The notes: generated by a model from the sequence alone, not told the origin. Shown: positions 1 to 64,000, numbered from the stretch's first letter. The stretch is DNA of 64,000 nt from an uncultured Candidatus Saccharibacteria bacterium (GCA_965231105.1 OZ246417.1:36094-100093), one strand, 5' to 3'. Translations and numbers: made by a program.

Positions 1-1
1 C

Positions 2-1400
2 ACGCGTAACGTGGGCTTCGGTGCGAACACCTTAGGTGCAAATACGACCGGTTCGTATAATACAGCACTTGGGTTTAGTGCCTTAGCTGCGAATGTAGAC
101 TCTAACTCAAACGTAGCCGTGGGTGATACTACGCTTGATGCACTTACTGGTGGTGACGGTGCTAATACTGCCATCGGCCATGATGCCCTTGGTGCTATTA
201 CGACGGCTCGGTATAACACTGCCGTTGGGGCATCTGCAATGGGCGGTAGCTTCGCAAGTGGGGACTTTAACGTGGCTGTTGGTAGCCAGATCTTCTACAA
301 CAATACTGGTGGCAGTGAGGGTAACGTAGTTCTCGGTTGGCAGGTCATGAACCAGGGCGATGGCGGAGACTATAACACTGGTGCTGGCTATCAAGCCCTC
401 TATAACACTAGCGGTAGTCACAATGTGGCGTTAGGTTACCAGACACTTTTTGATAATACCACTGGTGGTGACAGTATCGCTATTGGTGGATATGCGTTGC
501 AGCAGAATGAAACTGGTGCAAGCAACATCGCTATCGGTGGTAGCGCTATGCAGGGCTCTGAAGGGGGCTTACAGAACATCGCTATCGGTGGGGAAAGCTT
601 ACAAAATAACACCGCTAACTACAATATCGCTATTGGTCACCGGTCGCTCAGAGACAACGCAACCTATGGTAGCAACATTGCGCTAGGCCCATGGGCATTG
701 GAGCAGAACGCGACTGGTGCAAGCAACATCGCTATCGGTGAGAATGCAATGCAGCTATCTGAAGGGGGAAACAATAACATTGCGCTTGGTATTACGGCCC
801 TTCAGCTTAACACTGGTGAGCGCAACGTAGCACTTGGTACCGGAGCACTACAGGCTAACACATCAGGTGGATACAACATCGCTATTGGTTCAGATGCCTT
901 AAACGATAACCTGAGCGGTGGTTCGAATGTTGCTATCGGTGCCCAGGCATTATTCCTTAGCACGACAGCAAGCGGGAATGTTGCGGTTGGTGATGGCGCT
1001 GCTCGAGCGACAGACGCAGGCGATAACAGTGCCTTTGGTTCTGCCGCCCTCTATAACAATACGTCGGGTGCTGCTAACACGGCTATCGGATCATATGCGC
1101 TTAATAATGCCACGACGGGCTGGGATAACGTTGCTCTGGGTGCTAATGCCGGTGCCGGCGGCTCAGGTAGTACGACTGATAAGGGTACCTACATTGGTAC
1201 TAATTCTGGTGCTGCCGTTACCTCTGCCAATAACAACACCTTTGTTGGATTTGGAAGCGGTTCACTGGTTAACACTGGTGATAACAACATATTGTTTGGT
1301 TACCAAGCAGGCAATAACATCACTTCTGGCTCTAGCAATATTATTATCGGCTATGACCTGGACGCCTCAAGCGCGAGCGTCAGTAACGAATTACGTATTG
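2..1400 (+). repeat. In-frame array of degenerate 14-15 aa N-x-A-x-G-x-x-A-L units, with a 201-nt super-repeat
   Basis: Typical units are NTALGFSALAAN, NVAVGDTTLDAL, NTAIGHDALGAI, NIAIGGSAMQGS and NIAIGGESLQNN. The nucleotide block around 505-600 recurs around 705-800 (actggtgcaagcaacatcgctatcggtg ... atgcag ... tctgaaggggg), which indicates internal duplication. Confidence 0.8.
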
Positions 1401-4400
1401 GTAGCGGTTCGACCGTTACACTTCAGGCCGACCTCTCAACAATGGCAGCTACCTTTAACGGGGCACTAACAGTTGTGGGACAGACTATCCTTAACGGTGC
1501 TGTTGCCTTGGGTGATGCGAGCGGCGATAACATCACCTTCAACGGGAGGGTGAACTCCCATATTATCCCAAGTGTCGATGACACCTATGATCTTGGCTCT
1601 AACACAAACAGATGGCGTGATCTGTACCTTGGTCCTGCTTCCTTACATATCGGTGAAAGTGGGGATGAGGGTATCTTGAGCTTTAACACTACTTCCAATG
1701 CATTCCAGTTTGATCATAGCTTAGCGATAGCTGCAGATAGCTATATCAACTTTGGTACAACGCTCGGTGTATCCGGCTATGGTATCCGTGACAATGGCGG
1801 TATCATCCAGGTTAAAGACTTCGGTGGCAACTGGGTTAACCTCGTAGACGGCCTTGGTGGAGGCGGAGGCGTCGGTGGAGGGGTCGATAGCAATGGGACT
1901 ATACCAAACCTTGAATCGTATACGACTTATGGAAATATGAGTACACAGGAAGTAGTGCTGCAGATTCCGGCCGGTACTGAGGATGGCGATTTACTAGTAG
2001 CGATGATTAGTAGTAGTCAAGACTATAATATGGCGTGTCCAGATGAATACATAACTGGCTGGCAGATAACTCGTGACTTTACATATGACTTTAGTCGCAT
2101 GTGTATTTATACGCATATTGCTAGTAGCGACACTCCAGGTAGCACTCGGACTTGGGATATTGCATGGAGCGACAATCGCACTATGAATGGCATAATGCTG
2201 CGAATATCCGGTGCCTCACAGGTTGCACCAATCCATGCCATTACTGATGCAGGCGAGTGGATACTAAGTGGCGGTGGTGGTGAGCTATACGTACCGGAGC
2301 TTACGACATTCACCTCAAACACCTTGGGCATCTCATTTATTTCAGCCATCGGTGGTTTTACGAGTTGGGTAGGCGATGCACCTAACTGGGCTGCAATTAC
2401 GGACGTAGCAGATACAGACTTCATACTGACGCGGGATCTGGCATCTGCCACTACATACCCTGACGAAGATACTGGTGGTGAAAACTGGAGTGGTGGTGCC
2501 ACAGGTGCTATAGCTATGACGCTTGCTATAGCACCCGCTTCTGCAAATGGCTTCTACGCCGGCCAAGCTACCTTCCAGGATGACTTTGACGATAACTCCG
2601 TCAACGCAACGAAATGGGATACTATTACCGCTACCGGTGGTACGGTCACTGAAACAAGTCAACGATTGAACCTTAATCTTACCAGTTCGACGGGTAGTAC
2701 TGCCGAACTGGAGTCAGACAATGGCTATGATGTCCGGGACCGCTGGGCTGGTGCTGAACTGGTAACTGCCGGTAACCAGAGTTACGAAACATACGGAATC
2801 TTGGCGTTGACAGATGAAAATGATGGGAGCAATTACTTGGGCTGGATCCTTGTACAGGACGATCTGCAGGCCTTCTATGATGATGGAGGCGGTATAGAAA
2901 CGATATTCACTACTTCATATAACTCAAGCGTGCATAAGTTCTTCCGTATCCGCGAATATAACGGCTTGACCTATTGGGAAACATCCACCGATGGTGACTT
3001 ATGGACTACGCATCATGCTCGCTCTAATGTCATTGATATGAGTGACCTCATTATGAGTTTGGAATCGGTTGTATGGGGCTCGGCCGGTGGCTCAAGTACC
3101 TACGTTTGGGATAACGCTTACATCGGTACTTCAGACCAAACAATAACGTTTAATCCCGATGGTAACATCATATTAGATGGCGGTAATAGCCAAGGGTCTA
3201 ATCTCACTGTTGGTACGCTTGATAACTTTAATTTCAGCCTCTTAACCGGTGGCCATCAGGCAGCTACCTTTAATTATGCTGATGGTTCAGCGCTTTTCCA
3301 TAATGCTTCAGATTCAACAACTGCCTTCCAGGTACAGAACGCGGCTGGCACCAGCATGTTTACGGTAGATACCGCCAATGCTCGGGTCTATATCGGTAAC
3401 CCAAGCGCTGATGCAGTAGGCACACTGCTTGTTATTGATACCAAGAACACTTCGGGTGACCCAACTGGTGTAGCTGGTGGTATGTACTACAACAGCAACA
3501 TGGGTAAATTCCGTTGCTACGAAAACGGCATCTGGAAAGATTGTATCGGCGGAGATGCGTACAAGATTTCTCCTGCTGATAAAGTACCTACCAGCTCGAA
3601 TGCAAAGGATGATGAATTTGATGACGCTAGCTTCGACACTGGTAAGTGGACATGGCGCAATCAGGGCACCTCAACAGTAGCTGAGAATAACCAGGGTAAG
3701 GTAAGTATTGACCCACAAACTACCTCTGGTGACGATGTCCGTATTATCGAGCAAACTGCTCCAGGAACTCCGTATGCCGTAACGACTAAGGTAGGTCTTT
3801 CTGGTATGACCAGCAGTGCCGGCATTGAAGGTGGCTTAGCCTTTATAGATAGTGCCTCTGGCGAGGCAATAACCTTTGGTTTAAACTACAACGCCACAAG
3901 CAACGACACTCGAATTATTATTAATCGAATGTCAGATGTTTCTAACTGGAGTGCTACCCAATACGAACAGGCTGGTGCGAATATCAACGCGAGCTATCTC
4001 AGGATGGAAGATGACGGTACTAACCTGAAGTTCTATATTTCTGCCGATGGCATTGTATGGGGGCAGATTTACTCAGAAGGGCGCACCGCTCATCTTAATA
4101 ACGGTCCGAACCGCATCGCCTTATTTGCGCTTGGTGATACTGGCACGGACGGCAAGCTGGTTGCCGACTGGTTCCGCGTCAACTGGACACCAGACTATGT
4201 AGTTGGTGGTGGCAGCAGTTCAAGCTCAGTAATAAGCGGTATTGGTACCCTTGATTCTCAGAGTAAGAATAGCAACGGTGCCACTATTAGTAGTAACACC
4301 CTAGTTCTTCAGAGTGCTGATGCCTTGAACCCCGGTGTAGTAACGACCGGTACTCAGACATTTGCCGGTGCTAAGACCTTCACCGGTACGGTAGCGGTAA

Positions 4401-4951
4401 CAGGTACTCTAACGGTGAGCAGTAATATCCTACCGGGTTCTGCTGGTAGCCTTGACCTTGGATCAACATCCGCAGAATTTAATGATCTCTACGTCGGGGA
4501 TAATAACGGACTCCGTCTTGGCCTTGATCAGGATGTGTTGTTTGCGTATGACGAAGCGACCGACGACAGGACAGAGCTTACCGGTACTGGTGCAAGTCTC
4601 TTTATCGAGGATCGTCTAGGATTAGGCGTACAACTGCTTACTCTTACCGACGATGGTACGGCCAACGATACTCTGACCCCAACCGCTACCTACGTTCGGG
4701 TAGATGCCGATGAAACTGGTAACGGTGGTGTACCGGTGCTTACTATTTCTGAAAGTGGTGCTAAGGATGGCGATCTCCTTATTATCATCAATAATGAGCA
4801 GGACGGCTCAAACAACAACTTTACGATCAATAACTCATCAGGTGTTGTACATCTACCTGGTGGAACCAACCTTACTCTTAGTCCAAATGACAGCCTCACC
4901 CTAATTTACATGAACGACCGTTGGGTAACGCTTGCTACCGCTAATAACTAA
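2..4951 (+). CDS. Giant surface fibre/adhesin-like protein; N-terminus lies outside the window (at least 1646 aa visible)
   Basis: The frame is open from the first bases with no stop before position 11, so the gene is 5' partial. Modules in order: about 30 degenerate 14-15 aa units N-x-A-[IVL]-G-x-x-A-[LM] (YadA-head/Hep_Hag-like pattern); the fibre motif ITFNGRVNSHIIPSVDDTYDLGSNTNRWRDLYLG (1532-1633); a Gly linker; an unassigned domain; two ConA/LamG-like jelly rolls; one double-Cys motif; and a distinct C-terminal domain ending DRWVTLATANN. Confidence 0.85.
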   Translation, partial: TRNVGFGANTLGANTTGSYNTALGFSALAANVDSNSNVAVGDTTLDALTGGDGANTAIGHDALGAITTARYNTAVGASAMGGSFASGDFNVAVGSQIFYNNTGGSEGNVVLGWQVMNQGDGGDYNTGAGYQALYNTSGSHNVALGYQTLFDNTTGGDSIAIGGYALQQNETGASNIAIGGSAMQGSEGGLQNIAIGGESLQNNTANYNIAIGHRSLRDNATYGSNIALGPWALEQNATGASNIAIGENAMQLSEGGNNNIALGITALQLNTGERNVALGTGALQANTSGGYNIAIGSDALNDNLSGGSNVAIGAQALFLSTTASGNVAVGDGAARATDAGDNSAFGSAALYNNTSGAANTAIGSYALNNATTGWDNVALGANAGAGGSGSTTDKGTYIGTNSGAAVTSANNNTFVGFGSGSLVNTGDNNILFGYQAGNNITSGSSNIIIGYDLDASSASVSNELRIGSGSTVTLQADLSTMAATFNGALTVVGQTILNGAVALGDASGDNITFNGRVNSHIIPSVDDTYDLGSNTNRWRDLYLGPASLHIGESGDEGILSFNTTSNAFQFDHSLAIAADSYINFGTTLGVSGYGIRDNGGIIQVKDFGGNWVNLVDGLGGGGGVGGGVDSNGTIPNLESYTTYGNMSTQEVVLQIPAGTEDGDLLVAMISSSQDYNMACPDEYITGWQITRDFTYDFSRMCIYTHIASSDTPGSTRTWDIAWSDNRTMNGIMLRISGASQVAPIHAITDAGEWILSGGGGELYVPELTTFTSNTLGISFISAIGGFTSWVGDAPNWAAITDVADTDFILTRDLASATTYPDEDTGGENWSGGATGAIAMTLAIAPASANGFYAGQATFQDDFDDNSVNATKWDTITATGGTVTETSQRLNLNLTSSTGSTAELESDNGYDVRDRWAGAELVTAGNQSYETYGILALTDENDGSNYLGWILVQDDLQAFYDDGGGIETIFTTSYNSSVHKFFRIREYNGLTYWETSTDGDLWTTHHARSNVIDMSDLIMSLESVVWGSAGGSSTYVWDNAYIGTSDQTITFNPDGNIILDGGNSQGSNLTVGTLDNFNFSLLTGGHQAATFNYADGSALFHNASDSTTAFQVQNAAGTSMFTVDTANARVYIGNPSADAVGTLLVIDTKNTSGDPTGVAGGMYYNSNMGKFRCYENGIWKDCIGGDAYKISPADKVPTSSNAKDDEFDDASFDTGKWTWRNQGTSTVAENNQGKVSIDPQTTSGDDVRIIEQTAPGTPYAVTTKVGLSGMTSSAGIEGGLAFIDSASGEAITFGLNYNATSNDTRIIINRMSDVSNWSATQYEQAGANINASYLRMEDDGTNLKFYISADGIVWGQIYSEGRTAHLNNGPNRIALFALGDTGTDGKLVADWFRVNWTPDYVVGGGSSSSSVISGIGTLDSQSKNSNGATISSNTLVLQSADALNPGVVTTGTQTFAGAKTFTGTVAVTGTLTVSSNILPGSAGSLDLGSTSAEFNDLYVGDNNGLRLGLDQDVLFAYDEATDDRTELTGTGASLFIEDRLGLGVQLLTLTDDGTANDTLTPTATYVRVDADETGNGGVPVLTISESGAKDGDLLIIINNEQDGSNNNFTINNSSGVVHLPGGTNLTLSPNDSLTLIYMNDRWVTLATANN
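1545..4390 (+). repeat. Paralogous cassette, copy A (about 2.8 kb), shared with the downstream giant gene
   Basis: Collinear with 13485-16310. Shared elements are DLYLGPASLHIG, SGYGIRDNGGIIQVKDFGGNW and a GGGGGVGGG linker. An unassigned domain follows (1895-2548, PNLESYTT..TEDGDLLVAMISS..MLRISGAS). Next come ConA-like domain 1 (2551-3130, FYAGQATFQDDFDDNSVNATKWD .. FFRIREYNGLTYWETSTDGDLW), the double-Cys motif (3425-3544) and ConA-like domain 2 (3604-4190, DDEFDDASFDTGKWTWRNQ .. WFRVNW). The cassette ends with SADALNPGVVTTGTQTFAGAKTF. Confidence 0.85.
3425..3544 (+). repeat. Double-Cys junction motif (the copy in the upstream giant gene)
   Basis: LLVIDTKNTSGDPTGVAGGMYYNSNMGKFRCYENGIWKDC. Coordinates were checked codon by codon; the second Cys codon tgt is at 3542-3544. 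Confidence 0.9.
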
Positions 4952-4956
4952 GACGG

Positions 4957-4962
4957 TATAAT
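4957..4962 (+). promoter_or_regulatory. Candidate -10 element (TATAAT) 6 nt before ATG 4969; leaderless configuration
   Basis: The sequence ggTATAATgacggcATG has exactly 6 nt between the hexamer and the start codon, and no SD. A possible -35 TTGCTA lies at 4932-4937, with a long 19-nt spacer. Confidence 0.45.
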
Positions 4963-4968
4963 GACGGC

Positions 4969-5559
4969 ATGAACAAGAGAGCAGGGGTTATAGTGGCGAG
5001 TGTAATAGCCGTAAGCGCTTTGAGCATTTATGGGGCTCTCTTTGCGTTCAAAGACGAAAAGCCAGTATCTCAATCGTCTTCTACTATAAAAACCGCTGAG
5101 GACGCCGCTACGGGCCTTAAACTAAACTATCCTGACATCTTCCAAGCACAAGCATTAAGTGAAGCGGATCGGCAAGACAAATTTATCCTGCGTTTAACCA
5201 GCGAACAGCCGGCTATGTTAGTGTCGGTTCGCTACGAAATGGGTATGCGAGCTGCGGCAGCATTGTCTCGCCAAGAACCGCTCGCAATGATTACTGCAAA
5301 CGCAATCCGAGCCTTTCCGCAGCGGTACACGGACTATGCCCTTGTAAGTGAACGCAGCCTAGAAGTAGCGGATAAGGACGCTCACGAATTTATCTTTCGC
5401 TATACCGGTCCGAGCGGAGAAGGGGCACAACAGCGTCTTCTGATCGTCATGAAAGATGACGATACTGCCGTGTACATCTCTGCCCAAGCTCAAGAGAGCA
5501 AGTTCAATGAGCTAAACACGGCATATTTTGCCGACATCTTCTCTAGCCCTAAGTTCTAA
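4969..5559 (+). CDS. Hypothetical membrane-anchored protein (196 aa) between the two giant genes
   Basis: It has an N-terminal TM or signal anchor (GVIVASVIAVSALSIYGALFAF) followed by a roughly 160-aa soluble domain. I recognise no motif. It appears to have its own putative leaderless promoter. Confidence 0.7.
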   Translation: MNKRAGVIVASVIAVSALSIYGALFAFKDEKPVSQSSSTIKTAEDAATGLKLNYPDIFQAQALSEADRQDKFILRLTSEQPAMLVSVRYEMGMRAAAALSRQEPLAMITANAIRAFPQRYTDYALVSERSLEVADKDAHEFIFRYTGPSGEGAQQRLLIVMKDDDTAVYISAQAQESKFNELNTAYFADIFSSPKF

Positions 5560-5912
5560 AGCAAACAGAGGTAATAGAACGCCCCTGTGGAAAACTTCAT
5601 GCACTCTTTAATTATCGTTGAGTTATTTACTACTATAATTGAAGACTCTTAAAAACTCTTTTGACTAGTTTGAAAAGGACCGGTGCTGGTAAGAGATAAG
5701 TACCTAATTTGTATCTGAGGAATGTCAGATGGATACAGCCTGTTTATCAATTAATGATGTGCTAAAAACTACAAAATTAAAGTGTTTTTAACAAAAATTT
5801 ACTGTGGAAAATTGCATACAAAGTATGTTCGATTTTGGTTGTTCTACCCCATATTGCGCGTGGATAATAGTAGGAGCCTAAGTTAAAACAAACAGGCAAA
5901 ACCAATACCAAC

Positions 5913-8900
5913 ATGGTCAAATCAGCAAAACACCACCTCTATAAATTCTTTGGCATACTCTGTGCCATTTTGCTATTGTTGACCGCTGTTGCAACAAAAA
6001 TTGCACCTCAAACAGCTAGCGCTGCACCGAACTCAGTTCTAAACTTCCAGGGAAGACTCCTCGATGACAACGGTAACTTAGTACCTGATGGGTTCTACAA
6101 CATCGAGTTCAAGATCTATGACGTATCTACAAGCGGTTCTGCACTTTGGACCGAAACCTACTACGACAGCAACGGTGCTACTGCGGGCAATGACAACCGT
6201 CTTCGTGTAGTGAATGGTTACTTTAGCGTAAGCCTTGGTTCGATCACCGCCTTCAGCAACATCAACTGGGACCAGCAGCTATGGCTGACCATGAACATTG
6301 GCGGTAGCACGCAAACAGCAAGCCCAACCTACGACGGCGAAATGTCTCCACGCATTCGACTTACCGGCGTGCCGCTTGCTTTTGTTGCTAACAATGTAAA
6401 TTCTGGAAGCACGAATGCTGCCAGCACCAACTCGAACAACGTTTCTATTCAGTCCGGTAACGCAGCGGGTACAACAAGTAATTCCGGGAACATCAACATT
6501 GATGCTGGTACTGCGACCGGCACGACTGGCACAATCAACCTTGGTGCTTCAAATGCGAGCGCACTGGTATTGGGCCGCGCTGGGCTGAATGTAAGCGTAC
6601 CGGGCACGCTCAGTGTTGGTGTAGCCTCAAGTTCAACGGGTACGTTGACCTTCCGCAATGCAGGTGGTTCTGGGGGCATAGTGCTCACGACGGCGAGCCC
6701 TGGCACTTCAACATATACCATCACTTTACCGGCAGCGACAGGTACGGTTTGTTTGACGAGCGGTAACTGTGCCGGTGTTGGCGGTACGGGAGACATCTTG
6801 CAGAACGGTAATAGTTTTACCGCTGCTATGACAATTGGTACCAACGACAACTACGACGTTAACATCGAGTCCAACGGCAACACCCGCCTAACAGTGCAAG
6901 CTGACGGCGATGTTGCGTTTGATGCCGATACGTTGTTTGTTGACGCAAACAACAACCGTGTGAGTATCGGCACAACCACTACTACAAATGCTGTGCTGAC
7001 TATTGATGAGAATGCACCGAACACTGTAAATGGATCAATAGTCTATGTGACCGGCCAGTTAACATCAAACACTAATAGTCAAACAGGACTCACAGTTATT
7101 GCAGATGCTAATCCTAGCGCTGCCGGGGATGCCGAAAACTATTCTGGTGCAAACATTGGCGTAGTTAGTACTTCTGATGACTTTTCTACCGACGATCAAC
7201 TGTCGGGACTTGGTGCCTCTGCCTCATACTCAGGCACAGGCACTCTCGATAGAGCCCTCGGCGTTGGAGCTCTTGTAGGGAATATGGATGCCGGAACAAT
7301 TGATTCGGCAACTGCACTCGTAGGTGGAGTGGTAAATGTCACAGGAACTATTAATGTAGCTGCTGGGCTAGGTATAGATGTTGTGAATGTTGCCGGAACC
7401 ATTAATACGGCGGTTGGTATATCTATAGATGAGGTAGTGGAGGGCACCAATAACATTAATCTGTTTATCGGTGATCCCGATTCTTATCCCACCGGTGATT
7501 GGGCTATTTATAACGCAAGTACTGCCGATAACTACTTTGCGGGTAACTTGGCAATTGGTACCAATGTAGCTACCAACAAGCTTACTATAGAGGGTAGTGC
7601 TGGATCGAGCTCATCCATTCGCGGCAGTATTACAAACACCAACGCCGATGGCTATGCCGAATTCCAGGCCGTCAATGATGACGGCTCTTATACTGGATTT
7701 GCTACGTATGGTAGTAACTTTGCTGAAGCAGCACTTCAAAACGCTGGCCAGATTTATACTCGAGAAAAATTTATTTTCAGTGCCAATGTGGATGACGAGA
7801 CCGGTGGACCTGGTGAAATACTTTTTACGACCGGGGGTTGGGACATTGATGCAAATACGCGCCTACTTATCGATTCTGTCGGAAATATTGTCGTGGGCGT
7901 TGCAGACACTACTGGCGCACTGCTTGTTCTAGATACCAAAACTGGCTCGGGTGACCCAAGCGGTACCAACGGTGCAATGTACTACAACTCTAACAGTGGT
8001 AAATTCCGGTGTTATGAGAACAGCGCCTGGAAAGACTGTGATACGACCGGTGCTGGCGGTGTCACTACCGTCGGTACAATTGATACACAAACTCCTAGTG
8101 CTAACGGCGCGGTCATCTCTGGTAGCAGCATTTATCTCCAGAGTGCTAGTGCAACAGAGCCAGGTCTTGTGAATACCACTACTCAAAGCTTTGCCGGAAC
8201 CAAGACTTTCACGGGCGATGTCAACATCGGTGATGCAACTAGCGACACTATCACGTTCACTGGCCGCGTAAACTCTCACATTTTGCCAAGCGTGAATGAT
8301 ACCTACGACCTTGGCTCAGACAGCAACCGCTGGCGTGATCTTTACCTCGGTGGTGAAACTATCCACCTCGGCACCAGCACCAGTGATGAAGCTGCTATCA
8401 GCTACACCACCTCAACCGATTCACTTACTATTAAGAATGCCACTAACTCAACTACAGCCTTTCAGGTCCAGAACAGCAGTAACGGCAATCTCTTTAATAT
8501 TGATTCCACAAATGCCGGTGCAATTACGCTTCTTGGGAACTATAGCGGCGAAATAAGCGGCTGGACAGCAAATACCAATGTCTTTGGCGGGACTATTATG
8601 GCTCGTAAGTCGGCAGCAGCAACCATCGCTAACGGCCACATCTACGTCATGGGAGGTATTGACAGCTCATCAGGATGGCACAATGACATAGTTTACGCCA
8701 AGATAAATGCCGACGGTTCAGTTGGCACCTGGGCGAGTATTACAGGGCCGGATTATATGATTGAGTCGCAGCTCGTTTACGCCAATGGCTACTTATATGC
8801 CATTGGCGGCGGTAACAGCGGCAGCCCAAGCAGTGATGTGTGGTTTGCTAAAGTCAATGCGGACGGTACGCTGGGCACTTGGACTGCAACCACTAGCTTG

Positions 8901-11900
8901 TGGGCAGCTCGTTACGACCATGCAGCTGTTGCGTATGGCGGTTATATATATGTCTTTGCCGGTTTGGCAAGCGGCGGGAGTGCCAGTCAGTCGGTAAGGT
9001 CAGCTAAGATAAATGCCGATGGTACGCTGGCATCTTCGTGGACGTCACTAAACAACTTGCCGTATTCATCGGGCACGGACGGCTGGTCGGCAACAGTTGC
9101 AAACGGATATGTATATCTTGCAGGTGATATGAGCGGCAACCACAAACTCATCAGGGCAAAGCTAAACAGTGATGGTACGGTAGGAAGCTGGAGCAGCAGC
9201 GACAGTGCACCCACAAACGGCATCCACAATGCCGGCCTGGTAGCGATGAACGGCTACCTGTACTTTGTCGGCGGCGGTAATGGCAGCGATGTTCCGCAAT
9301 CTGCCGTAAAGTATGCGGCACTGAATGCTGATGGTTCCATCGGCAGCTGGACGACAAGCAGTAACCCGCTTACGAACGCTCGTTCCAATGCCGTAACCGT
9401 TGCACTAAACGGATACATCTATGTTATCGGCGGTAATCAAAGTGCCTTTGGCGCGCCTCAGGACACCGTTTATTACGCCTCAACTGCCCGCGTAAAAGTT
9501 GGCGGCTCCCTGGATCTTGTAAGCATGAGCGGAGAAAATCTCCACGAGGGCAATACCGGCGGCTCCATCACTGCTGGCAACGGTAACTTTGTTGGTACAC
9601 TTCAAGTCCAGGGTGCAGCAAGCTTTAACCAAGGTGTGAGTGTTAATGGCATACTGAGCGCCACTGTACTTGCGGTCAACGCCCCGTCAGGCTTTACCGG
9701 CAATATAGCCGACTTTAGGGTGGACGGAGCGCAGAAACTTCGTATTGACCAGGACGGTACCATCTTATTTGGTGCATCTGTTGACTGTAATGGTGGCTGT
9801 ATCAGGAACGGTGAGCTGAATTCATTTGGCAACCTACTTATCGAAGCATCCAGCGGTAATATCGACTTTACGGCCTTAGACGTTAAATTCTCTACTGTAA
9901 CAAGCGTACAAATCGGCACCTCAGACACTACCGGTACCTTACTGGTTCTGGACACTAAAACCGGCTCCGGTGATCCAACGGGCACCAATGGCGGCATGTA
10001 CTACAACAGCAACAGCGGCAAATTCCGCTGTTATGAAAATGGCAGCTGGAAGGATTGTATTTCCTCGGCATCAGGTCTCTCAGCCACTCTGACCGATAAC
10101 ATCGCAGACGCATGGGATGTTCAAGAAGGTACCAACAACTACATCAATATCAACACTACCAACAGCTCCGAAGCCATATCTTTCGGTAATGCTACCACTA
10201 ACCCTGACTTTAACTTCTTAGGTTCGGGTAATCTAACTGTAGATGGCGGTACTCTATTTGTCGATGGTGCCAACGATCAGGTAGGTATCGGTGCTACTAG
10301 CCTGGTAAGTAATATGCATCTGCAAGTAGGTGACGGCACTGGTAATGTGAATGTCTTATTACATGCTGGTGCATCAAGTACATCCACACTCTACTTAGAT
10401 GACAGTGGAAGCAATCGGCTGGAATTTGATAATTCTACAGATACAATCATACTGACGGCCAATGGCGGTATTGCAACAATCGATTACACCGGCCTAGCCG
10501 TTAATCGTGATTTCACCGTTCAGGGCAATACCACCCTCGGTAACGCCTCTAGTGACACCATCACATTTACGGGTCGTGTTAACTCTAACTTCCTCCCAAG
10601 TGCTAGCTCAACATACTCCATTGGTTCAACCAGTCAGAGATGGGGAAATGCATACTTCGATAACGTCATTAGCCTTGGTACCAGCTCAAGTGATGAGTCT
10701 ACGTTTACTTATAACAGTGTGGCTGATTCGCTCACTATAAAGAACGCCACCAATTCTATTGCTGCCTTCCAGATTCAGAATGCTTCGAGTGTTAATCTCT
10801 TCAATGTTGACAGCATAAACAGCCGTATTGAAGTAAACGCCGATCTTGAGGTACAAAAGAACATCAGTAGTCCGTACGGCGGTATCGGGAAGATAGGGAA
10901 CTATATAAGGGGTTCGGAAGAGCTGAGTGATACTGGGTTCTGGACACGCACGAACCTGACTTCCGTAACCGATGGCGCCACCGCACCTGATGGAGTTGCA
11001 GATGCCGATACGATTGTGAGTTCAGGCTCTGGTACGCACACGCTAACACAGTCAAACTCGCTCACAAGCAATGCTGATTACACTTTCAGTATCTGGGTCA
11101 AGACTAACAGTGGTACACAGCCAATCCAGCTTCGTATTGATGGTACAAGTTCAACCCCAACGACTGGTACGGCTGCGAGCTATACAGCCACAACCACCTG
11201 GCAGCGCTTCGTGGTAACGCAAGCCTTTACCGGTACACCAGCGACCATTATTCCAACACTTATCATTACCAATAACTCTGCTACGATCGTAGCATGGGGT
11301 GCCCAGTTGGTTATAGACAGTTCTGCCGGTGTTTACACACCAGCCATACAAGGTGATGCACAATTCAGTAACGGAGGCGTGATAAATGGTCGCCTGAACG
11401 TGTATGGCTCTATCTTCTTTGGTGACGGAGATGGTAACGGGACCTCCAGCGTTAATGATAGCGGCTTCAGCGCCATAACCGGTAACGGTTTCTACCTCTG
11501 GTCTCCAAACGGTAATGTCACACTTGAAGGTGGTTCTTCTAACAGTGTTATTTTCAGAAACATGACCACCGACATCACGACACATACGAACGAGACGCTT
11601 ACCATCGCACCGAATGGTACCGGTGATGTTGCCATAAGCATCGATGACGATACAAACCTCCAGTTGTCCGGTACGATCACAAACACTGGTAGCGCACAGG
11701 ATATTACTCTGACTCTTGGCAACGACAGTAATGCGGACACTGTTTCAGCCCTTAATATAGCAGTGACAAGTGCCAACACGGGCGATGCCGACATCTTGCG
11801 CGGTATTAACATTGCTGACCTCTCAAGCCCGCAATCAGTTACCGAATATGCCTTACAGATTGGCAGTGGCTGGGATGCTAACTTATTCTTTAACGACACC

Positions 11901-14900
11901 ACCACACAGATACAGATCGCCGGTGGCGGTACCTTCACATTTGAGGATAGTAGCGGCAATGATCTCATTACTATTGCTGATGCCGGCACCACCGGTAACG
12001 TAGGCATTACCGGCACTCTTACGGTTGCTAACATCACACCGAGTGCTAACTTGACTGTTGGTACCTCCGACACCACTGGTACCTTGCTCGTCCTTGACAC
12101 CAAGACTGGCTCCGGCGACCCAACTGGTGTAAATGGTGGTATGTACTACAATAGCAACAGCAACAAGTTCCGTTGTTACGAGAACAGTACCTGGAAAGAT
12201 TGTATTGGTGCAGGCGGTGGTGGTTCCGGCGATATAACAAACGGTGGTAATACTACTGGCGCAGCGATCACAATAGGTACCAATGACGCTTACGCACTTA
12301 ACCTTGAAACGGGCGGCACAACAGTAGCCACCTTCAGCAGTACAGGTCAGGCAGCCTTCCAGAATTCTACTGATTCAATTACTGCGTTCCAGGTCTTAAA
12401 CGCCAATGATGACGTATTGCTTAACATAGACACTGATAACGGCAGGTTTGGCTGGAATGTACCAAGCTGGGCATTGCCACAAGGCACGGCCTTCCATGTC
12501 TATTCGGCCACAAGCAGCGACAGCCACCGTGCTATCATGTTTGAAACGAATACCGTAGCAAGCTTGGCAACTGGGCAGGTTGGTACGACTTTCTGGGCAA
12601 ATGCTGATTCCAGCAGCAACATGGATTACAACGGCTACTACAGCACCAATATCCACACCAACCTCAATAAGAATGCCAACAGCACGAATGCTTCAATTAT
12701 AGCCCTCAGTTTAAGTAACTGGTTCGATGGCACCGGCACCGTAAGTGAATATAGGGGTATCGAAATAGGTGTAAGCAATGCCGATGGCGGTACTATAGGC
12801 AACTTCTACGGTATTGATGTTGTAACCTCAAGCCTAGATGCCGGCACCTTGACGAACAACTATGGCATCCGTATCCAGAACCAGACAGTAGGTACAAACG
12901 ACTACGGCTTATATATCGGTGGTGCAGACACCTACGCACTATGGGTAGACGCTGGTGTCTCACGCTTTGACGGCCAGGTTATCATCGGTGAATCTGACAC
13001 CACCGGTGTATTGCTAGTTCTCGACACCAAGACCAGCTCCGGCGACCCAACTGGTACCAACGGTGCCATGTACTACAACAGCAACAGCAACAAGTTCCGC
13101 TGTTACGAAAACGGCAGCTGGACAGACTGTATCGGTACGGGCGGCTCATCGCACTTTACCGATGCTGGTGCCTACACCTATCTGACCAGCACCACCGACG
13201 AAGTGTTGATCGGTACCAGCACCCAGAACTCAGGGGTCAAGCTGACTGTTAGCGCCAGTGGCTCGGACCCGCTCTATGTAAACGAAACCAGCGGTACAGT
13301 TGCTACGTTCCGCAACTCCAGTGGTACGGGCAGCGGCGGCATCAGTATTCAGGGTAGTAGCAGCGGCGCTGCCTTTATCGACTTCGGTGATGGCGAAAGT
13401 GCTTCAGCCGGGTTCTTGGGCTATGATAATACTGTCGAAGGCCTCTTCTTTGGCAATGGTAACGTTGGGGTTTCTTGGAGAATTGATGTTGACGGTCACT
13501 TGGTGCCTGACGATGACGACACCTACAACATCGGTTCAAGCAGCAAGCGCGTACAAGACCTATACTTAGGACCTGCATCACTACACATTGGTACCAATGG
13601 TGACGAAGGGGTATTGAGCTATGACACAACAGGGAATGGCTTCAAGTTCAATCAAAGCGTATCCGTTGTAGCAAGCGGTTATTTGAACTTCGGCGACAAC
13701 ATCGGTGCGTCTGGCTACGGTATCCGTGACAATGGCGGTATTATCCAGGTTAAAGACTTTGGTGGTAACTGGATTAACATTACTGATGGTCTTGGCGGCG
13801 GTGGTGGTGTGGGCGGTGGTGGTGTGGATGACAACGGTGTTATTCCTAATCTTGAAGGCTACACCACGAACAGCCCTGGTTCAGCTACTGAATTCTTTGA
13901 TCTCACCGTTCCTGCTGACACTGAGGATGGCGACCTTCTTCTCGCAATAATCACTTCTCGTGACTGTTGTTCGAGTGTGGGTACGCATGAGACACCAGTA
14001 GGCTGGAGACAAGAAAATTCCACCGTTACACATAATGGTGGCTTCGGTGATCATATGAGGACAACCGTATATAGCAGAATCGCGAGCGGTAATACTCCAG
14101 GCTCAACAATCTCATTCGACTACGACGATAACAACGACTGGACCGTGAATGCTCGAGGTGCCATGCTTCGCATCTCTGGCGCAAGTGCAGTTACTCCTGT
14201 AGATGCGATAGCAGTAAACACCAACCTATCGGATGAAGACTTGATAGTGCCTGCTCTGACTACCATGAGGGACAACACCCTTGGTATTGCGTTCATGGGA
14301 GCATGGGACGATCCTATCAATGGCGTGACTGTTCCTAACTGGGACAATGTAACCCACTACGATAATAATTATCTAAAGATTATGGAGCGTGATCTGCCAG
14401 ATGATCAGACATATACCGAATCGGACAGTGGGGATGATTATGCATGGACCCAGATGACCATAGCACTAGCTATTCGTCCTGTTGAAACAGGTGGTTTCTA
14501 CGCCGGTGAAGCTATATTCCAAGATGACTTCAACGACAACTCAGTGAATGCTACTAAGTGGGACCAAACTACGGCTTCAAGTGGTACTATTAGCGAAACA
14601 GGCCAACAGATGGTACTCGGTTTGCCGACTAATGGTAGTGGCTCGGCAAGCTTACAATCTGATGCTGGCTATGATATTCGTGATCGTTGGGCAGGGGTAG
14701 AGTTAGTAAGTGCTAACCATCCTGAATACCAAAGCTATAGTGGCCTCTTCCTTAATGAGAATGGTGGTGATGATTACCTTGCGATATTTATTAGTGAGAA
14801 TAATCTTATGGGTCTATTCGATTATGGTGGTGGCGCAACAACTGTATTTAGTACTGGTTACAACTCAAGCGTTCATAAGTTCCTCAGAATTCGTGAATCT

Positions 14901-17612
14901 AGCGGCTTAACCTATTGGGAAACTTCAACCGACGGAGATACCTGGACCACGCATTATGCTCAAAGTATTGAAACGGATTTAAGCGATATGAAAGTTGAGC
15001 TTGAAGCGGCGAAGTACGGTACCTCTGGTGCTACTAGTAACTTTATCTATGACAATCTGTATGTTGGTACTTCAGACCAGACCTACACCTTTAACCCAAG
15101 CAACGACCTTGTATTGGATGGTGGTAACACCTTAGGCGCTAACCTTACCGTTGGTACCTTGGACAACTTCAACTTCAGCTTGCTTACCGGTGGCCATCAG
15201 GCTGTAACCCTTAACTACGCTGATGGTTCGGCTCTGTTCCACAATGCCAGCGATTCAACCACTGCCTTCCAGGTACAGAATGCAGCTGGTACGAGCCTCT
15301 TTACTATCGATAGTGCAAACTCACGCGTGTACATTGGCAATCCAAGTGCAGATGCAGTGGGTACGCTCCTAGTTGTCGACACAAAGAATACTTCTGGTGA
15401 TCCAACAGGTGTTAACGGAGCCATCTACTACAACAGCAATATGAGTAAGTTCCGCTGTTACGAAGGCGGCCAGTGGCGTGACTGTATCGGTGGCGATACA
15501 TATCGCACCTCTCCAGGAGACAAACCACCTGCAAGCCCACATGCAAAGGATGATGAATTTAACGATGCCAGCTTCGATACGGGTAAGTGGACCTGGAGAA
15601 ATCAGGATGCTGCAACGGTAGGTGAAACCAATCAGGGCTTACTGGAGCTTACCTCAGACACTAACGCAGATCTGAACATTATCGAGCAGGATGCACCATC
15701 TGCGCCGTACACCATAACTGCAAAAGTGAGTGGTTTTAACGGGGATAATGGTAACGCTGGTATTGCCCTAGTGAACTCAAGCAACGGCAGAGTGGTGACC
15801 CTTAACTATTCCTACTTTGACGCGGGAGCAGACCCTAATGTAGCCGTTGATCAGTGGACTACGACTGATACCTATAGCGCTACCACATCAGATAAAGAAG
15901 ACCATATCTTCGCACGTTATATTCGTATAGAAGATGATGGCACTGATCTGATTATGTATCTTTCAAACGATGGCATCGTATGGGCTGAACTCAGTCGCCA
16001 GACTCGGGCAAGCTTCTTGGGTACGCCAACCAAGATAGGAATTGTGGTTACAGGGGATGGTGACATTACAAAGGCCAGTGTTGATTGGTTCCGTGTTAAC
16101 TGGGATCCGGACTACGTAGTAGGCGGTGGCAGCAGTACGAGTTCAGTTGTAACTGGCATCGGTACTATTGATTCTCAGACTAAGAGCAGTAACGGTGCAG
16201 TCATTAACAACAATAGTTTGATAATGCAAAGTGCAGACGCTCTTAACCCTGGACTTGTAACGACCGGTACACAGACATTCGCAGGTGCTAAGACCTTCAG
16301 TGGCACATTAACGGTAGCTAACATTACTCCGAGTGGAAACTTAACGATCGGTACCTCAGATACGACAGGCACTCTTCTTATCCTTGATACGAAGACAGAC
16401 TCAGGTGACCCAAGTGGTACGAACGGTGGTATGTACTATAACTCTAATAGTAATAAGTTCCGCTGTTACCAAAACGGTTCATGGGTAGATTGTATTGGTG
16501 CGGGTAGCTCACTCTTTACTGATGGTGGTGCCGTATCGTACCTCACTTCAACCACGGATGACTTTGTACTTGGTGGTACAAGCAGCACAAACTCTGCCTT
16601 CTTCGTGGATGTTTCTACCGGTATGACCGTTCTCGGTAATGCTTCATTGGCCGGTGTCTTGGGATTGGCCGACGGTTTTGGTAACGGTGGTGTGATCGGC
16701 CTTACTAGCGGTGGTGTTGGTGATGGCCATCTCTACTTCCAGGCTGATGGTACTAACAACGTTGTGGCTCAGTTTGGTACGGCTTCGAACGCAGTCTTTG
16801 AGGTATCGACGCCTGGTGGCCAAAGCTTGTTCTGGAATGATCTGCGGGTTAACGGCACGCTTGCTCTTACCGGTAGCACTGATCTTGTTACCGAATCAAA
16901 CCAACACCTTACTATTGCGCCAAACGGTACCGGTGATGTCTATCTTGGTGCAGCTGACAGCGTTGGTACTATGTTAGTACTTGACTCTAAGAGTTCAAGC
17001 GGTGAAGGTGCGGGCATTACTGGCGCTACCAACGGTGCTATGTACTACAACTCTACTGATAACAAGTTCCGCTGTTACGAAGGTGGTGCCTGGAAGAACT
17101 GTCTTGGTGTGAACAGTGTTCGTGAAACCTTGTCTCCTGAATTCCCGGGTGCAACCCTTACTGCTGATGGATCAAACAACACCGGTACCATGACTTCAGA
17201 CTTCTGTTCTGGATCTTCATGGCTTAACATCCCAAGCTCAAGCAACCCATGTGCTGCAACTGAGAACCACAACTACTACTCATGGACTTCAGCTTCTGGT
17301 ACCAACGACTACGACATCTTCATCCGTTACCAAGTCCCAAGCGACTTCAATACCTTCACCAGTCTTAACGCCTACGGTTGGCGAACCACCAGCTCAAGCA
17401 GCGCACAGATCCGTTGGTACAAGGGTGCAACTGCATGTAACTCTTCGCTCACCAACGTTTCAACGAGCAACACAACCTGGACAGAAACATCTGTTCCAAA
17501 CAACTCATGTACACTTGCTGCCAACGATGTCTTGACCATCCGCATCAGCCTTTCAGCTGCTGCGAGCGAATTTGCTCGCATCGGTGAGATCCGCTTCGAC
17601 TACACCCGCTAA
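5913..17612 (+). CDS. Giant secreted mosaic fibre/adhesin-like protein (3899 aa)
   Basis: This is a single uninterrupted 11.7-kb ORF with a signal peptide (KFFGILCAILLLLTAVATKIAPQTASA/AP). Modules, by nt coordinate:
- 6024-6395: tail-fibre-type N-terminal domain (NFQGRLLDDNGNLVPDG..ALWTE..VVNGYFSVSLG..PRIRLTGVPLAF)
- 8250-8351 and 10560-10661: fibre motif ITFTGRVNS..P...TY..GS...RW
- 8586-9490: Kelch-like propeller
- 10860-11350: jelly roll ending AWGAQLVIDSS
- 13485-16310: cassette paralogous to the upstream gene
- 17105-17609: Cys-containing C-terminal domain
Seven double-Cys junction motifs are also present. Confidence 0.9.
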   Translation: MVKSAKHHLYKFFGILCAILLLLTAVATKIAPQTASAAPNSVLNFQGRLLDDNGNLVPDGFYNIEFKIYDVSTSGSALWTETYYDSNGATAGNDNRLRVVNGYFSVSLGSITAFSNINWDQQLWLTMNIGGSTQTASPTYDGEMSPRIRLTGVPLAFVANNVNSGSTNAASTNSNNVSIQSGNAAGTTSNSGNINIDAGTATGTTGTINLGASNASALVLGRAGLNVSVPGTLSVGVASSSTGTLTFRNAGGSGGIVLTTASPGTSTYTITLPAATGTVCLTSGNCAGVGGTGDILQNGNSFTAAMTIGTNDNYDVNIESNGNTRLTVQADGDVAFDADTLFVDANNNRVSIGTTTTTNAVLTIDENAPNTVNGSIVYVTGQLTSNTNSQTGLTVIADANPSAAGDAENYSGANIGVVSTSDDFSTDDQLSGLGASASYSGTGTLDRALGVGALVGNMDAGTIDSATALVGGVVNVTGTINVAAGLGIDVVNVAGTINTAVGISIDEVVEGTNNINLFIGDPDSYPTGDWAIYNASTADNYFAGNLAIGTNVATNKLTIEGSAGSSSSIRGSITNTNADGYAEFQAVNDDGSYTGFATYGSNFAEAALQNAGQIYTREKFIFSANVDDETGGPGEILFTTGGWDIDANTRLLIDSVGNIVVGVADTTGALLVLDTKTGSGDPSGTNGAMYYNSNSGKFRCYENSAWKDCDTTGAGGVTTVGTIDTQTPSANGAVISGSSIYLQSASATEPGLVNTTTQSFAGTKTFTGDVNIGDATSDTITFTGRVNSHILPSVNDTYDLGSDSNRWRDLYLGGETIHLGTSTSDEAAISYTTSTDSLTIKNATNSTTAFQVQNSSNGNLFNIDSTNAGAITLLGNYSGEISGWTANTNVFGGTIMARKSAAATIANGHIYVMGGIDSSSGWHNDIVYAKINADGSVGTWASITGPDYMIESQLVYANGYLYAIGGGNSGSPSSDVWFAKVNADGTLGTWTATTSLWAARYDHAAVAYGGYIYVFAGLASGGSASQSVRSAKINADGTLASSWTSLNNLPYSSGTDGWSATVANGYVYLAGDMSGNHKLIRAKLNSDGTVGSWSSSDSAPTNGIHNAGLVAMNGYLYFVGGGNGSDVPQSAVKYAALNADGSIGSWTTSSNPLTNARSNAVTVALNGYIYVIGGNQSAFGAPQDTVYYASTARVKVGGSLDLVSMSGENLHEGNTGGSITAGNGNFVGTLQVQGAASFNQGVSVNGILSATVLAVNAPSGFTGNIADFRVDGAQKLRIDQDGTILFGASVDCNGGCIRNGELNSFGNLLIEASSGNIDFTALDVKFSTVTSVQIGTSDTTGTLLVLDTKTGSGDPTGTNGGMYYNSNSGKFRCYENGSWKDCISSASGLSATLTDNIADAWDVQEGTNNYININTTNSSEAISFGNATTNPDFNFLGSGNLTVDGGTLFVDGANDQVGIGATSLVSNMHLQVGDGTGNVNVLLHAGASSTSTLYLDDSGSNRLEFDNSTDTIILTANGGIATIDYTGLAVNRDFTVQGNTTLGNASSDTITFTGRVNSNFLPSASSTYSIGSTSQRWGNAYFDNVISLGTSSSDESTFTYNSVADSLTIKNATNSIAAFQIQNASSVNLFNVDSINSRIEVNADLEVQKNISSPYGGIGKIGNYIRGSEELSDTGFWTRTNLTSVTDGATAPDGVADADTIVSSGSGTHTLTQSNSLTSNADYTFSIWVKTNSGTQPIQLRIDGTSSTPTTGTAASYTATTTWQRFVVTQAFTGTPATIIPTLIITNNSATIVAWGAQLVIDSSAGVYTPAIQGDAQFSNGGVINGRLNVYGSIFFGDGDGNGTSSVNDSGFSAITGNGFYLWSPNGNVTLEGGSSNSVIFRNMTTDITTHTNETLTIAPNGTGDVAISIDDDTNLQLSGTITNTGSAQDITLTLGNDSNADTVSALNIAVTSANTGDADILRGINIADLSSPQSVTEYALQIGSGWDANLFFNDTTTQIQIAGGGTFTFEDSSGNDLITIADAGTTGNVGITGTLTVANITPSANLTVGTSDTTGTLLVLDTKTGSGDPTGVNGGMYYNSNSNKFRCYENSTWKDCIGAGGGGSGDITNGGNTTGAAITIGTNDAYALNLETGGTTVATFSSTGQAAFQNSTDSITAFQVLNANDDVLLNIDTDNGRFGWNVPSWALPQGTAFHVYSATSSDSHRAIMFETNTVASLATGQVGTTFWANADSSSNMDYNGYYSTNIHTNLNKNANSTNASIIALSLSNWFDGTGTVSEYRGIEIGVSNADGGTIGNFYGIDVVTSSLDAGTLTNNYGIRIQNQTVGTNDYGLYIGGADTYALWVDAGVSRFDGQVIIGESDTTGVLLVLDTKTSSGDPTGTNGAMYYNSNSNKFRCYENGSWTDCIGTGGSSHFTDAGAYTYLTSTTDEVLIGTSTQNSGVKLTVSASGSDPLYVNETSGTVATFRNSSGTGSGGISIQGSSSGAAFIDFGDGESASAGFLGYDNTVEGLFFGNGNVGVSWRIDVDGHLVPDDDDTYNIGSSSKRVQDLYLGPASLHIGTNGDEGVLSYDTTGNGFKFNQSVSVVASGYLNFGDNIGASGYGIRDNGGIIQVKDFGGNWINITDGLGGGGGVGGGGVDDNGVIPNLEGYTTNSPGSATEFFDLTVPADTEDGDLLLAIITSRDCCSSVGTHETPVGWRQENSTVTHNGGFGDHMRTTVYSRIASGNTPGSTISFDYDDNNDWTVNARGAMLRISGASAVTPVDAIAVNTNLSDEDLIVPALTTMRDNTLGIAFMGAWDDPINGVTVPNWDNVTHYDNNYLKIMERDLPDDQTYTESDSGDDYAWTQMTIALAIRPVETGGFYAGEAIFQDDFNDNSVNATKWDQTTASSGTISETGQQMVLGLPTNGSGSASLQSDAGYDIRDRWAGVELVSANHPEYQSYSGLFLNENGGDDYLAIFISENNLMGLFDYGGGATTVFSTGYNSSVHKFLRIRESSGLTYWETSTDGDTWTTHYAQSIETDLSDMKVELEAAKYGTSGATSNFIYDNLYVGTSDQTYTFNPSNDLVLDGGNTLGANLTVGTLDNFNFSLLTGGHQAVTLNYADGSALFHNASDSTTAFQVQNAAGTSLFTIDSANSRVYIGNPSADAVGTLLVVDTKNTSGDPTGVNGAIYYNSNMSKFRCYEGGQWRDCIGGDTYRTSPGDKPPASPHAKDDEFNDASFDTGKWTWRNQDAATVGETNQGLLELTSDTNADLNIIEQDAPSAPYTITAKVSGFNGDNGNAGIALVNSSNGRVVTLNYSYFDAGADPNVAVDQWTTTDTYSATTSDKEDHIFARYIRIEDDGTDLIMYLSNDGIVWAELSRQTRASFLGTPTKIGIVVTGDGDITKASVDWFRVNWDPDYVVGGGSSTSSVVTGIGTIDSQTKSSNGAVINNNSLIMQSADALNPGLVTTGTQTFAGAKTFSGTLTVANITPSGNLTIGTSDTTGTLLILDTKTDSGDPSGTNGGMYYNSNSNKFRCYQNGSWVDCIGAGSSLFTDGGAVSYLTSTTDDFVLGGTSSTNSAFFVDVSTGMTVLGNASLAGVLGLADGFGNGGVIGLTSGGVGDGHLYFQADGTNNVVAQFGTASNAVFEVSTPGGQSLFWNDLRVNGTLALTGSTDLVTESNQHLTIAPNGTGDVYLGAADSVGTMLVLDSKSSSGEGAGITGATNGAMYYNSTDNKFRCYEGGAWKNCLGVNSVRETLSPEFPGATLTADGSNNTGTMTSDFCSGSSWLNIPSSSNPCAATENHNYYSWTSASGTNDYDIFIRYQVPSDFNTFTSLNAYGWRTTSSSSAQIRWYKGATACNSSLTNVSTSNTTWTETSVPNNSCTLAANDVLTIRISLSAAASEFARIGEIRFDYTR
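6024..6395 (+). other. Tail-fibre-type N-terminal domain of the 3899-aa protein
   Basis: The pattern is NFQGRL.D..GN.V.DG.Y...F.IYD....G.ALW.E......V..G.F.V.LG......I.W......L...I........EM.PR.RLT.VP.A. I recognise it from N-termini of proteins annotated as tail-fibre-domain proteins. This is recollection, not a search result. Confidence 0.5.
7920..8039 (+). repeat. Double-Cys junction motif, copy 1
   Basis: LLVLDTKTGSGDPSGTNGAMYYNSNSGKFRCYENSAWKDC (second Cys codon at 8037-8039). Confidence 0.9.
8586..9490 (+). repeat. Six Kelch-like beta-propeller blades
   Basis: The roughly 50-aa units recur with NG[HY][IL]Y[VAF].GG and the loop signature K[IVL]N[AS]DG[ST][VLI]G[TS]W. Examples are ANGHIYVMGG..KINADGSVGTWAS, ANGYLYAIGG..KVNADGTLGTWTA, YGGYIYVFAG..KINADGTLASSWTS, ANGYVYLAG..KLNSDGTVGSWSS, MNGYLYFVGG..ALNADGSIGSWTT and LNGYIYVIGG. 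Confidence 0.75.
9939..10058 (+). repeat. Double-Cys junction motif, copy 2
   Basis: LLVLDTKTGSGDPTGTNGGMYYNSNSGKFRCYENGSWKDC (tgt at 10056-10058). Confidence 0.9.
10860..11350 (+). other. Jelly-roll/CBM-like domain ending in a WGAQL motif
   Basis: The sequence is GSEELSDTGFWTRTNLTSVTDGATAPDGVADADTIV..DYTFSIWVKTNSGTQPIQLRI..TTWQRFVVT..IVAWGAQLVIDSSAGVYTP. The pattern (W..........APDG...A......Y..S..VK......W.R.......WGAQL) resembles carbohydrate-binding jelly rolls seen in phage and fibre proteins. This is recollection only. Confidence 0.45.
12084..12203 (+). repeat. Double-Cys junction motif, copy 3
   Basis: LLVLDTKTGSGDPTGVNGGMYYNSNSNKFRCYENSTWKDC (tgt at 12201-12203). Confidence 0.9.
13011..13130 (+). 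repeat. Double-Cys junction motif, copy 4
   Basis: LLVLDTKTSSGDPTGTNGAMYYNSNSNKFRCYENGSWTDC (tgt at 13128-13130). Confidence 0.9.
13485..16310 (+). repeat. Paralogous cassette, copy B (about 2.8 kb)
   Basis: Collinear with 1545-4390. It contains DLYLGPASLHIG, SGYGIRDNGGIIQVKDFGGNW and a GGGGGVGGGG linker. The unassigned domain is at 13836-14493 (PNLEGYTT..TEDGDLLLAIITS..MLRISGAS). ConA-like domain 1 is at 14496-15080, the double-Cys motif at 15366-15485 and ConA-like domain 2 at 15544-16105. The cassette ends with SADALNPGLVTTGTQTFAGAKTF. Confidence 0.85.
15366..15485 (+). repeat. Double-Cys junction motif, copy 5 (inside cassette B)
   Basis: LLVVDTKNTSGDPTGVNGAIYYNSNMSKFRCYEGGQWRDC (tgt at 15483-15485). 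This copy is orthologous in position to the copy at 3425-3544. Confidence 0.9.
16374..16493 (+). repeat. Double-Cys junction motif, copy 6
   Basis: LLILDTKTDSGDPSGTNGGMYYNSNSNKFRCYQNGSWVDC (tgt at 16491-16493). Confidence 0.9.
16971..17102 (+). repeat. Double-Cys junction motif, copy 7 (variant with a 4-aa insertion)
   Basis: MLVLDSKSSSGEGAGITGATNGAMYYNSTDNKFRCYEGGAWKNC (tgt at 17100-17102). Confidence 0.85.
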
Positions 17613-17673
17613 TAGTTAATAAAGATTTAATATCTTTTCTATATACTCCAAGCATAAAAGGGAGGGCGAAGGT

Positions 17674-18345
17674 ATGAAGTATATTAAGCGCATAACAGCG
17701 GTATTATTCGGCATGGGCATATTACTATTGCCGGCAACAGCTCAAGCAGTGTCTTTTGATCAGGGAGGGAATTCGTTTGGAACGGATGCAACATTAGGAA
17801 CTAATGACGCATATTCATTAATATTTGAGACGGATGGGACTGAAAGACTAAGGGTAGATGAAGCAGGTAATATCGGCATAAATACAGATAGCCCGGCAGC
17901 GCTTGTCCATATAAAGGACGGAGAATTTTTATTTGAGAGTTCATACGATTTTATGTTGAAAGCGCCTAATGGTGAATCGGGTCCAGGCAATATCAGATAC
18001 CTGGACCATAATGGTAATCCAGTGATGGTGATGGAATACGGTATGGGCACATATCCTGGATTTATTGCTGCCCTCGATACTGGAGATGGAATATATATAA
18101 GTGATACTAATGGCAATGTTGCTATTGGTCGAGCGACCAGCAACCCTGTACCCGAAGGCGACTTACAAGTAACTAGTGATAATGCTAATTCAACCCTGTA
18201 TGTAGGTGCATCTGAGAATTCAAATATGGGTCAAATGCCCGGATGTTTTGTGCTGGGTGACAGTGATGGAGTAGGGGTTACATATATAACCGCAGACGAT
18301 GGGGTGCTATCCGCTACCGATACAAAACCTGGTATTTGTGATTAA
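17674..18345 (+). CDS. Small secreted protein carrying a stand-alone fibre module (223 aa)
   Basis: The SD gggaggg lies 7 nt upstream. The signal peptide is AVLFGMGILLLPATAQA/VS. The sequence GGNSFGTDATLGTNDAYSLIFETDGTERLRVDEAGNIGINT matches the motif found in the giant protein at about 6790-6920 (QNGNSFTAAMTIGTNDNYDVNIESNGNTRLTV) and about 12230-12360 (NGGNTTGAAITIGTNDAYALNLETGGTTVATF). The C-terminus carries a Cys pair (PGCFVLGD...KPGICD). Confidence 0.75.
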   Translation: MKYIKRITAVLFGMGILLLPATAQAVSFDQGGNSFGTDATLGTNDAYSLIFETDGTERLRVDEAGNIGINTDSPAALVHIKDGEFLFESSYDFMLKAPNGESGPGNIRYLDHNGNPVMVMEYGMGTYPGFIAALDTGDGIYISDTNGNVAIGRATSNPVPEGDLQVTSDNANSTLYVGASENSNMGQMPGCFVLGDSDGVGVTYITADDGVLSATDTKPGICD

Positions 18346-18399
18346 GATAGCCTCAAGCGGATTGACTGATACATGCCTATCAATCATTATTAATAGAGC

Positions 18400-21195
18400 A
18401 TGATACGAAATGGGGTGTTAAAGGTTAGGGATTTCCATTGGCTCACTAATTTGGTGGCTGTAGTGGTGCCTATTGTTGGCTTGTTTCTTGCTATGAATTT
18501 CCTTGGGTCATCTGCAAAGGCTGCTTATTCTCCTTTGTCTACAAGTGGAGTCTTCTTTTACGGAGACACAACCAACGCTGGCATTATGCGGGCAAGGACG
18601 TTTACGGCAACCGCAACGGCCAACGCAGAATTTAACGGTATTACTGGCTCGGCAAGTAACATTCTGCAAACAGTTGCAAAAACAGCAGTAACTCGTGAAG
18701 AAATAATGATAGGGAGCATTCGGGTTAACGGTGAGCTGCAGATAGAAACTTGTACTACAGGCTGTGATGCAAATGGTGATTTCACAAACCGTTGGGCCAA
18801 TGCAGGCACCTCTGGAACGCTAGACTGTGATAATACAACCCCCGCGGCAGATCAATGCCTCCGGCCGTTTGATCTAGACTACGAATCGCTAAAAGGCAGG
18901 GCGATGGTGGCATATGCAGATAATGTGGCAGATAAGTTCTACTATGCACTTTGGGATGGTTCTGCGTGGTCTCCTGATTCCTCCCCGGATTCGCCATCAG
19001 CTACAAATGAAGTAGATTTTCATACCGGTGGAACAGGAGGTACGCCTCAATGGATTCGGGTTATACCTGCAGGCAAAGATCTCGGGACCGATCGTTCTGA
19101 TCGCATTATGGTTCTTATCTCTGATACAAATGATGATTTTTGGGCGTGCTACTGGGACGGCTCATCCTTTAGTTGCCTTAATGCAACTTTGGAGGGAAGC
19201 TTAAGAAACTGTGGCATAGCCCAATGTTTTGATGGGGCTTGGCAAGACAACGGTACTTTTGTAGCCGTATATTCAGATACTGCAGCAAATACCATGCGAT
19301 ATCAAATTTATACTGTGGGCTCAGGTTGGGGTGGTGAACAAAACGGACCCGCTTTAAACTCCAACGGGCAATGGTTCTCGGCGACCTCCAGTCCTACCAG
19401 TTCTCGAATCTTGGTTACGAGTAATGAAAGTGGTGATGATGCAAGGTCAATAGTATGGCGCGGGGATAATTCAACTAACGGTTGGACAACCTGCGCGATA
19501 ACGGATTGTCCTGATGTCACTACGGAAACTGTTACAGGGCAACAGGCTTTTAGCGCATTTGAACGTTTTAATGGCGAAGGACTTTATCTTTATAATGATG
19601 CTGCCAATAATACTGATACGGATTACTCTACTTATACACCCTCTGCCTCTTGGGGTGCCGTAACTACTGCCGGCATCACTACAACTGATGATAACCTACG
19701 CGTTAAGGCCTGGGGCTCTCCTAATTCTGACGATATTATGGTGATGAGTGGAGATCTAATATGTGATAGCGATGCAAGATTGTGGACAGGAGGAGGGTGG
19801 GGAACTTTAATAGCGTCTATAGAAGTTGAAAACTCTAATTATGGGGTTGCCTGTCCGTTTGCAAGTGGAACACCGGGTACTGATCCTAGCGGTGCGGGAC
19901 AAAATTTTGATTTTACCTGGAAGATTTACACCCCTTGGCAACGTAACTGGCGTTTTTATAGCGGTTCCGACACAGCCTCAACACCCACTACGGCTTTGGC
20001 CGCAGAAAACACTGCCACTACCGGTGTGACAAACGGGCAAGACCTACGCCTACGAATTAACTATGCAGAGCGCGGTCGCTCGATTAGCAACAACGATGCT
20101 CGTAAAAAACTCCAATATACCACTGGCTGTAACCCGAATAGTGTGCTGGAGACCACATGTACTTGGACTGATGTTGATGACCCGGCAGGTGCAGGTTTAT
20201 GGAGATATCTTGGCGATGCCGATATTGCCTGTACGGCAACCGACTGTGATGACGGGACAACACTTGTAGGAACTGTACTAACAGGTTCAAGTACCTGTAG
20301 CGCAGGACTAGGTTGCGGTACTTGGGTTGGTGATAAGGATGCTGCTGCTGGGGCTAATATGGACCATACTGCACAGAGTGGTGCCGATACGGTTCAGGAA
20401 AGCGAATATATTATCGAGCCAAATGGAGCAACGCCGGGTAGTACTTATTACTTTAGAATCTATGATGTAGATCAGGTTACACCTATCTATCGTGAGCAGG
20501 ATGCTAATGATTGTGGCGGTGGCGCTGCACAGTGTACATACCCATCTCTTACAATGGCTAATGTCGATCAGCTCCGATACCGATGGCGTAGCGATGATGG
20601 CAACGAGACTACTGGTACATCATTGGTGGCAGAAAATACCGCCTTTACATCTCTGGCCAAGAGCACTAACTACCGCTTACGTTTCCAGATCAATGTGGGT
20701 GGCGGCTTTAATGCTACCTCCTATAACTATCGTCTAGAGTACGCTGCACGTGTTGGTGGTGTATGTGATACAGACGAATCCTATACAACCGTTCCCGATA
20801 CGCCAACCACGGAACACTTTGATATGGTTCTAACCAGCAACTATGCGGATGGTGCTTCTTCTACCGATGCGGGCAGTGGTCCGGGTGTGCTTAGTAACCC
20901 CTCTGGTTCATTTACGGCGGGTAAGTTAGTGGAATCTACATCTAACAGTACAGGTGCACTTACCGTGAATGATGCCAACTATACGGAAATCGAGTATGCC
21001 ATTCAGGCCAACTCAAATGCTACCGACGGGCAAAACTACTGTTTTAGGGTAACAAATGCGGGTACTGCGCTAATTTCATACAGTGCTTATGCAGCTGCCC
21101 AGCTTGTGATAGTGGGTCCTACCACTGATCAAATCTTACGAAACGGTTCGTGGTTTAGTGGTGGGGTAGAGCAGAGCTTCTTCTGGTCTAATTAA
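18400..21195 (+). CDS. Large secreted or membrane-anchored protein (931 aa): propeller-like W-x-G-x-x-W repeats plus two roughly 200-aa jelly-roll-like modules
   Basis: The N-terminal anchor is LVAVVVPIVGLFLAMNFLGSSAKA/AY. Blade-like signatures recur: YYALWDGSAWSP, FWACYWDGSSFSC, QIYTVGSGWGGE, IVWRGDNSTNGWTT and ARLWTGGGWGT. Two C-terminal modules (about 19935-20565 and 20563-21120) each start [NY]WRF/YRWR..D and contain A.ENTA, RLR[IF] and [LQ][QE]Y. They end YYFRIYD and YCFRVTN respectively. The protein has many Cys. Confidence 0.75.
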   Translation: MIRNGVLKVRDFHWLTNLVAVVVPIVGLFLAMNFLGSSAKAAYSPLSTSGVFFYGDTTNAGIMRARTFTATATANAEFNGITGSASNILQTVAKTAVTREEIMIGSIRVNGELQIETCTTGCDANGDFTNRWANAGTSGTLDCDNTTPAADQCLRPFDLDYESLKGRAMVAYADNVADKFYYALWDGSAWSPDSSPDSPSATNEVDFHTGGTGGTPQWIRVIPAGKDLGTDRSDRIMVLISDTNDDFWACYWDGSSFSCLNATLEGSLRNCGIAQCFDGAWQDNGTFVAVYSDTAANTMRYQIYTVGSGWGGEQNGPALNSNGQWFSATSSPTSSRILVTSNESGDDARSIVWRGDNSTNGWTTCAITDCPDVTTETVTGQQAFSAFERFNGEGLYLYNDAANNTDTDYSTYTPSASWGAVTTAGITTTDDNLRVKAWGSPNSDDIMVMSGDLICDSDARLWTGGGWGTLIASIEVENSNYGVACPFASGTPGTDPSGAGQNFDFTWKIYTPWQRNWRFYSGSDTASTPTTALAAENTATTGVTNGQDLRLRINYAERGRSISNNDARKKLQYTTGCNPNSVLETTCTWTDVDDPAGAGLWRYLGDADIACTATDCDDGTTLVGTVLTGSSTCSAGLGCGTWVGDKDAAAGANMDHTAQSGADTVQESEYIIEPNGATPGSTYYFRIYDVDQVTPIYREQDANDCGGGAAQCTYPSLTMANVDQLRYRWRSDDGNETTGTSLVAENTAFTSLAKSTNYRLRFQINVGGGFNATSYNYRLEYAARVGGVCDTDESYTTVPDTPTTEHFDMVLTSNYADGASSTDAGSGPGVLSNPSGSFTAGKLVESTSNSTGALTVNDANYTEIEYAIQANSNATDGQNYCFRVTNAGTALISYSAYAAAQLVIVGPTTDQILRNGSWFSGGVEQSFFWSN

Positions 21196-22028
21196 TCAAG
21201 CTGTCTTCCAAATTCAACAATGCCGCTTGCACTCGATAAGGCAAGAAGCTGTTTCTCTTGGCTGCCTTCCCAGAATGCCTGGCGGTTAGTCATAATCTTT
21301 TCTTGAGCGCTACGGACTACTGCAATATATGCTTGCTTCTCTGATTCTGCCGCACGAGATTCGGTAAGGGCAGTGAAGTAGGGAAAGCGTGCAGCTTCTA
21401 TATCTGCTATATATGAACGCAATTGGGACTTCTCGGTATCTTCATATCCCGATGCCTTATCGAGACTATCAAGCGTGTTGCTTATACCTTGTCCGGCTGC
21501 AGCTATTCTCATAATTACCTGATCACTTGCCGCACTGGTATCAACTGCGGGGTTGTATTCTAAGACATTAGCCAAGGTAGACATGACATTTGTATGGTAT
21601 TCCAGCGCGGCGACAGTCTGAGAAAGACTGTCATTTGCAGTGTGTAGGGCGGTCGCAAATGCTTCTGATCCCACTGTCTGGTTAAATGTCTGTATGCGGT
21701 TATTCTCAATTGGTGCCCAGAGGGTTTTGTGGACCTTTGGATAGCTCTCAGGTTTTATGCGGATGGTTATTTTCTTGATGTCATCTATATATCCTCGTAC
21801 TGCACCCTTTTGCTGTAGCTCGATGTCTTCAATACCGGGGAGCACAGCAAGTTCGTTTTGAGCAGTATTAATCGTACCGCCCAAAGTACGGATCTGCTCA
21901 CCGTACTGATCTATTTGCTTATCATTATAAGAAGATAGCAGGGCAGAGCCTCCTAGCAGGAGAAAGCAGACCCCAAGGCTAATACTAACCTTAAGAATCT
22001 GTGAAGAAGTATCTCGTAGCTTTTTCAT
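21192..22028 (-). CDS. Hypothetical membrane-anchored, largely helical protein (278 aa)
   Basis: It has an N-terminal TM (ISLGVCFLLLGGSALL) and no recognisable motif. Its stop codon overlaps the convergent stop of the 931-aa gene (ttaa at 21192-21195). A minus-strand TATACT (22041-22046) lies 12 nt before the ATG. Confidence 0.65.
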   Translation of the reverse strand: MKKLRDTSSQILKVSISLGVCFLLLGGSALLSSYNDKQIDQYGEQIRTLGGTINTAQNELAVLPGIEDIELQQKGAVRGYIDDIKKITIRIKPESYPKVHKTLWAPIENNRIQTFNQTVGSEAFATALHTANDSLSQTVAALEYHTNVMSTLANVLEYNPAVDTSAASDQVIMRIAAAGQGISNTLDSLDKASGYEDTEKSQLRSYIADIEAARFPYFTALTESRAAESEKQAYIAVVRSAQEKIMTNRQAFWEGSQEKQLLALSSASGIVEFGRQLD

Positions 22029-22058
22029 ATCTATTCTTTAAGTATAGGCTATAAAGCC

Positions 22059-22610
22059 TTACGGCTTCTTTAAGCTTTTAGTAGCCTGCACGAAATCGGC
22101 TTCCGGCAAGGTCTCTGCACTGTTAACCAGGATCCATTCGGAGCCAGACTGAATGCTCGCTACCCAGGAACGATCGATCTTTGATACGCCGTACGATGCC
22201 TTGCCAAGCTCTGTCTCTATCTCTTTTAAAGAGGAGATATTCTGGAAGAAAGCATTGAAATCAAAGTTAGGGGGTAGAGGCTGCTGAGAGATGTAAATAG
22301 TGGGCTTACCAGCAGCAATAAGTTCGGTGATAATAACACCTTCAGCGTCCTCAGGCTCAACAGGCGAATCTGGACTGACAGTGTAGCCAGAGGGAAGAGC
22401 AGAGGCTGGTCTAATCGAGTTATCTTTATAATCTACCTTTGTCGATACAACCTCACCGGCTTCATTTACGATGCTCTCTTTCTTAGTCACAACAGAGTAA
22501 ACTAGTACTATAAGGCTAGTTAGTATTATGAGTCCGCCAAGGATATACAGGGTACGTAAACGAAATACAGATCTCTTAAATGAGCGCCTTTTCTTTTGAT
22601 CACCATCCAT
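22059..22610 (-). CDS. Hypothetical membrane-anchored protein (183 aa)
   Basis: A basic N-terminus is followed by a TM (LRTLYILGGLIILTSLIVLVYSVV). No motif is recognised. A minus-strand TAATAT (22620-22625) lies 9 nt before the ATG. Confidence 0.65.
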   Translation of the reverse strand: MDGDQKKRRSFKRSVFRLRTLYILGGLIILTSLIVLVYSVVTKKESIVNEAGEVVSTKVDYKDNSIRPASALPSGYTVSPDSPVEPEDAEGVIITELIAAGKPTIYISQQPLPPNFDFNAFFQNISSLKEIETELGKASYGVSKIDRSWVASIQSGSEWILVNSAETLPEADFVQATKSLKKP

Positions 22611-22631
22611 ATCTATAAGATATTAAACCAC

Positions 22632-22665
22632 AAGCTCTATAGAAAAGTAATTACTTTTAAGCTCT
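22632..22665. repeat. Perfect 16-bp palindrome AAAAGTAATTACTTTT (22643-22658) flanked by direct AAGCTCT repeats, in the divergent region upstream of parA
   Basis: Read directly as caAGCTCTatagAAAAGTAATTACTTTTAAGCTCTgtg. Two direct GTGAAA half-site-like repeats follow (ctGTGAAAActgcGTGAAAtgg, 22666-22685). Confidence 0.6.
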
Positions 22666-22745
22666 GTGAAAACTGCGTGAAATGGTTCTCGATTGTGAAC
22701 CAAAGGTGGTATCCTTATATATGAAGATGTGAGGGTACATAAAAG

Positions 22746-23513
22746 GTGTCACAGAAAATTGCGATCCTAAATCAAAAAGGTGGCGTTGGCAAGACAACCA
22801 CCGCAGTTAACTTAGGTGCATATCTCGCTAAGAATAAGTCTTCGGTACTCTTGGTTGATCTTGATCCCCAAGGTAATGCTACCAGTGGCTTAGGTGTAGA
22901 TAAACATAGTCTCAATGAAACAATGTACGACGCACTGTTTAATCATGAGACTGCACCAAGTATCATCCAGGATACGCAAATTTCCGGACTTCAAGTTTTG
23001 CCGGCAAACGCTAACCTGGCCGGTGCCGAAGTTCAATTAGTTACAAGCTTACAGCGAGAACTTCAGTTAAAAACAATGCTCGACCAGTTCAGTCATGACA
23101 TTATCTTAATAGACTGTCCGCCAAGCTTAGGACTTCTAACAATTAACGCGCTCAGTGCTGCGGACTATGTTTTGATTCCAGTACAAACCGAATACTATGC
23201 GCTTGAAGGTTTGGGCCAGTTACTTTCGGTTATCCAACGCGTCAAAGAAGCTATTAATCCAAAGCTCGAAATTCTTGGTGTGCTGCTTACCATGTTTGAT
23301 TCTCGCACTAGTCTCAGTGACCAAGTAAAAGACGAGGTTACAAAGCACTTTAATGAAAAAGTCTTAAATACTGTTATACCGCGCAATGTCCGGTTGGCAG
23401 AAGCGCCAAGCTTTGGTACCCCAATTTCAGAACACGATAAATGGAGTAAGGGTGCCCGAGCTTACAAGCAACTAGCCAAGGAACTTACTCAGCGCATGAA
23501 GGGAGGAAAGTGA
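22746..23513 (+). CDS. parA: Chromosome partitioning ATPase ParA/Soj
   Basis: It uses a GTG start and has the deviant Walker A NQKGGVGKTTT. LVDLDPQGNAT and the IDCPPSLG-type motifs are present, and parB lies immediately downstream. Confidence 0.9.
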   Translation: MSQKIAILNQKGGVGKTTTAVNLGAYLAKNKSSVLLVDLDPQGNATSGLGVDKHSLNETMYDALFNHETAPSIIQDTQISGLQVLPANANLAGAEVQLVTSLQRELQLKTMLDQFSHDIILIDCPPSLGLLTINALSAADYVLIPVQTEYYALEGLGQLLSVIQRVKEAINPKLEILGVLLTMFDSRTSLSDQVKDEVTKHFNEKVLNTVIPRNVRLAEAPSFGTPISEHDKWSKGARAYKQLAKELTQRMKGGK

Positions 23514-24388
23514 TGGCAATGAAAAAATCAGTGCTCGGAAAGGGCTTTGATGCACTCATGCCCAAGGATCTGGACACCTCATTACTAGAGAAAGAAGCGG
23601 AAAGGGTACAAAATTTGTTCATTTCTACCATTTTTCCTAATCCTGACCAGCCACGACATATTTTTGATGATACTGCACTAGAACAGTTGGCTGATTCCAT
23701 ACGGCAGTATGGTGTCTTGCAACCCTTGATCGTCTCTCCAGCAAAGGAGCGAGATCGCTACATTATTATTGCCGGTGAACGACGATGGCGTGCCAGTAAG
23801 ATTGCAAAGCTCGATAAAGTACCTGCAATTGTGCGTACGGCTAAGGAGTTAGAGCAACTTGAAATTGCATTAGTAGAAAATATTCAGCGCGTTGATCTCT
23901 CGCCGTTAGAACAGGCGGCTTCTATTAATCGATTACATGATTTATTTACTATGAGCTTTGACGATATCGCTAAGCGACTTGGCAAGGCACCCTCTACTGT
24001 AAACAACATTGTGCGACTCTTACAATTAACGCCGGCTGCGCAACAGGCACTACGGGATGAAAAGATTTCAGAGGGTCATGCCCGCGCAATCTTAGCACTA
24101 AAGGACTTCCCTGAAGCTCAGCAAGAATTATTAGTGCTTATTCAGAAAAATGGCTGGTCCGTACGGCAGGCTGAGCAGTTTGTGGTTGCCACTAAAAGCA
24201 GCGCTGGTAGTACGAAGACTGCACAAAAGCGAACGGAAAATTCAAATCCTGCAACGCAAGAACTTAGTAAGTTTTTACATCGACCGGTTACCATTACGCA
24301 CACAGCCAAAGGCGGCAAGTTACAAATTGGTTTTACCTCAAACGATGATTTAGAAAAGCTCTTAAAGCTGCTTGAGCAACTGCAGTAG
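23513..24388 (+). CDS. parB: Chromosome partitioning protein ParB/Spo0J
   Basis: The motifs are NPDQPRHIFDD..L..LA.SI...G.LQP and IIAGERRWRAS (ParB box), with an HTH region. I prefer the ATG at 23513 because the SD gggagg lies 6 nt upstream and the ATG overlaps the parA TGA. The ORF track begins at GTG 23510. Confidence 0.9.
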   Translation: MAMKKSVLGKGFDALMPKDLDTSLLEKEAERVQNLFISTIFPNPDQPRHIFDDTALEQLADSIRQYGVLQPLIVSPAKERDRYIIIAGERRWRASKIAKLDKVPAIVRTAKELEQLEIALVENIQRVDLSPLEQAASINRLHDLFTMSFDDIAKRLGKAPSTVNNIVRLLQLTPAAQQALRDEKISEGHARAILALKDFPEAQQELLVLIQKNGWSVRQAEQFVVATKSSAGSTKTAQKRTENSNPATQELSKFLHRPVTITHTAKGGKLQIGFTSNDDLEKLLKLLEQLQ

Positions 24389-24407
24389 TTCGGTTATTGT
24401 TCTTTTT

Positions 24408-25142
24408 CTAGAATCGCTTGGCTTCGTTAAGTGGTAGTATACGTGCCGTTAAGGTGCCGATAATATCGTGGGCTGGCACTGGTCCAAAGTAGCGTGAGTC
24501 AAGAGAGTTAGAGCGATGGTCACCCATTACAAAGACTTCACCGTCCGGTACGGTGATATCAACATTCCCACTGGTTTCACCTTCCAAGTCCTTACCGTAA
24601 TCCATGGTGATATCAGGGTTAAAGCCATCTGGATTGGCTTTGTTAAAGACAGTGAGTTTTCCGTCCGCAACTGTAACTCGCTCACCTGGTAAGGCAATAA
24701 CCCGCTTAATGAGCTGCTTGTCTTTGCCGCCTTCATCCTGAAAGAGGCCTTTGCTTACAAACACCACTACTTCACCGCGCGACGGAATGAAATCATGATT
24801 GGTAATGCGTGCCCATGTACGCTTAACCTTCCAAATAATCAGGCGATCATGAGTCTGAAGTGTGCGTTCCATACTTGGACCATCTACTTCATACGATTGA
24901 AACACGAAAGCAGTAATAAAGAGTGCCAATAAAGGAGCTACTAATAATATGCCGATCGTTGAGAGGACACTTTTGAGCCTTGAACCCTTAGACGGTTTAG
25001 GCGATGAGATAGGTGGTGCCACCCCGGGAACAGTCGGCGGAACGGTTGGATCGGCAGGAGGCGCATTGGGAGGAGTTGAGGCAGGCTGAACGGGAGTCTG
25101 TTGGGGTGGTGTTTGTGGTGGACGAGGTGGTCGTATATCCAT
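24408..25142 (-). CDS. lepB: Signal peptidase I with a proline-rich N-terminal extension
   Basis: The motifs are VDGPSMERTL (catalytic Ser box), LIKRVIALPGERV (Lys box) and GDHRSNSLDSRYFGPVP (box E). The N-terminal roughly 55 aa are Pro-rich (RPPRPPQTPPQQTPVQPASTPPNAPPADPTVPPTVPGVAPP) and precede the TM. Confidence 0.85.
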   Translation of the reverse strand: MDIRPPRPPQTPPQQTPVQPASTPPNAPPADPTVPPTVPGVAPPISSPKPSKGSRLKSVLSTIGILLVAPLLALFITAFVFQSYEVDGPSMERTLQTHDRLIIWKVKRTWARITNHDFIPSRGEVVVFVSKGLFQDEGGKDKQLIKRVIALPGERVTVADGKLTVFNKANPDGFNPDITMDYGKDLEGETSGNVDITVPDGEVFVMGDHRSNSLDSRYFGPVPAHDIIGTLTARILPLNEAKRF

Positions 25143-25189
25143 AGGCTTGCAGCTTTAAACTATACCCTAAAAAACCTGTTCTCGGAAGG

Positions 25190-25218
25190 TTTACTGCATG
25201 TGCTTAAATCGCTATACT
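25190..25218 (+). promoter_or_regulatory. Candidate sigma70-type promoter, TTTACT-17 nt-TATACT
   Basis: The -35 TTTACT is at 25190-25195 and the -10 TATACT at 25213-25218, separated by a 17-nt spacer. It lies 20 nt upstream of ATG 25239. The predicted TSS would fall after the AGGAG at 25219-25223, so the leader would be short. Confidence 0.4.
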
Positions 25219-25238
25219 AGGAGATTGTAGTTTTAGCT

Positions 25239-26966
25239 ATGGATAATTTTCGCAAACCAAAGAGGAACCGTATTTCGTCACTGGATGGCTTTGTTAAACC
25301 TAACGAAATTCAGAAGAATAAGAACGGTCTCCACGCTTTTAACCAGTACTATAACAATGTACATGACCAGTCTCGACAGGTTCAAAGTAGCGACCGCATT
25401 GATGACTTTAAGGGACAGGATGGCTTTACCCCCGCTGAGCAAACCCCCATCACCCGTCCGGCTGATCCCAATAAACCGTATGAGCTTGGCAGTGTAGCTG
25501 TTAAGGCAGAAGATGCTCATAGATCAGAAGGCAAAGCTCATAAGACTAAGAAGCGCCGTTTTAGTCTTATTCGTAAGAAGTCAAAACCAGCTGGCCATCC
25601 GTTGCAGCATAAGAGTAAACATCATAAACTTAAGCTGGGATTAAAAGTATCTGGCGCACTCGCAGCAGTTATTATTCTGGTTGCCGGCGGCTTGGGGCTC
25701 AAAGCCTTCTTAAAAGCTCGCAATATCTTTAAGGGTGGTTCAGAGGGTGCAGTGGCGCTTAACAAAGATGTTGACCCAACACTCCTAAAGGGCGAAGGCG
25801 ATGGACGGGTAAATATCTTGCTGCTTGGTAAGGGTGGTGAGGGTCATACCGCGCCAGATCTTACCGATACCCTCCTAGTTGCCAGTATTGACCCGATTGC
25901 AAAAGAAGCTGCACTATTAAGTGTGCCGCGTGATTTATGGGTCAAATCATCAGCCAGTGGCTACCAGTCTAAGATTAACGAAGTCTATGCTAATGCAAAG
26001 TACGGGGTGCTCAATAGCTATACAACCAAACAGCAAACAGATGAAGTAAAAGCTAATGCCGAAAAGGCTGGCATTGATGCTATTTCAGATACGCTATCAG
26101 GGGTAATTGGTATCCCTCTCCACTACTACATGATGGTGGATTTTGAGGCTTTCAGACAGGCCATTGATGCGGTAGGTGGTATCGATGTCAATGTGAAGAC
26201 GCAGCTTTATGACCCCACTATCGCATGGGAAAACAACAATAACGCACTTATCGCAGCTGTAGGTACGCAACACTTTGATGGCAAGAAGGCACTGCTCTAC
26301 GCTCGCTCTCGCCAGACGTCTGCCCGTGGTGACTTTGATCGGGCTGAGCGCCAGCGCGATATTATTACTGCACTCAAGACCAAAGTGTTAAGCGCTGGTA
26401 CCTTTGCGAATCCATTAAAGGTTAATCAGTTAATTGATGCGTTTGGTGACCATGTTTCAACGGACTTTAGTTTAGATGAAATTATGCGTGTCTACGACAT
26501 TAGTAAGGATATCGCGTCCGATAAGATTGCTTCCTTAGGACTCGATGAATATGTGCATGGTGAAGCTATGCGTGGACAATCTGCCCAGGTACCAAAAGCC
26601 GGCACCTTTGATTACTCTGCTATCCAAAATTTCGTCCGCAACTCTTTGAAAGACGCGTTCTTAAAGAGCGAAAACGCCAGCGTGGTTATCTTAAACGGCA
26701 CCGACACCACCGGTCTGGCCACCCTTAAGAGTAATGAACTGAAATCCTTTGGTTATAACGTAACTCAAGTTGGCGATGCGCCAACGAAAGATTACAGTAA
26801 GACGGTCCTGGTTGATCTTACGAACGGAAGCAAGAAATATACCAAGACATATCTTGAGAAACGTCTTAATGTGGGTGCTACTACCTCATTGCCAGATTCA
26901 ACAATTACAGCTACCGGTGCTGACTTTGTTATAATACTTGGCAGCAATGAATCATCTGCTCTATGA
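25239..26966 (+). CDS. LytR-CpsA-Psr (LCP) family cell-envelope glycopolymer ligase
   Basis: A basic N-terminus and TM are followed by NILLLGKGGEGHTAPDLTDTLLVASIDP..LLSVPRDLWV and ARSRQTSARGDFDRAERQRDIITAL. A C-terminal LytR_C-like domain is present (VVILNGTDTTGLATLKSNELKSFGYNV). Confidence 0.85.
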   Translation: MDNFRKPKRNRISSLDGFVKPNEIQKNKNGLHAFNQYYNNVHDQSRQVQSSDRIDDFKGQDGFTPAEQTPITRPADPNKPYELGSVAVKAEDAHRSEGKAHKTKKRRFSLIRKKSKPAGHPLQHKSKHHKLKLGLKVSGALAAVIILVAGGLGLKAFLKARNIFKGGSEGAVALNKDVDPTLLKGEGDGRVNILLLGKGGEGHTAPDLTDTLLVASIDPIAKEAALLSVPRDLWVKSSASGYQSKINEVYANAKYGVLNSYTTKQQTDEVKANAEKAGIDAISDTLSGVIGIPLHYYMMVDFEAFRQAIDAVGGIDVNVKTQLYDPTIAWENNNNALIAAVGTQHFDGKKALLYARSRQTSARGDFDRAERQRDIITALKTKVLSAGTFANPLKVNQLIDAFGDHVSTDFSLDEIMRVYDISKDIASDKIASLGLDEYVHGEAMRGQSAQVPKAGTFDYSAIQNFVRNSLKDAFLKSENASVVILNGTDTTGLATLKSNELKSFGYNVTQVGDAPTKDYSKTVLVDLTNGSKKYTKTYLEKRLNVGATTSLPDSTITATGADFVIILGSNESSAL

Positions 26967-27709
26967 ATAGACTCGCCAAGATAAAGCCGGCTAACGGCTT
27001 TAGTCGAATGTTCCACTGGGTATTGGTGGCCATTATCCCTGTACTTGTCTTTGTATTGGTGCGTTTAAGCTTTGTGCCGTTAGCGTATGCGGTAGTGATT
27101 TTGAGCAAGTGGCGTATGTTTGCCGTCCGTCCAAGGCACTGGCCAGCCAACATTCGAGCTAATGCTATTGATATTATCGTAGGCTTATCATTTGTAAGCT
27201 TTGCCGCCCAAGCACCATCCCAGGCCTGGCAGGTCGTCTGGGCTGCACTGTATGGGCTCTGGCTGATCGTTATTAAACCGCGGTCTTCTACCTTCTGGAA
27301 CAGCATTCAAGCAGGCACTGGCCAATTAATTGGACTCGGTGCTGTGTATGTCCTGTGGGGTCGTTCCTCGCTGCTCTTATTAGTAGTGGTCAGCTGGGCT
27401 ATTTGCTATTTGGCAGGACGCCATTTCTTTAGTAGTTTTGATGAGCCCTTAAGCTCATTGTTCTCGCATATCTGGGGTTATTTCGGGGCAGCCCTTACCT
27501 GGGTTTTGGGTCACTGGCTCCTCTATTACGGCTTCTTGTCCCAGCCCACCTTATTACTATCTGTCCTAGGTTTTGGGTTGGCGGCACTCTATTATCTGGA
27601 AGATACCGATCGGCTGTCTACCTTTGTACGGCGTGAAATTATCTTAGTCATGAGCGCGATTATCTTGGTGGTCATACTATTCTCTGATTGGGGTGATAAG
27701 GCCGTTTAG
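26963..27709 (+). CDS. Hypothetical polytopic membrane protein (248 aa), translationally coupled to the LCP gene
   Basis: An ATGA start/stop overlap links it to the upstream gene. It has at least 6 hydrophobic segments and no recognisable motif. Confidence 0.65.
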   Translation: MNRLAKIKPANGFSRMFHWVLVAIIPVLVFVLVRLSFVPLAYAVVILSKWRMFAVRPRHWPANIRANAIDIIVGLSFVSFAAQAPSQAWQVVWAALYGLWLIVIKPRSSTFWNSIQAGTGQLIGLGAVYVLWGRSSLLLLVVVSWAICYLAGRHFFSSFDEPLSSLFSHIWGYFGAALTWVLGHWLLYYGFLSQPTLLLSVLGFGLAALYYLEDTDRLSTFVRREIILVMSAIILVVILFSDWGDKAV

Positions 27710-27758
27710 TTTTTCTCGAGGGTTGTATACTAGATAGGTAGTAACATGAGGGCTTTTG

Positions 27759-28976
27759 ATGGCAAACAATGATTTTAACGGGCCGGTTAGCTTTGGCTCT
27801 GGTGCATGGAAGCGAGGATATCAAAAAGGGCGTGATTCCCGCCGTTCACTAGCAATGGGTCTCCTCACTATCCTTCTTGCCGGCGGTGCTGGTTTTGGTG
27901 GTGGGTGGCTTGCTGCCCGAAACGCCACAATTAATCCCAATGCCTCAACCGAAGCTCGTCAGCAGGTAGTATTAAGCGAAAGTAAGCTTATTAGCGCTAT
28001 TGCAAAAGATGTCGGACAAAGCGTGGTATCAGTGAATGTCGTTGCTGAATCAGTGGGCCAAAGTTTCTTTGGCTTACCACAAACCCAAGTAAGTGAAGGT
28101 GCCGGTACGGGTATTATTCTGACCGCGGAAGGTATTATCATTACCAATCGCCATGTAGTCCCCGAAGGTACAACAGGCGTCAGTGTCACTTTATCGGATG
28201 GTACCGAGCTAGAGAATGTTTCGGTTATTGGCAGAACTTCAGACAGTGATCCACTAGATATAGCCTTTCTGAAGGTAGATGATCGTGAGGGTAAAACACT
28301 GGTGCCTGCAAAACTTGGTGATTCATCTGCGATGGAGCTTGGTGATAAGGTAGTAGCCATTGGGAACGCACTGGGACAGTTCCAAAACACGGTAACCAGC
28401 GGCATTATCTCGGGCTATGGGCGAAGCATTGAAGCTTCAGACGGTACATCGTTTAATAGCGAGACCCTTCAAGACCTATTTCAAACGGACGCGGCCATTA
28501 ATCCCGGTAACTCGGGTGGGCCGCTGGTGAATGTGAACGGCGAAGTTATAGGCATTAACGTGGCGACCGCGACGGCCGAGAATATTAGCTTTTCGATCCC
28601 CATTAACGATGCAAAGGGTCTTATCGAAAGCGTGATACAAAAAGGCAAACTCGAACGACCCTATCTTGGCGTGCGCTATGTGCTCCTTAATGATGACTAT
28701 GCTTACACATACAACCTAAGCGTCAAGCGTGGGGCCTATATTACCTCTAGTGGCAACGGCCGGCCGGCTATTATTGCTGGCAGTCCAGCGGAAAAATCAG
28801 GCCTAAAAGAAAAAGACATTATCGTATCCGTTAACGACACGGCTATTGATGAAAATAATAGCCTTATCTCCGTACTTGGTCGGCATAAGGTAGGCGATAA
28901 GGTGCGCTTAAAAATAATTCGTGACAATAAAGAATCAACGATTGAGGCAACTCTCGAAGCTGCCCCCGAACAATAA
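27759..28976 (+). CDS. htrA: HtrA/DegP-family serine protease with a C-terminal PDZ domain
   Basis: The catalytic motifs are TNRHVV (His), DIAFLKV (Asp) and GNSGGPLVN (Ser). The PDZ signature is GSPAEKSGLKEKDIIVSVND. I prefer ATG 27759 over the track's TTG 27756, with the SD gaggg upstream. Confidence 0.9.
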   Translation: MANNDFNGPVSFGSGAWKRGYQKGRDSRRSLAMGLLTILLAGGAGFGGGWLAARNATINPNASTEARQQVVLSESKLISAIAKDVGQSVVSVNVVAESVGQSFFGLPQTQVSEGAGTGIILTAEGIIITNRHVVPEGTTGVSVTLSDGTELENVSVIGRTSDSDPLDIAFLKVDDREGKTLVPAKLGDSSAMELGDKVVAIGNALGQFQNTVTSGIISGYGRSIEASDGTSFNSETLQDLFQTDAAINPGNSGGPLVNVNGEVIGINVATATAENISFSIPINDAKGLIESVIQKGKLERPYLGVRYVLLNDDYAYTYNLSVKRGAYITSSGNGRPAIIAGSPAEKSGLKEKDIIVSVNDTAIDENNSLISVLGRHKVGDKVRLKIIRDNKESTIEATLEAAPEQ

Positions 28977-28991
28977 AGCCGGCAATTCTGT

Positions 28992-29019
28992 TTGACAGCT
29001 GCCGAAACCCGCTTATACT
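28992..29019 (+). promoter_or_regulatory. Candidate sigma70-type promoter, TTGACA-16 nt-TATACT, upstream of the cohesin-like/dockerin/GH operon
   Basis: A consensus -35 TTGACA (28992-28997) and a -10 TATACT (29014-29019) are separated by a 16-nt spacer. The SD agaggg lies directly before ATG 29049. Confidence 0.55.
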
Positions 29020-29048
29020 TAAGTCTAAAGAAAGTAGCATAGAGGGTT

Positions 29049-30158
29049 ATGCGAGTAGCAAAGAGATTTTTTGGAGTTCTGGCGGGGATGATGCTGGTAA
29101 CTGGACTTCTGTCTGGTGGTAGTGTGTCTGCGGCTGGAAGTGCTGTTATAACCGTCGAGAGTTCAAGTTCGGTGTCGACAGGCGCATCAGTTGATCTTAA
29201 CTTCTATGTGACCCCATCTGGCGCAAATGTCTATAGCGTGGGTGCAAATGTGTCTTTGAGTAATCTCACATTCCAGTCTTGGAGTTCAAGCGGCTCGCCA
29301 TTTAATGGGTTTAATGGTGTCACCGCAGGTGGCAGCGCAGGCTCAACAAGTTTTACTTTTTCAGCGAGTTATCAAGGCGCAGCAGCTGGTGGCTCAAGTA
29401 AAGTCTTTATTGGTAAGGCGGTAGCGACAGCTGGAGGCTCGGCAGGCACTGCCTCGATTAATTTTAGTAGCCCTGAAGCCTATGACAGCAGTATTGACAC
29501 GATGGCTGCCTCGGCCCAGAACCGCTCCATAACAATCACTGCACCCGTACAAAGCTGTTCAGCCGGACAAACCGGTACCCCACCAAACTGTACAACCGTA
29601 CAAAGTGGTGGTAGTTCATCTGGTTCTTCAGGCTCAAGCGGCTCAACGCCTTCTAATCCGACAACCACACCAAATAAGAAGAGTACTGCCTCAGTTCCAG
29701 CCGCTTCCGGCACGCCAAATACCGCAGATAATCCTGCGCCCGCACAAGAAATTTCCGAAGAAACACTCAGCACCATCTTCTCGAGTGGAGAAGCGGAAGC
29801 TGTAAGTGATCAGCCGGCGCAAGAAGAAGGCGAAAAGAAGAAATCAAACACTACCCCTCTTATTATTGGCGGAATTGCAGGACTAGCACTTCTCGGTATG
29901 CTTATTGGATTCTTGAAGTTTAAAAATCGGGGCAGCGGCCCAAGCGGTCCGTATGTACCACCTGTTATTGCACATGTTGGTCCTGGCGGCCCAGAACTTC
30001 CTGATACGACACCTACATTGCCACCGACTGCTCCTATTCCTCCAGCAGCTCCACCAGCGCCTACTCCTCCTGTACCTCAGATGCCAGAAGTTCCACCCGT
30101 TCCTGAAGCGCCTAAAGGACCTGATAACAATAAGCCGACTATGATTTATCCACAGTAA
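29049..30158 (+). CDS. Membrane-anchored surface protein with a cohesin-like N-terminal domain, a Ser-rich linker, a C-terminal TM and a Pro-rich tail (369 aa)
   Basis: The signal peptide is LLSGGSVSA/AG. Residues 31-165 (29139-29543) form a beta-rich domain with a cohesin-like pattern (VITVESSSSVSTGASVDLNFYV..VYSVGANVSLSNLTFQSW ... GTASINFSSPEAYD). This assignment is by eye only. A C-x10-C motif CSAGQTGTPPNC lies at 29556-29591. The TM is LIIGGIAGLALLGMLIGFL. The tail is PPVPQMPEVPPVPEAP. Confidence 0.7.
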   Translation: MRVAKRFFGVLAGMMLVTGLLSGGSVSAAGSAVITVESSSSVSTGASVDLNFYVTPSGANVYSVGANVSLSNLTFQSWSSSGSPFNGFNGVTAGGSAGSTSFTFSASYQGAAAGGSSKVFIGKAVATAGGSAGTASINFSSPEAYDSSIDTMAASAQNRSITITAPVQSCSAGQTGTPPNCTTVQSGGSSSGSSGSSGSTPSNPTTTPNKKSTASVPAASGTPNTADNPAPAQEISEETLSTIFSSGEAEAVSDQPAQEEGEKKKSNTTPLIIGGIAGLALLGMLIGFLKFKNRGSGPSGPYVPPVIAHVGPGGPELPDTTPTLPPTAPIPPAAPPAPTPPVPQMPEVPPVPEAPKGPDNNKPTMIYPQ

Positions 30159-30165
30159 GGGTACA

Positions 30166-31665
30166 ATGAAGATGAGGAAGCATACTGATATGAAGAAGGT
30201 GAAGAAGCTGAAATTAGGGCAAGGCCCACGGTTCCAGCAAATGATCGTTTTCATGACCGCTTTTGCTGTGATTGGTGGGCTGATTATTTTAGGTCTACGA
30301 GCAGCACCTGGTGGCTGCGCAACTTCCGATACTATCGGAAGCGCGACCTACACGGTAACCGCACCCGAAACTACCACTTATCGAATCTGGGTGCGTATGC
30401 AGGTGCCTGACACCACGAACACGAACAATACGAACGGTGTAAAGATCGAACTTGATGGCAATCAATGTTTCAAGGCGACAACAACAGCCAGCAACGCCGT
30501 TAATCAGTGGCAGTGGGTTAACTCGGACGCTACCGCTGCCTCAACCATTAATACGACTACCCAAATTACTGCCGGTTCTCACACGATTAAATTATTAGGT
30601 ATGAAAGCTGGCGTGAAAGTAGACAAAGTTCTGCTTCTTAAGTCTGATAACACCTGTACTCCAAGTAATGATCTTACCAACGGTTCACCAGGAGATAACT
30701 GTACGGTGGATGCGCCAGTTGTAACACTTTCTGCAAACCCAACCTCTCTTACGAGTGGTGGTTCAACCACACTTACATGGACCGCAACGGACGCATCGAG
30801 CTGTACCGCCAGTGGTGGTACCGGTTGGAGCGGTGCAAAAAATGCAGTAGGTGGCAATCAAACGATTAGCAATCTCACATCAAATCAGACATTCACGCTT
30901 AACTGTAACGGGACAGGTGGAAGTGGTTCTGCTTCAGCATCCGTTACCGTAACAGCCCCCGCAGCACCAACCGTAACATTCTCAGCAAATCCAACGACCG
31001 TTACCACAGGTAACCCAACGACACTTACCTGGAGTTCTACCAACGCTACATCGTGTACCGCCAGTGGCGGTACCGGCTGGAGTGGCACAAAAGCAACGAG
31101 CGGTAGCCAATCAAGCGGCAACTTAACGTCGAACCAGACCTTTAATATTAGCTGTACCGGACCTGGTGGTAATGCGAGCCGGTCGGCTACCGTTACTGTA
31201 ACGGCAACTCCTCCGCCAACCGATACCACGCCGCCAGCAGTGACCTTCACGATTCCTGGTGTAACTTTAGGTGCACAAACATCTGTCCGAGTTAATAACT
31301 TGAAAGAAATCACGTGGCAGCCGCTTGCAAGCGATACATCTGGTGTAAAAACACTCGTCTTAACCGTTAATGGACAGCCAGCAACACTCAGCGGCGGTTC
31401 CGTAAAGGTTGGTACGACCGCGAATGGAGATTATGTGTTGCGAGCTGTAGCGACCGATAATGCGAACAATGTCTCAACTACCACCGTAACTATTAAGCTT
31501 CGTCATGCTGACTTTGATCGAAGTGGAACGGTTGGTTTACGTGATCTGACGCTACTCCTCAGTGCGTGGGATCAGGCAAGTGCTATCTACGACATTAATG
31601 ACAGCGGTAAGGTTGATCTCTTTGATCTCACGTACGTCCTTAATAAGTGGAACAGTACAGAGTAG
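30166..31665 (+). CDS. Secreted multidomain protein: CBM-like domain, two tandem Ig-like repeats, a Big-like domain and a C-terminal dockerin (499 aa)
   Basis: The signal anchor is FMTAFAVIGGLIILGLRAAPG. The CBM-like domain reads TYRIWVRMQVPD..VNQWQWVNSD..ITAGSHTIKLLGMKAGVKVDKVLLL. Tandem repeats lie at 30718-30957 and 30970-31206. A Big-like domain follows (TTPPAVTFTIPG..DTSGVKTLVLTVNG..ATDNANNVS). The dockerin has two Ca-loop repeats, DFDRSGTVGLRDLTLLL and DINDSGKVDLFDLTYVL. Confidence 0.8.
   Translation: MKMRKHTDMKKVKKLKLGQGPRFQQMIVFMTAFAVIGGLIILGLRAAPGGCATSDTIGSATYTVTAPETTTYRIWVRMQVPDTTNTNNTNGVKIELDGNQCFKATTTASNAVNQWQWVNSDATAASTINTTTQITAGSHTIKLLGMKAGVKVDKVLLLKSDNTCTPSNDLTNGSPGDNCTVDAPVVTLSANPTSLTSGGSTTLTWTATDASSCTASGGTGWSGAKNAVGGNQTISNLTSNQTFTLNCNGTGGSGSASASVTVTAPAAPTVTFSANPTTVTTGNPTTLTWSSTNATSCTASGGTGWSGTKATSGSQSSGNLTSNQTFNISCTGPGGNASRSATVTVTATPPPTDTTPPAVTFTIPGVTLGAQTSVRVNNLKEITWQPLASDTSGVKTLVLTVNGQPATLSGGSVKVGTTANGDYVLRAVATDNANNVSTTTVTIKLRHADFDRSGTVGLRDLTLLLSAWDQASAIYDINDSGKVDLFDLTYVLNKWNSTE
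30718..31206 (+). repeat. Two tandem Ig-like repeats of about 80 aa each (30718-30957 and 30970-31206)
   Basis: Repeat 1 is VVTLSANPTSLTSGGSTTLTWTATDASSCTASGGTGWSGAKNAVGGNQTISNLTSNQTFTLNCNGTGGSGSASASVTVTA. Repeat 2 is TVTFSANPTTVTTGNPTTLTWSSTNATSCTASGGTGWSGTKATSGSQSSGNLTSNQTFNISCTGPGGNASRSATVTVTA. Confidence 0.85.
31507..31659 (+). other. Type I dockerin-like module
   Basis: The duplicated EF-hand-like segment is D-F-D-R-S-G-T-V-G-L-R-D-L and D-I-N-D-S-G-K-V-D-L-F-D-L, each followed by a helix (TLLLSAW and TYVLNKW). This is the canonical dockerin pattern D.N.DG.V...D. Confidence 0.75.
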
Positions 31666-31670
31666 AACAT

Positions 31671-33449
31671 ATGAACCTTACAGCCTCTTTCCGTCGACTT
31701 CGATTTAGTCGCTCAGTTATCGCGCTCGTTGCTGTTGTGGCAGCATTTGCGATTGTAAACCTGGTTCAAGCAGGTATCCGGCCAAACATTAAGTTTGAAG
31801 GTGAGGCAGGAGCATCGCTTAGTAATGCGTCGGTTGTGTCTGATTCAACCGCTTCAAACGGTAGTTATGTTCGCTTTAATCAGCCTGCGACCAGTTGTCC
31901 GGCGGGACAAGTAGGCACACCACCAAACTGCGTCAGTGCGAGCTCGGCTTTAACCGTTAATGCAGCAAACACTGTCCGCCCTTTTGACCGCAAGATGAAG
32001 GGAATTTCATTAGCAAACTGGACCTTTACCAAGGGTTGGGGTAAGCCATTTGTGGGAGAAATTCAAAATCTTCAGCAAGCTATCGTCATGATCGATCCAG
32101 GTCTTATCCGTTATGCCGGTGGTCTATGGGCTAACTATGTTGGCTTTGATCGTAACGTCCAACGAACTGCGTATACCGAATGGACATCAGGTGGCCGAAC
32201 CTATTACTTCCATTACGGCACAGATGAACTGGCAAGCTTGGATGCGTTTGCAAAAAGCGTTGATTCAGATGTTATGATCCAGGTAAATATCTCAAACAAT
32301 GATCCTGCGATGTGGGCAGACTTTGTTCGCTACGCAAAAGAGCAGAACTTCACGAGCTTTAAATACTACGAGCTTGGTAACGAGCTTGATCTAGAAACGG
32401 CGGAGGAGTCAAGCACAGCCCTTACGCCTGCTCAGTATGGCTCTCGAGTAGCAGCGTACCAGCAGGCAATGCTGGCGGTGGATCCAAACATAAAAATTGT
32501 GGGTGGCGTCCCCGCTGCCGCTTCCGACATTGTTCGTACTGACTGGTTGTCTAACGGCAACAGTGTCTCGCAATATCTCACACAAGCCGTTGCTGCAGCC
32601 CGTGGTGCCGGACGTGATTTAGGAGCCGCAAGCTTCCACTGGTATCAAACCTCTGGATCGGTAACCCCAGAGAATGTATCCCAATGGAGCTGGGGCATAC
32701 CAAGCTCTTCCGGTGAATTCTGGCGCATGGGATATAGCCGTGAATGGGCGAGTTTAGTCGGGCCATGGATCAGAAGTGCGGGTTTGCAAGGTTATAACAA
32801 TGTGCCCCTCGGTATAAGTGAGTTAGGAGTTAACTCCTCAGATGGTATAACGGCAAACTCAAACCACTTAGCAGCTCTCTGGTATTCAGATGTCTTAGGT
32901 CGCTTAGCATACAACGGTATCGATTGGGTAACGCAGTGGAATAGCTATGCTGCAGCAGGCGAGCATTTCTCATTGCTGTATCCAAACAGTGACCAAACAA
33001 CGACCCCTACTATTCACGCGCGTCCATCATATTACGCCTATCTTATGTACAGCATGTACTTTGGAAACCAGTTGGTTCAGTCTGGCAGTTATGATGAGAC
33101 AAAGATTTCTATTTGGGCATCGCGTGATACAAATGAACCTAACAAGCTAAAACTTCGCATTACGAACTTTACCGGCGGTGCTATTAATGTGCCGATTGCG
33201 CTGAGCGGCTTCACCGCAACTAGCGGAGATGCTTACGCTCTCACGAGTAGTAACCCGCTCGATATGTCTGAAGCAAGCGCTACCAGCGCTGCTTCAACAA
33301 ACATCAATGGCGTGAAGGTAGACGGTTCCAATGTGGTAAATGCTGTTACCACCATTCAGCCTACCGCGGTCACAGTAAATGGCACGTCATTCACTCATAA
33401 CATTCCTGCATACTCGTCTGTAGCTATTGTCTTGAACGGAACTTTCTAA
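31671..33449 (+). CDS. Secreted glycoside hydrolase, clan GH-A-like TIM barrel with a C-terminal beta-sandwich (family not assignable by eye)
   Basis: I prefer the ATG at 31671; the track's GTG 31647 lies inside the upstream gene. The signal anchor is VIALVAVVAAFAIVNLVQA. A C-x10-C motif CPAGQVGTPPNC lies at 31896-31931. The GH-A-type signatures are LIRYAGGLWANY, YYELGNELD (acid/base NE) and PLGISELG (candidate nucleophile). Confidence 0.65.
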   Translation: MNLTASFRRLRFSRSVIALVAVVAAFAIVNLVQAGIRPNIKFEGEAGASLSNASVVSDSTASNGSYVRFNQPATSCPAGQVGTPPNCVSASSALTVNAANTVRPFDRKMKGISLANWTFTKGWGKPFVGEIQNLQQAIVMIDPGLIRYAGGLWANYVGFDRNVQRTAYTEWTSGGRTYYFHYGTDELASLDAFAKSVDSDVMIQVNISNNDPAMWADFVRYAKEQNFTSFKYYELGNELDLETAEESSTALTPAQYGSRVAAYQQAMLAVDPNIKIVGGVPAAASDIVRTDWLSNGNSVSQYLTQAVAAARGAGRDLGAASFHWYQTSGSVTPENVSQWSWGIPSSSGEFWRMGYSREWASLVGPWIRSAGLQGYNNVPLGISELGVNSSDGITANSNHLAALWYSDVLGRLAYNGIDWVTQWNSYAAAGEHFSLLYPNSDQTTTPTIHARPSYYAYLMYSMYFGNQLVQSGSYDETKISIWASRDTNEPNKLKLRITNFTGGAINVPIALSGFTATSGDAYALTSSNPLDMSEASATSAASTNINGVKVDGSNVVNAVTTIQPTAVTVNGTSFTHNIPAYSSVAIVLNGTF

Positions 33450-34237
33450 GACTGAAAGACCTGGATAAAATCTTCTTTAGCGACTTGTTTATATCCTGAG
33501 TCTTTTGCGATCTTCTCTAAAGTGTCGTGTTGGAATGGCAGTGACTCGGTAAAAATAAACGTCGGTTTTTCTGTTGCTATTTCAATTTGTTTAAACATTT
33601 CACGGTATAAATCTAATCCATCCTTACCGCCAAAAATAGCAACTTTTGGTTCCTGCATGGCAGCCTCATTAATGGTGTAACTATCGGGAACATACGGAAG
33701 GTTACAGAGCAGGGTATCTATAGAAGTATCTTGTAGAGGCTCAAGAAGATTGCCTTCAAAAAAGGTAATATCTGCATTAAGTGCTGTAGCGTTTCGTTTC
33801 GCTACATCGAGTGCCGCTTGATTTATTTCGGTTGCGTATACCTGCGCTTTTGGAAGTTCTAATTTTGCGGTAATAGCGAGACAGCCAGATCCTGTGCCAA
33901 TATCTCCAATTATCAAAGGTTTATATTTGAGAAGAAGCTCAATCATAGTTTCACTTTCCGGACGGGGCTCAAGTGTGTCTGGTGTTACCAAGAATTCACG
34001 GCCATAGAACTCAGATTTGCCCCTAATATAGGCCAGCGGAACATGCTCGGCTCGTTGTTTAAGCTGTTTCTTCAAGGTACGTACAAGTTCAGCGCTAAGC
34101 TCGAACTCGGGGTGTGCTAAAAGCCAGGCCCTATCTTTCTTGGCGGCATCTTCTAGTAAAACTAAAGCATCTAATCGTGCCGTTGCTATGTGATTGAGTT
34201 GCTGTTCGGCTGCTTGCAGCCAGTCTTTAGTTTTCAC
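33446..34237 (-). CDS. prmC: Release-factor glutamine N5-methyltransferase PrmC/HemK
   Basis: The SAM motif is [13 protein letters not shown] and the substrate motif is NLPYV (an NPPY variant). It lies immediately downstream of prfA and overlaps it. Its stop overlaps the convergent GH stop (ctaa, 33446-33449). Confidence 0.85.
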
Positions 34238-35282
34238 TACTTAAAAGTTCGTGTTCTGCTTTGTGAAGTTCTTCGATCAGATCATCAATCTGCCCGTTCA
34301 TAGCGCCCGGTATATTACTGCGTGAATAACTGATGCGGTGGTCGGTAATACGATCTTGCGGGAAATTATAGGTACGAATCTTTTCGCTGCGATCACCAGA
34401 ACCAATCAGGTTTTTACGCTGCGCACTGAGCTGGGCATTTTCTTCGTCAATCTTCATTTGAAGTAAACGAGAGCGCAGCACGCTCATTGCTTTGGCCTTA
34501 TTCTTGGTTTGGGATTTTTCATCCTGGTTCGATACAACTAAGCCAGTAGGGATATGCGTAATACGTACCGCTGAGTCAGTGGTATTAACACTCTGCCCAC
34601 CATGACCGCCTGAACGGTAGACATCAACACGGAGGTCTGAATCTTTAATTTCGATATCGCTTTCTTCAGCCTCTGGTAACACGGCAACCGTTACCGTACT
34701 GGTATGAATACGCCCTTGGCTTTCAGTTTCGGGTACACGTTGTACGCGGTGTACGCCAGCTTCAAACTTGAACGTGCCGTAGGCTTCATTGCCTTTAACC
34801 ATGAAGCTAATTTCCTTAAAGCCGCCAGCCTCTGAAGGGCTTTCACTTAATAGCTCGATCTTAAAATTGTGTGTTTCACAGTACCGTACATACATGCGAT
34901 ACAGTTCAGCTGCAAATAATGAAGACTCATCACCACCGGCGGCTGCGCGGATTTCAAAAATAGCATCACGGTCGTCGTTAGGGTCTTTAGGCGTAAGGGC
35001 AAGGGTAAGTGCTTGTTCAGCGGCAAGCTTTTGAACATGTAAATCTTCAAGTTCTGCGGCCGCCATCTCGCCAAGTTCTCCACCCGCCTCTACTAATTCC
35101 CGGGCCTCTTGCTCATGCTTTTGAATACGGGTCAGATCATCGAAGAGGGCAAGCAGGTTCTGTAATTCACTTTGGCGTTTAGCTAGCTTTGGGTATTCGG
35201 GCGTACTAAAGATGCCTGGATCTTGTAGTTTAGATTCCAGTTCGGAGAGTTCGTTGCGATAGTGTAAAGCTTTCTGTTCCAT
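34227..35282 (-). CDS. prfA: Peptide chain release factor 1
   Basis: The GGQ motif reads [26 protein letters not shown]. The PxT-type tripeptide region is [17 protein letters not shown]. The length is 351 aa. Confidence 0.95.
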
Positions 35283-35295
35283 AAATCCTTTTTAG

Positions 35296-35330
35296 TATAT
35301 AAAAACCGCTACCTATAAAGATAGCGGTTT
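35296..35330 (-). terminator. Rho-independent terminator after rpmE
   Basis: On the minus strand the sequence reads aaaccgcta-tctttatagg-tagcggttt followed by ttatatact. That is a 9-bp stem with a U-run partly inside the stem. It lies 17 nt after the rpmE stop. A TATACT for prfA overlaps its 3' side. Confidence 0.6.
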
Positions 35331-35346
35331 CACCAACGAAAAGTAG

Positions 35347-35691
35347 CTAACGCTTGGCTGGTGTCGCACCAAGCTTCTGAGTGCCTGATGTTTTTTGTTC
35401 GCTCTTACGTGGCTTCTTAGTTGTTCTGGCTTCACGAGCAGCTTTTGCTGCTTCAGCACGAGCCTTAAAGCGGTCTACGCGTCCTTCAATGTCTACGAGC
35501 TTTTCTTGGCCGGTAAAGAAGGGGTGTGAACTGCTTGAGATATGTACTTTAACAAGTGGGTATTCATTCCCATCTTCCCACTTTACTGTTTCCTCGCTGG
35601 CAACAGTAGAGCGTGTCAAAATACGAGTACCGTCATTGAGGTCTTCGAATACGACGGGGCGATAGTCTTTGTGGTGCAGATCTTTCTTCAT
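35347..35691 (-). CDS. rpmE: 50S ribosomal protein L31, type B-like, with a basic C-terminal extension
   Basis: The sequence is [21 protein letters not shown]...[32 protein letters not shown], with no CxxC zinc motif. I prefer the start at 35691. The longer ORF (35712) begins ATG-TAT-AAT, and that TATAAT (minus 35709-35704) is better read as the -10 element 12 nt upstream. Confidence 0.85.
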
Positions 35692-35740
35692 AGTCAGCGG
35701 GGTATTATACACATCTGTTTAATAGAGATCAAGAGCCTCT

Positions 35741-35768
35741 TTACAAAAGTATATAAAAGTACTGTAAT
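35741..35768 (+). promoter_or_regulatory. Candidate promoter TTACAA-16 nt-TGTAAT, 6 nt before ATG 35775 (leaderless configuration)
   Basis: The -35 is at 35741-35746 and the -10 at 35763-35768. The six nucleotides ggggat follow, then the ATG. Confidence 0.35.
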
Positions 35769-35774
35769 GGGGAT

Positions 35775-36149
35775 ATGGCAATACCATGTGAAACATGCCC
35801 CAGCAAAATTGAGTGTGAAGCTGCTCTTGCAAGACTAGCAGTAGTGCGTGGGGAGATTGATCTTACCCATGTTGTTATGGATGATCTACGTTCTTCTCTT
35901 ACAGAAAGTACTCCCGAGGAGCAAACCCAGGATTCTCCTACCGTTCAAGAACGATTAGGATGGGTGGTTCATCGTCTTACTGCAATTGATGAGATTCTTC
36001 TTGAGGATGAAGTGTTTGTGGATCGTATGAGCTGCAGTGGAAGCAGTGTAGGCTGTTTTAAGCCCGGTCTTCTATTAGAAGCAGCTCAGTATGCCCAGAC
36101 TGGCATAGATGGTCTGAAGCGGTCTCTTTCGAGCGGAGAGGTTGCATAA
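35775..36149 (+). CDS. Hypothetical Cys-containing protein (124 aa)
   Basis: The N-terminus is CETCPSKIEC and CSGSSVGC occurs later. No family is recognised. Confidence 0.55.
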   Translation: MAIPCETCPSKIECEAALARLAVVRGEIDLTHVVMDDLRSSLTESTPEEQTQDSPTVQERLGWVVHRLTAIDEILLEDEVFVDRMSCSGSSVGCFKPGLLLEAAQYAQTGIDGLKRSLSSGEVA

Positions 36150-36170
36150 TCTTCCTACCTCTGTTAGAAT
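36142..36170 (+). promoter_or_regulatory. Candidate rpsB promoter, TTGCAT-17 nt-TGtTAGAAT (extended -10)
   Basis: The -35 TTGCAT is at 36142-36147. TG is at 36162-36163 and TAGAAT at 36165-36170. This predicts a leader of about 98 nt before ATG 36275. Confidence 0.5.
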
Positions 36171-36274
36171 GGCTTGGTAACTAATTAAGCAGGACGGAGC
36201 AAAATCCTCCTGGCGTATACCATGTAGGTTGCGACCGGGCTAGCACCGTACCGAAGAGAAAGGATTTATCACTC

Positions 36275-37006
36275 ATGGCTACGCAAGTAGACATTAAAGA
36301 ACTATTGCAAGCTGGCGCACATTTTGGTCACAAGACCAGTCGTTGGCACCCAAAAATGGCCCCATATATCCACAGCAAGCGTGGGGGAAGCCACATTATT
36401 GACCTTACCAAAACGGTCGAAAAGCTTGAAGAAGCATTAAGTTTCTTAAATCAAACTGCAGGTGCAGGCAAGCAAATCTTAATCGTTGGTACGAAGCGCC
36501 AGGCGTATGATATTGCCAAGAAACTTGCTGAAGACACCAACCAGCCTTACGTCGTTGAGCGTTGGCTTGGTGGCATGCTTACTAACCGCAACACTATTGG
36601 CGAACGTATCAAGCATTTAAAAGATCTTGAAGCAAAGATGGAAAGCGGCGAGCTTGCTCATAAATATAACAAGCTTGAAGTACAGCGCTTTCAAGAAGAA
36701 ATTGAAGCTATGAACCACCTATACGGTGGCGTAAAAGAAATGGCTCAAAAAGTTGGCGCAGTATTTGTTTTTGACCCAACTCACGATAAGAATGCAGTTG
36801 CCGAGGCCAAGAAGCTTGGCTTACCGATTATTGCTATTACCGATACAAACGCTGATCCTTCAGCTATTACGTACCCAATCCCATCAAATGATGATGCGAT
36901 CAAGACATTACAGCTTATTGCTGATTATGTAAAAGCAGCAATTGAAGATGGCGAGGCAAAGGCTAAAAAGCCAGCTGATAAAACTGAAAAGGTGGAGGAA
37001 AAATAA
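36275..37006 (+). CDS. rpsB: 30S ribosomal protein S2
   Basis: The motifs are LLQAGAHFGHKTSRWHPKM, IIDLTKT, ILIVGTKRQA, RWLGGMLTN and ITDTNADPS. Confidence 0.95.
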   Translation: MATQVDIKELLQAGAHFGHKTSRWHPKMAPYIHSKRGGSHIIDLTKTVEKLEEALSFLNQTAGAGKQILIVGTKRQAYDIAKKLAEDTNQPYVVERWLGGMLTNRNTIGERIKHLKDLEAKMESGELAHKYNKLEVQRFQEEIEAMNHLYGGVKEMAQKVGAVFVFDPTHDKNAVAEAKKLGLPIIAITDTNADPSAITYPIPSNDDAIKTLQLIADYVKAAIEDGEAKAKKPADKTEKVEEK

Positions 37007-37603
37007 ATGGCCGTATCAATCGAAGAAATTAAGCGATTAAAGGATCTCACGGGTGTAGGTCTTACTGATGCAAAAGCTGCGTTAGAAGAAGCAAAAGGGG
37101 ACTTTGATAAAGCACTTGAAGCTATGCGCAAGAAGGGTATGACTAAGGCTGAAAAGCGTGGTGAGCGTGAAGCTCGTCAAGGTCTTGTTGGTACATACAA
37201 CCACGATGGCCGTATTGGCGTTATCGTTGAAGTGAACTGCGAAACAGACTTTGTGGCTCGTAACGAAATCTTCCAGGATCTTGTAAAAGACATTGCCTTA
37301 CATATTGCTGCAACAAACCCAGAGTTTGTTTCTGTTGATGAGGTTCCTGCAGATGTTCGTGGTAAGGCTGAAGCTGAATTTACCGAAAAGGTAAAAGCTG
37401 AAGGTAAGCCAGATAATATTGTGCCAAACATTGTTGAAGGTATGCTAAAGAAACACTTTGCAGAAAAGTGCCTGCTTGATCAGCCGTTTGTGAAGAACCC
37501 AGATCAAACAGTTGGCGATTACGTAAAAGAACACAACGCGCGCTTAGGCGAGAATGTGGTTGTTCGTCGTTTTAGCCGTATTGCTCTCGGTGAAGTAGCA
37601 TAA
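37007..37603 (+). CDS. tsf: Elongation factor Ts (short form, 198 aa)
   Basis: The motifs are IKRLKDLTGVGLTDAKAALEEAKGDFDKALEAMRKKG (UBA-like N-terminus), VEVNCETDFVARN and IAATNP. It starts 1 nt after the rpsB stop. Confidence 0.9.
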   Translation: MAVSIEEIKRLKDLTGVGLTDAKAALEEAKGDFDKALEAMRKKGMTKAEKRGEREARQGLVGTYNHDGRIGVIVEVNCETDFVARNEIFQDLVKDIALHIAATNPEFVSVDEVPADVRGKAEAEFTEKVKAEGKPDNIVPNIVEGMLKKHFAEKCLLDQPFVKNPDQTVGDYVKEHNARLGENVVVRRFSRIALGEVA

Positions 37604-37605
37604 AT

Positions 37606-37914
37606 ATGCCTGAATTTTTCGAAGCAGACACCTGGTATCAGGATACTGAAAGAACGATTGCGTTCATTGCGCTTAAGGGCGCGAATGATAAGGTGCGCAA
37701 TCATAGCTCCACCACGACTTATGAAGTGATTAGTGGCAGTGGTCGTTTTGCTTTGCAGGAAGACATTGGCCTGCCTACACAAGTCTATCCCGTAAAGGCA
37801 GGAGCGGTGGTGCGTGTACCAAAAGGTACGATTTACCAGGATCAAGGTGATATGGTGATGATTGCAACAAGTTGTCCGCCGTTTGACCCAGGTGCAGTAG
37901 AAGTAATCAAATAA
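37606..37914 (+). CDS. Small cupin-like protein (102 aa), sitting where pyrH usually lies
   Basis: It starts 2 nt after the tsf stop. The pattern YEVISGSGRFAL....YPVKAGAVVRVPKGTIYQDQG.MVMI resembles a cupin beta-barrel core, but the metal-binding His residues are not evident. Confidence 0.55.
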   Translation: MPEFFEADTWYQDTERTIAFIALKGANDKVRNHSSTTTYEVISGSGRFALQEDIGLPTQVYPVKAGAVVRVPKGTIYQDQGDMVMIATSCPPFDPGAVEVIK

Positions 37915-37933
37915 AAACAAACAGGAGTGAGTT

Positions 37934-38182
37934 TTGGGAGAGGGTGGTAAAGCATGGGCTGATGTATGTAGTCCTTGTCCAGTGCGAAGACTTGATGATA
38001 TGGGTAGGTTCCAGGCGGCTTTAGCGCTCAAAGTGCTTCATAAGAATTTTCCTGAAGGGCTTCCCAATATCCCTGCTCAAGAATTGCAAGAACAGCAGCA
38101 ACTTACCGCGCTCGGTGATGACTGTATGAAGGCGGCAGTCTTTTGCATACAGCACTTTTTAAAAGGAGAGTGTAAACGGTAA
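37934..38182 (+). CDS. Hypothetical small protein (82 aa), TTG start
   Basis: GGAG at 37924-37927 lies 6 nt upstream of TTG 37934. The ORF fills an otherwise unusually long gap in this compact region and ends just before a TATAAT (38185-38190) upstream of frr. No motif is recognised. Confidence 0.4.
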   Translation: MGEGGKAWADVCSPCPVRRLDDMGRFQAALALKVLHKNFPEGLPNIPAQELQEQQQLTALGDDCMKAAVFCIQHFLKGECKR

Positions 38183-38225
38183 GTTATAATAGACATACAA
38201 TCGTAAGTAAAAGAGGTAGCACTGT

Positions 38226-38789
38226 ATGAACCCAGGCTCGGTTATCCCAGAAGCCGAAAGCAAATTTAAGAAGGCTGTTGAGCATTTTGAAGAAGAGCTC
38301 AAGAAGATTCGCACAGGCCGTGCACATCCCGGTATGCTCGACGGTATTATGGTTGAAGCTTACGGCGTCCAAATGCCGCTGATTCAGGTAGGCACGGTAA
38401 CAGCGCCCGAAGCACAGTTACTACAGATTTCACCGTTTGATCCTAATAATATCCAGGCTATTTCGTCGGCCATTCGTGATAATCCATCATTAGGACTTAA
38501 CCCAAGTGATGATGGCCGTGTCGTTCGTGTGCCTATTCCAGCGCTTACCGAAGAGCGTCGCAGAGAAATTGTGAAGCAGCTTGGCACAAAGGTAGAGGAC
38601 TGTAACATTGCTTTGCGCGGTGTGCGCCACGATGCTCTTGATGCGATTGATACGTTTAAAAAGAACAAAGAGCTAGGCGAGGATGAAGCGAAGCGCCTGA
38701 GCACCCAGGTTGAAGATCTTATGAATAAGCAGAAAGCGGCAGTCGACACAGCCTTTAAGGCAAAAGAAGCCGAAATTATGAAGATCTAA
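38226..38789 (+). CDS. frr: Ribosome recycling factor
   Basis: The motifs are FEEELKKIRTGRAHPGMLD, GLNPSDDGRVVRVPIPALTEERRREIVK and LRGVRHDA. The length is 187 aa. Confidence 0.95.
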   Translation: MNPGSVIPEAESKFKKAVEHFEEELKKIRTGRAHPGMLDGIMVEAYGVQMPLIQVGTVTAPEAQLLQISPFDPNNIQAISSAIRDNPSLGLNPSDDGRVVRVPIPALTEERRREIVKQLGTKVEDCNIALRGVRHDALDAIDTFKKNKELGEDEAKRLSTQVEDLMNKQKAAVDTAFKAKEAEIMKI

Positions 38790-38804
38790 AGGGGCATAAG
38801 TACC

Positions 38805-39506
38805 GTGTCGTCTGGAACTGATATAGCAATGCCGCAACATGTGGGGCTTATATTAGATGGCAATCGCCGATGGGCAAAAGAGCAGGGGCTGCCAGTTTTT
38901 GAAGGACACAGGCAAGGTGTACAGACACTAAAAGAGGTTGTCCGTTACGGTTTTCAAAGCGGCATTCAATATATCTCTGCCTATGTCTTCTCAACTGAAA
39001 ACTGGAATCGTACCAAGGATGAAGTGAGCTTTTTAATGTCCCTACTACTCCGGGTACTTGATGAAGAGCTTAAAGAACTCGAAGATGAAGGCGTACGGGT
39101 GTTGGTTATTGGATCACGCACGAGACTAAGCAAAAAAGTCCTAAAGGCAATTGAGCGAGCTGAAGCACGCACAAAAGATAATCAAAAAGGAGTCCTTGCA
39201 CTCTGTGTTAATTACGGCGGACAGTTAGAGTTAGTCGATGCAATGAAACAGATTGCTGAAGAAAAAATACCTGCAGAAAATATTACTAGCGAACTAATTT
39301 CATCCTATCTCTATGCACCCGAAGTCCCGCCAATTGATCTGGTAATTCGTACTTCCGGTGAGCATCGCCTGAGTAACTTTATGCTGTGGCGTAGTGCTTA
39401 TAGCGAACTTATTTTTACGAACACATTATGGCCGGCTTTTACGGTTGCCGATTTCCAGGAAGCGCTGAAAGAATTTAATCGGCGTCAGCGTCGTTTCGGC
39501 GCTTAA
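38805..39506 (+). CDS. uppS: Undecaprenyl (isoprenyl) diphosphate synthase
   Basis: It uses a GTG start. The motifs are HVGLILDGNRRWAKEQG, YVFSTENWNR, IRTSGEHRLSNFMLWRSAYSEL and RRFG. Confidence 0.9.
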   Translation: MSSGTDIAMPQHVGLILDGNRRWAKEQGLPVFEGHRQGVQTLKEVVRYGFQSGIQYISAYVFSTENWNRTKDEVSFLMSLLLRVLDEELKELEDEGVRVLVIGSRTRLSKKVLKAIERAEARTKDNQKGVLALCVNYGGQLELVDAMKQIAEEKIPAENITSELISSYLYAPEVPPIDLVIRTSGEHRLSNFMLWRSAYSELIFTNTLWPAFTVADFQEALKEFNRRQRRFGA

Positions 39507-39528
39507 AATACGGTATACTACTCTTTAC

Positions 39529-40674
39529 ATGGTCTGGCTCTACTTTATTTTTGGAATTCTCATGTTTATTGCACTCGTCGTGGTGCATGAGTGGGGTCAC
39601 TATATTGCCGCCCGTCGGAACGGTATTGAAGTCGAAGAATTTGGAATAGGCTTTCCACCTCGCGCTAAGATTCTTAGGAAGCGTCGGGGTACGATCTTTT
39701 CGCTCAACTGGCTGCCTTTGGGCGGTTTTGTGAAGCTAAAGGGCGAACATGATGCCGATAAGGAAAAGGGTAGCTTTGGGGCTGCCAGTACCAAAGCAAA
39801 AATCAAGGTCATGCTTGCCGGTGTAGGCATGAACCTGATTGCTGCTCTTTTATTATTCACAGTTGTTGCGGTGATTGGCATGCCGAAGCTTGTAAATAAC
39901 CAATTTACGGTTGCAAGCGATACCAAGATTATCCAAGAAGTCGAGAATAAGGGCGTTGTGAAGATTGGTCGGCTCGTAGAAAACGCTCCGGCGGCTACCG
40001 CAGGACTGTTGCCAGAAGATCAAATTCTTACTATTGGGGATAAAACAATTGATTCACCCGATAAGCTAACCGAGGCAACCGAGCACTATGCCGGCGAAAC
40101 GGTCACTATACAGATTAGGCGAGGGGAAGAGTTTAAGAGCGTAACGGCCACCCTGAATCAAACGTCTCCATATTTAGGAGTGGCACCGTATTCCGCTGAG
40201 ACTGGGTTTGAAGTTCGCCGCTCAACGTGGTCTGCGCCCATTGTCGCTGTAGGTGTCACGAAAGACTTTACCGTTGCGACATTCAAGGGTCTGGGCACGG
40301 CATTAAAGGGACTTGGCTCGCTTATTGCTGGAACTCTCACAGGGAACCGTGAAGCTCGTCAGGCAGGGCAAGCCGAAGCAAGCGGACAGGTTTCAGGACC
40401 GGTCGGCATATTTAAGGTCTTATTCGAGATTTCAAAGCAGGGCTTTGGTCTGGTGCTATTTATCATTGCTATTATTTCGCTCACGCTTGCTATTATGAAT
40501 GTTCTACCAATTCCGGCACTAGATGGAGGAAGATTATTTGTAACACTTTTCTACCGTCTCATTAAAAAGCCGCTCAGCCAAACAACTGAGGAGCGAATCC
40601 ATGGTACTGGTTTTGCCGTACTCATGCTCTTATTTGTGGTCATTACCGTTGTCGATGTACGGAGATTTTGGTAG
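39529..40674 (+). CDS. rseP: Site-2 (M50) intramembrane zinc metalloprotease RseP/RasP
   Basis: The HExxH motif reads VVHEWGHYIAARRNG. A central PDZ-like segment is present (PAATAGLLPEDQILTIGD), and the C-terminal motif is NVLPIPALDGG. A TATACT at 39514-39519 lies 9 nt before the ATG. Confidence 0.85.
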   Translation: MVWLYFIFGILMFIALVVVHEWGHYIAARRNGIEVEEFGIGFPPRAKILRKRRGTIFSLNWLPLGGFVKLKGEHDADKEKGSFGAASTKAKIKVMLAGVGMNLIAALLLFTVVAVIGMPKLVNNQFTVASDTKIIQEVENKGVVKIGRLVENAPAATAGLLPEDQILTIGDKTIDSPDKLTEATEHYAGETVTIQIRRGEEFKSVTATLNQTSPYLGVAPYSAETGFEVRRSTWSAPIVAVGVTKDFTVATFKGLGTALKGLGSLIAGTLTGNREARQAGQAEASGQVSGPVGIFKVLFEISKQGFGLVLFIIAIISLTLAIMNVLPIPALDGGRLFVTLFYRLIKKPLSQTTEERIHGTGFAVLMLLFVVITVVDVRRFW

Positions 40675-41447
40675 TGAATAAGCCGGCAGTGAATCCGGTT
40701 GAGAAACGCCAATTTTATCGCCGGGATCCCATCACAACCATTGCATTAATTGTTGTCGTATTTCTTGCGAGCCAACTTGTTGCGGGCTTGCTTGTGGCGC
40801 TCTACCCAGCATTGAGAAGCTGGACAGCAGATGAGGGAACGGCCTGGCTTCAAACGTCTGTTTTGGCGCAGTTTATCTACATTGCTATCGCTGAATTAAC
40901 CGCAATATGGCTCGTCTTAAAGCTTCTCCGACGAGCTAAGATTACAAGAAAGCGAATTGGTCTTGTTCGCCCTGTTATAAAAGACGTTGGCCGGGCACTT
41001 GCTGGGTATGGGGTCTATTTTCTTGCCTATATTGTGATTATCACCATAGCTACTAATATCAGTAACTTCATTGATGTTGAGCAGTCTCAAAATATTGGTT
41101 TTGAAGCGGCTGCATCGCCAGAACAGCTATTTTTAGTATTTTTATCACTTGTTATCTTGCCGCCAATTGCCGAAGAAATTATGTTTAGGGGGTTTCTCTT
41201 TACAAGCCTCCGGGCTAAATATCGTTTCCGCTATGCAGCTGTCATAACGAGTATCTTATTTGGTATTGCCCACCTGCAATTTGGTAGCGGAGCACCACTC
41301 TTATGGGTAGCAGCGATTGATACCTTCGTGCTCTCCTGTGTTTTGTGTTACTTACGCGAAAAGTCCGGCAGTCTTTGGCCTAGTATATTTTTGCATGCGC
41401 TTAAGAATGGTATCGCTTTTACTATTTTATTTCACGATCGATTCTGA
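40668..41447 (+). CDS. CPBP (CAAX/Abi) family intramembrane protease-like protein
   Basis: The motifs are PPIAEEIMFRGFLF (EExxxR), FGIAHL and FLHALKN. The start is uncertain: it could be TTG 40668 or GTG 40674, and both overlap the rseP stop. Confidence 0.75.
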   Translation: MVVNKPAVNPVEKRQFYRRDPITTIALIVVVFLASQLVAGLLVALYPALRSWTADEGTAWLQTSVLAQFIYIAIAELTAIWLVLKLLRRAKITRKRIGLVRPVIKDVGRALAGYGVYFLAYIVIITIATNISNFIDVEQSQNIGFEAAASPEQLFLVFLSLVILPPIAEEIMFRGFLFTSLRAKYRFRYAAVITSILFGIAHLQFGSGAPLLWVAAIDTFVLSCVLCYLREKSGSLWPSIFLHALKNGIAFTILFHDRF

Positions 41448-41599
41448 TAGAGAGAATGGCATATGAGCTTCGTACTCTCTCTGATACAATAACCACTAAT
41501 GTGTAAAGTTGCTTCTTTCCTGCAAACGCCGCATAGCGGTATGTAAAATCTTTTAAACGTACCTTTTATATTGATTTAACGAGAGAGAAATGAGTAAAC

Positions 41600-42850
41600 A
41601 TGAAAGTTTCCCAACTTTTTACCAAAACCAAAAAAGAAGTGCCTGCGGATGAAACCAGCAAGAACGCACAGCTGCTTATTCGTGCAGGCTATGTGTATAA
41701 AGAAATGGCAGGGGCGTATGCCTATTTGCCGCTTGGACTTCGGGTTGTAGAGAACATCAAGCAAATTGTGCGGGAAGAAATGGATGCCGTACGTTCAAAC
41801 GAGCTTATTATGACAGGTCTACAACGCAAGGAGATTTGGGAGACAACCGGACGCTGGGACGACAAAGTGGTTGATATTTGGTTCAAGACTAAATTGCAGG
41901 ATGAGACTGAAGTCGGTCTGGGCTGGAGTCATGAAGAGCCTATCGTTGAAATGCTCAAAGCTTATATTCACAGCTATAAAGATTTACCTGTTAGCTTGTA
42001 TCAGTTCCAAACCAAAATGCGCAATGAATTGCGCGCTAAGAGTGGAATTATGCGTGGGCGTGAGTTTGTGATGAAGGACATGTACTCGTTCCATACGAGT
42101 GCCGAAGAGCTGGAAAAATACTACAACGAAACGATAGAAGCCTATAAACGGGTATTTGAACGGCTCGGGCTGGGTGGTGATACCTATGTGACCTTTGCAA
42201 GCGGCGGAGCTTTTACAAAATTCAGTCACGAGTTCCAGACTATCTGTGAAGCAGGTGAGGATGTTATTTATCTTCATCGCGGGAAAAATATTGCCGTGAA
42301 CGAAGAAGTCATTGAAGATGCCATAAAAGAACTGGGCATTAATCGCGATGAATTAGAAAAAGTTAAAACAGCAGAAGTCGGTAATATTTTTAATTTTGGT
42401 TCACAGAAAACTGATGACATGGGGCTTATGTTCGCCGATCAGAACGGCGAACAAGCGTCTATATTTATGGGTAGTTATGGTATCGGCGTTACCCGTGTGA
42501 TGGGAGTCATCGTTGAGAAGTTTGCTGACGATAAGGGAATTGTCTGGCCAGTTAATATTGCACCGTATAAGGTGTATCTTGCACGCTTAGGCGAGGACGA
42601 TGCGGTGGTCTCTGCTGCAGATAAGCTCTATAAAGAATTGACTGAAGCGGGCATTTCTATGCTCTACGATGATCGTGATGTGCGTGCGGGCGAAAAGTTT
42701 GCCGATGCCGATCTCCTCGGTATCCCATATCGAGTTGTGGTAAGCGCAAAGACACATGAACATGGTACTTTTGAAGTAAAAGGGCGCACCGAAGAGGAAG
42801 CTCAAATGCTTCCTCTGGATGACCTCAAGCAATTACTTGCGAAAATGTAG
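41600..42850 (+). CDS. proS: Prolyl-tRNA synthetase, bacterial-type but lacking the INS editing domain (416 aa)
   Basis: The bacterial-type N-terminus is MKVSQLFTKTKKEVPADETSKNAQLLIRAGYV. Motif 2 is FQTKMRNELRAKSGIMRGREFVMKDMYSF and motif 3 is GSYGIGVTRV. Only about 30 aa (NIAVNEEVIEDAIKELGINRDELEKVKTAEVGNIF) lie between motifs 2 and 3, where E. coli-type enzymes carry an INS domain of about 180 aa. Confidence 0.9.
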   Translation: MKVSQLFTKTKKEVPADETSKNAQLLIRAGYVYKEMAGAYAYLPLGLRVVENIKQIVREEMDAVRSNELIMTGLQRKEIWETTGRWDDKVVDIWFKTKLQDETEVGLGWSHEEPIVEMLKAYIHSYKDLPVSLYQFQTKMRNELRAKSGIMRGREFVMKDMYSFHTSAEELEKYYNETIEAYKRVFERLGLGGDTYVTFASGGAFTKFSHEFQTICEAGEDVIYLHRGKNIAVNEEVIEDAIKELGINRDELEKVKTAEVGNIFNFGSQKTDDMGLMFADQNGEQASIFMGSYGIGVTRVMGVIVEKFADDKGIVWPVNIAPYKVYLARLGEDDAVVSAADKLYKELTEAGISMLYDDRDVRAGEKFADADLLGIPYRVVVSAKTHEHGTFEVKGRTEEEAQMLPLDDLKQLLAKM

Positions 42851-42875
42851 GACACTGGTATACTGCAGGTATACA

Positions 42876-42906
42876 GCTGGCAACACTTACGCCAGCGGTT
42901 TTTTTA
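42876..42906 (+). terminator. Rho-independent terminator after proS
   Basis: The stem is gctggc-aacacttac-gccagc (6 bp), followed by gg and seven T (42899-42905). Confidence 0.65.
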
Positions 42907-42930
42907 CTCTCGAATTAAGGGGACAATATA

Positions 42931-43392
42931 ATGAAGAAACAATTTTACTTAACTGACGAAGGTCGTAAAGAACTACAAGACGAGCTTGATACATTACTGG
43001 CAAATCGCAGCGTTATTGCTGAAGAGATTGCTACTGCTCGCTCCCAAGGTGACTTGGCTGAGAACGCTGAATATCATGCTGCAAAAGAAGAGCAGGGGCG
43101 CCAAGAAGCACGTATTGAAGAGATTGAGCATATCCTTCAGAACGCTGAAGTTATCAAGGCTCCTAAGGGCGATAGCAAGGTGCAACTGGGTTCGACTGTG
43201 ACCCTCAAAAGCGAAGATGGTAAGACCAAAGAGTTCCAGGTAGTCGGTACCGTTGAGGCTGACCCGTTAAATGGCAAGATTAGTGATGAATCTCCTATCG
43301 GCAAGGCATTGATGGGTAAAAAAGAAGGCGAAGAAGTCGAGATTAAGACTCCTATCGAGACCCTTACCTACAAAATTGCCGATATAGCATAA
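42931..43392 (+). CDS. greA: Transcription elongation factor GreA
   Basis: The sequence is LTDEGRKELQDELD...ARSQGDLAENAEYHAAKEEQG (coiled-coil tip), with a C-terminal FKBP-like domain containing SPIGKALMGKKEGEEVEI. Confidence 0.9.
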   Translation: MKKQFYLTDEGRKELQDELDTLLANRSVIAEEIATARSQGDLAENAEYHAAKEEQGRQEARIEEIEHILQNAEVIKAPKGDSKVQLGSTVTLKSEDGKTKEFQVVGTVEADPLNGKISDESPIGKALMGKKEGEEVEIKTPIETLTYKIADIA

Positions 43393-43449
43393 GTATTTTA
43401 TTGCTCCTTTCCTTATCGTATACTTACAGCATTACTAAGGAGGGAAGTG

Positions 43450-43734
43450 ATGAGCGAATGTCCATGGGCTAAAGAAGTAGCGAACGACAACAGTCCTTTA
43501 TATACGGGTAAGGATATGGATACCGACGTGAATACAGCGCTGATGGAGGTGATCAAAAACGACGAGGTTGATCTTGATTCGCTGGATGTGGTGGAGGCTG
43601 GAATGATCGTGGAAACGAGTCCAAAGGCACAGAGCGAACTCAAGGATGCATTGGCGGCCTGTGCCTGCAATGGCAGTGGTTGTTCGGTAGTGCTAGCTAT
43701 TGAAAAGATTAGCAACTACAAAGACGAGTATTAA
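43450..43734 (+). CDS. Hypothetical acidic small protein (about 94 aa)
   Basis: The SD aaggaggg lies upstream. I prefer ATG 43450; the track starts at GTG 43447. The protein contains CACNGSGCS. No family is recognised. Confidence 0.6.
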   Translation: MSECPWAKEVANDNSPLYTGKDMDTDVNTALMEVIKNDEVDLDSLDVVEAGMIVETSPKAQSELKDALAACACNGSGCSVVLAIEKISNYKDEY

Positions 43735-43860
43735 ACTTCAATCATTACCTAAAACGTGTGGTACAATAACTTTGCTATGAGCACTATTCACTCAATGAAT
43801 AAGAAGACAACCCAGGCATCTGCCGTGGCTTCTTCATAGCGTCGCTAGAAATATGAACAA

Positions 43861-43896
43861 GAACCCTCGGCAGTACGCCGGGGGTTCTTTATTTTT
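43861..43896 (+). terminator. Strong rho-independent terminator
   Basis: The stem is gaaccctcggc-agtac-gccgggggttc (11 bp including one G-U pair, with a 5-nt loop), followed by tttatttttgg. Confidence 0.7.
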
Positions 43897-43979
43897 GGCG
43901 TTAAAAAGGAAAGGAGCACCATGAAGCGGTCACATATTACTTAGGAAAAGATAAGAATTAACGAAAAAGGAGAATTATA

Positions 43980-44327
43980 ATGCGTGGAATAACTTTTATT
44001 GGACCAGGACCATTACCGAGCGAGATAAGTGAGCTCTATGTGCCCGATGCACCACCGCCGCAATTTCGAGAACGATATGAAGGAGAGTATAGCGATGTAT
44101 ATAGGGCAAACGGGTATGAGCAAGTCTTTGGTGTATGGGTGCCGCAAGGGACATTTACCCTTCGGCAGCTTGCAATGCGTATAGAACCGTATGCATTTAT
44201 TGCCAAAGACTGTCTGTATGGACCATTAATTAACGAAGAAAAAGTTGTATTGGGTGGTTTTGCCTGGTGGCGTCAAAAGAGCGCTGAACCTGCGGAGCAG
44301 GTGAACACCCTGTTAAGAACGGCGTAA
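43980..44327 (+). CDS. Hypothetical protein (115 aa)
   Basis: The SD aaaggag lies 7 nt upstream. No motif is recognised. Confidence 0.6.
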   Translation: MRGITFIGPGPLPSEISELYVPDAPPPQFRERYEGEYSDVYRANGYEQVFGVWVPQGTFTLRQLAMRIEPYAFIAKDCLYGPLINEEKVVLGGFAWWRQKSAEPAEQVNTLLRTA

Positions 44328-44340
44328 ATAGGCTAGAATA

Positions 44341-45882
44341 ATGTCAAATATGCGTTGGCTTACTACATTAGTGGACGAGATTGTCCAGAAATATCCTGAT
44401 GGCCCTATTCTGATTGAATCAGGAGCTTCACCATCCGGTACCTATCATATCGGTCACCTGCGAGAAATCGTGACCTGTGATGCTATATTGCTGGAATTAC
44501 GTAAACGAGGTCGCGAGGCTCGTCACGTTCAGTTTGTCGATGACCTAGATGCCCTAAGAAAGATCCCCGTCAACATACCGGCGGACTATGAGCAGTATCT
44601 TGGCAAGCCATTATGTGACATTCCTGCCCCAGACAACTCAGACCGCTCATACGGCGACTTTTTCTTGAGTGGGCTCGTTGAAAGTGCTGAGATTTTGGGT
44701 GTAGAAATGGATGTTATCCATAGTCATGAGAAATACCGGAGCGGTTATTTTGCGCCGGCTATTGAGCGAGTTTTAGCTAAGATTCCAGAATCTAAGAAAA
44801 CACTAGAAGAAATTTCAGGACGCCAGCTCGACGAGCACTGGTCTCCAATCCAGGTTATGGAGAACGGATATCTCAAGAATCGCACATTTGTCAGTATTGA
44901 TACGGACGCACATACAATTACATACAAGGACCGTGAAGGGAATGAAAATTCAGCTCGCTATGATGATGGCGGTGTAAAACTTGATTGGCGATTAGACTGG
45001 CCAAGTCGCTGGTGGCTGCAAAAGGTAAATGTTGAGCCGTTTGGTCGTGACCATGCCAGTGCCGGCGGATCGTTTGATACAGGCGTAGGTATTATGAAGG
45101 ACGTTTTTGAAGCATCCGCTCCTATTCCTGTGCCCTATGACTTTATTAATCGAGCTGGTGACACCAAGAAAATGAGTGCCAGCAAAGGTACAGGCATCGC
45201 TGCTATTGAAGCAGTGCGGGTGTTGCCACCAGAAGTATTGAGGTACTTTATTCTATCTGCACCACCAAACAAGCGTCTTTATTTTGATCAGGCGGATGGT
45301 GCTATACGACTTGTTGATGAGTTTGCCGCGCTGAGTGCACGGACTGACCTAAACGAAGATGAGCAACACACGCTCTTTATCTGTACCCGCGGCATGAAAG
45401 AACGAACGGTGAGTCGAGTGCCGTTTTCACACTTAGTTGCAAGTTATCAGGCGGCTCTTAAAAATGTGGATGCCACCATTGAGGTTATGAAACGGACTGA
45501 ACACGCAGATATTGTTGAAGCCGATAGGGACATTATTAAAAACGAACTTACATTTATTGACGCATGGCTTGAAAAATGGGCGCCTGAAGAGGTGAAGTTT
45601 ACGCTTCAAGAATCCGTTAATTTGGAAGACTTTAGCGATGCCGAAAAGCAGTACTTTGCTGCACTTGCGGAGAAAATCACAGAAGCTCCTGATGACGCCG
45701 ATGGAGAATGGTTCCACAAAGCCATTTATGAGTTTAAAGAACAAAGTGGACTCGAGCCAAAACAACTATTTATAAGCTTATACCGATTATTGATTGGCAA
45801 AGAATCTGGACCACGTGCAGGTTGGTTCTTAAGTTTATTGCCACGAGATTGGTTAATTGCGCGTCTACGACTTACGAAGTAG
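44341..45882 (+). CDS. lysK: Lysyl-tRNA synthetase, class I type
   Basis: The Rossmann-fold class I signatures are SGASPSGTYHIGHLREI (HIGH) and KMSASKG (KMSKS). The length of about 513 aa and the layout are typical of class I LysRS rather than the class II LysS. Confidence 0.8.
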   Translation: MSNMRWLTTLVDEIVQKYPDGPILIESGASPSGTYHIGHLREIVTCDAILLELRKRGREARHVQFVDDLDALRKIPVNIPADYEQYLGKPLCDIPAPDNSDRSYGDFFLSGLVESAEILGVEMDVIHSHEKYRSGYFAPAIERVLAKIPESKKTLEEISGRQLDEHWSPIQVMENGYLKNRTFVSIDTDAHTITYKDREGNENSARYDDGGVKLDWRLDWPSRWWLQKVNVEPFGRDHASAGGSFDTGVGIMKDVFEASAPIPVPYDFINRAGDTKKMSASKGTGIAAIEAVRVLPPEVLRYFILSAPPNKRLYFDQADGAIRLVDEFAALSARTDLNEDEQHTLFICTRGMKERTVSRVPFSHLVASYQAALKNVDATIEVMKRTEHADIVEADRDIIKNELTFIDAWLEKWAPEEVKFTLQESVNLEDFSDAEKQYFAALAEKITEAPDDADGEWFHKAIYEFKEQSGLEPKQLFISLYRLLIGKESGPRAGWFLSLLPRDWLIARLRLTK

Positions 45883-45900
45883 TTACTGTATACTGGCTTC

Positions 45901-46581
45901 ATGATAGAAGTTAAAAACGTCAGCAAAGTATATGGCAAAAAACAAAATACTTTTAATGCCCTAAGGGGTATTTCCTTAGACATTAAGAAGGGCGAAAGTG
46001 TAGCGGTGATAGGTAAGAGTGGCTCAGGCAAGAGCACACTCATGCATATTCTTGCCTTACTTGATCAGCCAACTGAAGGGTCTGTACTGGTAGACGGCCA
46101 AGATATTAGTGGCTTATCTGCTAAAAAACTTAACGGACTCCGTAATAAGAGTTTTGGCTTTGTATTTCAACAATTCTTCCTGAATGCCAATGACTCGGTA
46201 CTTAATAATGTTATTTTGCCACTTAAGATTGCGGGTATGGGTAGCCGTGAACGCAATAAACGAGGCATGGCAGCATTAAAGGCTGTCGAGCTTGAAGATA
46301 AGGCAAATAACAAAGCCAACGACTTAAGCGGTGGGCAGAAACAACGCGTCTGTATCGCGAGGGCCCTTATTAACAATCCTGACGTAATATTTGCCGATGA
46401 GCCGACAGGTAACCTGGACAGTGCAACCGGAAAGAAAATTGAAGATCTGCTTTTCTCGCTTAATAAAAAGCAGAACATTACGCTTATCGTTGTAACGCAT
46501 GATGAAGATCTTGCGAAATTATGTGACAGACAAATACATATCAAAGATGGTCGCATACTGAAGGAGTCTAAGAAAAAATGA
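45901..46581 (+). CDS. ABC transporter ATP-binding protein (MacB/LolD/FtsE-like subfamily)
   Basis: Walker A is GKSGSGKST, the signature motif is LSGGQKQRVCIARAL, Walker B is [11 protein letters not shown] and the H-loop is VTHD. A TATACT (45889-45894) lies 6 nt before the ATG. Confidence 0.9.
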   Translation: MIEVKNVSKVYGKKQNTFNALRGISLDIKKGESVAVIGKSGSGKSTLMHILALLDQPTEGSVLVDGQDISGLSAKKLNGLRNKSFGFVFQQFFLNANDSVLNNVILPLKIAGMGSRERNKRGMAALKAVELEDKANNKANDLSGGQKQRVCIARALINNPDVIFADEPTGNLDSATGKKIEDLLFSLNKKQNITLIVVTHDEDLAKLCDRQIHIKDGRILKESKKK

Positions 46582-47861
46582 AGATAGCTGACATTATTCG
46601 TACCGCGAGCAGTAACATGCTGCGTAGCAAAGCACGCACCATTCTGACCGTCATTGCCATTTTTATTGGTGCACTTACCCTCACACTTACGAACGGCATT
46701 GGATCGGGTATTGCAACGTATATTGATGAGCAGGTTGGCAATATTGGCGCCGAAGATATGCTTATTATTCAAGGCAAGGGAAATAATCCGTTTGGTGAAA
46801 GCGGACCAAAGAAGTATGACGAAGAGGTAAGCATAACATCGGCAGGCGGCTTTCCGCTCGTCGTTTTAAGTACAGAGGATCTTGAAGCTATCCGTACGGA
46901 ACCAGGTATTCTCAGTGCTGAGCATGATTACAATGTCGCGCCTGATTATGTGGCAGGACCGAATGGTGAAAAGTATGGTCTTATGGCCGGTTCTTTTTAT
47001 GATGGCATTAACGCTCTCGTATCTGCAGGCCAGATTCCTAATAATCATACGGACGAGAACCAGTTACTTATGCCTCCAGACTTTGTCTCAGTGCTTGGCT
47101 TTAGTTCGAACGAAGATGCGGTTGGTAAGATTGTCAAAATAGCTATCAAGAATCCAGCGGGTGAGCAAAAAGAAGTCGAAGCGAAGGTAGTTGGTATTCA
47201 AGAACGATCCTTAATGAGTGAAGGTGGCTTCCAGTTTAACCGACCACTCATGCTGGCGCTTTACGACATCCAGACTGAAGGTTTCCCGTCTGTGCTCAAA
47301 GAACAGCAACCAATTATAACGGCGCGCTTTGATCCAAATATCAGCGAAGAACAATTAAAAGATCTTAAGAAGCGTCTTGATGATAAAGGCTATAGTGCTT
47401 CAACGATTCAGGATCAGATTGGTATATTCAAACAAGTTATTGATGCAATCATTGCCGTACTTAATTTCTTTGCCGGCATTGCTTTGTTGGCGGCAAGTTT
47501 CGGTATTGTTAATACACTTCTCATGGCAGTGCAGGAACGAACCAAAGAAATTGGCCTTATGAAAGCACTGGGTATGGGCAGACGAAAAGTTTTCATGCTC
47601 TTTAGTGTCGAGGCTGTATTACTTGGCTTCTGGGGAAGCTTGCTTGGTTCATTAGCCGGCATCGGTATCGGTAAGCTTGCAAATAGGGTGGCTTCCAATA
47701 CCTTCCTTAAAGACTTAGTAGGATTTGAGCTTACGTCATTCCCGATTACTTCCGTCATTACCATCATGCTCATCATCATGACCATCGCGTTCCTAGCCGG
47801 TACCTTGCCAGCTCGTCGAGCGAGCAAGAAGGATCCGATCGAAGCACTGCGATACGAGTAG
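46578..47861 (+). CDS. ABC transporter permease, FtsX/MacB-type with a large extracytoplasmic domain
   Basis: The ATGA overlaps the ATPase gene. TM1 is followed by a periplasmic-type domain of about 240 aa and a C-terminal FtsX-like 3-TM bundle (ERTKEIGLMKALGM..., GTLPARRASKKDPIEALRYE). Confidence 0.8.
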   Translation: MKIADIIRTASSNMLRSKARTILTVIAIFIGALTLTLTNGIGSGIATYIDEQVGNIGAEDMLIIQGKGNNPFGESGPKKYDEEVSITSAGGFPLVVLSTEDLEAIRTEPGILSAEHDYNVAPDYVAGPNGEKYGLMAGSFYDGINALVSAGQIPNNHTDENQLLMPPDFVSVLGFSSNEDAVGKIVKIAIKNPAGEQKEVEAKVVGIQERSLMSEGGFQFNRPLMLALYDIQTEGFPSVLKEQQPIITARFDPNISEEQLKDLKKRLDDKGYSASTIQDQIGIFKQVIDAIIAVLNFFAGIALLAASFGIVNTLLMAVQERTKEIGLMKALGMGRRKVFMLFSVEAVLLGFWGSLLGSLAGIGIGKLANRVASNTFLKDLVGFELTSFPITSVITIMLIIMTIAFLAGTLPARRASKKDPIEALRYE

Positions 47862-47882
47862 ACCTGAACAAGGAGTCGGGAT

Positions 47883-48275
47883 ATGAAACGATATCCAGAG
47901 GTAAATGCGGCAACCGAGCTATTGTACATATCAAGGGCTATCTTTAATGATCCGCGGGAAATCATAGTTCCTGATCAAGAGGCACTTGAAGGTCCTTGGG
48001 TCTGGGATGGGCCCAAAACCTATGAGCCCCGTATTCAAATAAGAACAGGCAAATTTAATGCATTGGAACTTGGGTCGATTATGGTTAACCATGCGGTTCT
48101 GAGGATCATTGATGGATCGGTTGAGTGTAGCGCTCACGTTGATGCGCGAACTATGCATACAGTTCCTGATGACAGTTTCATGCTCGATTTATTGAGCGCA
48201 TTTAGACAATACAGCCCTTTGTCAGTAGTGGTGAGCGAAACAATTCCTGAAGTAGCTAAGCAGCGGGTTGCTTAA
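47883..48275 (+). CDS. Hypothetical protein (130 aa)
   Basis: The SD aaggag lies upstream. No motif is recognised. Its 3' end overlaps the convergent msrA by 20 nt. Confidence 0.55.
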   Translation: MKRYPEVNAATELLYISRAIFNDPREIIVPDQEALEGPWVWDGPKTYEPRIQIRTGKFNALELGSIMVNHAVLRIIDGSVECSAHVDARTMHTVPDDSFMLDLLSAFRQYSPLSVVVSETIPEVAKQRVA

Positions 48276-48801
48276 GTTTCTTCGCAAACTTTTGTCTTAG
48301 TTTTTGAATCTTTGGGTCAATGATAATTTGGCAATATCCATAATTTGGATTCTTCTCATAAAAATCCTGCATATACTCTTCGGCTGGATAGAATTCTGTA
48401 AATGGTTCAATCTGTGTCACGATCGGATCCTTCCATAATGTGCTAGCTAAGTTTTTTGCCATATCTTCAGCCGTTTTTTTCTGTTCATCTGAATGAAAAA
48501 AAATAACCGAACGATACCATTCGCCTACATCATTACCTTGGCGGTTAAGGGTAGTGGGATCATGCATCACAAAAAATATTTCCAAGATTTCTCGGTATGT
48601 TATTTTCTTAGGGTCAAAGGTTAGCTGTATGACCTCCGCATGGCCTGTGTCTCCCTCATAGACACGCTCTGCGGTGGGATTTTCAACATGGCCTCCACTA
48701 TAACCGGATGAAACGTCAATAACGCCCTCGACCAATTTATAGAAGGCTTCTAAACACCAATAACAGCCACCACCTAATGTTGCTATCTCCATACACTCCA
48801 T
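48256..48801 (-). CDS. msrA: Peptide methionine (S)-sulfoxide reductase MsrA
   Basis: The active-site motif is GGGCYWCLEAF. GYSGG, TGHAEVIQLTFDP, HDPTTLNRQGNDVGEWYRS and IFF are also present. Confidence 0.9.
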   Translation of the reverse strand: MECMEIATLGGGCYWCLEAFYKLVEGVIDVSSGYSGGHVENPTAERVYEGDTGHAEVIQLTFDPKKITYREILEIFFVMHDPTTLNRQGNDVGEWYRSVIFFHSDEQKKTAEDMAKNLASTLWKDPIVTQIEPFTEFYPAEEYMQDFYEKNPNYGYCQIIIDPKIQKLRQKFAKKLKQPAA

Positions 48802-48827
48802 TCTAAGACAAAAATATCCCTTATGCT

Positions 48828-49457
48828 ATGATGCTAGGAATGAACTATATCTTTGACTTTGACGGAACGCTCGTTGATAGTTTGCCGGCTTTTATCGCGG
48901 TCTTTAATAAGAATATTCGTGGCGGTAGTAATCCGCTTACTGCCGCAGAAATCGATCGATTTAGAGCCATGCCATCCCGAAAGGCCATTAGCAAACTTGG
49001 TGTTCGGTGGTGGCAGGTGCCGAAGTTAATTCTCCAGGGTCTCCCGGATTTTCGAGCCCTTCTGCCTGATCTTAAGCCCTTTGATGATATCCCAGAGGTT
49101 TTGAAAGAGCTTCATGATCGGGGAGACAGGTTATTTATCGTTACCTCTAATACTCACGATAGTGTAGAAAAGTTTCTAAAACTTCACGGCCTCGAAGGTT
49201 ATTTTACGGGGATGGATACGGCATCGGGAATTTTTAATAAGTCAAAGCATATTCGTAACATGATCAAGGTATACAAGTTAAAGCGAAAAGAAACTGTCTA
49301 CGTGGGAGATGAAACACGGGATATACAGGCAGGAAAGTTAGCGCGCATTAAGGTCGTATCGGTAACATGGGGATTTAATCACGCCAGTATTTTAAGAAAG
49401 CACCGTCCCCATTATCTTATTGAGCGACCACAGGAACTGACCTCCATAAAACGATAG
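48828..49457 (+). CDS. HAD-superfamily hydrolase (phosphatase-like)
   Basis: Motif I is IFDFDGTLVDS, motif II is IVTSN and motif IV is YVGDETRDIQAG. The start is ambiguous among three nearby ATGs (48828, 48831 and 48840). Confidence 0.75.
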   Translation: MMLGMNYIFDFDGTLVDSLPAFIAVFNKNIRGGSNPLTAAEIDRFRAMPSRKAISKLGVRWWQVPKLILQGLPDFRALLPDLKPFDDIPEVLKELHDRGDRLFIVTSNTHDSVEKFLKLHGLEGYFTGMDTASGIFNKSKHIRNMIKVYKLKRKETVYVGDETRDIQAGKLARIKVVSVTWGFNHASILRKHRPHYLIERPQELTSIKR

Positions 49458-49517
49458 CTTTTACTAAGCATAACCGCTATACTCGCCTGTAAGTATAAAA
49501 ATAGGAGAGCCATAATA

Positions 49518-50273
49518 ATGGATCAACAAAATCACTTTGGGCATGGAACTCCCAGTGCCCCTGTTTCGTTTGAAGATAAACCGTATACGCCAGCTGATCA
49601 TCAAATAACGGAGCATGGCACGCCTGATCCCGAGCCTAAGCCAGCATTCTCGGCCTTCAGTGGGGGTAGTTTTGAGTCTGAAGGTCCTGCTAAAGTAGCA
49701 TCTGAACCAATACGACCTGCAACCTTTGAGCCAATCGTAGCGAATGAGCCTGCCTTTGTTCCACCAGCCCTTTCTACGCCGTCACTCAGTAAGGGCGGTT
49801 TGCCCGATGATCAGCCAGTGCCTGTAGTGCGAGTGTTGAGCGTACGGGGGCTTGAATATGCCTTTATGTCTATAATGCTCTGGTTCGGTGCGGCATCTTT
49901 AATATGGATTCTTGATACGCTCATTATGGGGAGCGCGAGCTTCCAGGCGCTTTCTTTCCCGCTTTCGACTCTACTCACATCGTTGCCGGTTTTTGCATTT
50001 TTGTTTTTGCGTTTGCGGAAAGCAGAACTCGCAAACCCATCATTGCGTCTAGAGCCTTCAAAGCGACGGTTCTCTCAGATTACGCAGATTCTTGCGTTCC
50101 TCACGTGCTTCTTTAATGTGGTAGGTGTAGTCTACATGATCGTTGCGAGTCTGGGCGGAGGAGAGATGGATTCGATTCCAAAATCACTCGGCATTACAGC
50201 AGTGACGTTACTGGTAGCGGGCGGCATTCTCGCTTATTACTGGATTGATGAACACAGGCTAGTAGGGCGCTAA
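49518..50273 (+). CDS. Hypothetical membrane protein with a Pro-rich disordered N-terminus and 4 C-terminal TM segments (251 aa)
   Basis: The SD aggagag lies upstream. The N-terminal roughly 110 aa are low-complexity. The hydrophobic segments are AFMSIMLWFGAASLIWIL, LSTLLTSLPVFAFLFL, ILAFLTCFFNVVGVVYMIV and ITAVTLLVAGGILAYYW. Confidence 0.6.
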   Translation: MDQQNHFGHGTPSAPVSFEDKPYTPADHQITEHGTPDPEPKPAFSAFSGGSFESEGPAKVASEPIRPATFEPIVANEPAFVPPALSTPSLSKGGLPDDQPVPVVRVLSVRGLEYAFMSIMLWFGAASLIWILDTLIMGSASFQALSFPLSTLLTSLPVFAFLFLRLRKAELANPSLRLEPSKRRFSQITQILAFLTCFFNVVGVVYMIVASLGGGEMDSIPKSLGITAVTLLVAGGILAYYWIDEHRLVGR

Positions 50274-50275
50274 AT

Positions 50276-50836
50276 ATGAAAAAATATCGTCTTGGCCTAT
50301 TAATTCTAGGCCTCATAACTATCGGTCTCACCATATATATTGCGACCCTTGGCCTTTCAACTCGTCAGGATGTAAAGACCGAGAAAAGTATTGAGGATGT
50401 CGGTAACAAGTTAAATAGTTACATTGATCGTGAGCAAGAAATTCCAGAGAGTCTGGATGTGGTTGGAGCACGTGATGTGCCAAGCACCATTACCTATACC
50501 AAACTGTCTGAGAAGGAATATAAGTTGTGTGCTACTTATAAGGCGGCAAAAGGATATGGCAGCGGTGATATTTCAAGCGTCGTGACTGGCGCAATCTTCT
50601 CTCGCTACTACGGCTATGACTCAAGTCTTTATGAAGGTTCTGAGGACTACAAGCCAGCTTCCTATTATCCATCTTATACCCATAAAAAGGGTCAAGATTG
50701 CCAGACTATAGCACCTTATTTCCAGCAAGATTACTCATCGACATTTGATGATGAGGAGTATTGTTCACCTGAAGGTATGTATTACCAGTACTACAAAGAC
50801 TACTGTGTAGACGGCCAACTACAATTCAACTATTAA
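50276..50836 (+). CDS. Hypothetical N-terminally anchored Tyr/Cys-rich protein (186 aa)
   Basis: The TM is LGLLILGLITIGLTIYIATLGL. No prepilin G/FTLIE site is present. No family is recognised. Confidence 0.55.
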   Translation: MKKYRLGLLILGLITIGLTIYIATLGLSTRQDVKTEKSIEDVGNKLNSYIDREQEIPESLDVVGARDVPSTITYTKLSEKEYKLCATYKAAKGYGSGDISSVVTGAIFSRYYGYDSSLYEGSEDYKPASYYPSYTHKKGQDCQTIAPYFQQDYSSTFDDEEYCSPEGMYYQYYKDYCVDGQLQFNY

Positions 50837-50866
50837 AATCCTCAGAGATGATATAGTAGCTGAAGA

Positions 50867-51559
50867 ATGAGACTACATCGCTTTTATGTTGCGCCGAAAA
50901 CTGCCGAGCTGACCCATAGCTTTTGGCTACACGACGAAGCCTTGCGCAATCAGTGGACACGCGTGTTGCGCTACCGCGAGGGTGATCAGGTTGTGCTCTT
51001 TGATGGGGTGAGTGAAGACCGTCTGTATAAAATCGCTAAAATTGAACCAGATGCCATTCATCTTGAAATGGTGACGCAGTTCGAACGCAAACTGCCCCAT
51101 AAACATGTCTATCTTTTTTGGTCGCTTTTAAAGAAAGATAAGAATGACTGGGTAATACAGAAGGCAACGGAGCTTGGCGTAAGTAACTTTGTACCAATTA
51201 TTGCTGACCGCAGTGAAAAAACAGGCTTTAACCTTGAGCGGGCAGAGAAAATAGCGATTGAAGCAGCTGAACAGTGCGGTCGTAGCGATATTCCCCACAT
51301 TCGTGAACCGCTTACTATTGAAGAAGCTATCCAGGAATACAAAGATAAAGTCACATTGCTGGTTTGTGATGAGCAAAATGAAACACAAGTTTCTGAAAGT
51401 GATAAGCCGGTAGGGATCTTTATTGGGCCAGAAGGTGGATGGGCAGAACAAGAGCTAACCCAGTTTAAAAATGCCGGACTTGGTTCACTGCATCTAGGGC
51501 AAATGACGCTGAGAGCTGAGACTGCAGCCGTCGCAGCAACCACAAAACTGTTACAATAG
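50867..51559 (+). CDS. rsmE: 16S rRNA (uracil1498-N3)-methyltransferase RsmE
   Basis: The sequence begins MRLHRFYV, with a PUA-like N-terminus. QKATELGV and the SPOUT knot motif IGPEGGWAEQE are present. TGaTATAGT (50849-50857) lies 9 nt before the ATG. Confidence 0.8.
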   Translation: MRLHRFYVAPKTAELTHSFWLHDEALRNQWTRVLRYREGDQVVLFDGVSEDRLYKIAKIEPDAIHLEMVTQFERKLPHKHVYLFWSLLKKDKNDWVIQKATELGVSNFVPIIADRSEKTGFNLERAEKIAIEAAEQCGRSDIPHIREPLTIEEAIQEYKDKVTLLVCDEQNETQVSESDKPVGIFIGPEGGWAEQELTQFKNAGLGSLHLGQMTLRAETAAVAATTKLLQ

Positions 51560-51566
51560 AAGTCTA

Positions 51567-52361
51567 ATGGCAAACTATTGGAGGGAACGAAGCATACCGT
51601 ATAAACCTGGGCAAAAAACGCCCTTTAAATTGTCTCGCTCTAAAATCGAGCTTTTTATGCAATGCCCTCGCTGTTTCTGGCTTGATACGCGACTCAAGAT
51701 AACTCGTCCCAGTAGTCCGCCGTTTAATATCAACAAAGCTATTGATGAGCTTTTTAAGAAAGAGTTTGATTCCTATCGCAGTAAAGGTGAGCCACATCCT
51801 TTAATGGTAGAGTTTGGTATTAATGCCATTCCTTTTGCTCACGATAAACTGGGCGAATGGCGTGAGAATTTTGTGGGCGTAGCCACTATACATAAACCTA
51901 CCAACCTACATATTTTCGGGGCGGTGGATGATTTGTGGCAAGACAACGAGGGTAAGGTCGTGGTAGTGGATTATAAGGCGACTGCTAAAGATAAAGAGGT
52001 GAGTATCGATAGTGAGTGGCAGATTGCTTATAAGCGCCAAATGGAAGTGTATCAATGGTTGCTCAGGCAAAACGGTCTTACGGTGAGCGACACGGGTTAT
52101 TTTGTTTATACCAATGGCCGAATGGATCTCGATGGATTCTTTAATAAGATAGAGTTTAAGACAAAGATCATCCCCTATACCGGTAATGTTGCTTGGGTTG
52201 AGCCGACCATAAAAAAAATGAAACAATGCCTTGAGGGCGATATGCCACCGGTCGGTAAAAGCGCTATGGGTGGCGATTGTGAATTCTGCGCCTACGCAAA
52301 AGCACGTACCGAATTAACAGTAAACGCACTCAATGGGAGAAGGGTGAAACATGCAAAGTAG
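51567..52361 (+). CDS. PD-(D/E)XK nuclease family protein with Cys clusters (Cas4/AddB-nuclease-like)
   Basis: The N-terminus has FMQCPRCFW and the C-terminus has GGDCEFCAY (a C-x2-C ... C-x2-C arrangement). The core is GAVDDLW ... VVVVDYKAT ... Q..VY (the D...D/E-x-K pattern). TGtTACAAT (51549-51557) lies 9 nt before the ATG. Confidence 0.6.
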   Translation: MANYWRERSIPYKPGQKTPFKLSRSKIELFMQCPRCFWLDTRLKITRPSSPPFNINKAIDELFKKEFDSYRSKGEPHPLMVEFGINAIPFAHDKLGEWRENFVGVATIHKPTNLHIFGAVDDLWQDNEGKVVVVDYKATAKDKEVSIDSEWQIAYKRQMEVYQWLLRQNGLTVSDTGYFVYTNGRMDLDGFFNKIEFKTKIIPYTGNVAWVEPTIKKMKQCLEGDMPPVGKSAMGGDCEFCAYAKARTELTVNALNGRRVKHAK

Positions 52362-53070
52362 ACACATAGAATTTGAGACAAACGGACTAACACTGCGAGG
52401 CGATTTATTTGAGCCCACCTCAGATCAGAAAAATATAGCTTGTCTCTTTTTGCACGGGTGGACAGGCAGGCCTAATATACGTGCCGCAGAAAGAACGGCA
52501 AACGTAGGTTACTATGCTCTAACATTTAGTTTTCCTGGGCATAATAATAGTGAAGGCGATATTACCAAGCTTACGCGCAAAGAAGCGCTGGAGAGTGCAG
52601 TGGCTGCCTATGATTTATTTAAAAGTTCCATTCCCGAGGGTACGGAGATTGTAGCAATTGGTAATAGCTTCGGGGGTTACATAGCTCCTCTTTTAACGAC
52701 ACAGCGGAAAGTTCGGGCGCTCTCGATTCGCGTACCAGCAGATTACCCTGATGACAAATTTGACCTGCCGCAAATGGGCCAGGGTCATGATGACCCAGAA
52801 GTGCTTCGTTGGCGGCATCGCTTGCATGAATCTTCGGAAACAATGGCCTTAAGAGCGGTGCATGAGTTTACTGGTGAACTACAGATAATCGAAGCCAAGC
52901 TAGATGATCTTGTTCCTCACGAAACGGTGCATAGCTATGCTAATGCCTTTGCTGATCCAGAAAAGCTCGAATACCATTTAATGGAAGATTGGCCGCATAG
53001 TCTCTCTGATGACGAAACTAGAAATGACCAGTTTCAAGAACTTCTCTTAACCTGGCTAAGCAGGCTATAA
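52351..53070 (+). CDS. Alpha/beta-fold hydrolase
   Basis: The oxyanion region is FLHGWTG and the nucleophile elbow is GNSFGG. A C-terminal D...H (EDWPHS) is consistent with a Ser-Asp-His triad. Confidence 0.65.
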   Translation: MQSRHIEFETNGLTLRGDLFEPTSDQKNIACLFLHGWTGRPNIRAAERTANVGYYALTFSFPGHNNSEGDITKLTRKEALESAVAAYDLFKSSIPEGTEIVAIGNSFGGYIAPLLTTQRKVRALSIRVPADYPDDKFDLPQMGQGHDDPEVLRWRHRLHESSETMALRAVHEFTGELQIIEAKLDDLVPHETVHSYANAFADPEKLEYHLMEDWPHSLSDDETRNDQFQELLLTWLSRL

Positions 53071-53077
53071 TAAACTT

Positions 53078-54385
53078 ATGCTAGATATCCAAGTTATCCG
53101 AGACAATCCCGAAGCTGTCAGCGAAAAGGCAAAACAAAAAGGTTATCCCGTTGATATTCAGGAGCTTTTACGCCTCGATGGAGAGCGTCGTGAGTTATTG
53201 CAGCAAGTCGAAGCCCTGCGTGCTCAACGTAATGTAATTTCAAAATCTCCAAGTCCCTCGCCTTCGCCCAGTCCTTCTCCGGAAGCAATAGAAGAGGGTA
53301 AACAAATTAAAGTTGAGCTTGCTGAACGAGAAACCTATCTCGGCGATATAGAGGCTCAGTTTGATAAGCTTCTTAAGCTTGTGCCTAACATGCCGCTCGA
53401 TGATGTGCCGGTTGGAGCATCAGAAGATGAGAATAAAGTTGAATATGAAAAAGGGGATAAGCCTCGCTTTGATTACGAACCGAAGAATCATGCAGAGCTT
53501 GCCGAACAGCGTGGTTGGCTTGATAAAGTCCGTGCCGCTAAAGTTTCCGGCAGCCGGTTCGCCTACATAAAAGGGGATTTAGTAAAGCTGCAGTTTGCGC
53601 TGGTTAACTGGATAACTGACATCCTCACCGATGAAAAGGTCTTACGGCACATCGCCGACGGAGCTGGCCTTAAGGAAGTTTCCAGTAAGCCCTTTACACC
53701 TATTCTGCCGCCACTCATGCTCAAGACCGATGTCTATGATGCTATGGATCGACTTGAGCCACGAGATGATCGTTATAAGATTGAGGGTGAAGATCTATGG
53801 CTCCAGGGAAGCGCAGAGCACGTACTCGGCAGTATGCACACCGGTGAGGTGTTTGCAGCCGAGCATCTGCCACTTCGTTACTTAGGTTTTGCAACCAGCT
53901 TTAGAAAAGAAGCAGGCACATATGGAAAAGACATGGAAGGCCTTATCCGTATGCACCAGTTCGATAAGCTCGAGATGGAAAGCTTCACCGAAGCCAAGGA
54001 TGGTTTAAGCGAACATTTCTTCCTGATTGCAATCCAGGAATATATCTTACAGCAGCTTGAACTGCCATACCGTAAACTGCGTAAGTGTACGTTCGATATC
54101 GGTAAACCCAACGCTCGGGGTGTCGATATGGAGGTTTGGCTACCAGGGCAGAATAAGTACCGAGAGACGCACACTGCCGACTATATGACCGATTATCAAG
54201 CACGCAGACTTAAGACTCGTGTTAAAAATGGCGATGTTATTTCATTGGTTCACACCAATGACGCTACAGCATTGGCGCTTGGTCGTGGTATGGTCGCAGT
54301 TATCGAGAACTATCAGTCTGCAGACGGCAGCGTGAGGGTGCCGGAAGTACTAAAGCCCTATCTAGGAGGAAGGGAAAAGCTCTAA
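53078..54385 (+). CDS. serS: Seryl-tRNA synthetase with an (SP)6 insertion in the coiled-coil arm
   Basis: The sequence begins MLDIQVIRDNPE. Class II motif 2 is FRKEAGTYGKDMEGLIRMHQFDKLE and motif 3 is GRGMVAVIENYQ. SKSPSPSPSPSPSPEA lies at 53246-53281. A TATAAT (53066-53071) lies 6 nt before the ATG. Confidence 0.95.
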   Translation: MLDIQVIRDNPEAVSEKAKQKGYPVDIQELLRLDGERRELLQQVEALRAQRNVISKSPSPSPSPSPSPEAIEEGKQIKVELAERETYLGDIEAQFDKLLKLVPNMPLDDVPVGASEDENKVEYEKGDKPRFDYEPKNHAELAEQRGWLDKVRAAKVSGSRFAYIKGDLVKLQFALVNWITDILTDEKVLRHIADGAGLKEVSSKPFTPILPPLMLKTDVYDAMDRLEPRDDRYKIEGEDLWLQGSAEHVLGSMHTGEVFAAEHLPLRYLGFATSFRKEAGTYGKDMEGLIRMHQFDKLEMESFTEAKDGLSEHFFLIAIQEYILQQLELPYRKLRKCTFDIGKPNARGVDMEVWLPGQNKYRETHTADYMTDYQARRLKTRVKNGDVISLVHTNDATALALGRGMVAVIENYQSADGSVRVPEVLKPYLGGREKL

Positions 54386-54406
54386 AACAAAGGCTAAGGA
54401 GGTATT

Positions 54407-54775
54407 ATGATTCGCAAATTTGAACTTACAGGCGTACATGTAGATACCGACGATAAATTAAAAAAGTACGTTTTTAAAAGCATAGTGAAATTAGAACGCT
54501 ACATCCCAAGACATGCCCGCGAAAGCGTGCATGTGGATGTGAAGCTAAAAGAAAGCAAAGCACAGAGTGATAAAAAGTGTGTCGCAGAAGTGATTTTATA
54601 TTTACCGCACGAAACTCTTACTGCCAAGGAAGCTACCCTTAATCTGTTTGCAGCTGTCGATATCGTTGAGGCTAAACTTATTAACCAGTTGAAGAAGTAT
54701 AAAGAAACCCAAAGTAATGGCAGGCTGAGACGGCGGCTTACAAATCGATTCCGTCGCCGCGTTGCTGAGATATAG
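54407..54775 (+). CDS. hpf: Ribosome hibernation promoting factor (short HPF/RaiA type)
   Basis: The SD aaggagg lies upstream. The S30AE-like pattern reads ELTGVHVDTDDKLKKYV..KLERY......V.VKL, and a basic C-terminal tail is present. Confidence 0.8.
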   Translation: MIRKFELTGVHVDTDDKLKKYVFKSIVKLERYIPRHARESVHVDVKLKESKAQSDKKCVAEVILYLPHETLTAKEATLNLFAAVDIVEAKLINQLKKYKETQSNGRLRRRLTNRFRRRVAEI

Positions 54776-54869
54776 ACTCGCCTTAAAATTACTACCCACA
54801 ACTGAGAATAAATAGGGTACAATATATTGGTTGTATTACCAGTGGTGAGTAGAAAACAAAGGGAGTTTG

Positions 54870-57476
54870 ATGAAAAAGGTTTTTAAACGTATCCTGGGCG
54901 ACCCTCAAGTGAAAACCATTAAGCGCTTGCAAAAGCGTGTAGCCGAAGTTAATAAACTCGAGCCGAAGTATAAAAAACTATCCGATGCCAAACTTCGAGC
55001 GCAGACTGATGAACTTAAAAAACGACTGCAAAAAGAATCGCTCGACGCCATTTTGCCCGATGCCTTTGCGTTAGTGCGTGAAGCAGCCTTACGAACCTTA
55101 AAACAGCGACATTTTGATGTGCAGCTTATTGGTGGCATGGTGTTACACGAAGGTAATGTGGCTGAAATGAAAACTGGTGAAGGTAAGACGCTGGTAGCGA
55201 CTTTACCGGTCTATCTCAATGCGCTCACAGGTAAAGGTGTGCATGTGGTAACGGTAAACGATTACCTAGCTCAGCGTGACGCCGGTTGGATGGGGCAAAT
55301 CTATACATTCTTAGGTTTAAGTGTAGGCGTGATTATCCCTGATCACTCTTTCCTGTATGATCCTGACTATACCAATAAGGACCACGATGATGAACGTTTT
55401 AGGCACTTGCGGCCAGCAACTCGCCAGGAGGCCTACCAGGCGGATATTACCTATGGTACTAATAACGAATATGGCTTCGATTACTTACGCGATAACATGG
55501 TGCGCGAAACTGATCAGCTTCGCCAGCGCGATTTGCACTATGCGATCGTTGACGAAGTAGACTCCATCCTTATTGATGAAGCTCGTACGCCACTTATTAT
55601 TTCAGCACCAGCTGTAGCGAGCGGAGCAAGCTATAGCCAGTTTGCTCGAGTGGTCCGAAACCTTAAGCCCGAACATTATGAAGTCGATGAAAAACGCCGC
55701 AGTGTTATTTTGACCGACGAAGGTGTTGAGAAGGTAGAAAAAATCCTTGGCATTAAAAGTCTCTATTCTACCGAGAATATTCGTAACATTTACCACCTCG
55801 AACAAGCGCTCAAAGCAGAGCTACTCTTTAAGCGCGATAAAGACTATGTAGTGAGTACCGACGGTGAAGTGGTTATTGTGGATCAGTTCACCGGTCGTAT
55901 GTTGAAGGGTCGTCGCTATAATGAAGGTCTTCACCAGGCGATTGAGGCGAAGGAAGGTGTTGAAGTCCAAGAAGAATCCATGACGCTGGCGACCATCTCC
56001 TTCCAGAACTACTTCCGTTTGTATGAAAAACTTTCCGGTATGACCGGTACGGCTATGACGGAAAGTGAAGAATTCCATCAGATCTATAAGCTTGACGTCG
56101 TAGAAATTCCACCAAACCGCAAGGTAGTTCGCGAAGACCGCCCGGACCGCATTTATAAAACTGAAAAAGGTAAGTTTAACGCCATCGTTAAAGAAGTCTC
56201 AGGGCTCCATAAAAAAGGTCAGCCGGTGCTTATCGGTACTGTGTCCATCGAAAAGAACGAAGAGCTTGGAAGCTTACTGAAAAAAGCTGGCATTCCGCAC
56301 CAGATTTTAAACGCTAAGAATAATGAACGTGAGGCAGCGATTGTTGCCAAGGCGGGAGAAAAAGGTGCCGTCACGCTGGCTACTAACATCGCTGGCCGTG
56401 GTACTGACATTGTCTTAGATGAAACCGCTAAAAAACTCGGCGGTCTATTCGTACTCGGTTCAGAGCGACATGAATCACGCCGCATTGATAACCAGTTGCG
56501 TGGACGTTCCGGACGTCAGGGTGACCCTGGTGCAACGCAGTTCTTTGTGAGTACTGAAGACGAGCTTATGCGTATTTTCGGTGGTGAGCGTATTGGTGCT
56601 GTCATGCAACGCCTGAAAGTCGATGACACAACACCAATTGAGAATCGCTTGATTAGTAGATCACTCGAATCTGCTCAGAAGAAAGTGGAAGGCTTTAACT
56701 TCGACCAGCGTAAAAACGTTGTCCAATACGACGACGTTATGAACCGTCATCGCAAGGCAATTTATGCTATGCGTCGAGAAATTTTATTACAAGCTACCAT
56801 CGCTCCTCGTATTAAAGAATTTATTCGTGAAGAAGTGGCGCAGCTCGTGGCATCACCCGAATCGACAACTGATAAATTCGAGACAATTTTAACGGAAGTG
56901 TTTCCATTTGATGAGCCAACGCTGGATCGTTTATTCGATACCGAATCAAGCAAATTTGAAGATGTGTTAAGGACTGAAGCCGAAGAGCTCTACGCTGCAC
57001 GGGAAGAATCATTTGGCGATGAGGTAATGCGTAAAGTTGAGCGCGATGCGTATTTACAGATTCTCGATACCTTATGGATGGAGCACCTTGAGAACATGGA
57101 TCACCTCCGTGAAGGTATCCACTGGTTGAGCATTGGTCAGCGTGATCCACTGGTTGAATATCGTCGCCAATCTCAGATCCTGTTTGCTCAGATGCAGCAA
57201 ACACTGAGACATGATGTCTTACGCACACTCTTCCATGCGCAACCCGTTGATGAGGATGAACTCGATGAAGCCACCGAAACAGAATTAACGCGTGCTGCTC
57301 GACAGTCCGTTGATAACGCCAACCGCATATTAACAGGCGACGACTTTAATGAAGAAGATTTTAAACCTCAGAACCAAACGGGCTCAAACACAAAGGTAAA
57401 ATCAACGAAGAGTAAAAAGCAAAAGCAACGTAAAGCCGAGAGACAGCGAAAGAAGAAAGGGAAGCGAAAGAAGTAA
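54870..57476 (+). CDS. secA: Preprotein translocase ATPase SecA
   Basis: Walker A is MKTGEGKTLVATLP and the DEAD-like motif is IVDEVDSILIDEARTPLIIS. TGMTGTA and LATNIAGRGTDI are present. The C-terminus is a polybasic tail (KSKKQKQRKAERQRKKKGKRKK) instead of the usual Cys/His zinc-binding end. I prefer ATG 54870 over TTG 54867, with the SD aagggag upstream. Confidence 0.95.
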   Translation: MKKVFKRILGDPQVKTIKRLQKRVAEVNKLEPKYKKLSDAKLRAQTDELKKRLQKESLDAILPDAFALVREAALRTLKQRHFDVQLIGGMVLHEGNVAEMKTGEGKTLVATLPVYLNALTGKGVHVVTVNDYLAQRDAGWMGQIYTFLGLSVGVIIPDHSFLYDPDYTNKDHDDERFRHLRPATRQEAYQADITYGTNNEYGFDYLRDNMVRETDQLRQRDLHYAIVDEVDSILIDEARTPLIISAPAVASGASYSQFARVVRNLKPEHYEVDEKRRSVILTDEGVEKVEKILGIKSLYSTENIRNIYHLEQALKAELLFKRDKDYVVSTDGEVVIVDQFTGRMLKGRRYNEGLHQAIEAKEGVEVQEESMTLATISFQNYFRLYEKLSGMTGTAMTESEEFHQIYKLDVVEIPPNRKVVREDRPDRIYKTEKGKFNAIVKEVSGLHKKGQPVLIGTVSIEKNEELGSLLKKAGIPHQILNAKNNEREAAIVAKAGEKGAVTLATNIAGRGTDIVLDETAKKLGGLFVLGSERHESRRIDNQLRGRSGRQGDPGATQFFVSTEDELMRIFGGERIGAVMQRLKVDDTTPIENRLISRSLESAQKKVEGFNFDQRKNVVQYDDVMNRHRKAIYAMRREILLQATIAPRIKEFIREEVAQLVASPESTTDKFETILTEVFPFDEPTLDRLFDTESSKFEDVLRTEAEELYAAREESFGDEVMRKVERDAYLQILDTLWMEHLENMDHLREGIHWLSIGQRDPLVEYRRQSQILFAQMQQTLRHDVLRTLFHAQPVDEDELDEATETELTRAARQSVDNANRILTGDDFNEEDFKPQNQTGSNTKVKSTKSKKQKQRKAERQRKKKGKRKK

Positions 57477-57495
57477 TTCCTTTCGCACTTTCTTC

Positions 57496-58791
57496 ATGAA
57501 GCACACGGTTGAAAAAGTAGTCTTACAAAACGGCGCCGAGGGACTCTTAATCGATGTTCCTGATGCGCTGGTTATGAACTTTGAGTTTAACTTTCGTGCA
57601 GGCGAATATTTAGTGGATCCTAAAAAATGGGAAACACCTCATATCATGGAGCACATGCTGCTCGGCGCTAACGAGCTTTATCCAAAAGCCCGCGTGTTTC
57701 AGGCGGAGTTTGAGAAAAACGGTGCCTATAATAACGCGAGTACTGGTGTGTATGACATTACCTACGAAGCTGAATGTGCAGATTTTGAGTGGGAACGAAT
57801 TTTAAGCCTCATGATCCTATCCATTACCAGGCCACTCTTTTTGGAGGATGAATTTGAAGCCGAACTAGGGAATGTGCGCGAAGAACTCAATGGCCGGGCT
57901 AATAATCACTTTAGGCATTTAAGTCTCGCGATGCGTAAGTACTGTGGTTACCATGCTATGACTGACCGTGAGCGTTTGAAGTTACTGAGTAACAACACTC
58001 GAGACGATATCGAGGCTCACTACAAGCGAACACACACTCTGTGCAATATGCGCTTTGTGGTAGCGGGTAGCTTAAAAGGACATAAAGCTACAGTGCTTCG
58101 TATGCTTGAGGATATGAGTTTGCCGAGGGGTACGACGAGGATTCCAATGCCGCTTGAAATTCCGCGTCAGCTCACCAAGCCTTTGTATTTACGTAACCAA
58201 AGTGTGAAGAATCTGTACTTTATTCTTGATACGTTTCATTTAGAGAAACTAAATGAACAGGAGTGGGATGCTGGACAGCTTATAAATACCATGCTTACCG
58301 AAACGTTGTATTCACGGATATTGGGTGCAGCTCGTGAAAAAGGCCTTGTCTACAGTATGTCCTCAGGCTTTAACCAATTGACCGATAATGTGTCCTGGTG
58401 GTTTGGTGCACAAGTTATGACGTCTAATGCAAAACCTCTTTTTGAAATCATCATCAATGAGCTGAAGCGAGTACGTGATGGTGATATTGACGAGGAAGAC
58501 ATTGAAGCTGCAAAACAGTATATGCTGGGGCGTTATCAGCGTTCGGGACAAACGGTTGCGGGTACTGCGGCAGGGTATACTAGCAGGTATTATTTTGAAG
58601 ACGAGATTGATGATTACTATGCTATTCCTGAACGTATTAAAGCCGTAACCAAGTCACGAATCGTAAAGACAACTGAACTTATGTTCCAAGACAAAACCTG
58701 GGCTCTGGGTATTCTTGGTTCTACCGGACGGCCATTTGCTGATGAACTGCATGACCAGCTTTCTGTCATGTGGGAAGATGTTATCGAGTAG
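57496..58791 (+). CDS. M16 (pitrilysin/insulinase) family zinc peptidase
   Basis: The inverted zinc motif HxxEH reads TPHIMEHMLLG. The two-lobed length of about 430 aa is typical of the family. Confidence 0.75.
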   Translation: MKHTVEKVVLQNGAEGLLIDVPDALVMNFEFNFRAGEYLVDPKKWETPHIMEHMLLGANELYPKARVFQAEFEKNGAYNNASTGVYDITYEAECADFEWERILSLMILSITRPLFLEDEFEAELGNVREELNGRANNHFRHLSLAMRKYCGYHAMTDRERLKLLSNNTRDDIEAHYKRTHTLCNMRFVVAGSLKGHKATVLRMLEDMSLPRGTTRIPMPLEIPRQLTKPLYLRNQSVKNLYFILDTFHLEKLNEQEWDAGQLINTMLTETLYSRILGAAREKGLVYSMSSGFNQLTDNVSWWFGAQVMTSNAKPLFEIIINELKRVRDGDIDEEDIEAAKQYMLGRYQRSGQTVAGTAAGYTSRYYFEDEIDDYYAIPERIKAVTKSRIVKTTELMFQDKTWALGILGSTGRPFADELHDQLSVMWEDVIE

Positions 58792-58813
58792 AGTCCCCAG
58801 GTATACTAATCAT

Positions 58814-59899
58814 ATGGAACCGCTCAAAAAACAAATTCAAGAGCAGCTGGCAGTTATCGAGCAGGCAACAGTGCGCATTAATCTTTCCGAACTAGAAAAG
58901 AAACTCGAAAACCTTACCACAGAAATTGGACAACCAGACTTCTGGCAAGACAACCAAAAAGCAGGCGCTGTTATGAAAGAGCAGGCTGCTTTGCAAGCAC
59001 GAGTAGCGCCATGGCAAACATTGCTTTCGGAGGCAAAAGAACTCAGCGAACTTGCAGAACTTGGGGACAGCCAATTAGAAGATGAGCTCAAAGCACAATT
59101 AATAGCTCTTACGGAACACTTTGATCAGCTTAAGGGAGAGCTGCGTTTTAATCAGCCGCACGACGAATCAAGCGCAATTGTAAGTATATACGCTGGAGCA
59201 GGTGGCACTGATGCACAGGATTGGGCACAGATGTTGCTGCGTATGTATGTGCGGTGGGCGGAGAAGCACAACTATGAAGTCGTAACCATTGCTGAGTCGG
59301 CGGGTGAAGAAGCCGGGCTAAAGAGTGTTACCTTTGAGGTAAACGGAGCATTGGCATACGGCAAGTTAAAAGGTGAACATGGGGTGCATCGTTTGGTGCG
59401 TTTAAGTCCTTTTAACGCCGATAATTTACGGCAAACCTCGTTTGCCAAAGTTGAAGTTTTACCAAGAATAGATACACCCGATGAAGTGGTAATTGATGAA
59501 AAAGAACTTAAGATTGATGTCTACCGTTCAGGCGGTCATGGTGGGCAGAGTGTTAATACCACTGACTCAGCGGTACGTATTACGCACATTCCAACCGGTA
59601 TTACTGTGGCTATCCAAAACGAACGCTCACAACTGCAAAACCGTGAAACAGCTATGACCATTCTGCGCTCTCGTTTGGTACAGCTACAAATGGAGCAGCA
59701 TCTTGAAAAACTCAGCGACCTTAAAGGCATTAACCAATCAGCAGAGTGGGGCAATCAAATCCGCAGCTACGTACTTCATCCCTATAAAATGGTGAAGGAT
59801 CTTCGTACGAGTCATGAAACAAGCGATACCGAAGGTGTGTTGGATGGTGATCTCGACGGTTTTATAAACGCATATATTGACAGTGCTATCAAAGCCTAG
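58814..59899 (+). CDS. prfB: Peptide chain release factor 2, encoded without the programmed +1 frameshift
   Basis: The start MEPLKKQI at 58814 sits 6 nt after TATACT (58802-58807). The upstream in-frame extension to 58715 overlaps the M16 gene. The SPF region is RLSPFNADNLRQTSF and the GGQ motif is [26 protein letters not shown]. The reading frame is continuous: CTT TCC GAA occurs where frameshifting genes carry CTT TGA C. Confidence 0.95.
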   Translation: MEPLKKQIQEQLAVIEQATVRINLSELEKKLENLTTEIGQPDFWQDNQKAGAVMKEQAALQARVAPWQTLLSEAKELSELAELGDSQLEDELKAQLIALTEHFDQLKGELRFNQPHDESSAIVSIYAGAGGTDAQDWAQMLLRMYVRWAEKHNYEVVTIAESAGEEAGLKSVTFEVNGALAYGKLKGEHGVHRLVRLSPFNADNLRQTSFAKVEVLPRIDTPDEVVIDEKELKIDVYRSGGHGGQSVNTTDSAVRITHIPTGITVAIQNERSQLQNRETAMTILRSRLVQLQMEQHLEKLSDLKGINQSAEWGNQIRSYVLHPYKMVKDLRTSHETSDTEGVLDGDLDGFINAYIDSAIKA

Positions 59900-59907
59900 A
59901 GCCTCTT

Positions 59908-59916
59908 TGTTATACT
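59908..59916 (+). promoter_or_regulatory. Extended -10 element TGtTATACT, 7 nt before ATG 59924
   Basis: The sequence is tttGTtatact followed by tatgctt and ATGaaacga. It favours the second ATG (MKRFVALL...) as a leaderless start. Confidence 0.45.
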
Positions 59917-59923
59917 TATGCTT

Positions 59924-60799
59924 ATGAAACGATTTGTGGCGCTATTGAGCGTCCTGATGCTCCCCCTCATATGGGTGAGTGCACCAGTCTCGGCTGCGGC
60001 GTGTGAGAGTGGTGCGTATGGTACCGCCACCATTGCGATACCGACACTGCCTGCAACCGGAACCTATACGATATGGACGCGCATGCAGGCACCCAATGCA
60101 GAGAATAATCAGTATCAACTTGAGATAAATGGTGAAGCATGTTTTACAGTTGGCGGTAGCGGTGCACCCGCAAATCAGTGGATCTGGGTAGCATCCCAGA
60201 ACGGGAATGCAAGTAGCAAAACAGAATTTAATTTTACCCATACTACCGGTAATCAGGCACGCCTCATTGGTATTGCTCCAGGGGTAAAAGTAGATCGTAT
60301 TTTAGTGTTGCAATCAGACTGTGTCCCGACGGGGACCGGTGATAATTGTCGTCTTGGAAACGCAGTAGTTATCCAAGGGAGTAGCGGTACAACCGCACAG
60401 ACATTGCAGCAGCCCGTAAGCGGCAAGATTTTACCGGCAAGTATTCTTTCTGATAACCCTTCGTCGGTAAAGCGAGTGGTGTACTTAGTTGATGGCCAAA
60501 AATTGCAAGAGGCAGAAGGAGCGGTACCGCTCGACACAACACTTTTAAGCAATGGTGCACATATTGTGACGGCACGGGTAACCACTACAGACGATAAGAC
60601 CACTGACTACGCAACAAACTTAACGGTCAATAATGTCGAAACATTCATGAGTCCGTTGTATAGATGGCTTCGCCTGAACAAGCGTGCACTTGCATATGTG
60701 GGAGGAGCTTTTGGAATCCTCTCCTTTGTACTGCTTATTTTCTGGTTTATTAGAGCAATACACCTCGAACGTCAACGGCTTAAATTCCACGGCTTCTAA
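59924..60799 (+). CDS. Surface protein: CBM-like domain (paralog of the 30166 gene), a Big-like domain and a C-terminal TM anchor
   Basis: The signal peptide is FVALLSVLMLPLIWVSAPVSA/AA. The CBM-like domain reads TYTIWTRMQAPN..ANQWIWVASQ..GNQARLIGIAPGVKVDRILVL. The Big-like domain reads VKRVVYLVDGQ..LSNGAHIVTARVTT. The TM is YVGGAFGILSFVLLIFWFI. The track start is 59918. Confidence 0.75.
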   Translation: MKRFVALLSVLMLPLIWVSAPVSAAACESGAYGTATIAIPTLPATGTYTIWTRMQAPNAENNQYQLEINGEACFTVGGSGAPANQWIWVASQNGNASSKTEFNFTHTTGNQARLIGIAPGVKVDRILVLQSDCVPTGTGDNCRLGNAVVIQGSSGTTAQTLQQPVSGKILPASILSDNPSSVKRVVYLVDGQKLQEAEGAVPLDTTLLSNGAHIVTARVTTTDDKTTDYATNLTVNNVETFMSPLYRWLRLNKRALAYVGGAFGILSFVLLIFWFIRAIHLERQRLKFHGF

Positions 60800-60822
60800 G
60801 AAGCCGTAAAAGATAAGCGCTA

Positions 60823-60831
60823 TGCTATAAT
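60823..60831 (+). promoter_or_regulatory. Extended -10 element TGcTATAAT, 7 nt before the ftsE GTG start
   Basis: The sequence is taTGcTATAATcgttagcGTG, with no SD between the element and the start. Confidence 0.45.
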
Positions 60832-60838
60832 CGTTAGC

Positions 60839-61525
60839 GTGATACTTCTCGATCGTGTGAGTAAACGTTACAGCCGCAAAAGTGATGCGACCGCGCTGGA
60901 GCGTATCTCTCTCCATATTGAACCAAAAGAATTTGTGATTATTGTTGGCCCCTCGGGAGCAGGCAAATCCACGCTGCTTAAACTTCTGACGCGGGAGGAA
61001 AAACCTACCAGCGGGAAGATTATCGTTGGCGGTATTGATTATGAACATTTGAAGGATAAGGATGTGCCGCGTTTGCGTCGCCGCATTGGCGTGGTATTTC
61101 AAGACTTTAAGCTTCTTCCTAATAAGACCGTGTTTGAAAACGTAGCCTTCGCATTAGAAATTATTGGTATCAGTACCAAAGAAATTCGTCACACCGTTCC
61201 TCGGGTCCTTGAGATTGTTGGCCTCAAGGGCAAAGAAAAAAGTATGCCCATGGAACTCTCCGGTGGTGAACGCCAGCGTGTGGCAATTGCTCGTGCCATT
61301 GTCCGCCAGCCCAAGATTCTTATCGCCGATGAGCCAACCGGTAACCTTGATCCGAAGCATGCATGGGATGTCATCAGAGTTTTAGAAAAAATTAACCGTT
61401 ACGGCACAACCGTGCTTCTTACCACGCATAACCAAGAAATTGTGAATAAGTTAAAACGCCGTGTTATTACCATTGAAGGGGGCAAAGTAGTAGCGGACCG
61501 TTCCAACGGAGGATACCGGGCGTGA
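60839..61525 (+). CDS. ftsE: Cell-division ABC ATPase FtsE
   Basis: It uses a GTG start and begins [10 protein letters not shown]. Walker A is GPSGAGKST, the signature motif is [14 protein letters not shown] and Walker B is [11 protein letters not shown]. ftsX is directly coupled downstream. Confidence 0.9.
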
Positions 61526-62466
61526 AGCGAAAACTAACCACCTTGTGGCGTATCTTCCTCGCAGGTACCAATAACTTCGTGCGCAATGCATGGCTCAGTG
61601 CGGCAGCCATGGCTGTTATGATCATCACGCTCAGCATCGTGTTGTTTTCAGTTATTGCGAATGCGACATTTAGTTATACCGTGCAGCAAATTCGCGACAA
61701 GATCGATGTCTCGGTATACCTTAAGGACACGGTTACGGAAGAGCAGAGAAACGATTTAGTTGATGAACTTAAGACCATTGAAAACGTACGGGCAATTGAA
61801 TATATCTCAAAAGATCAGGCGCTAGAAGAATACCGTGAGATTAACAAGGACAATATTGATTTACAGCTGGCTATTTCTCAAACGGATAACCCACTTCCCG
61901 CAAGTTTGCAGATTAAACTTCATGACCCAGACAAGATAGATTCTTTAAAAGACTTCCTGGAAAAGGAAGAAACCAAAGAATTGCAGTCAGATGAAACGTC
62001 TTACTCAGGTGATCGGAAAGAGGCAATCGATAAAATAGCAAAAGCGACGACATTTATTAGGCGAGCGGGTATTGTGGGCGTGGTTGTGTTTGCGCTTATT
62101 TCGGTGCTTATTATCTTCAACACTATTCAGATGGCCATCTTTAATCGTCGGGATGAGTTAAGTATTATGCGTTTGCTGGGTGCAAGTCGTTCATATATTA
62201 GAGGACCCTTCTTAGTAGAGAGCCTGCTTATCGGTATTGCGTCGGCAATCGTTTCGATTGTAATTTGTAACGCCGTATTCTCGGTAGCTTCAAGTACTTT
62301 AGGTGCGAGTAGCTTTGGTCTTTTGGATATAACGTATTCTAACGCCTACTTTGCTGACCACTTCTGGCGTATTGTGGGCTTGCAGCTTCTCTTAGGTATT
62401 GCCATTGGCATTGGCTCTTCCTTTGTAGCGACACAACGATATTTGCGCCTCAAACACACCAAATAA
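61522..62466 (+). CDS. ftsX: Cell-division permease-like protein FtsX
   Basis: Its start overlaps the ftsE stop. TM1 is followed by an extracellular loop domain of about 120 aa (VYLKD..EEQRNDL..L..I..V....YISKDQALEEY). The 3-TM FtsX domain reads RRDELSIMRLLGAS. Confidence 0.85.
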   Translation: MKRKLTTLWRIFLAGTNNFVRNAWLSAAAMAVMIITLSIVLFSVIANATFSYTVQQIRDKIDVSVYLKDTVTEEQRNDLVDELKTIENVRAIEYISKDQALEEYREINKDNIDLQLAISQTDNPLPASLQIKLHDPDKIDSLKDFLEKEETKELQSDETSYSGDRKEAIDKIAKATTFIRRAGIVGVVVFALISVLIIFNTIQMAIFNRRDELSIMRLLGASRSYIRGPFLVESLLIGIASAIVSIVICNAVFSVASSTLGASSFGLLDITYSNAYFADHFWRIVGLQLLLGIAIGIGSSFVATQRYLRLKHTK

Positions 62467-62520
62467 ATTTGCTATAATTAAAAGTCCTGCTATTACGCAA
62501 ATTGCAGGATAGGGGGATTC

Positions 62521-63726
62521 GTGCTATTATTTATTCAACGCAAAACGAAACAAAAAATGCGTAAGCTTACAAAAAACCGATTGAATCTTTCAAGACAAAC
62601 CGCACTCTTTGCGGGAATTATGCTTATAGTTGGAACGGCATGCGGTGTACCTATTGCCAGAGCAGCAACATTGCAGCAGCAAATTGATCAGCTGAGTAAT
62701 GAGAATAATCAGGTAAAAGCACAGGTTAATAACCTGCAAGCTCAAGCTGCCAGTTATAAAGACGCTATTAATTACCTCCAATCGCAGATTGCAGAATATC
62801 AAAGACAAATTGCTGCCAACGAACAGAAGAATGCTGAATTACAGCAAAAGATTGTTGAGGCTGAGGCAGAATTGGCCCGCCAAAAAGCTTTACTGGGTCA
62901 GAATATTAAAGCGATGTATCTCGAAGGTGATATCAGTACCATCGAGATGCTTGCGACCAGTAAGGACCTAAGCGACTACTTCGATAAGGAGCAGTACCGT
63001 GACGTGGTAAAGACAAAAATTAAGACCACCCTTGATAAAGTAAATGCCTTAAAAGCAGAGCTTAAAACTCAGAAAGATGAAGTTGAGCGCTTATTAAAAG
63101 AACAGCAAGAACTAAAAGCCCAAACTGCTGCCCAGCAAGCTGAGCAAAGTAGGCTTTTAAGCTTTAACCAAGCGCAACAGGCTGAATATAACCAGCAGAT
63201 CAAAGATAATCAGACGCAAATTAATGAACTAAAGCGCCAGCAGGCAATCGAAAACGCTCGTCTGTTCGGTGGTACCGGCGGTACACTGGGTGGTGGTGGC
63301 TATCCATGGGGTTATGCAAAGTGTTATCACACCGGTCAGGTAGATGGCGGCTGTTATAACTACGACTGGGCGGTCGATGGAAGTATCTTTAACTGGCAGA
63401 CCGGTGGCTACGGATATCGTAACTGCACGGACTGGGTTGCCTATCGAGTTCGCATTGCTGGCGGAAATGTACCAGCTGGACTTGGTAACGCCAATACTTG
63501 GGATGACCGCGCACCAAGCTATGGCTATACCGTGAGCAGTACGCCACGTGAGGGTGCGGCAGCGGTTAGTAACAGTGGTTTCTATGGACATGTGATGTAT
63601 GTTGAAGCGGTGAACGGCGATGGTTCAGTTGTGGTAAGCGACTACAACCGTGCCGGTACGGGTAAGTACGACATGACCGTGCTTTCAGCAAGTACCGCTC
63701 GCGGACTCCGCTATGTGTACTTTTAG
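62521..63726 (+). CDS. Secreted coiled-coil + CHAP peptidoglycan hydrolase (PcsB/CwlO/RipC-like FtsEX partner)
   Basis: A signal anchor is followed by about 200 aa of heptad-rich Q/A/E/K coiled coil. The C-terminal CHAP domain has the catalytic Cys in GYRNCTDWVAYRV and the His in GHVMYVEAV. The extended -10 TGcTATAAT lies at 62470-62478. The start is either GTG 62521 or ATG 62557. Confidence 0.8.
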   Translation: MLLFIQRKTKQKMRKLTKNRLNLSRQTALFAGIMLIVGTACGVPIARAATLQQQIDQLSNENNQVKAQVNNLQAQAASYKDAINYLQSQIAEYQRQIAANEQKNAELQQKIVEAEAELARQKALLGQNIKAMYLEGDISTIEMLATSKDLSDYFDKEQYRDVVKTKIKTTLDKVNALKAELKTQKDEVERLLKEQQELKAQTAAQQAEQSRLLSFNQAQQAEYNQQIKDNQTQINELKRQQAIENARLFGGTGGTLGGGGYPWGYAKCYHTGQVDGGCYNYDWAVDGSIFNWQTGGYGYRNCTDWVAYRVRIAGGNVPAGLGNANTWDDRAPSYGYTVSSTPREGAAAVSNSGFYGHVMYVEAVNGDGSVVVSDYNRAGTGKYDMTVLSASTARGLRYVYF

Positions 63727-63768
63727 CATGCTACAATAGACCTATATACATAAGAGGGAACAAAATTC

Positions 63769-64000
63769 GTGCAGATCAATCAAGCTACGCCTGTGTCTCA
63801 AAAATCTCGTCGAGTTAATATAAAGAAACTCATTTTAACCGTAATGGCTGCAGCTGTTATTTTCTCGGGTGGTCTCTTTATCGGCAACGGTACAATCCGG
63901 TTTAGGAGTTATGACCCGCGAGTAGAAAATGCCAGATTACCGGCACAGCTTGATTACTCGAGCGTTGACTCTATTTACGCATCTCTTAAAGAAAACTTTG
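63769..64000 (+). CDS. 5' part of a membrane-anchored protein, possibly an S41 C-terminal processing peptidase (3' end outside the window)
   Basis: It is not in the ORF track because no stop falls within the window. It starts at GTG 63769 with agaggga about 10 nt upstream. My own translation is VQINQATPVSQKSRRVNIKKLILTVMAAAVIFSGGLFIGNG...LDYSSVDSIYASLKENF. The TM followed by LDYSSVD..Y..L.ENF resembles Ctp-type N-termini, and the position after ftsEX-hydrolase fits. The functional call is weak. Confidence 0.4.
   Translation, partial: MQINQATPVSQKSRRVNIKKLILTVMAAAVIFSGGLFIGNGTIRFRSYDPRVENARLPAQLDYSSVDSIYASLKENF

Follow-up and report, generated by a model that had tools for sequence, protein, structure and literature searches.

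Hexamers resembling −10 elements directly upstream of start codons suggest widespread leaderless or near-leaderless mRNAs in Saccharibacteria

Start codons preceded at short distance by a TATAAT-like hexamer, with no Shine-Dalgarno (SD) sequence in between, recur along a 64,000-nucleotide stretch of DNA (hereafter the window) from the genome of an uncultured member of Saccharibacteria (TM7/Patescibacteria; candidate phyla radiation), a reduced, episymbiont genome of 46% GC. Our analyses of the window and of related loci confirm that this arrangement is real and exceeds chance expectation by far. We consider it highly probable that the hexamers are −10 elements of sigma-70-type promoters producing leaderless or near-leaderless mRNAs, and that this holds throughout the Saccharibacteria. 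Transcription by RNA polymerase usually begins some 7 nt past the −10 hexamer. A spacer of 6-7 nt would place +1 on or beside the A of the start codon and yield a truly leaderless mRNA, and a spacer of 9-12 nt would leave a leader of 2-6 nt, too short for Shine-Dalgarno contact; translation would proceed by direct binding of the ribosome to the 5'-terminal AUG. From sequence, we infer both that transcription starts at the hexamers and that the resulting mRNAs undergo leaderless translation.

All 13 hexamer-spacer-start arrangements reported in the initial annotation lie where it had placed them. On the plus strand, 6 nt separate TATAAT from ATG 4969 (4957..4971; a 196-aa protein with a hydrophobic N-terminus and no Pfam match, in strictly leaderless geometry), TATACT from ATG 45901 of an ABC ATPase that is the first gene of an ATPase-permease pair (45889..45903), TATAAT from ATG 53078 of serS (53066..53080), and TATACT from ATG 58814 of prfB, encoding RF2 in a single uninterrupted ORF (58802..58816). 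The spacer measures 7 nt between TGcTATAAT and GTG 60839 of ftsE, the first gene of ftsEX (60823..60841), and between TGtTATACT and ATG 59924 of a 291-aa protein without a Pfam match (59908..59926); there, an in-frame ATG at 59918 lies only 1 nt past the hexamer and would therefore fall upstream of the expected +1. Nine nucleotides lie between TATACT and ATG 39529 of the M50/RseP protease gene rseP (39514..39531; putatively near-leaderless), TGaTATAGT and ATG 50867 of rsmE (50849..50869), and TGtTACAAT and ATG 51567 of a PD-(D/E)XK nuclease (51549..51569). On the minus strand, TATAAT stands 12 nt before ATG 35691 of rpmE (L31) and is preceded at 17 nt by TTGATC (35689..35732; expected leader about 5-6 nt), TATACT stands 12 nt before ATG 22028 of a 278-aa protein (22026..22046; putatively near-leaderless), and TAATAT, a weaker hexamer matching TANNNT only, stands 9 nt before ATG 22610 of a 183-aa protein (22608..22625), neither protein having a Pfam match. 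At the last site, TGTAAT 6 nt before ATG 35775 (35763..35777, plus strand; a 124-aa ORF without a Pfam match), the arrangement is present, but the hexamer has no A at the crucial position 2 and is weak or ambiguous; other candidates, TATAAA/TATATA, are found 18-20 nt upstream, and the ATG is immediately preceded by GGGG.

By eye, none of the 13 short spacers contains a GGAG, GAGG or AGGA core (35775 has its GGGG only), in agreement with the reported absence of SD sequences, and a canonical TGn extension is present at only 4 of the 13 sites, precisely those so marked. The four SD sequences cited for comparison (before 17674, 43450, 54407 and 37007) are correct as well, and Pfam bears out the gene names (M50/RseP, ABC ATPase, RsmE, PD-(D/E)XK nuclease, RF2, FtsE-like ABC and L31). 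The list was, however, incomplete, since at least three more sites show the same arrangement: TAGAAT 10 nt before ATG 44350 of lysS, encoding a class I lysyl-tRNA synthetase (44334..44352, plus strand), TGcTATGAT 7 nt before ATG 48840 of a HAD hydrolase (MNYIFDFDGTL; 48824..48842, plus strand), and TAGAAT 7 nt before ATG 48792 of msrA (48790..48805, minus strand), the latter two forming a back-to-back divergent pair within a 47-nt spacer. The suggestion that several promoters lie inside the 3' end of the preceding gene went too far: two hexamers do overlap stop codons, namely the TATAAT of serS (53066-53071), which contains the upstream TAA (53068-53070), and the TACAAT before 51567, whose final T also opens the upstream TAG, but the remainder are intergenic. 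The promoter signal proved a useful guide to start codons. The choices for rpmE and prfB, and likewise those for lysS and the nuclease, are backed by Pfam or by ortholog N-termini: the L31 profile matches from the very first residue encoded at ATG 35691; the longest-ORF start of lysS (44341) lies only 1 nt after the hexamer, and 44350 is favoured by both Pfam and orthologs; and a public gene call for the nuclease begins 30 codons too far downstream, at 51657. Start codons of ftsE orthologs comprise 57 ATG and 9 GTG.

The comparative set consisted of 80 related species-level loci (1.4 Mb), all of them neighbourhoods of one gene, so that gene families were sampled repeatedly; the serS relatives all belong to Saccharibacteria metagenome-assembled genomes, with a best amino-acid identity of 76%. 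Gene calls in this set were home-made (longest ORF, then choice by start signal). The strict −10 pattern was TA[TC]A[ACG]T at a spacer of 6-12 nt and the loose one TANNNT, and a gene was scored as leaderless-type when it had the hexamer and no GGAG, GAGG or AGGA core at 3-11 nt from the start. In the window, the strict hexamer precedes 12 of 50 starts, a 13-fold excess over 2000 shuffles of the upstream regions (mean 0.9, maximum 5). When the window and the 80 loci were analysed with crude longest-ORF starts, the distances of −10-like hexamers peaked at spacers of 6-11 nt, bearing out the enrichment that the initial annotation had expected; at spacer 6 the rate was 73 per 1000 starts, compared with about 5 per 1000 for other upstream positions and about 1 per 1000 when internal ATGs were scored. 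With the start-choice procedure applied to the 1.4 Mb, 317 of 1258 genes (25%) were leaderless-type, roughly ten times the frequency among decoys (15/589, 2.5%), while SD-type genes accounted for 37% of genes and 14% of decoys. Hence, the claim that two initiation modes coexist holds, and hexamer and SD core occurred together in only 12 genes, compared with the 317 that had the hexamer alone. A start-agnostic test using the pattern TGnTAYAVT gave 467 motifs, 200 of which had their first downstream ATG at 5-12 nt, and 177 of these 200 ATGs opened an ORF of at least 80 codons; the number of spacers rose abruptly between 5 nt (3 cases) and 6 nt (64 cases), with a peak at 6-7 nt, and permuted decoy motifs scored 1-2% where TGnTAYAVT scored 38%. 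The same count places roughly half of the extended −10 motifs that lie outside coding interiors close to a start. The leaderless fraction was independent of base composition (median 26%, correlation 0.02, among 69 loci of 39-58% GC).

The arrangement is conserved gene by gene, even though the spacers themselves are unalignable. Among serS orthologs, the strict hexamer lies 5-12 nt from the start in 75 of 80, and TANNNT does so in all 80; the hexamer is found at 10-11 nt in all four rpmE orthologs, and the same arrangement recurs in 16 of 21 orthologs of the nuclease and 32 of 48 of prfB. ABC ATPase orthologs are divided, with 30 of 65 leaderless-type and, according to the definition of the SD core, 21-30 SD-type; of eight rseP orthologs sampled, six have an SD-like core and only one the leaderless-type arrangement, which is also absent from the six rsmE orthologs sampled. 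For other genes, few or no orthologs show the pattern (hpf 2/74, secA 0/72, greA 0/34).

The arrangement also depends on position within operons. Only 1% of genes that overlap their upstream neighbour are leaderless-type, whereas 48% of them are SD-type; ftsE is leaderless-type in 42 of 66 cases and ftsX, behind it, in 0 of 30, and the ABC ATPase contrasts in the same way with its own permease (0/47). Leaderless-type starts reach their highest frequency (51%) where co-directional genes are 15-39 nt apart. A terminator would not fit into such a gap, so some transcripts must also read through from upstream; in keeping with this, we found no convincing plus-strand terminator between genes in the densely packed region at 44-64 kb. 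The hexamers might then be real but auxiliary promoters, with most protein made from read-through polycistronic mRNAs that start further upstream, on which ribosomes would cross the 15-40 nt gap by termination-reinitiation or 70S scanning. We regard this as improbable, since the arrangement is also found at divergent starts (23%) and at gaps of at least 100 nt (29%), where there is no upstream co-directional transcript, and since the high conservation before serS argues for a primary role. Moreover, the start codon is ATG in 93% of leaderless-type genes compared with 78% of SD genes, and their first 36 nt are the least structured (mean MFE −2.6 kcal/mol; SD genes, −3.4; internal segments, −5.4); together with the sharp onset at 6 nt, these features fit a 5'-terminal start codon and not reinitiation.

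The base composition around the hexamers is that of promoters. Although the dinucleotide lay outside the search pattern, TG occupies positions −15/−14 in 56% of start-proximal hexamers, in 32% of hexamers lying 14-74 nt upstream of SD genes and in 5% of those in coding DNA; taken singly, T reaches 63% at −15 and G 75% at −14 in the proximal class, T at −17 is likewise enriched though also unsearched, and the longer-spacer classes have a purine at hexamer +7 or +8. The −35 signal is weak: at least four of six matches to TTGACA at 16-18 nt occur in 63 of 317 cases, versus 35-40 at shifted control positions. This weakness explains why a generic −35/−10 two-hexamer scan picked up none of the listed sites, and promoter strength stays putative. 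Most of the promoters would be of the extended −10 type (T-n-TGn-TAYAMT) and have a −35 that is slight or missing. The spacing of 6-11 nt overlaps that of SD sequences (the end of GGAG peaks 5-8 nt from the start), which would also suit an RNA-level, non-SD initiation element on leadered mRNAs, such as an A/U-rich ribosome- or S1-binding site of the kind placed in GeneMarkS-2 group B. We judge this very unlikely: the motif fits the sigma-70 extended −10 consensus at each base, the unsearched ones included, and its spacer distribution is cut off sharply below 6 nt, whereas that of SD sequences is bell-shaped. Furthermore, group B genomes would be expected to carry one motif before all genes, internal ones included, whereas here the motif is all but missing before overlapping and internal genes, which have canonical GGAGG-type SD sequences, and SD-led genes have the same −10 motif again at 20-50 nt upstream. 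The TGn extension, the sharp 6-nt onset, the absence before internal genes and the recurrence upstream of SD genes all make the signal promoter-like rather than resembling a ribosome-binding site. Finally, AT-rich spacers with TAA/TAG stops could in principle yield TANNNT near starts, a loose pattern that is indeed common (18 of 50 window starts versus 8.2 ± 2.5 when shuffled) and that might draw on the two stop overlaps noted above, but the hexamer or its TGn touches a stop codon or CDS end in only 28 of 200 co-directional cases within 100 nt (two further hexamers lie wholly inside the upstream CDS), and an origin by chance or composition is refuted by the shuffle, decoy, GC and conservation controls.

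Collectively, enrichment, the TGn extension, the 6-nt onset, operon context and conservation support the initial proposal that leaderless or near-leaderless mRNAs are probably widespread. The leaderless mode may account for roughly one gene in four, and for about half of the promoters that can be recognised, in Saccharibacteria, and would coexist with short SD-bearing leaders (about 15-45 nt) and with SD-led internal operon genes. The arrangement is of a known kind, familiar from Actinobacteria, Deinococcus and GeneMarkS-2 group C, and is apparently not yet described for Saccharibacteria: our literature search returned no paper describing a leaderless mode in this lineage, the only set of transcription start sites that we found for it (TM7x) was derived from RNA-seq coverage and is acknowledged to be imprecise (PMC12641261), and a TM7x transcriptome preprint mentions neither transcription start sites nor promoters nor UTRs. 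More tentatively, we speculate that Saccharibacteria, perhaps CPR/Patescibacteria more widely, transcribe much of their reduced genome nearly one gene at a time from −35-less extended −10 promoters set in spacers of 15-40 nt or on the preceding stop, with about half of the promoters being leaderless and the mode flipping readily among orthologs, as the ABC ATPase and rseP genes may illustrate. If this were true, the roughly half-leaderless share would rival that of Deinococcus and exceed that of most Actinobacteria, and a lineage whose ribosome is pared down would have leaderless initiation among its core traits, perhaps as a character inherited from ancestral Terrabacteria or as an adaptation in common with its leaderless-rich actinobacterial hosts.

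Among known promoters, there is a close likeness to the "-16 region" (TRTG) of Gram-positive sigma-A promoters, which shares the T at −17, the TG at −15/−14 and the weak or dispensable −35; the extended −10 (TGn) is nevertheless a promoter class and not a translation mode, and in model organisms it normally precedes leadered mRNAs. In M. tuberculosis and M. smegmatis, a large minority of genes reportedly has the transcription start site at the start codon (AUG or GUG), with a −10 just upstream and no SD sequence; the mycobacterial arrangement, said to have been demonstrated by dRNA-seq and ribosome profiling in these high-GC Actinobacteria, resembles the one that we propose here from sequence for a reduced episymbiont genome of 46% GC. 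The cI mRNA that phage lambda makes from PRM likewise begins with an SD-less 5'-terminal AUG, but is a single-gene curiosity in E. coli, and archaeal leaderless mRNAs (GeneMarkS-2 group D), which share this feature, differ in transcription machinery, their TATA box lying about 22-26 nt upstream according to the group descriptions (PMC6028130). In Deinococcus deserti, which belongs to a different phylum, the figures quoted by de Groot et al. (2014; PMC4007540) give 60% of mRNAs a start site at or very near the AUG/GUG; the start-proximal share of about half that we find resembles this value, although the D. deserti case, unlike ours, is experimentally mapped and proteogenomically verified. A close match is GeneMarkS-2 group C, whose published outline predicts leaderless transcription for 25-50% of operons and places SD-type ribosome-binding sites before the remaining genes (Lomsadze et al., 2018; PMC6028130); the group is reported there mainly for Actinobacteria (90%) and Deinococcus-Thermus (97%), and the text consulted mentions neither Saccharibacteria nor CPR. 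The window and its relatives appear to fit that outline point by point, having a proximal −10 box, no SD sequence between box and start, restriction to first genes, and an AUG preference with an unstructured 5' end, and they add the TG at −15/−14 and the weak or absent −35 of extended −10 sigma-70-type promoters. What sets them apart from group C as outlined there is that the putative promoters are TGn-extended, have almost no −35 and are crowded into spacers of 15-39 nt in a highly compact genome.

In all 13 cases listed in the initial annotation, sequence inspection found the -10-like hexamer 6-12 nt ahead of the start codon at the positions reported, and the annotation's four examples of Shine-Dalgarno (SD)-led genes are likewise correct. 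The accompanying claim that these sites lack an SD also holds, with a GGAG, GAGG or AGGA core in 0/13 spacers, and Pfam upheld the proposed gene names (M50/RseP, ABC ATPase, RsmE, PD-(D/E)XK nuclease, RF2, FtsE-type ABC and ribosomal protein L31). Several of the promoters had been placed inside the preceding gene; this is true only of the serS TATAAT (53066-53071), which, as had been noted, includes the TAA stop of the gene before it, and of the TACAAT before 51567, the final base of which opens the upstream TAG, while the others lie in the spacer. The site at 35775 is present but weak, as its TGTAAT has G in place of the near-invariant A at position 2; other candidate hexamers are found farther upstream, and a G-run adjoins the ATG. 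Spacers of 6-7 nt precede the starts at 4969, 45901, 53078, 58814, 59924, 60839, 48840 and, on the minus strand, 48792, and spacers of 9-12 nt those at 39529, 50867, 51567, 22610, 44350, 35691 and 22028. A second promoter class in the window has TATACT or TACAAT 20-34 nt upstream of SD-led starts (17674, 27756, 29049, 38226, 43450 and 49518). The enrichment that the initial annotation proposed to check against shuffled sequence is borne out: among 50 curated gene starts, the strict hexamer TA[TC]A[ACG]T at a spacer of 6-12 nt occurs at 12, compared with a mean of 0.9 and a maximum of 5 in 2000 shuffles of the upstream regions, and the loose form TANNNT occurs at 18 starts vs 8.2 +/- 2.5 in shuffles.

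We extended the analysis to 80 loci (1.38 Mb) gathered by scanning a single genome from each prokaryotic species with the serS protein. All of them belong to Saccharibacteria/Saccharimonadia MAGs or similar contigs, with a top amino-acid identity of 76%, which assigns the window to an uncultured Saccharibacterium (TM7, CPR/Patescibacteria); they are serS +/-10 kb neighbourhoods in which the same gene families recur. Together with the window they yielded, by home-made gene calling, about 1260 ORFs of 100 codons or more. At longest-ORF starts the strict hexamer occurs, per 1000, 73 times at spacer 6, 42 times at spacer 7 and 15-25 times at spacers 8-11, against a background of about 5 elsewhere upstream and about 1 at internal ATGs. 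When the earliest candidate start bearing a hexamer or SD signal was taken instead, 317 of 1258 genes (25%) were leaderless-type, that is, with a strict hexamer just before the start and no SD core, vs 2.5% at internal decoy positions; SD-type genes numbered 461/1258 (37% vs 13.6% at decoys), and a looser hexamer definition gave 34% of genes vs 12% of decoys. A start-agnostic search for TGnTAYAVT on both strands returned 467 occurrences, 200 of which have their nearest downstream ATG at 5-12 nt, and in 177 of these the ATG begins an ORF of 80 codons or more; for three permuted decoys, equivalent cases numbered 2-5 among 275-338 occurrences. Moreover, the leaderless-type trait is independent of base composition (median fraction 26% across 69 loci of 39-58% GC; correlation 0.02).

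The serS gene itself carries TATAAT, TATACT or TACAAT 6-9 nt before its ATG at essentially all 80 loci (strict hexamer 75/80, TANNNT 80/80), with no SD and often with TGn in front, and the intergenic DNA 5' of this ATG is unalignable across species. Other conserved leaderless-type genes are the nuclease gene (16/21 orthologs), prfB (32/48) and rpmE (4/4), while hpf (2/74), secA (0/72), greA (0/34) and the 431-aa gene at 57496 (0/65) are not leaderless-type. The sites at 4969, 22028, 22610 and 35775 lie beyond the compared neighbourhoods, and the ortholog comparison bears only on sites within them. Initiation mode is not constant in all genes, and orthologs switch between leaderless-type and SD-type among Saccharibacteria species: orthologs of the ABC ATPase gene (45901) comprise 30 leaderless-type and, depending on the SD-core definition, 21-30 SD-type members, and rseP (39529) shares its leaderless-type arrangement in the window with one relative, while 6/8 sampled orthologs have an SD-like core. 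The rsmE site was not found in the 6 orthologs sampled.

We propose that the hexamers are sigma-70-type promoters with an extended -10 and a weak -35, the placement of which would put +1 on or immediately before the start codon. Spacers of 6-7 nt would then give rise to leaderless mRNAs and spacers of 9-12 nt to near-leaderless ones; at spacers of 9-11 nt a purine usually lies 7-8 nt past the hexamer, which would yield leaders of 1-4 nt. Such leaderless units would stand alongside short leaders that carry an SD and internal operon genes preceded by one. From the sequence we infer that transcription would begin at the hexamers and that the resulting transcripts would be those translated. An unlikely alternative is that the hexamers are auxiliary promoters only, with protein made mostly from read-through polycistronic mRNAs. 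Since many of the sites lie in terminator-free, co-directional gaps of 15-39 nt, read-through transcripts must coexist with leaderless-type units, and a terminator scan of 44-64 kb revealed no convincing plus-strand terminators between the packed genes. On the side of translation from leaderless transcripts stands the distribution of TGnTAYAVT-to-ATG distances (3, 64 and 44 cases at 5, 6 and 7 nt, respectively), whose sharp 6-nt floor is expected if transcription begins about 7 nt past the hexamer and the transcript must include the AUG; SD spacers, by contrast, are bell-shaped over 3-12 nt. ATG accounts for 93% of leaderless-type starts vs 78% of SD-type starts, and the first 36 nt of the coding sequence have a mean MFE of -2.6 kcal/mol in leaderless-type genes, -3.4 in SD-type genes and -5.4 in internal segments. 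Few terminator-like structures separate co-directional genes in 44-64 kb; one is a 9-bp hairpin, GCGAAAGG...CCTTTCGC (57464-57486), between an 869-aa secA-like gene and the 57496 gene; it was flagged on the minus strand, and a T-rich run also follows the stem on the plus strand.

That the hexamers would act as an RNA-level signal rather than as promoters is argued against by four independent features: the TGn extension, the gene context, the operon pairs and the gene-specific conservation. When sites are aligned on the hexamer, the prevailing bases are T at -17 (56%), T at -15 (63%) and G at -14 (75%), positions absent from the search pattern, and together these make up the extended -10 consensus. 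A TG stands before 56% of start-proximal hexamers, 32% of those located 14-74 nt upstream of SD genes and 5% of those in coding DNA. As for context, of the genes that overlap their upstream neighbour only 1% are leaderless-type and 48% are SD-type; gaps of 0-14 nt show a leaderless-type share of 15%, those of 15-39 nt 51% and larger ones about 30%, and at divergent starts the share is 23%. In operon pairs the pattern marks 42/66 ftsE orthologs vs 0/30 of ftsX, and 30/65 orthologs of the ABC ATPase gene vs 0/47 of its overlapping permease gene. The -35 is weak, with at least 4/6 matches to TTGACA at 63/317 sites vs 35-40 at shifted control positions, a marginal enrichment, and because the -35 of the claimed sites is weak or lacking, a generic two-hexamer promoter scan of 44-64 kb is blind to them (25 sites vs 32 expected, none at the claimed positions). 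About 100 of 467-477 extended -10 motifs fall in coding interiors and roughly half of those outside are start-proximal; leaderless units may thus make up about half of the recognisable promoters.

The arrangement also bears on start codons. For rpmE, the start favoured in the initial annotation is supported, as the L31 profile opens at residue 1 from ATG 35691 and not from the upstream GTG at 35712, the longest-ORF start. Longest-ORF starts are similarly displaced for prfB (58715; correct 58814), the HAD hydrolase gene (48828; correct 48840) and msrA (48801; correct 48792), and for lysS (ATG 44341) the start is probably ATG 44350, preceded by TAGAAT + 10 nt. An independent 5.1-kb Logan contig, ERR2586215_343185, encodes a serS protein identical to that of the window, and the public nuclease call on it (332-1036) begins at window position 51657, 30 codons downstream of ATG 51567; the latter is backed by ortholog alignment, in which the N-terminal 30 residues align in 21/22 orthologs. 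In genomes of this group, start placement by standard gene callers can go wrong at leaderless genes. At 48790-48842, msrA (minus strand; ATG 48792, TAGAAT at 48800-48805, spacer 7) and the HAD hydrolase gene (plus strand; ATG 48840, TGcTATGAT with its hexamer at 48827-48832, spacer 7) have back-to-back divergent leaderless-type promoters in a 47-nt spacer, their hexamers 21 bp apart. The prfB (RF2) gene, 58814-59899, is one unbroken ORF that lacks both a short upstream frame and a +1 programmed frameshift site, and lysS (start region 44334-44352) encodes a class I lysyl-tRNA synthetase (PF01921).

About 85% of the genes in the window are on the plus strand, and GC skew is positive over nearly all of it. 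The 196-aa leaderless-type gene at 4969 sits between two giant ORFs, one at 11-4951 (at least 1646 aa, no Pfam match), which may extend past the window start, and one at 5913-17612 (3899 aa), with Kelch repeats at about residues 950-1190; both are probably episymbiont surface proteins. Scans of the whole 64 kb for tRNA genes and Rfam families gave no match, so the window has no 16S 3' end for anti-SD inspection.

Saccharibacteria genetics is recent and present cassettes use the tuf and rpsJ promoters (PMC10187176); the 16-nt module TGnTATAAT-N6-ATG would serve as a minimal native expression signal. A CPR lineage would moreover join the phyla with leaderless initiation as a major mode, which is relevant to the question of whether leaderless translation is ancestral and to how a very compact genome arranges transcription without operon-length spacers. 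Our literature search found no paper tying leaderless mRNAs to Saccharibacteria, TM7, CPR or Patescibacteria, and co-occurrences of these taxa with "leaderless" were only reference-list matches or unrelated uses of the word; a TM7x transcriptome preprint is without TSS or promoter analysis, and the sole TM7x TSS set found was inferred from RNA-seq coverage and noted as imprecise (PMC12641261). The mechanism is not a new one. The arrangement matches that of mycobacteria and Deinococcus deserti, whose leaderless transcriptomes were mapped experimentally, whereas ours is sequence-based. In the GeneMarkS-2 survey (PMC6028130), group C bacteria, reported mainly in Actinobacteria and Deinococcus-Thermus, have 25-50% leaderless operons, with a Pribnow box 6-8 nt ahead of an operon's leading gene and an SD before the others, which is exactly the arrangement found here.
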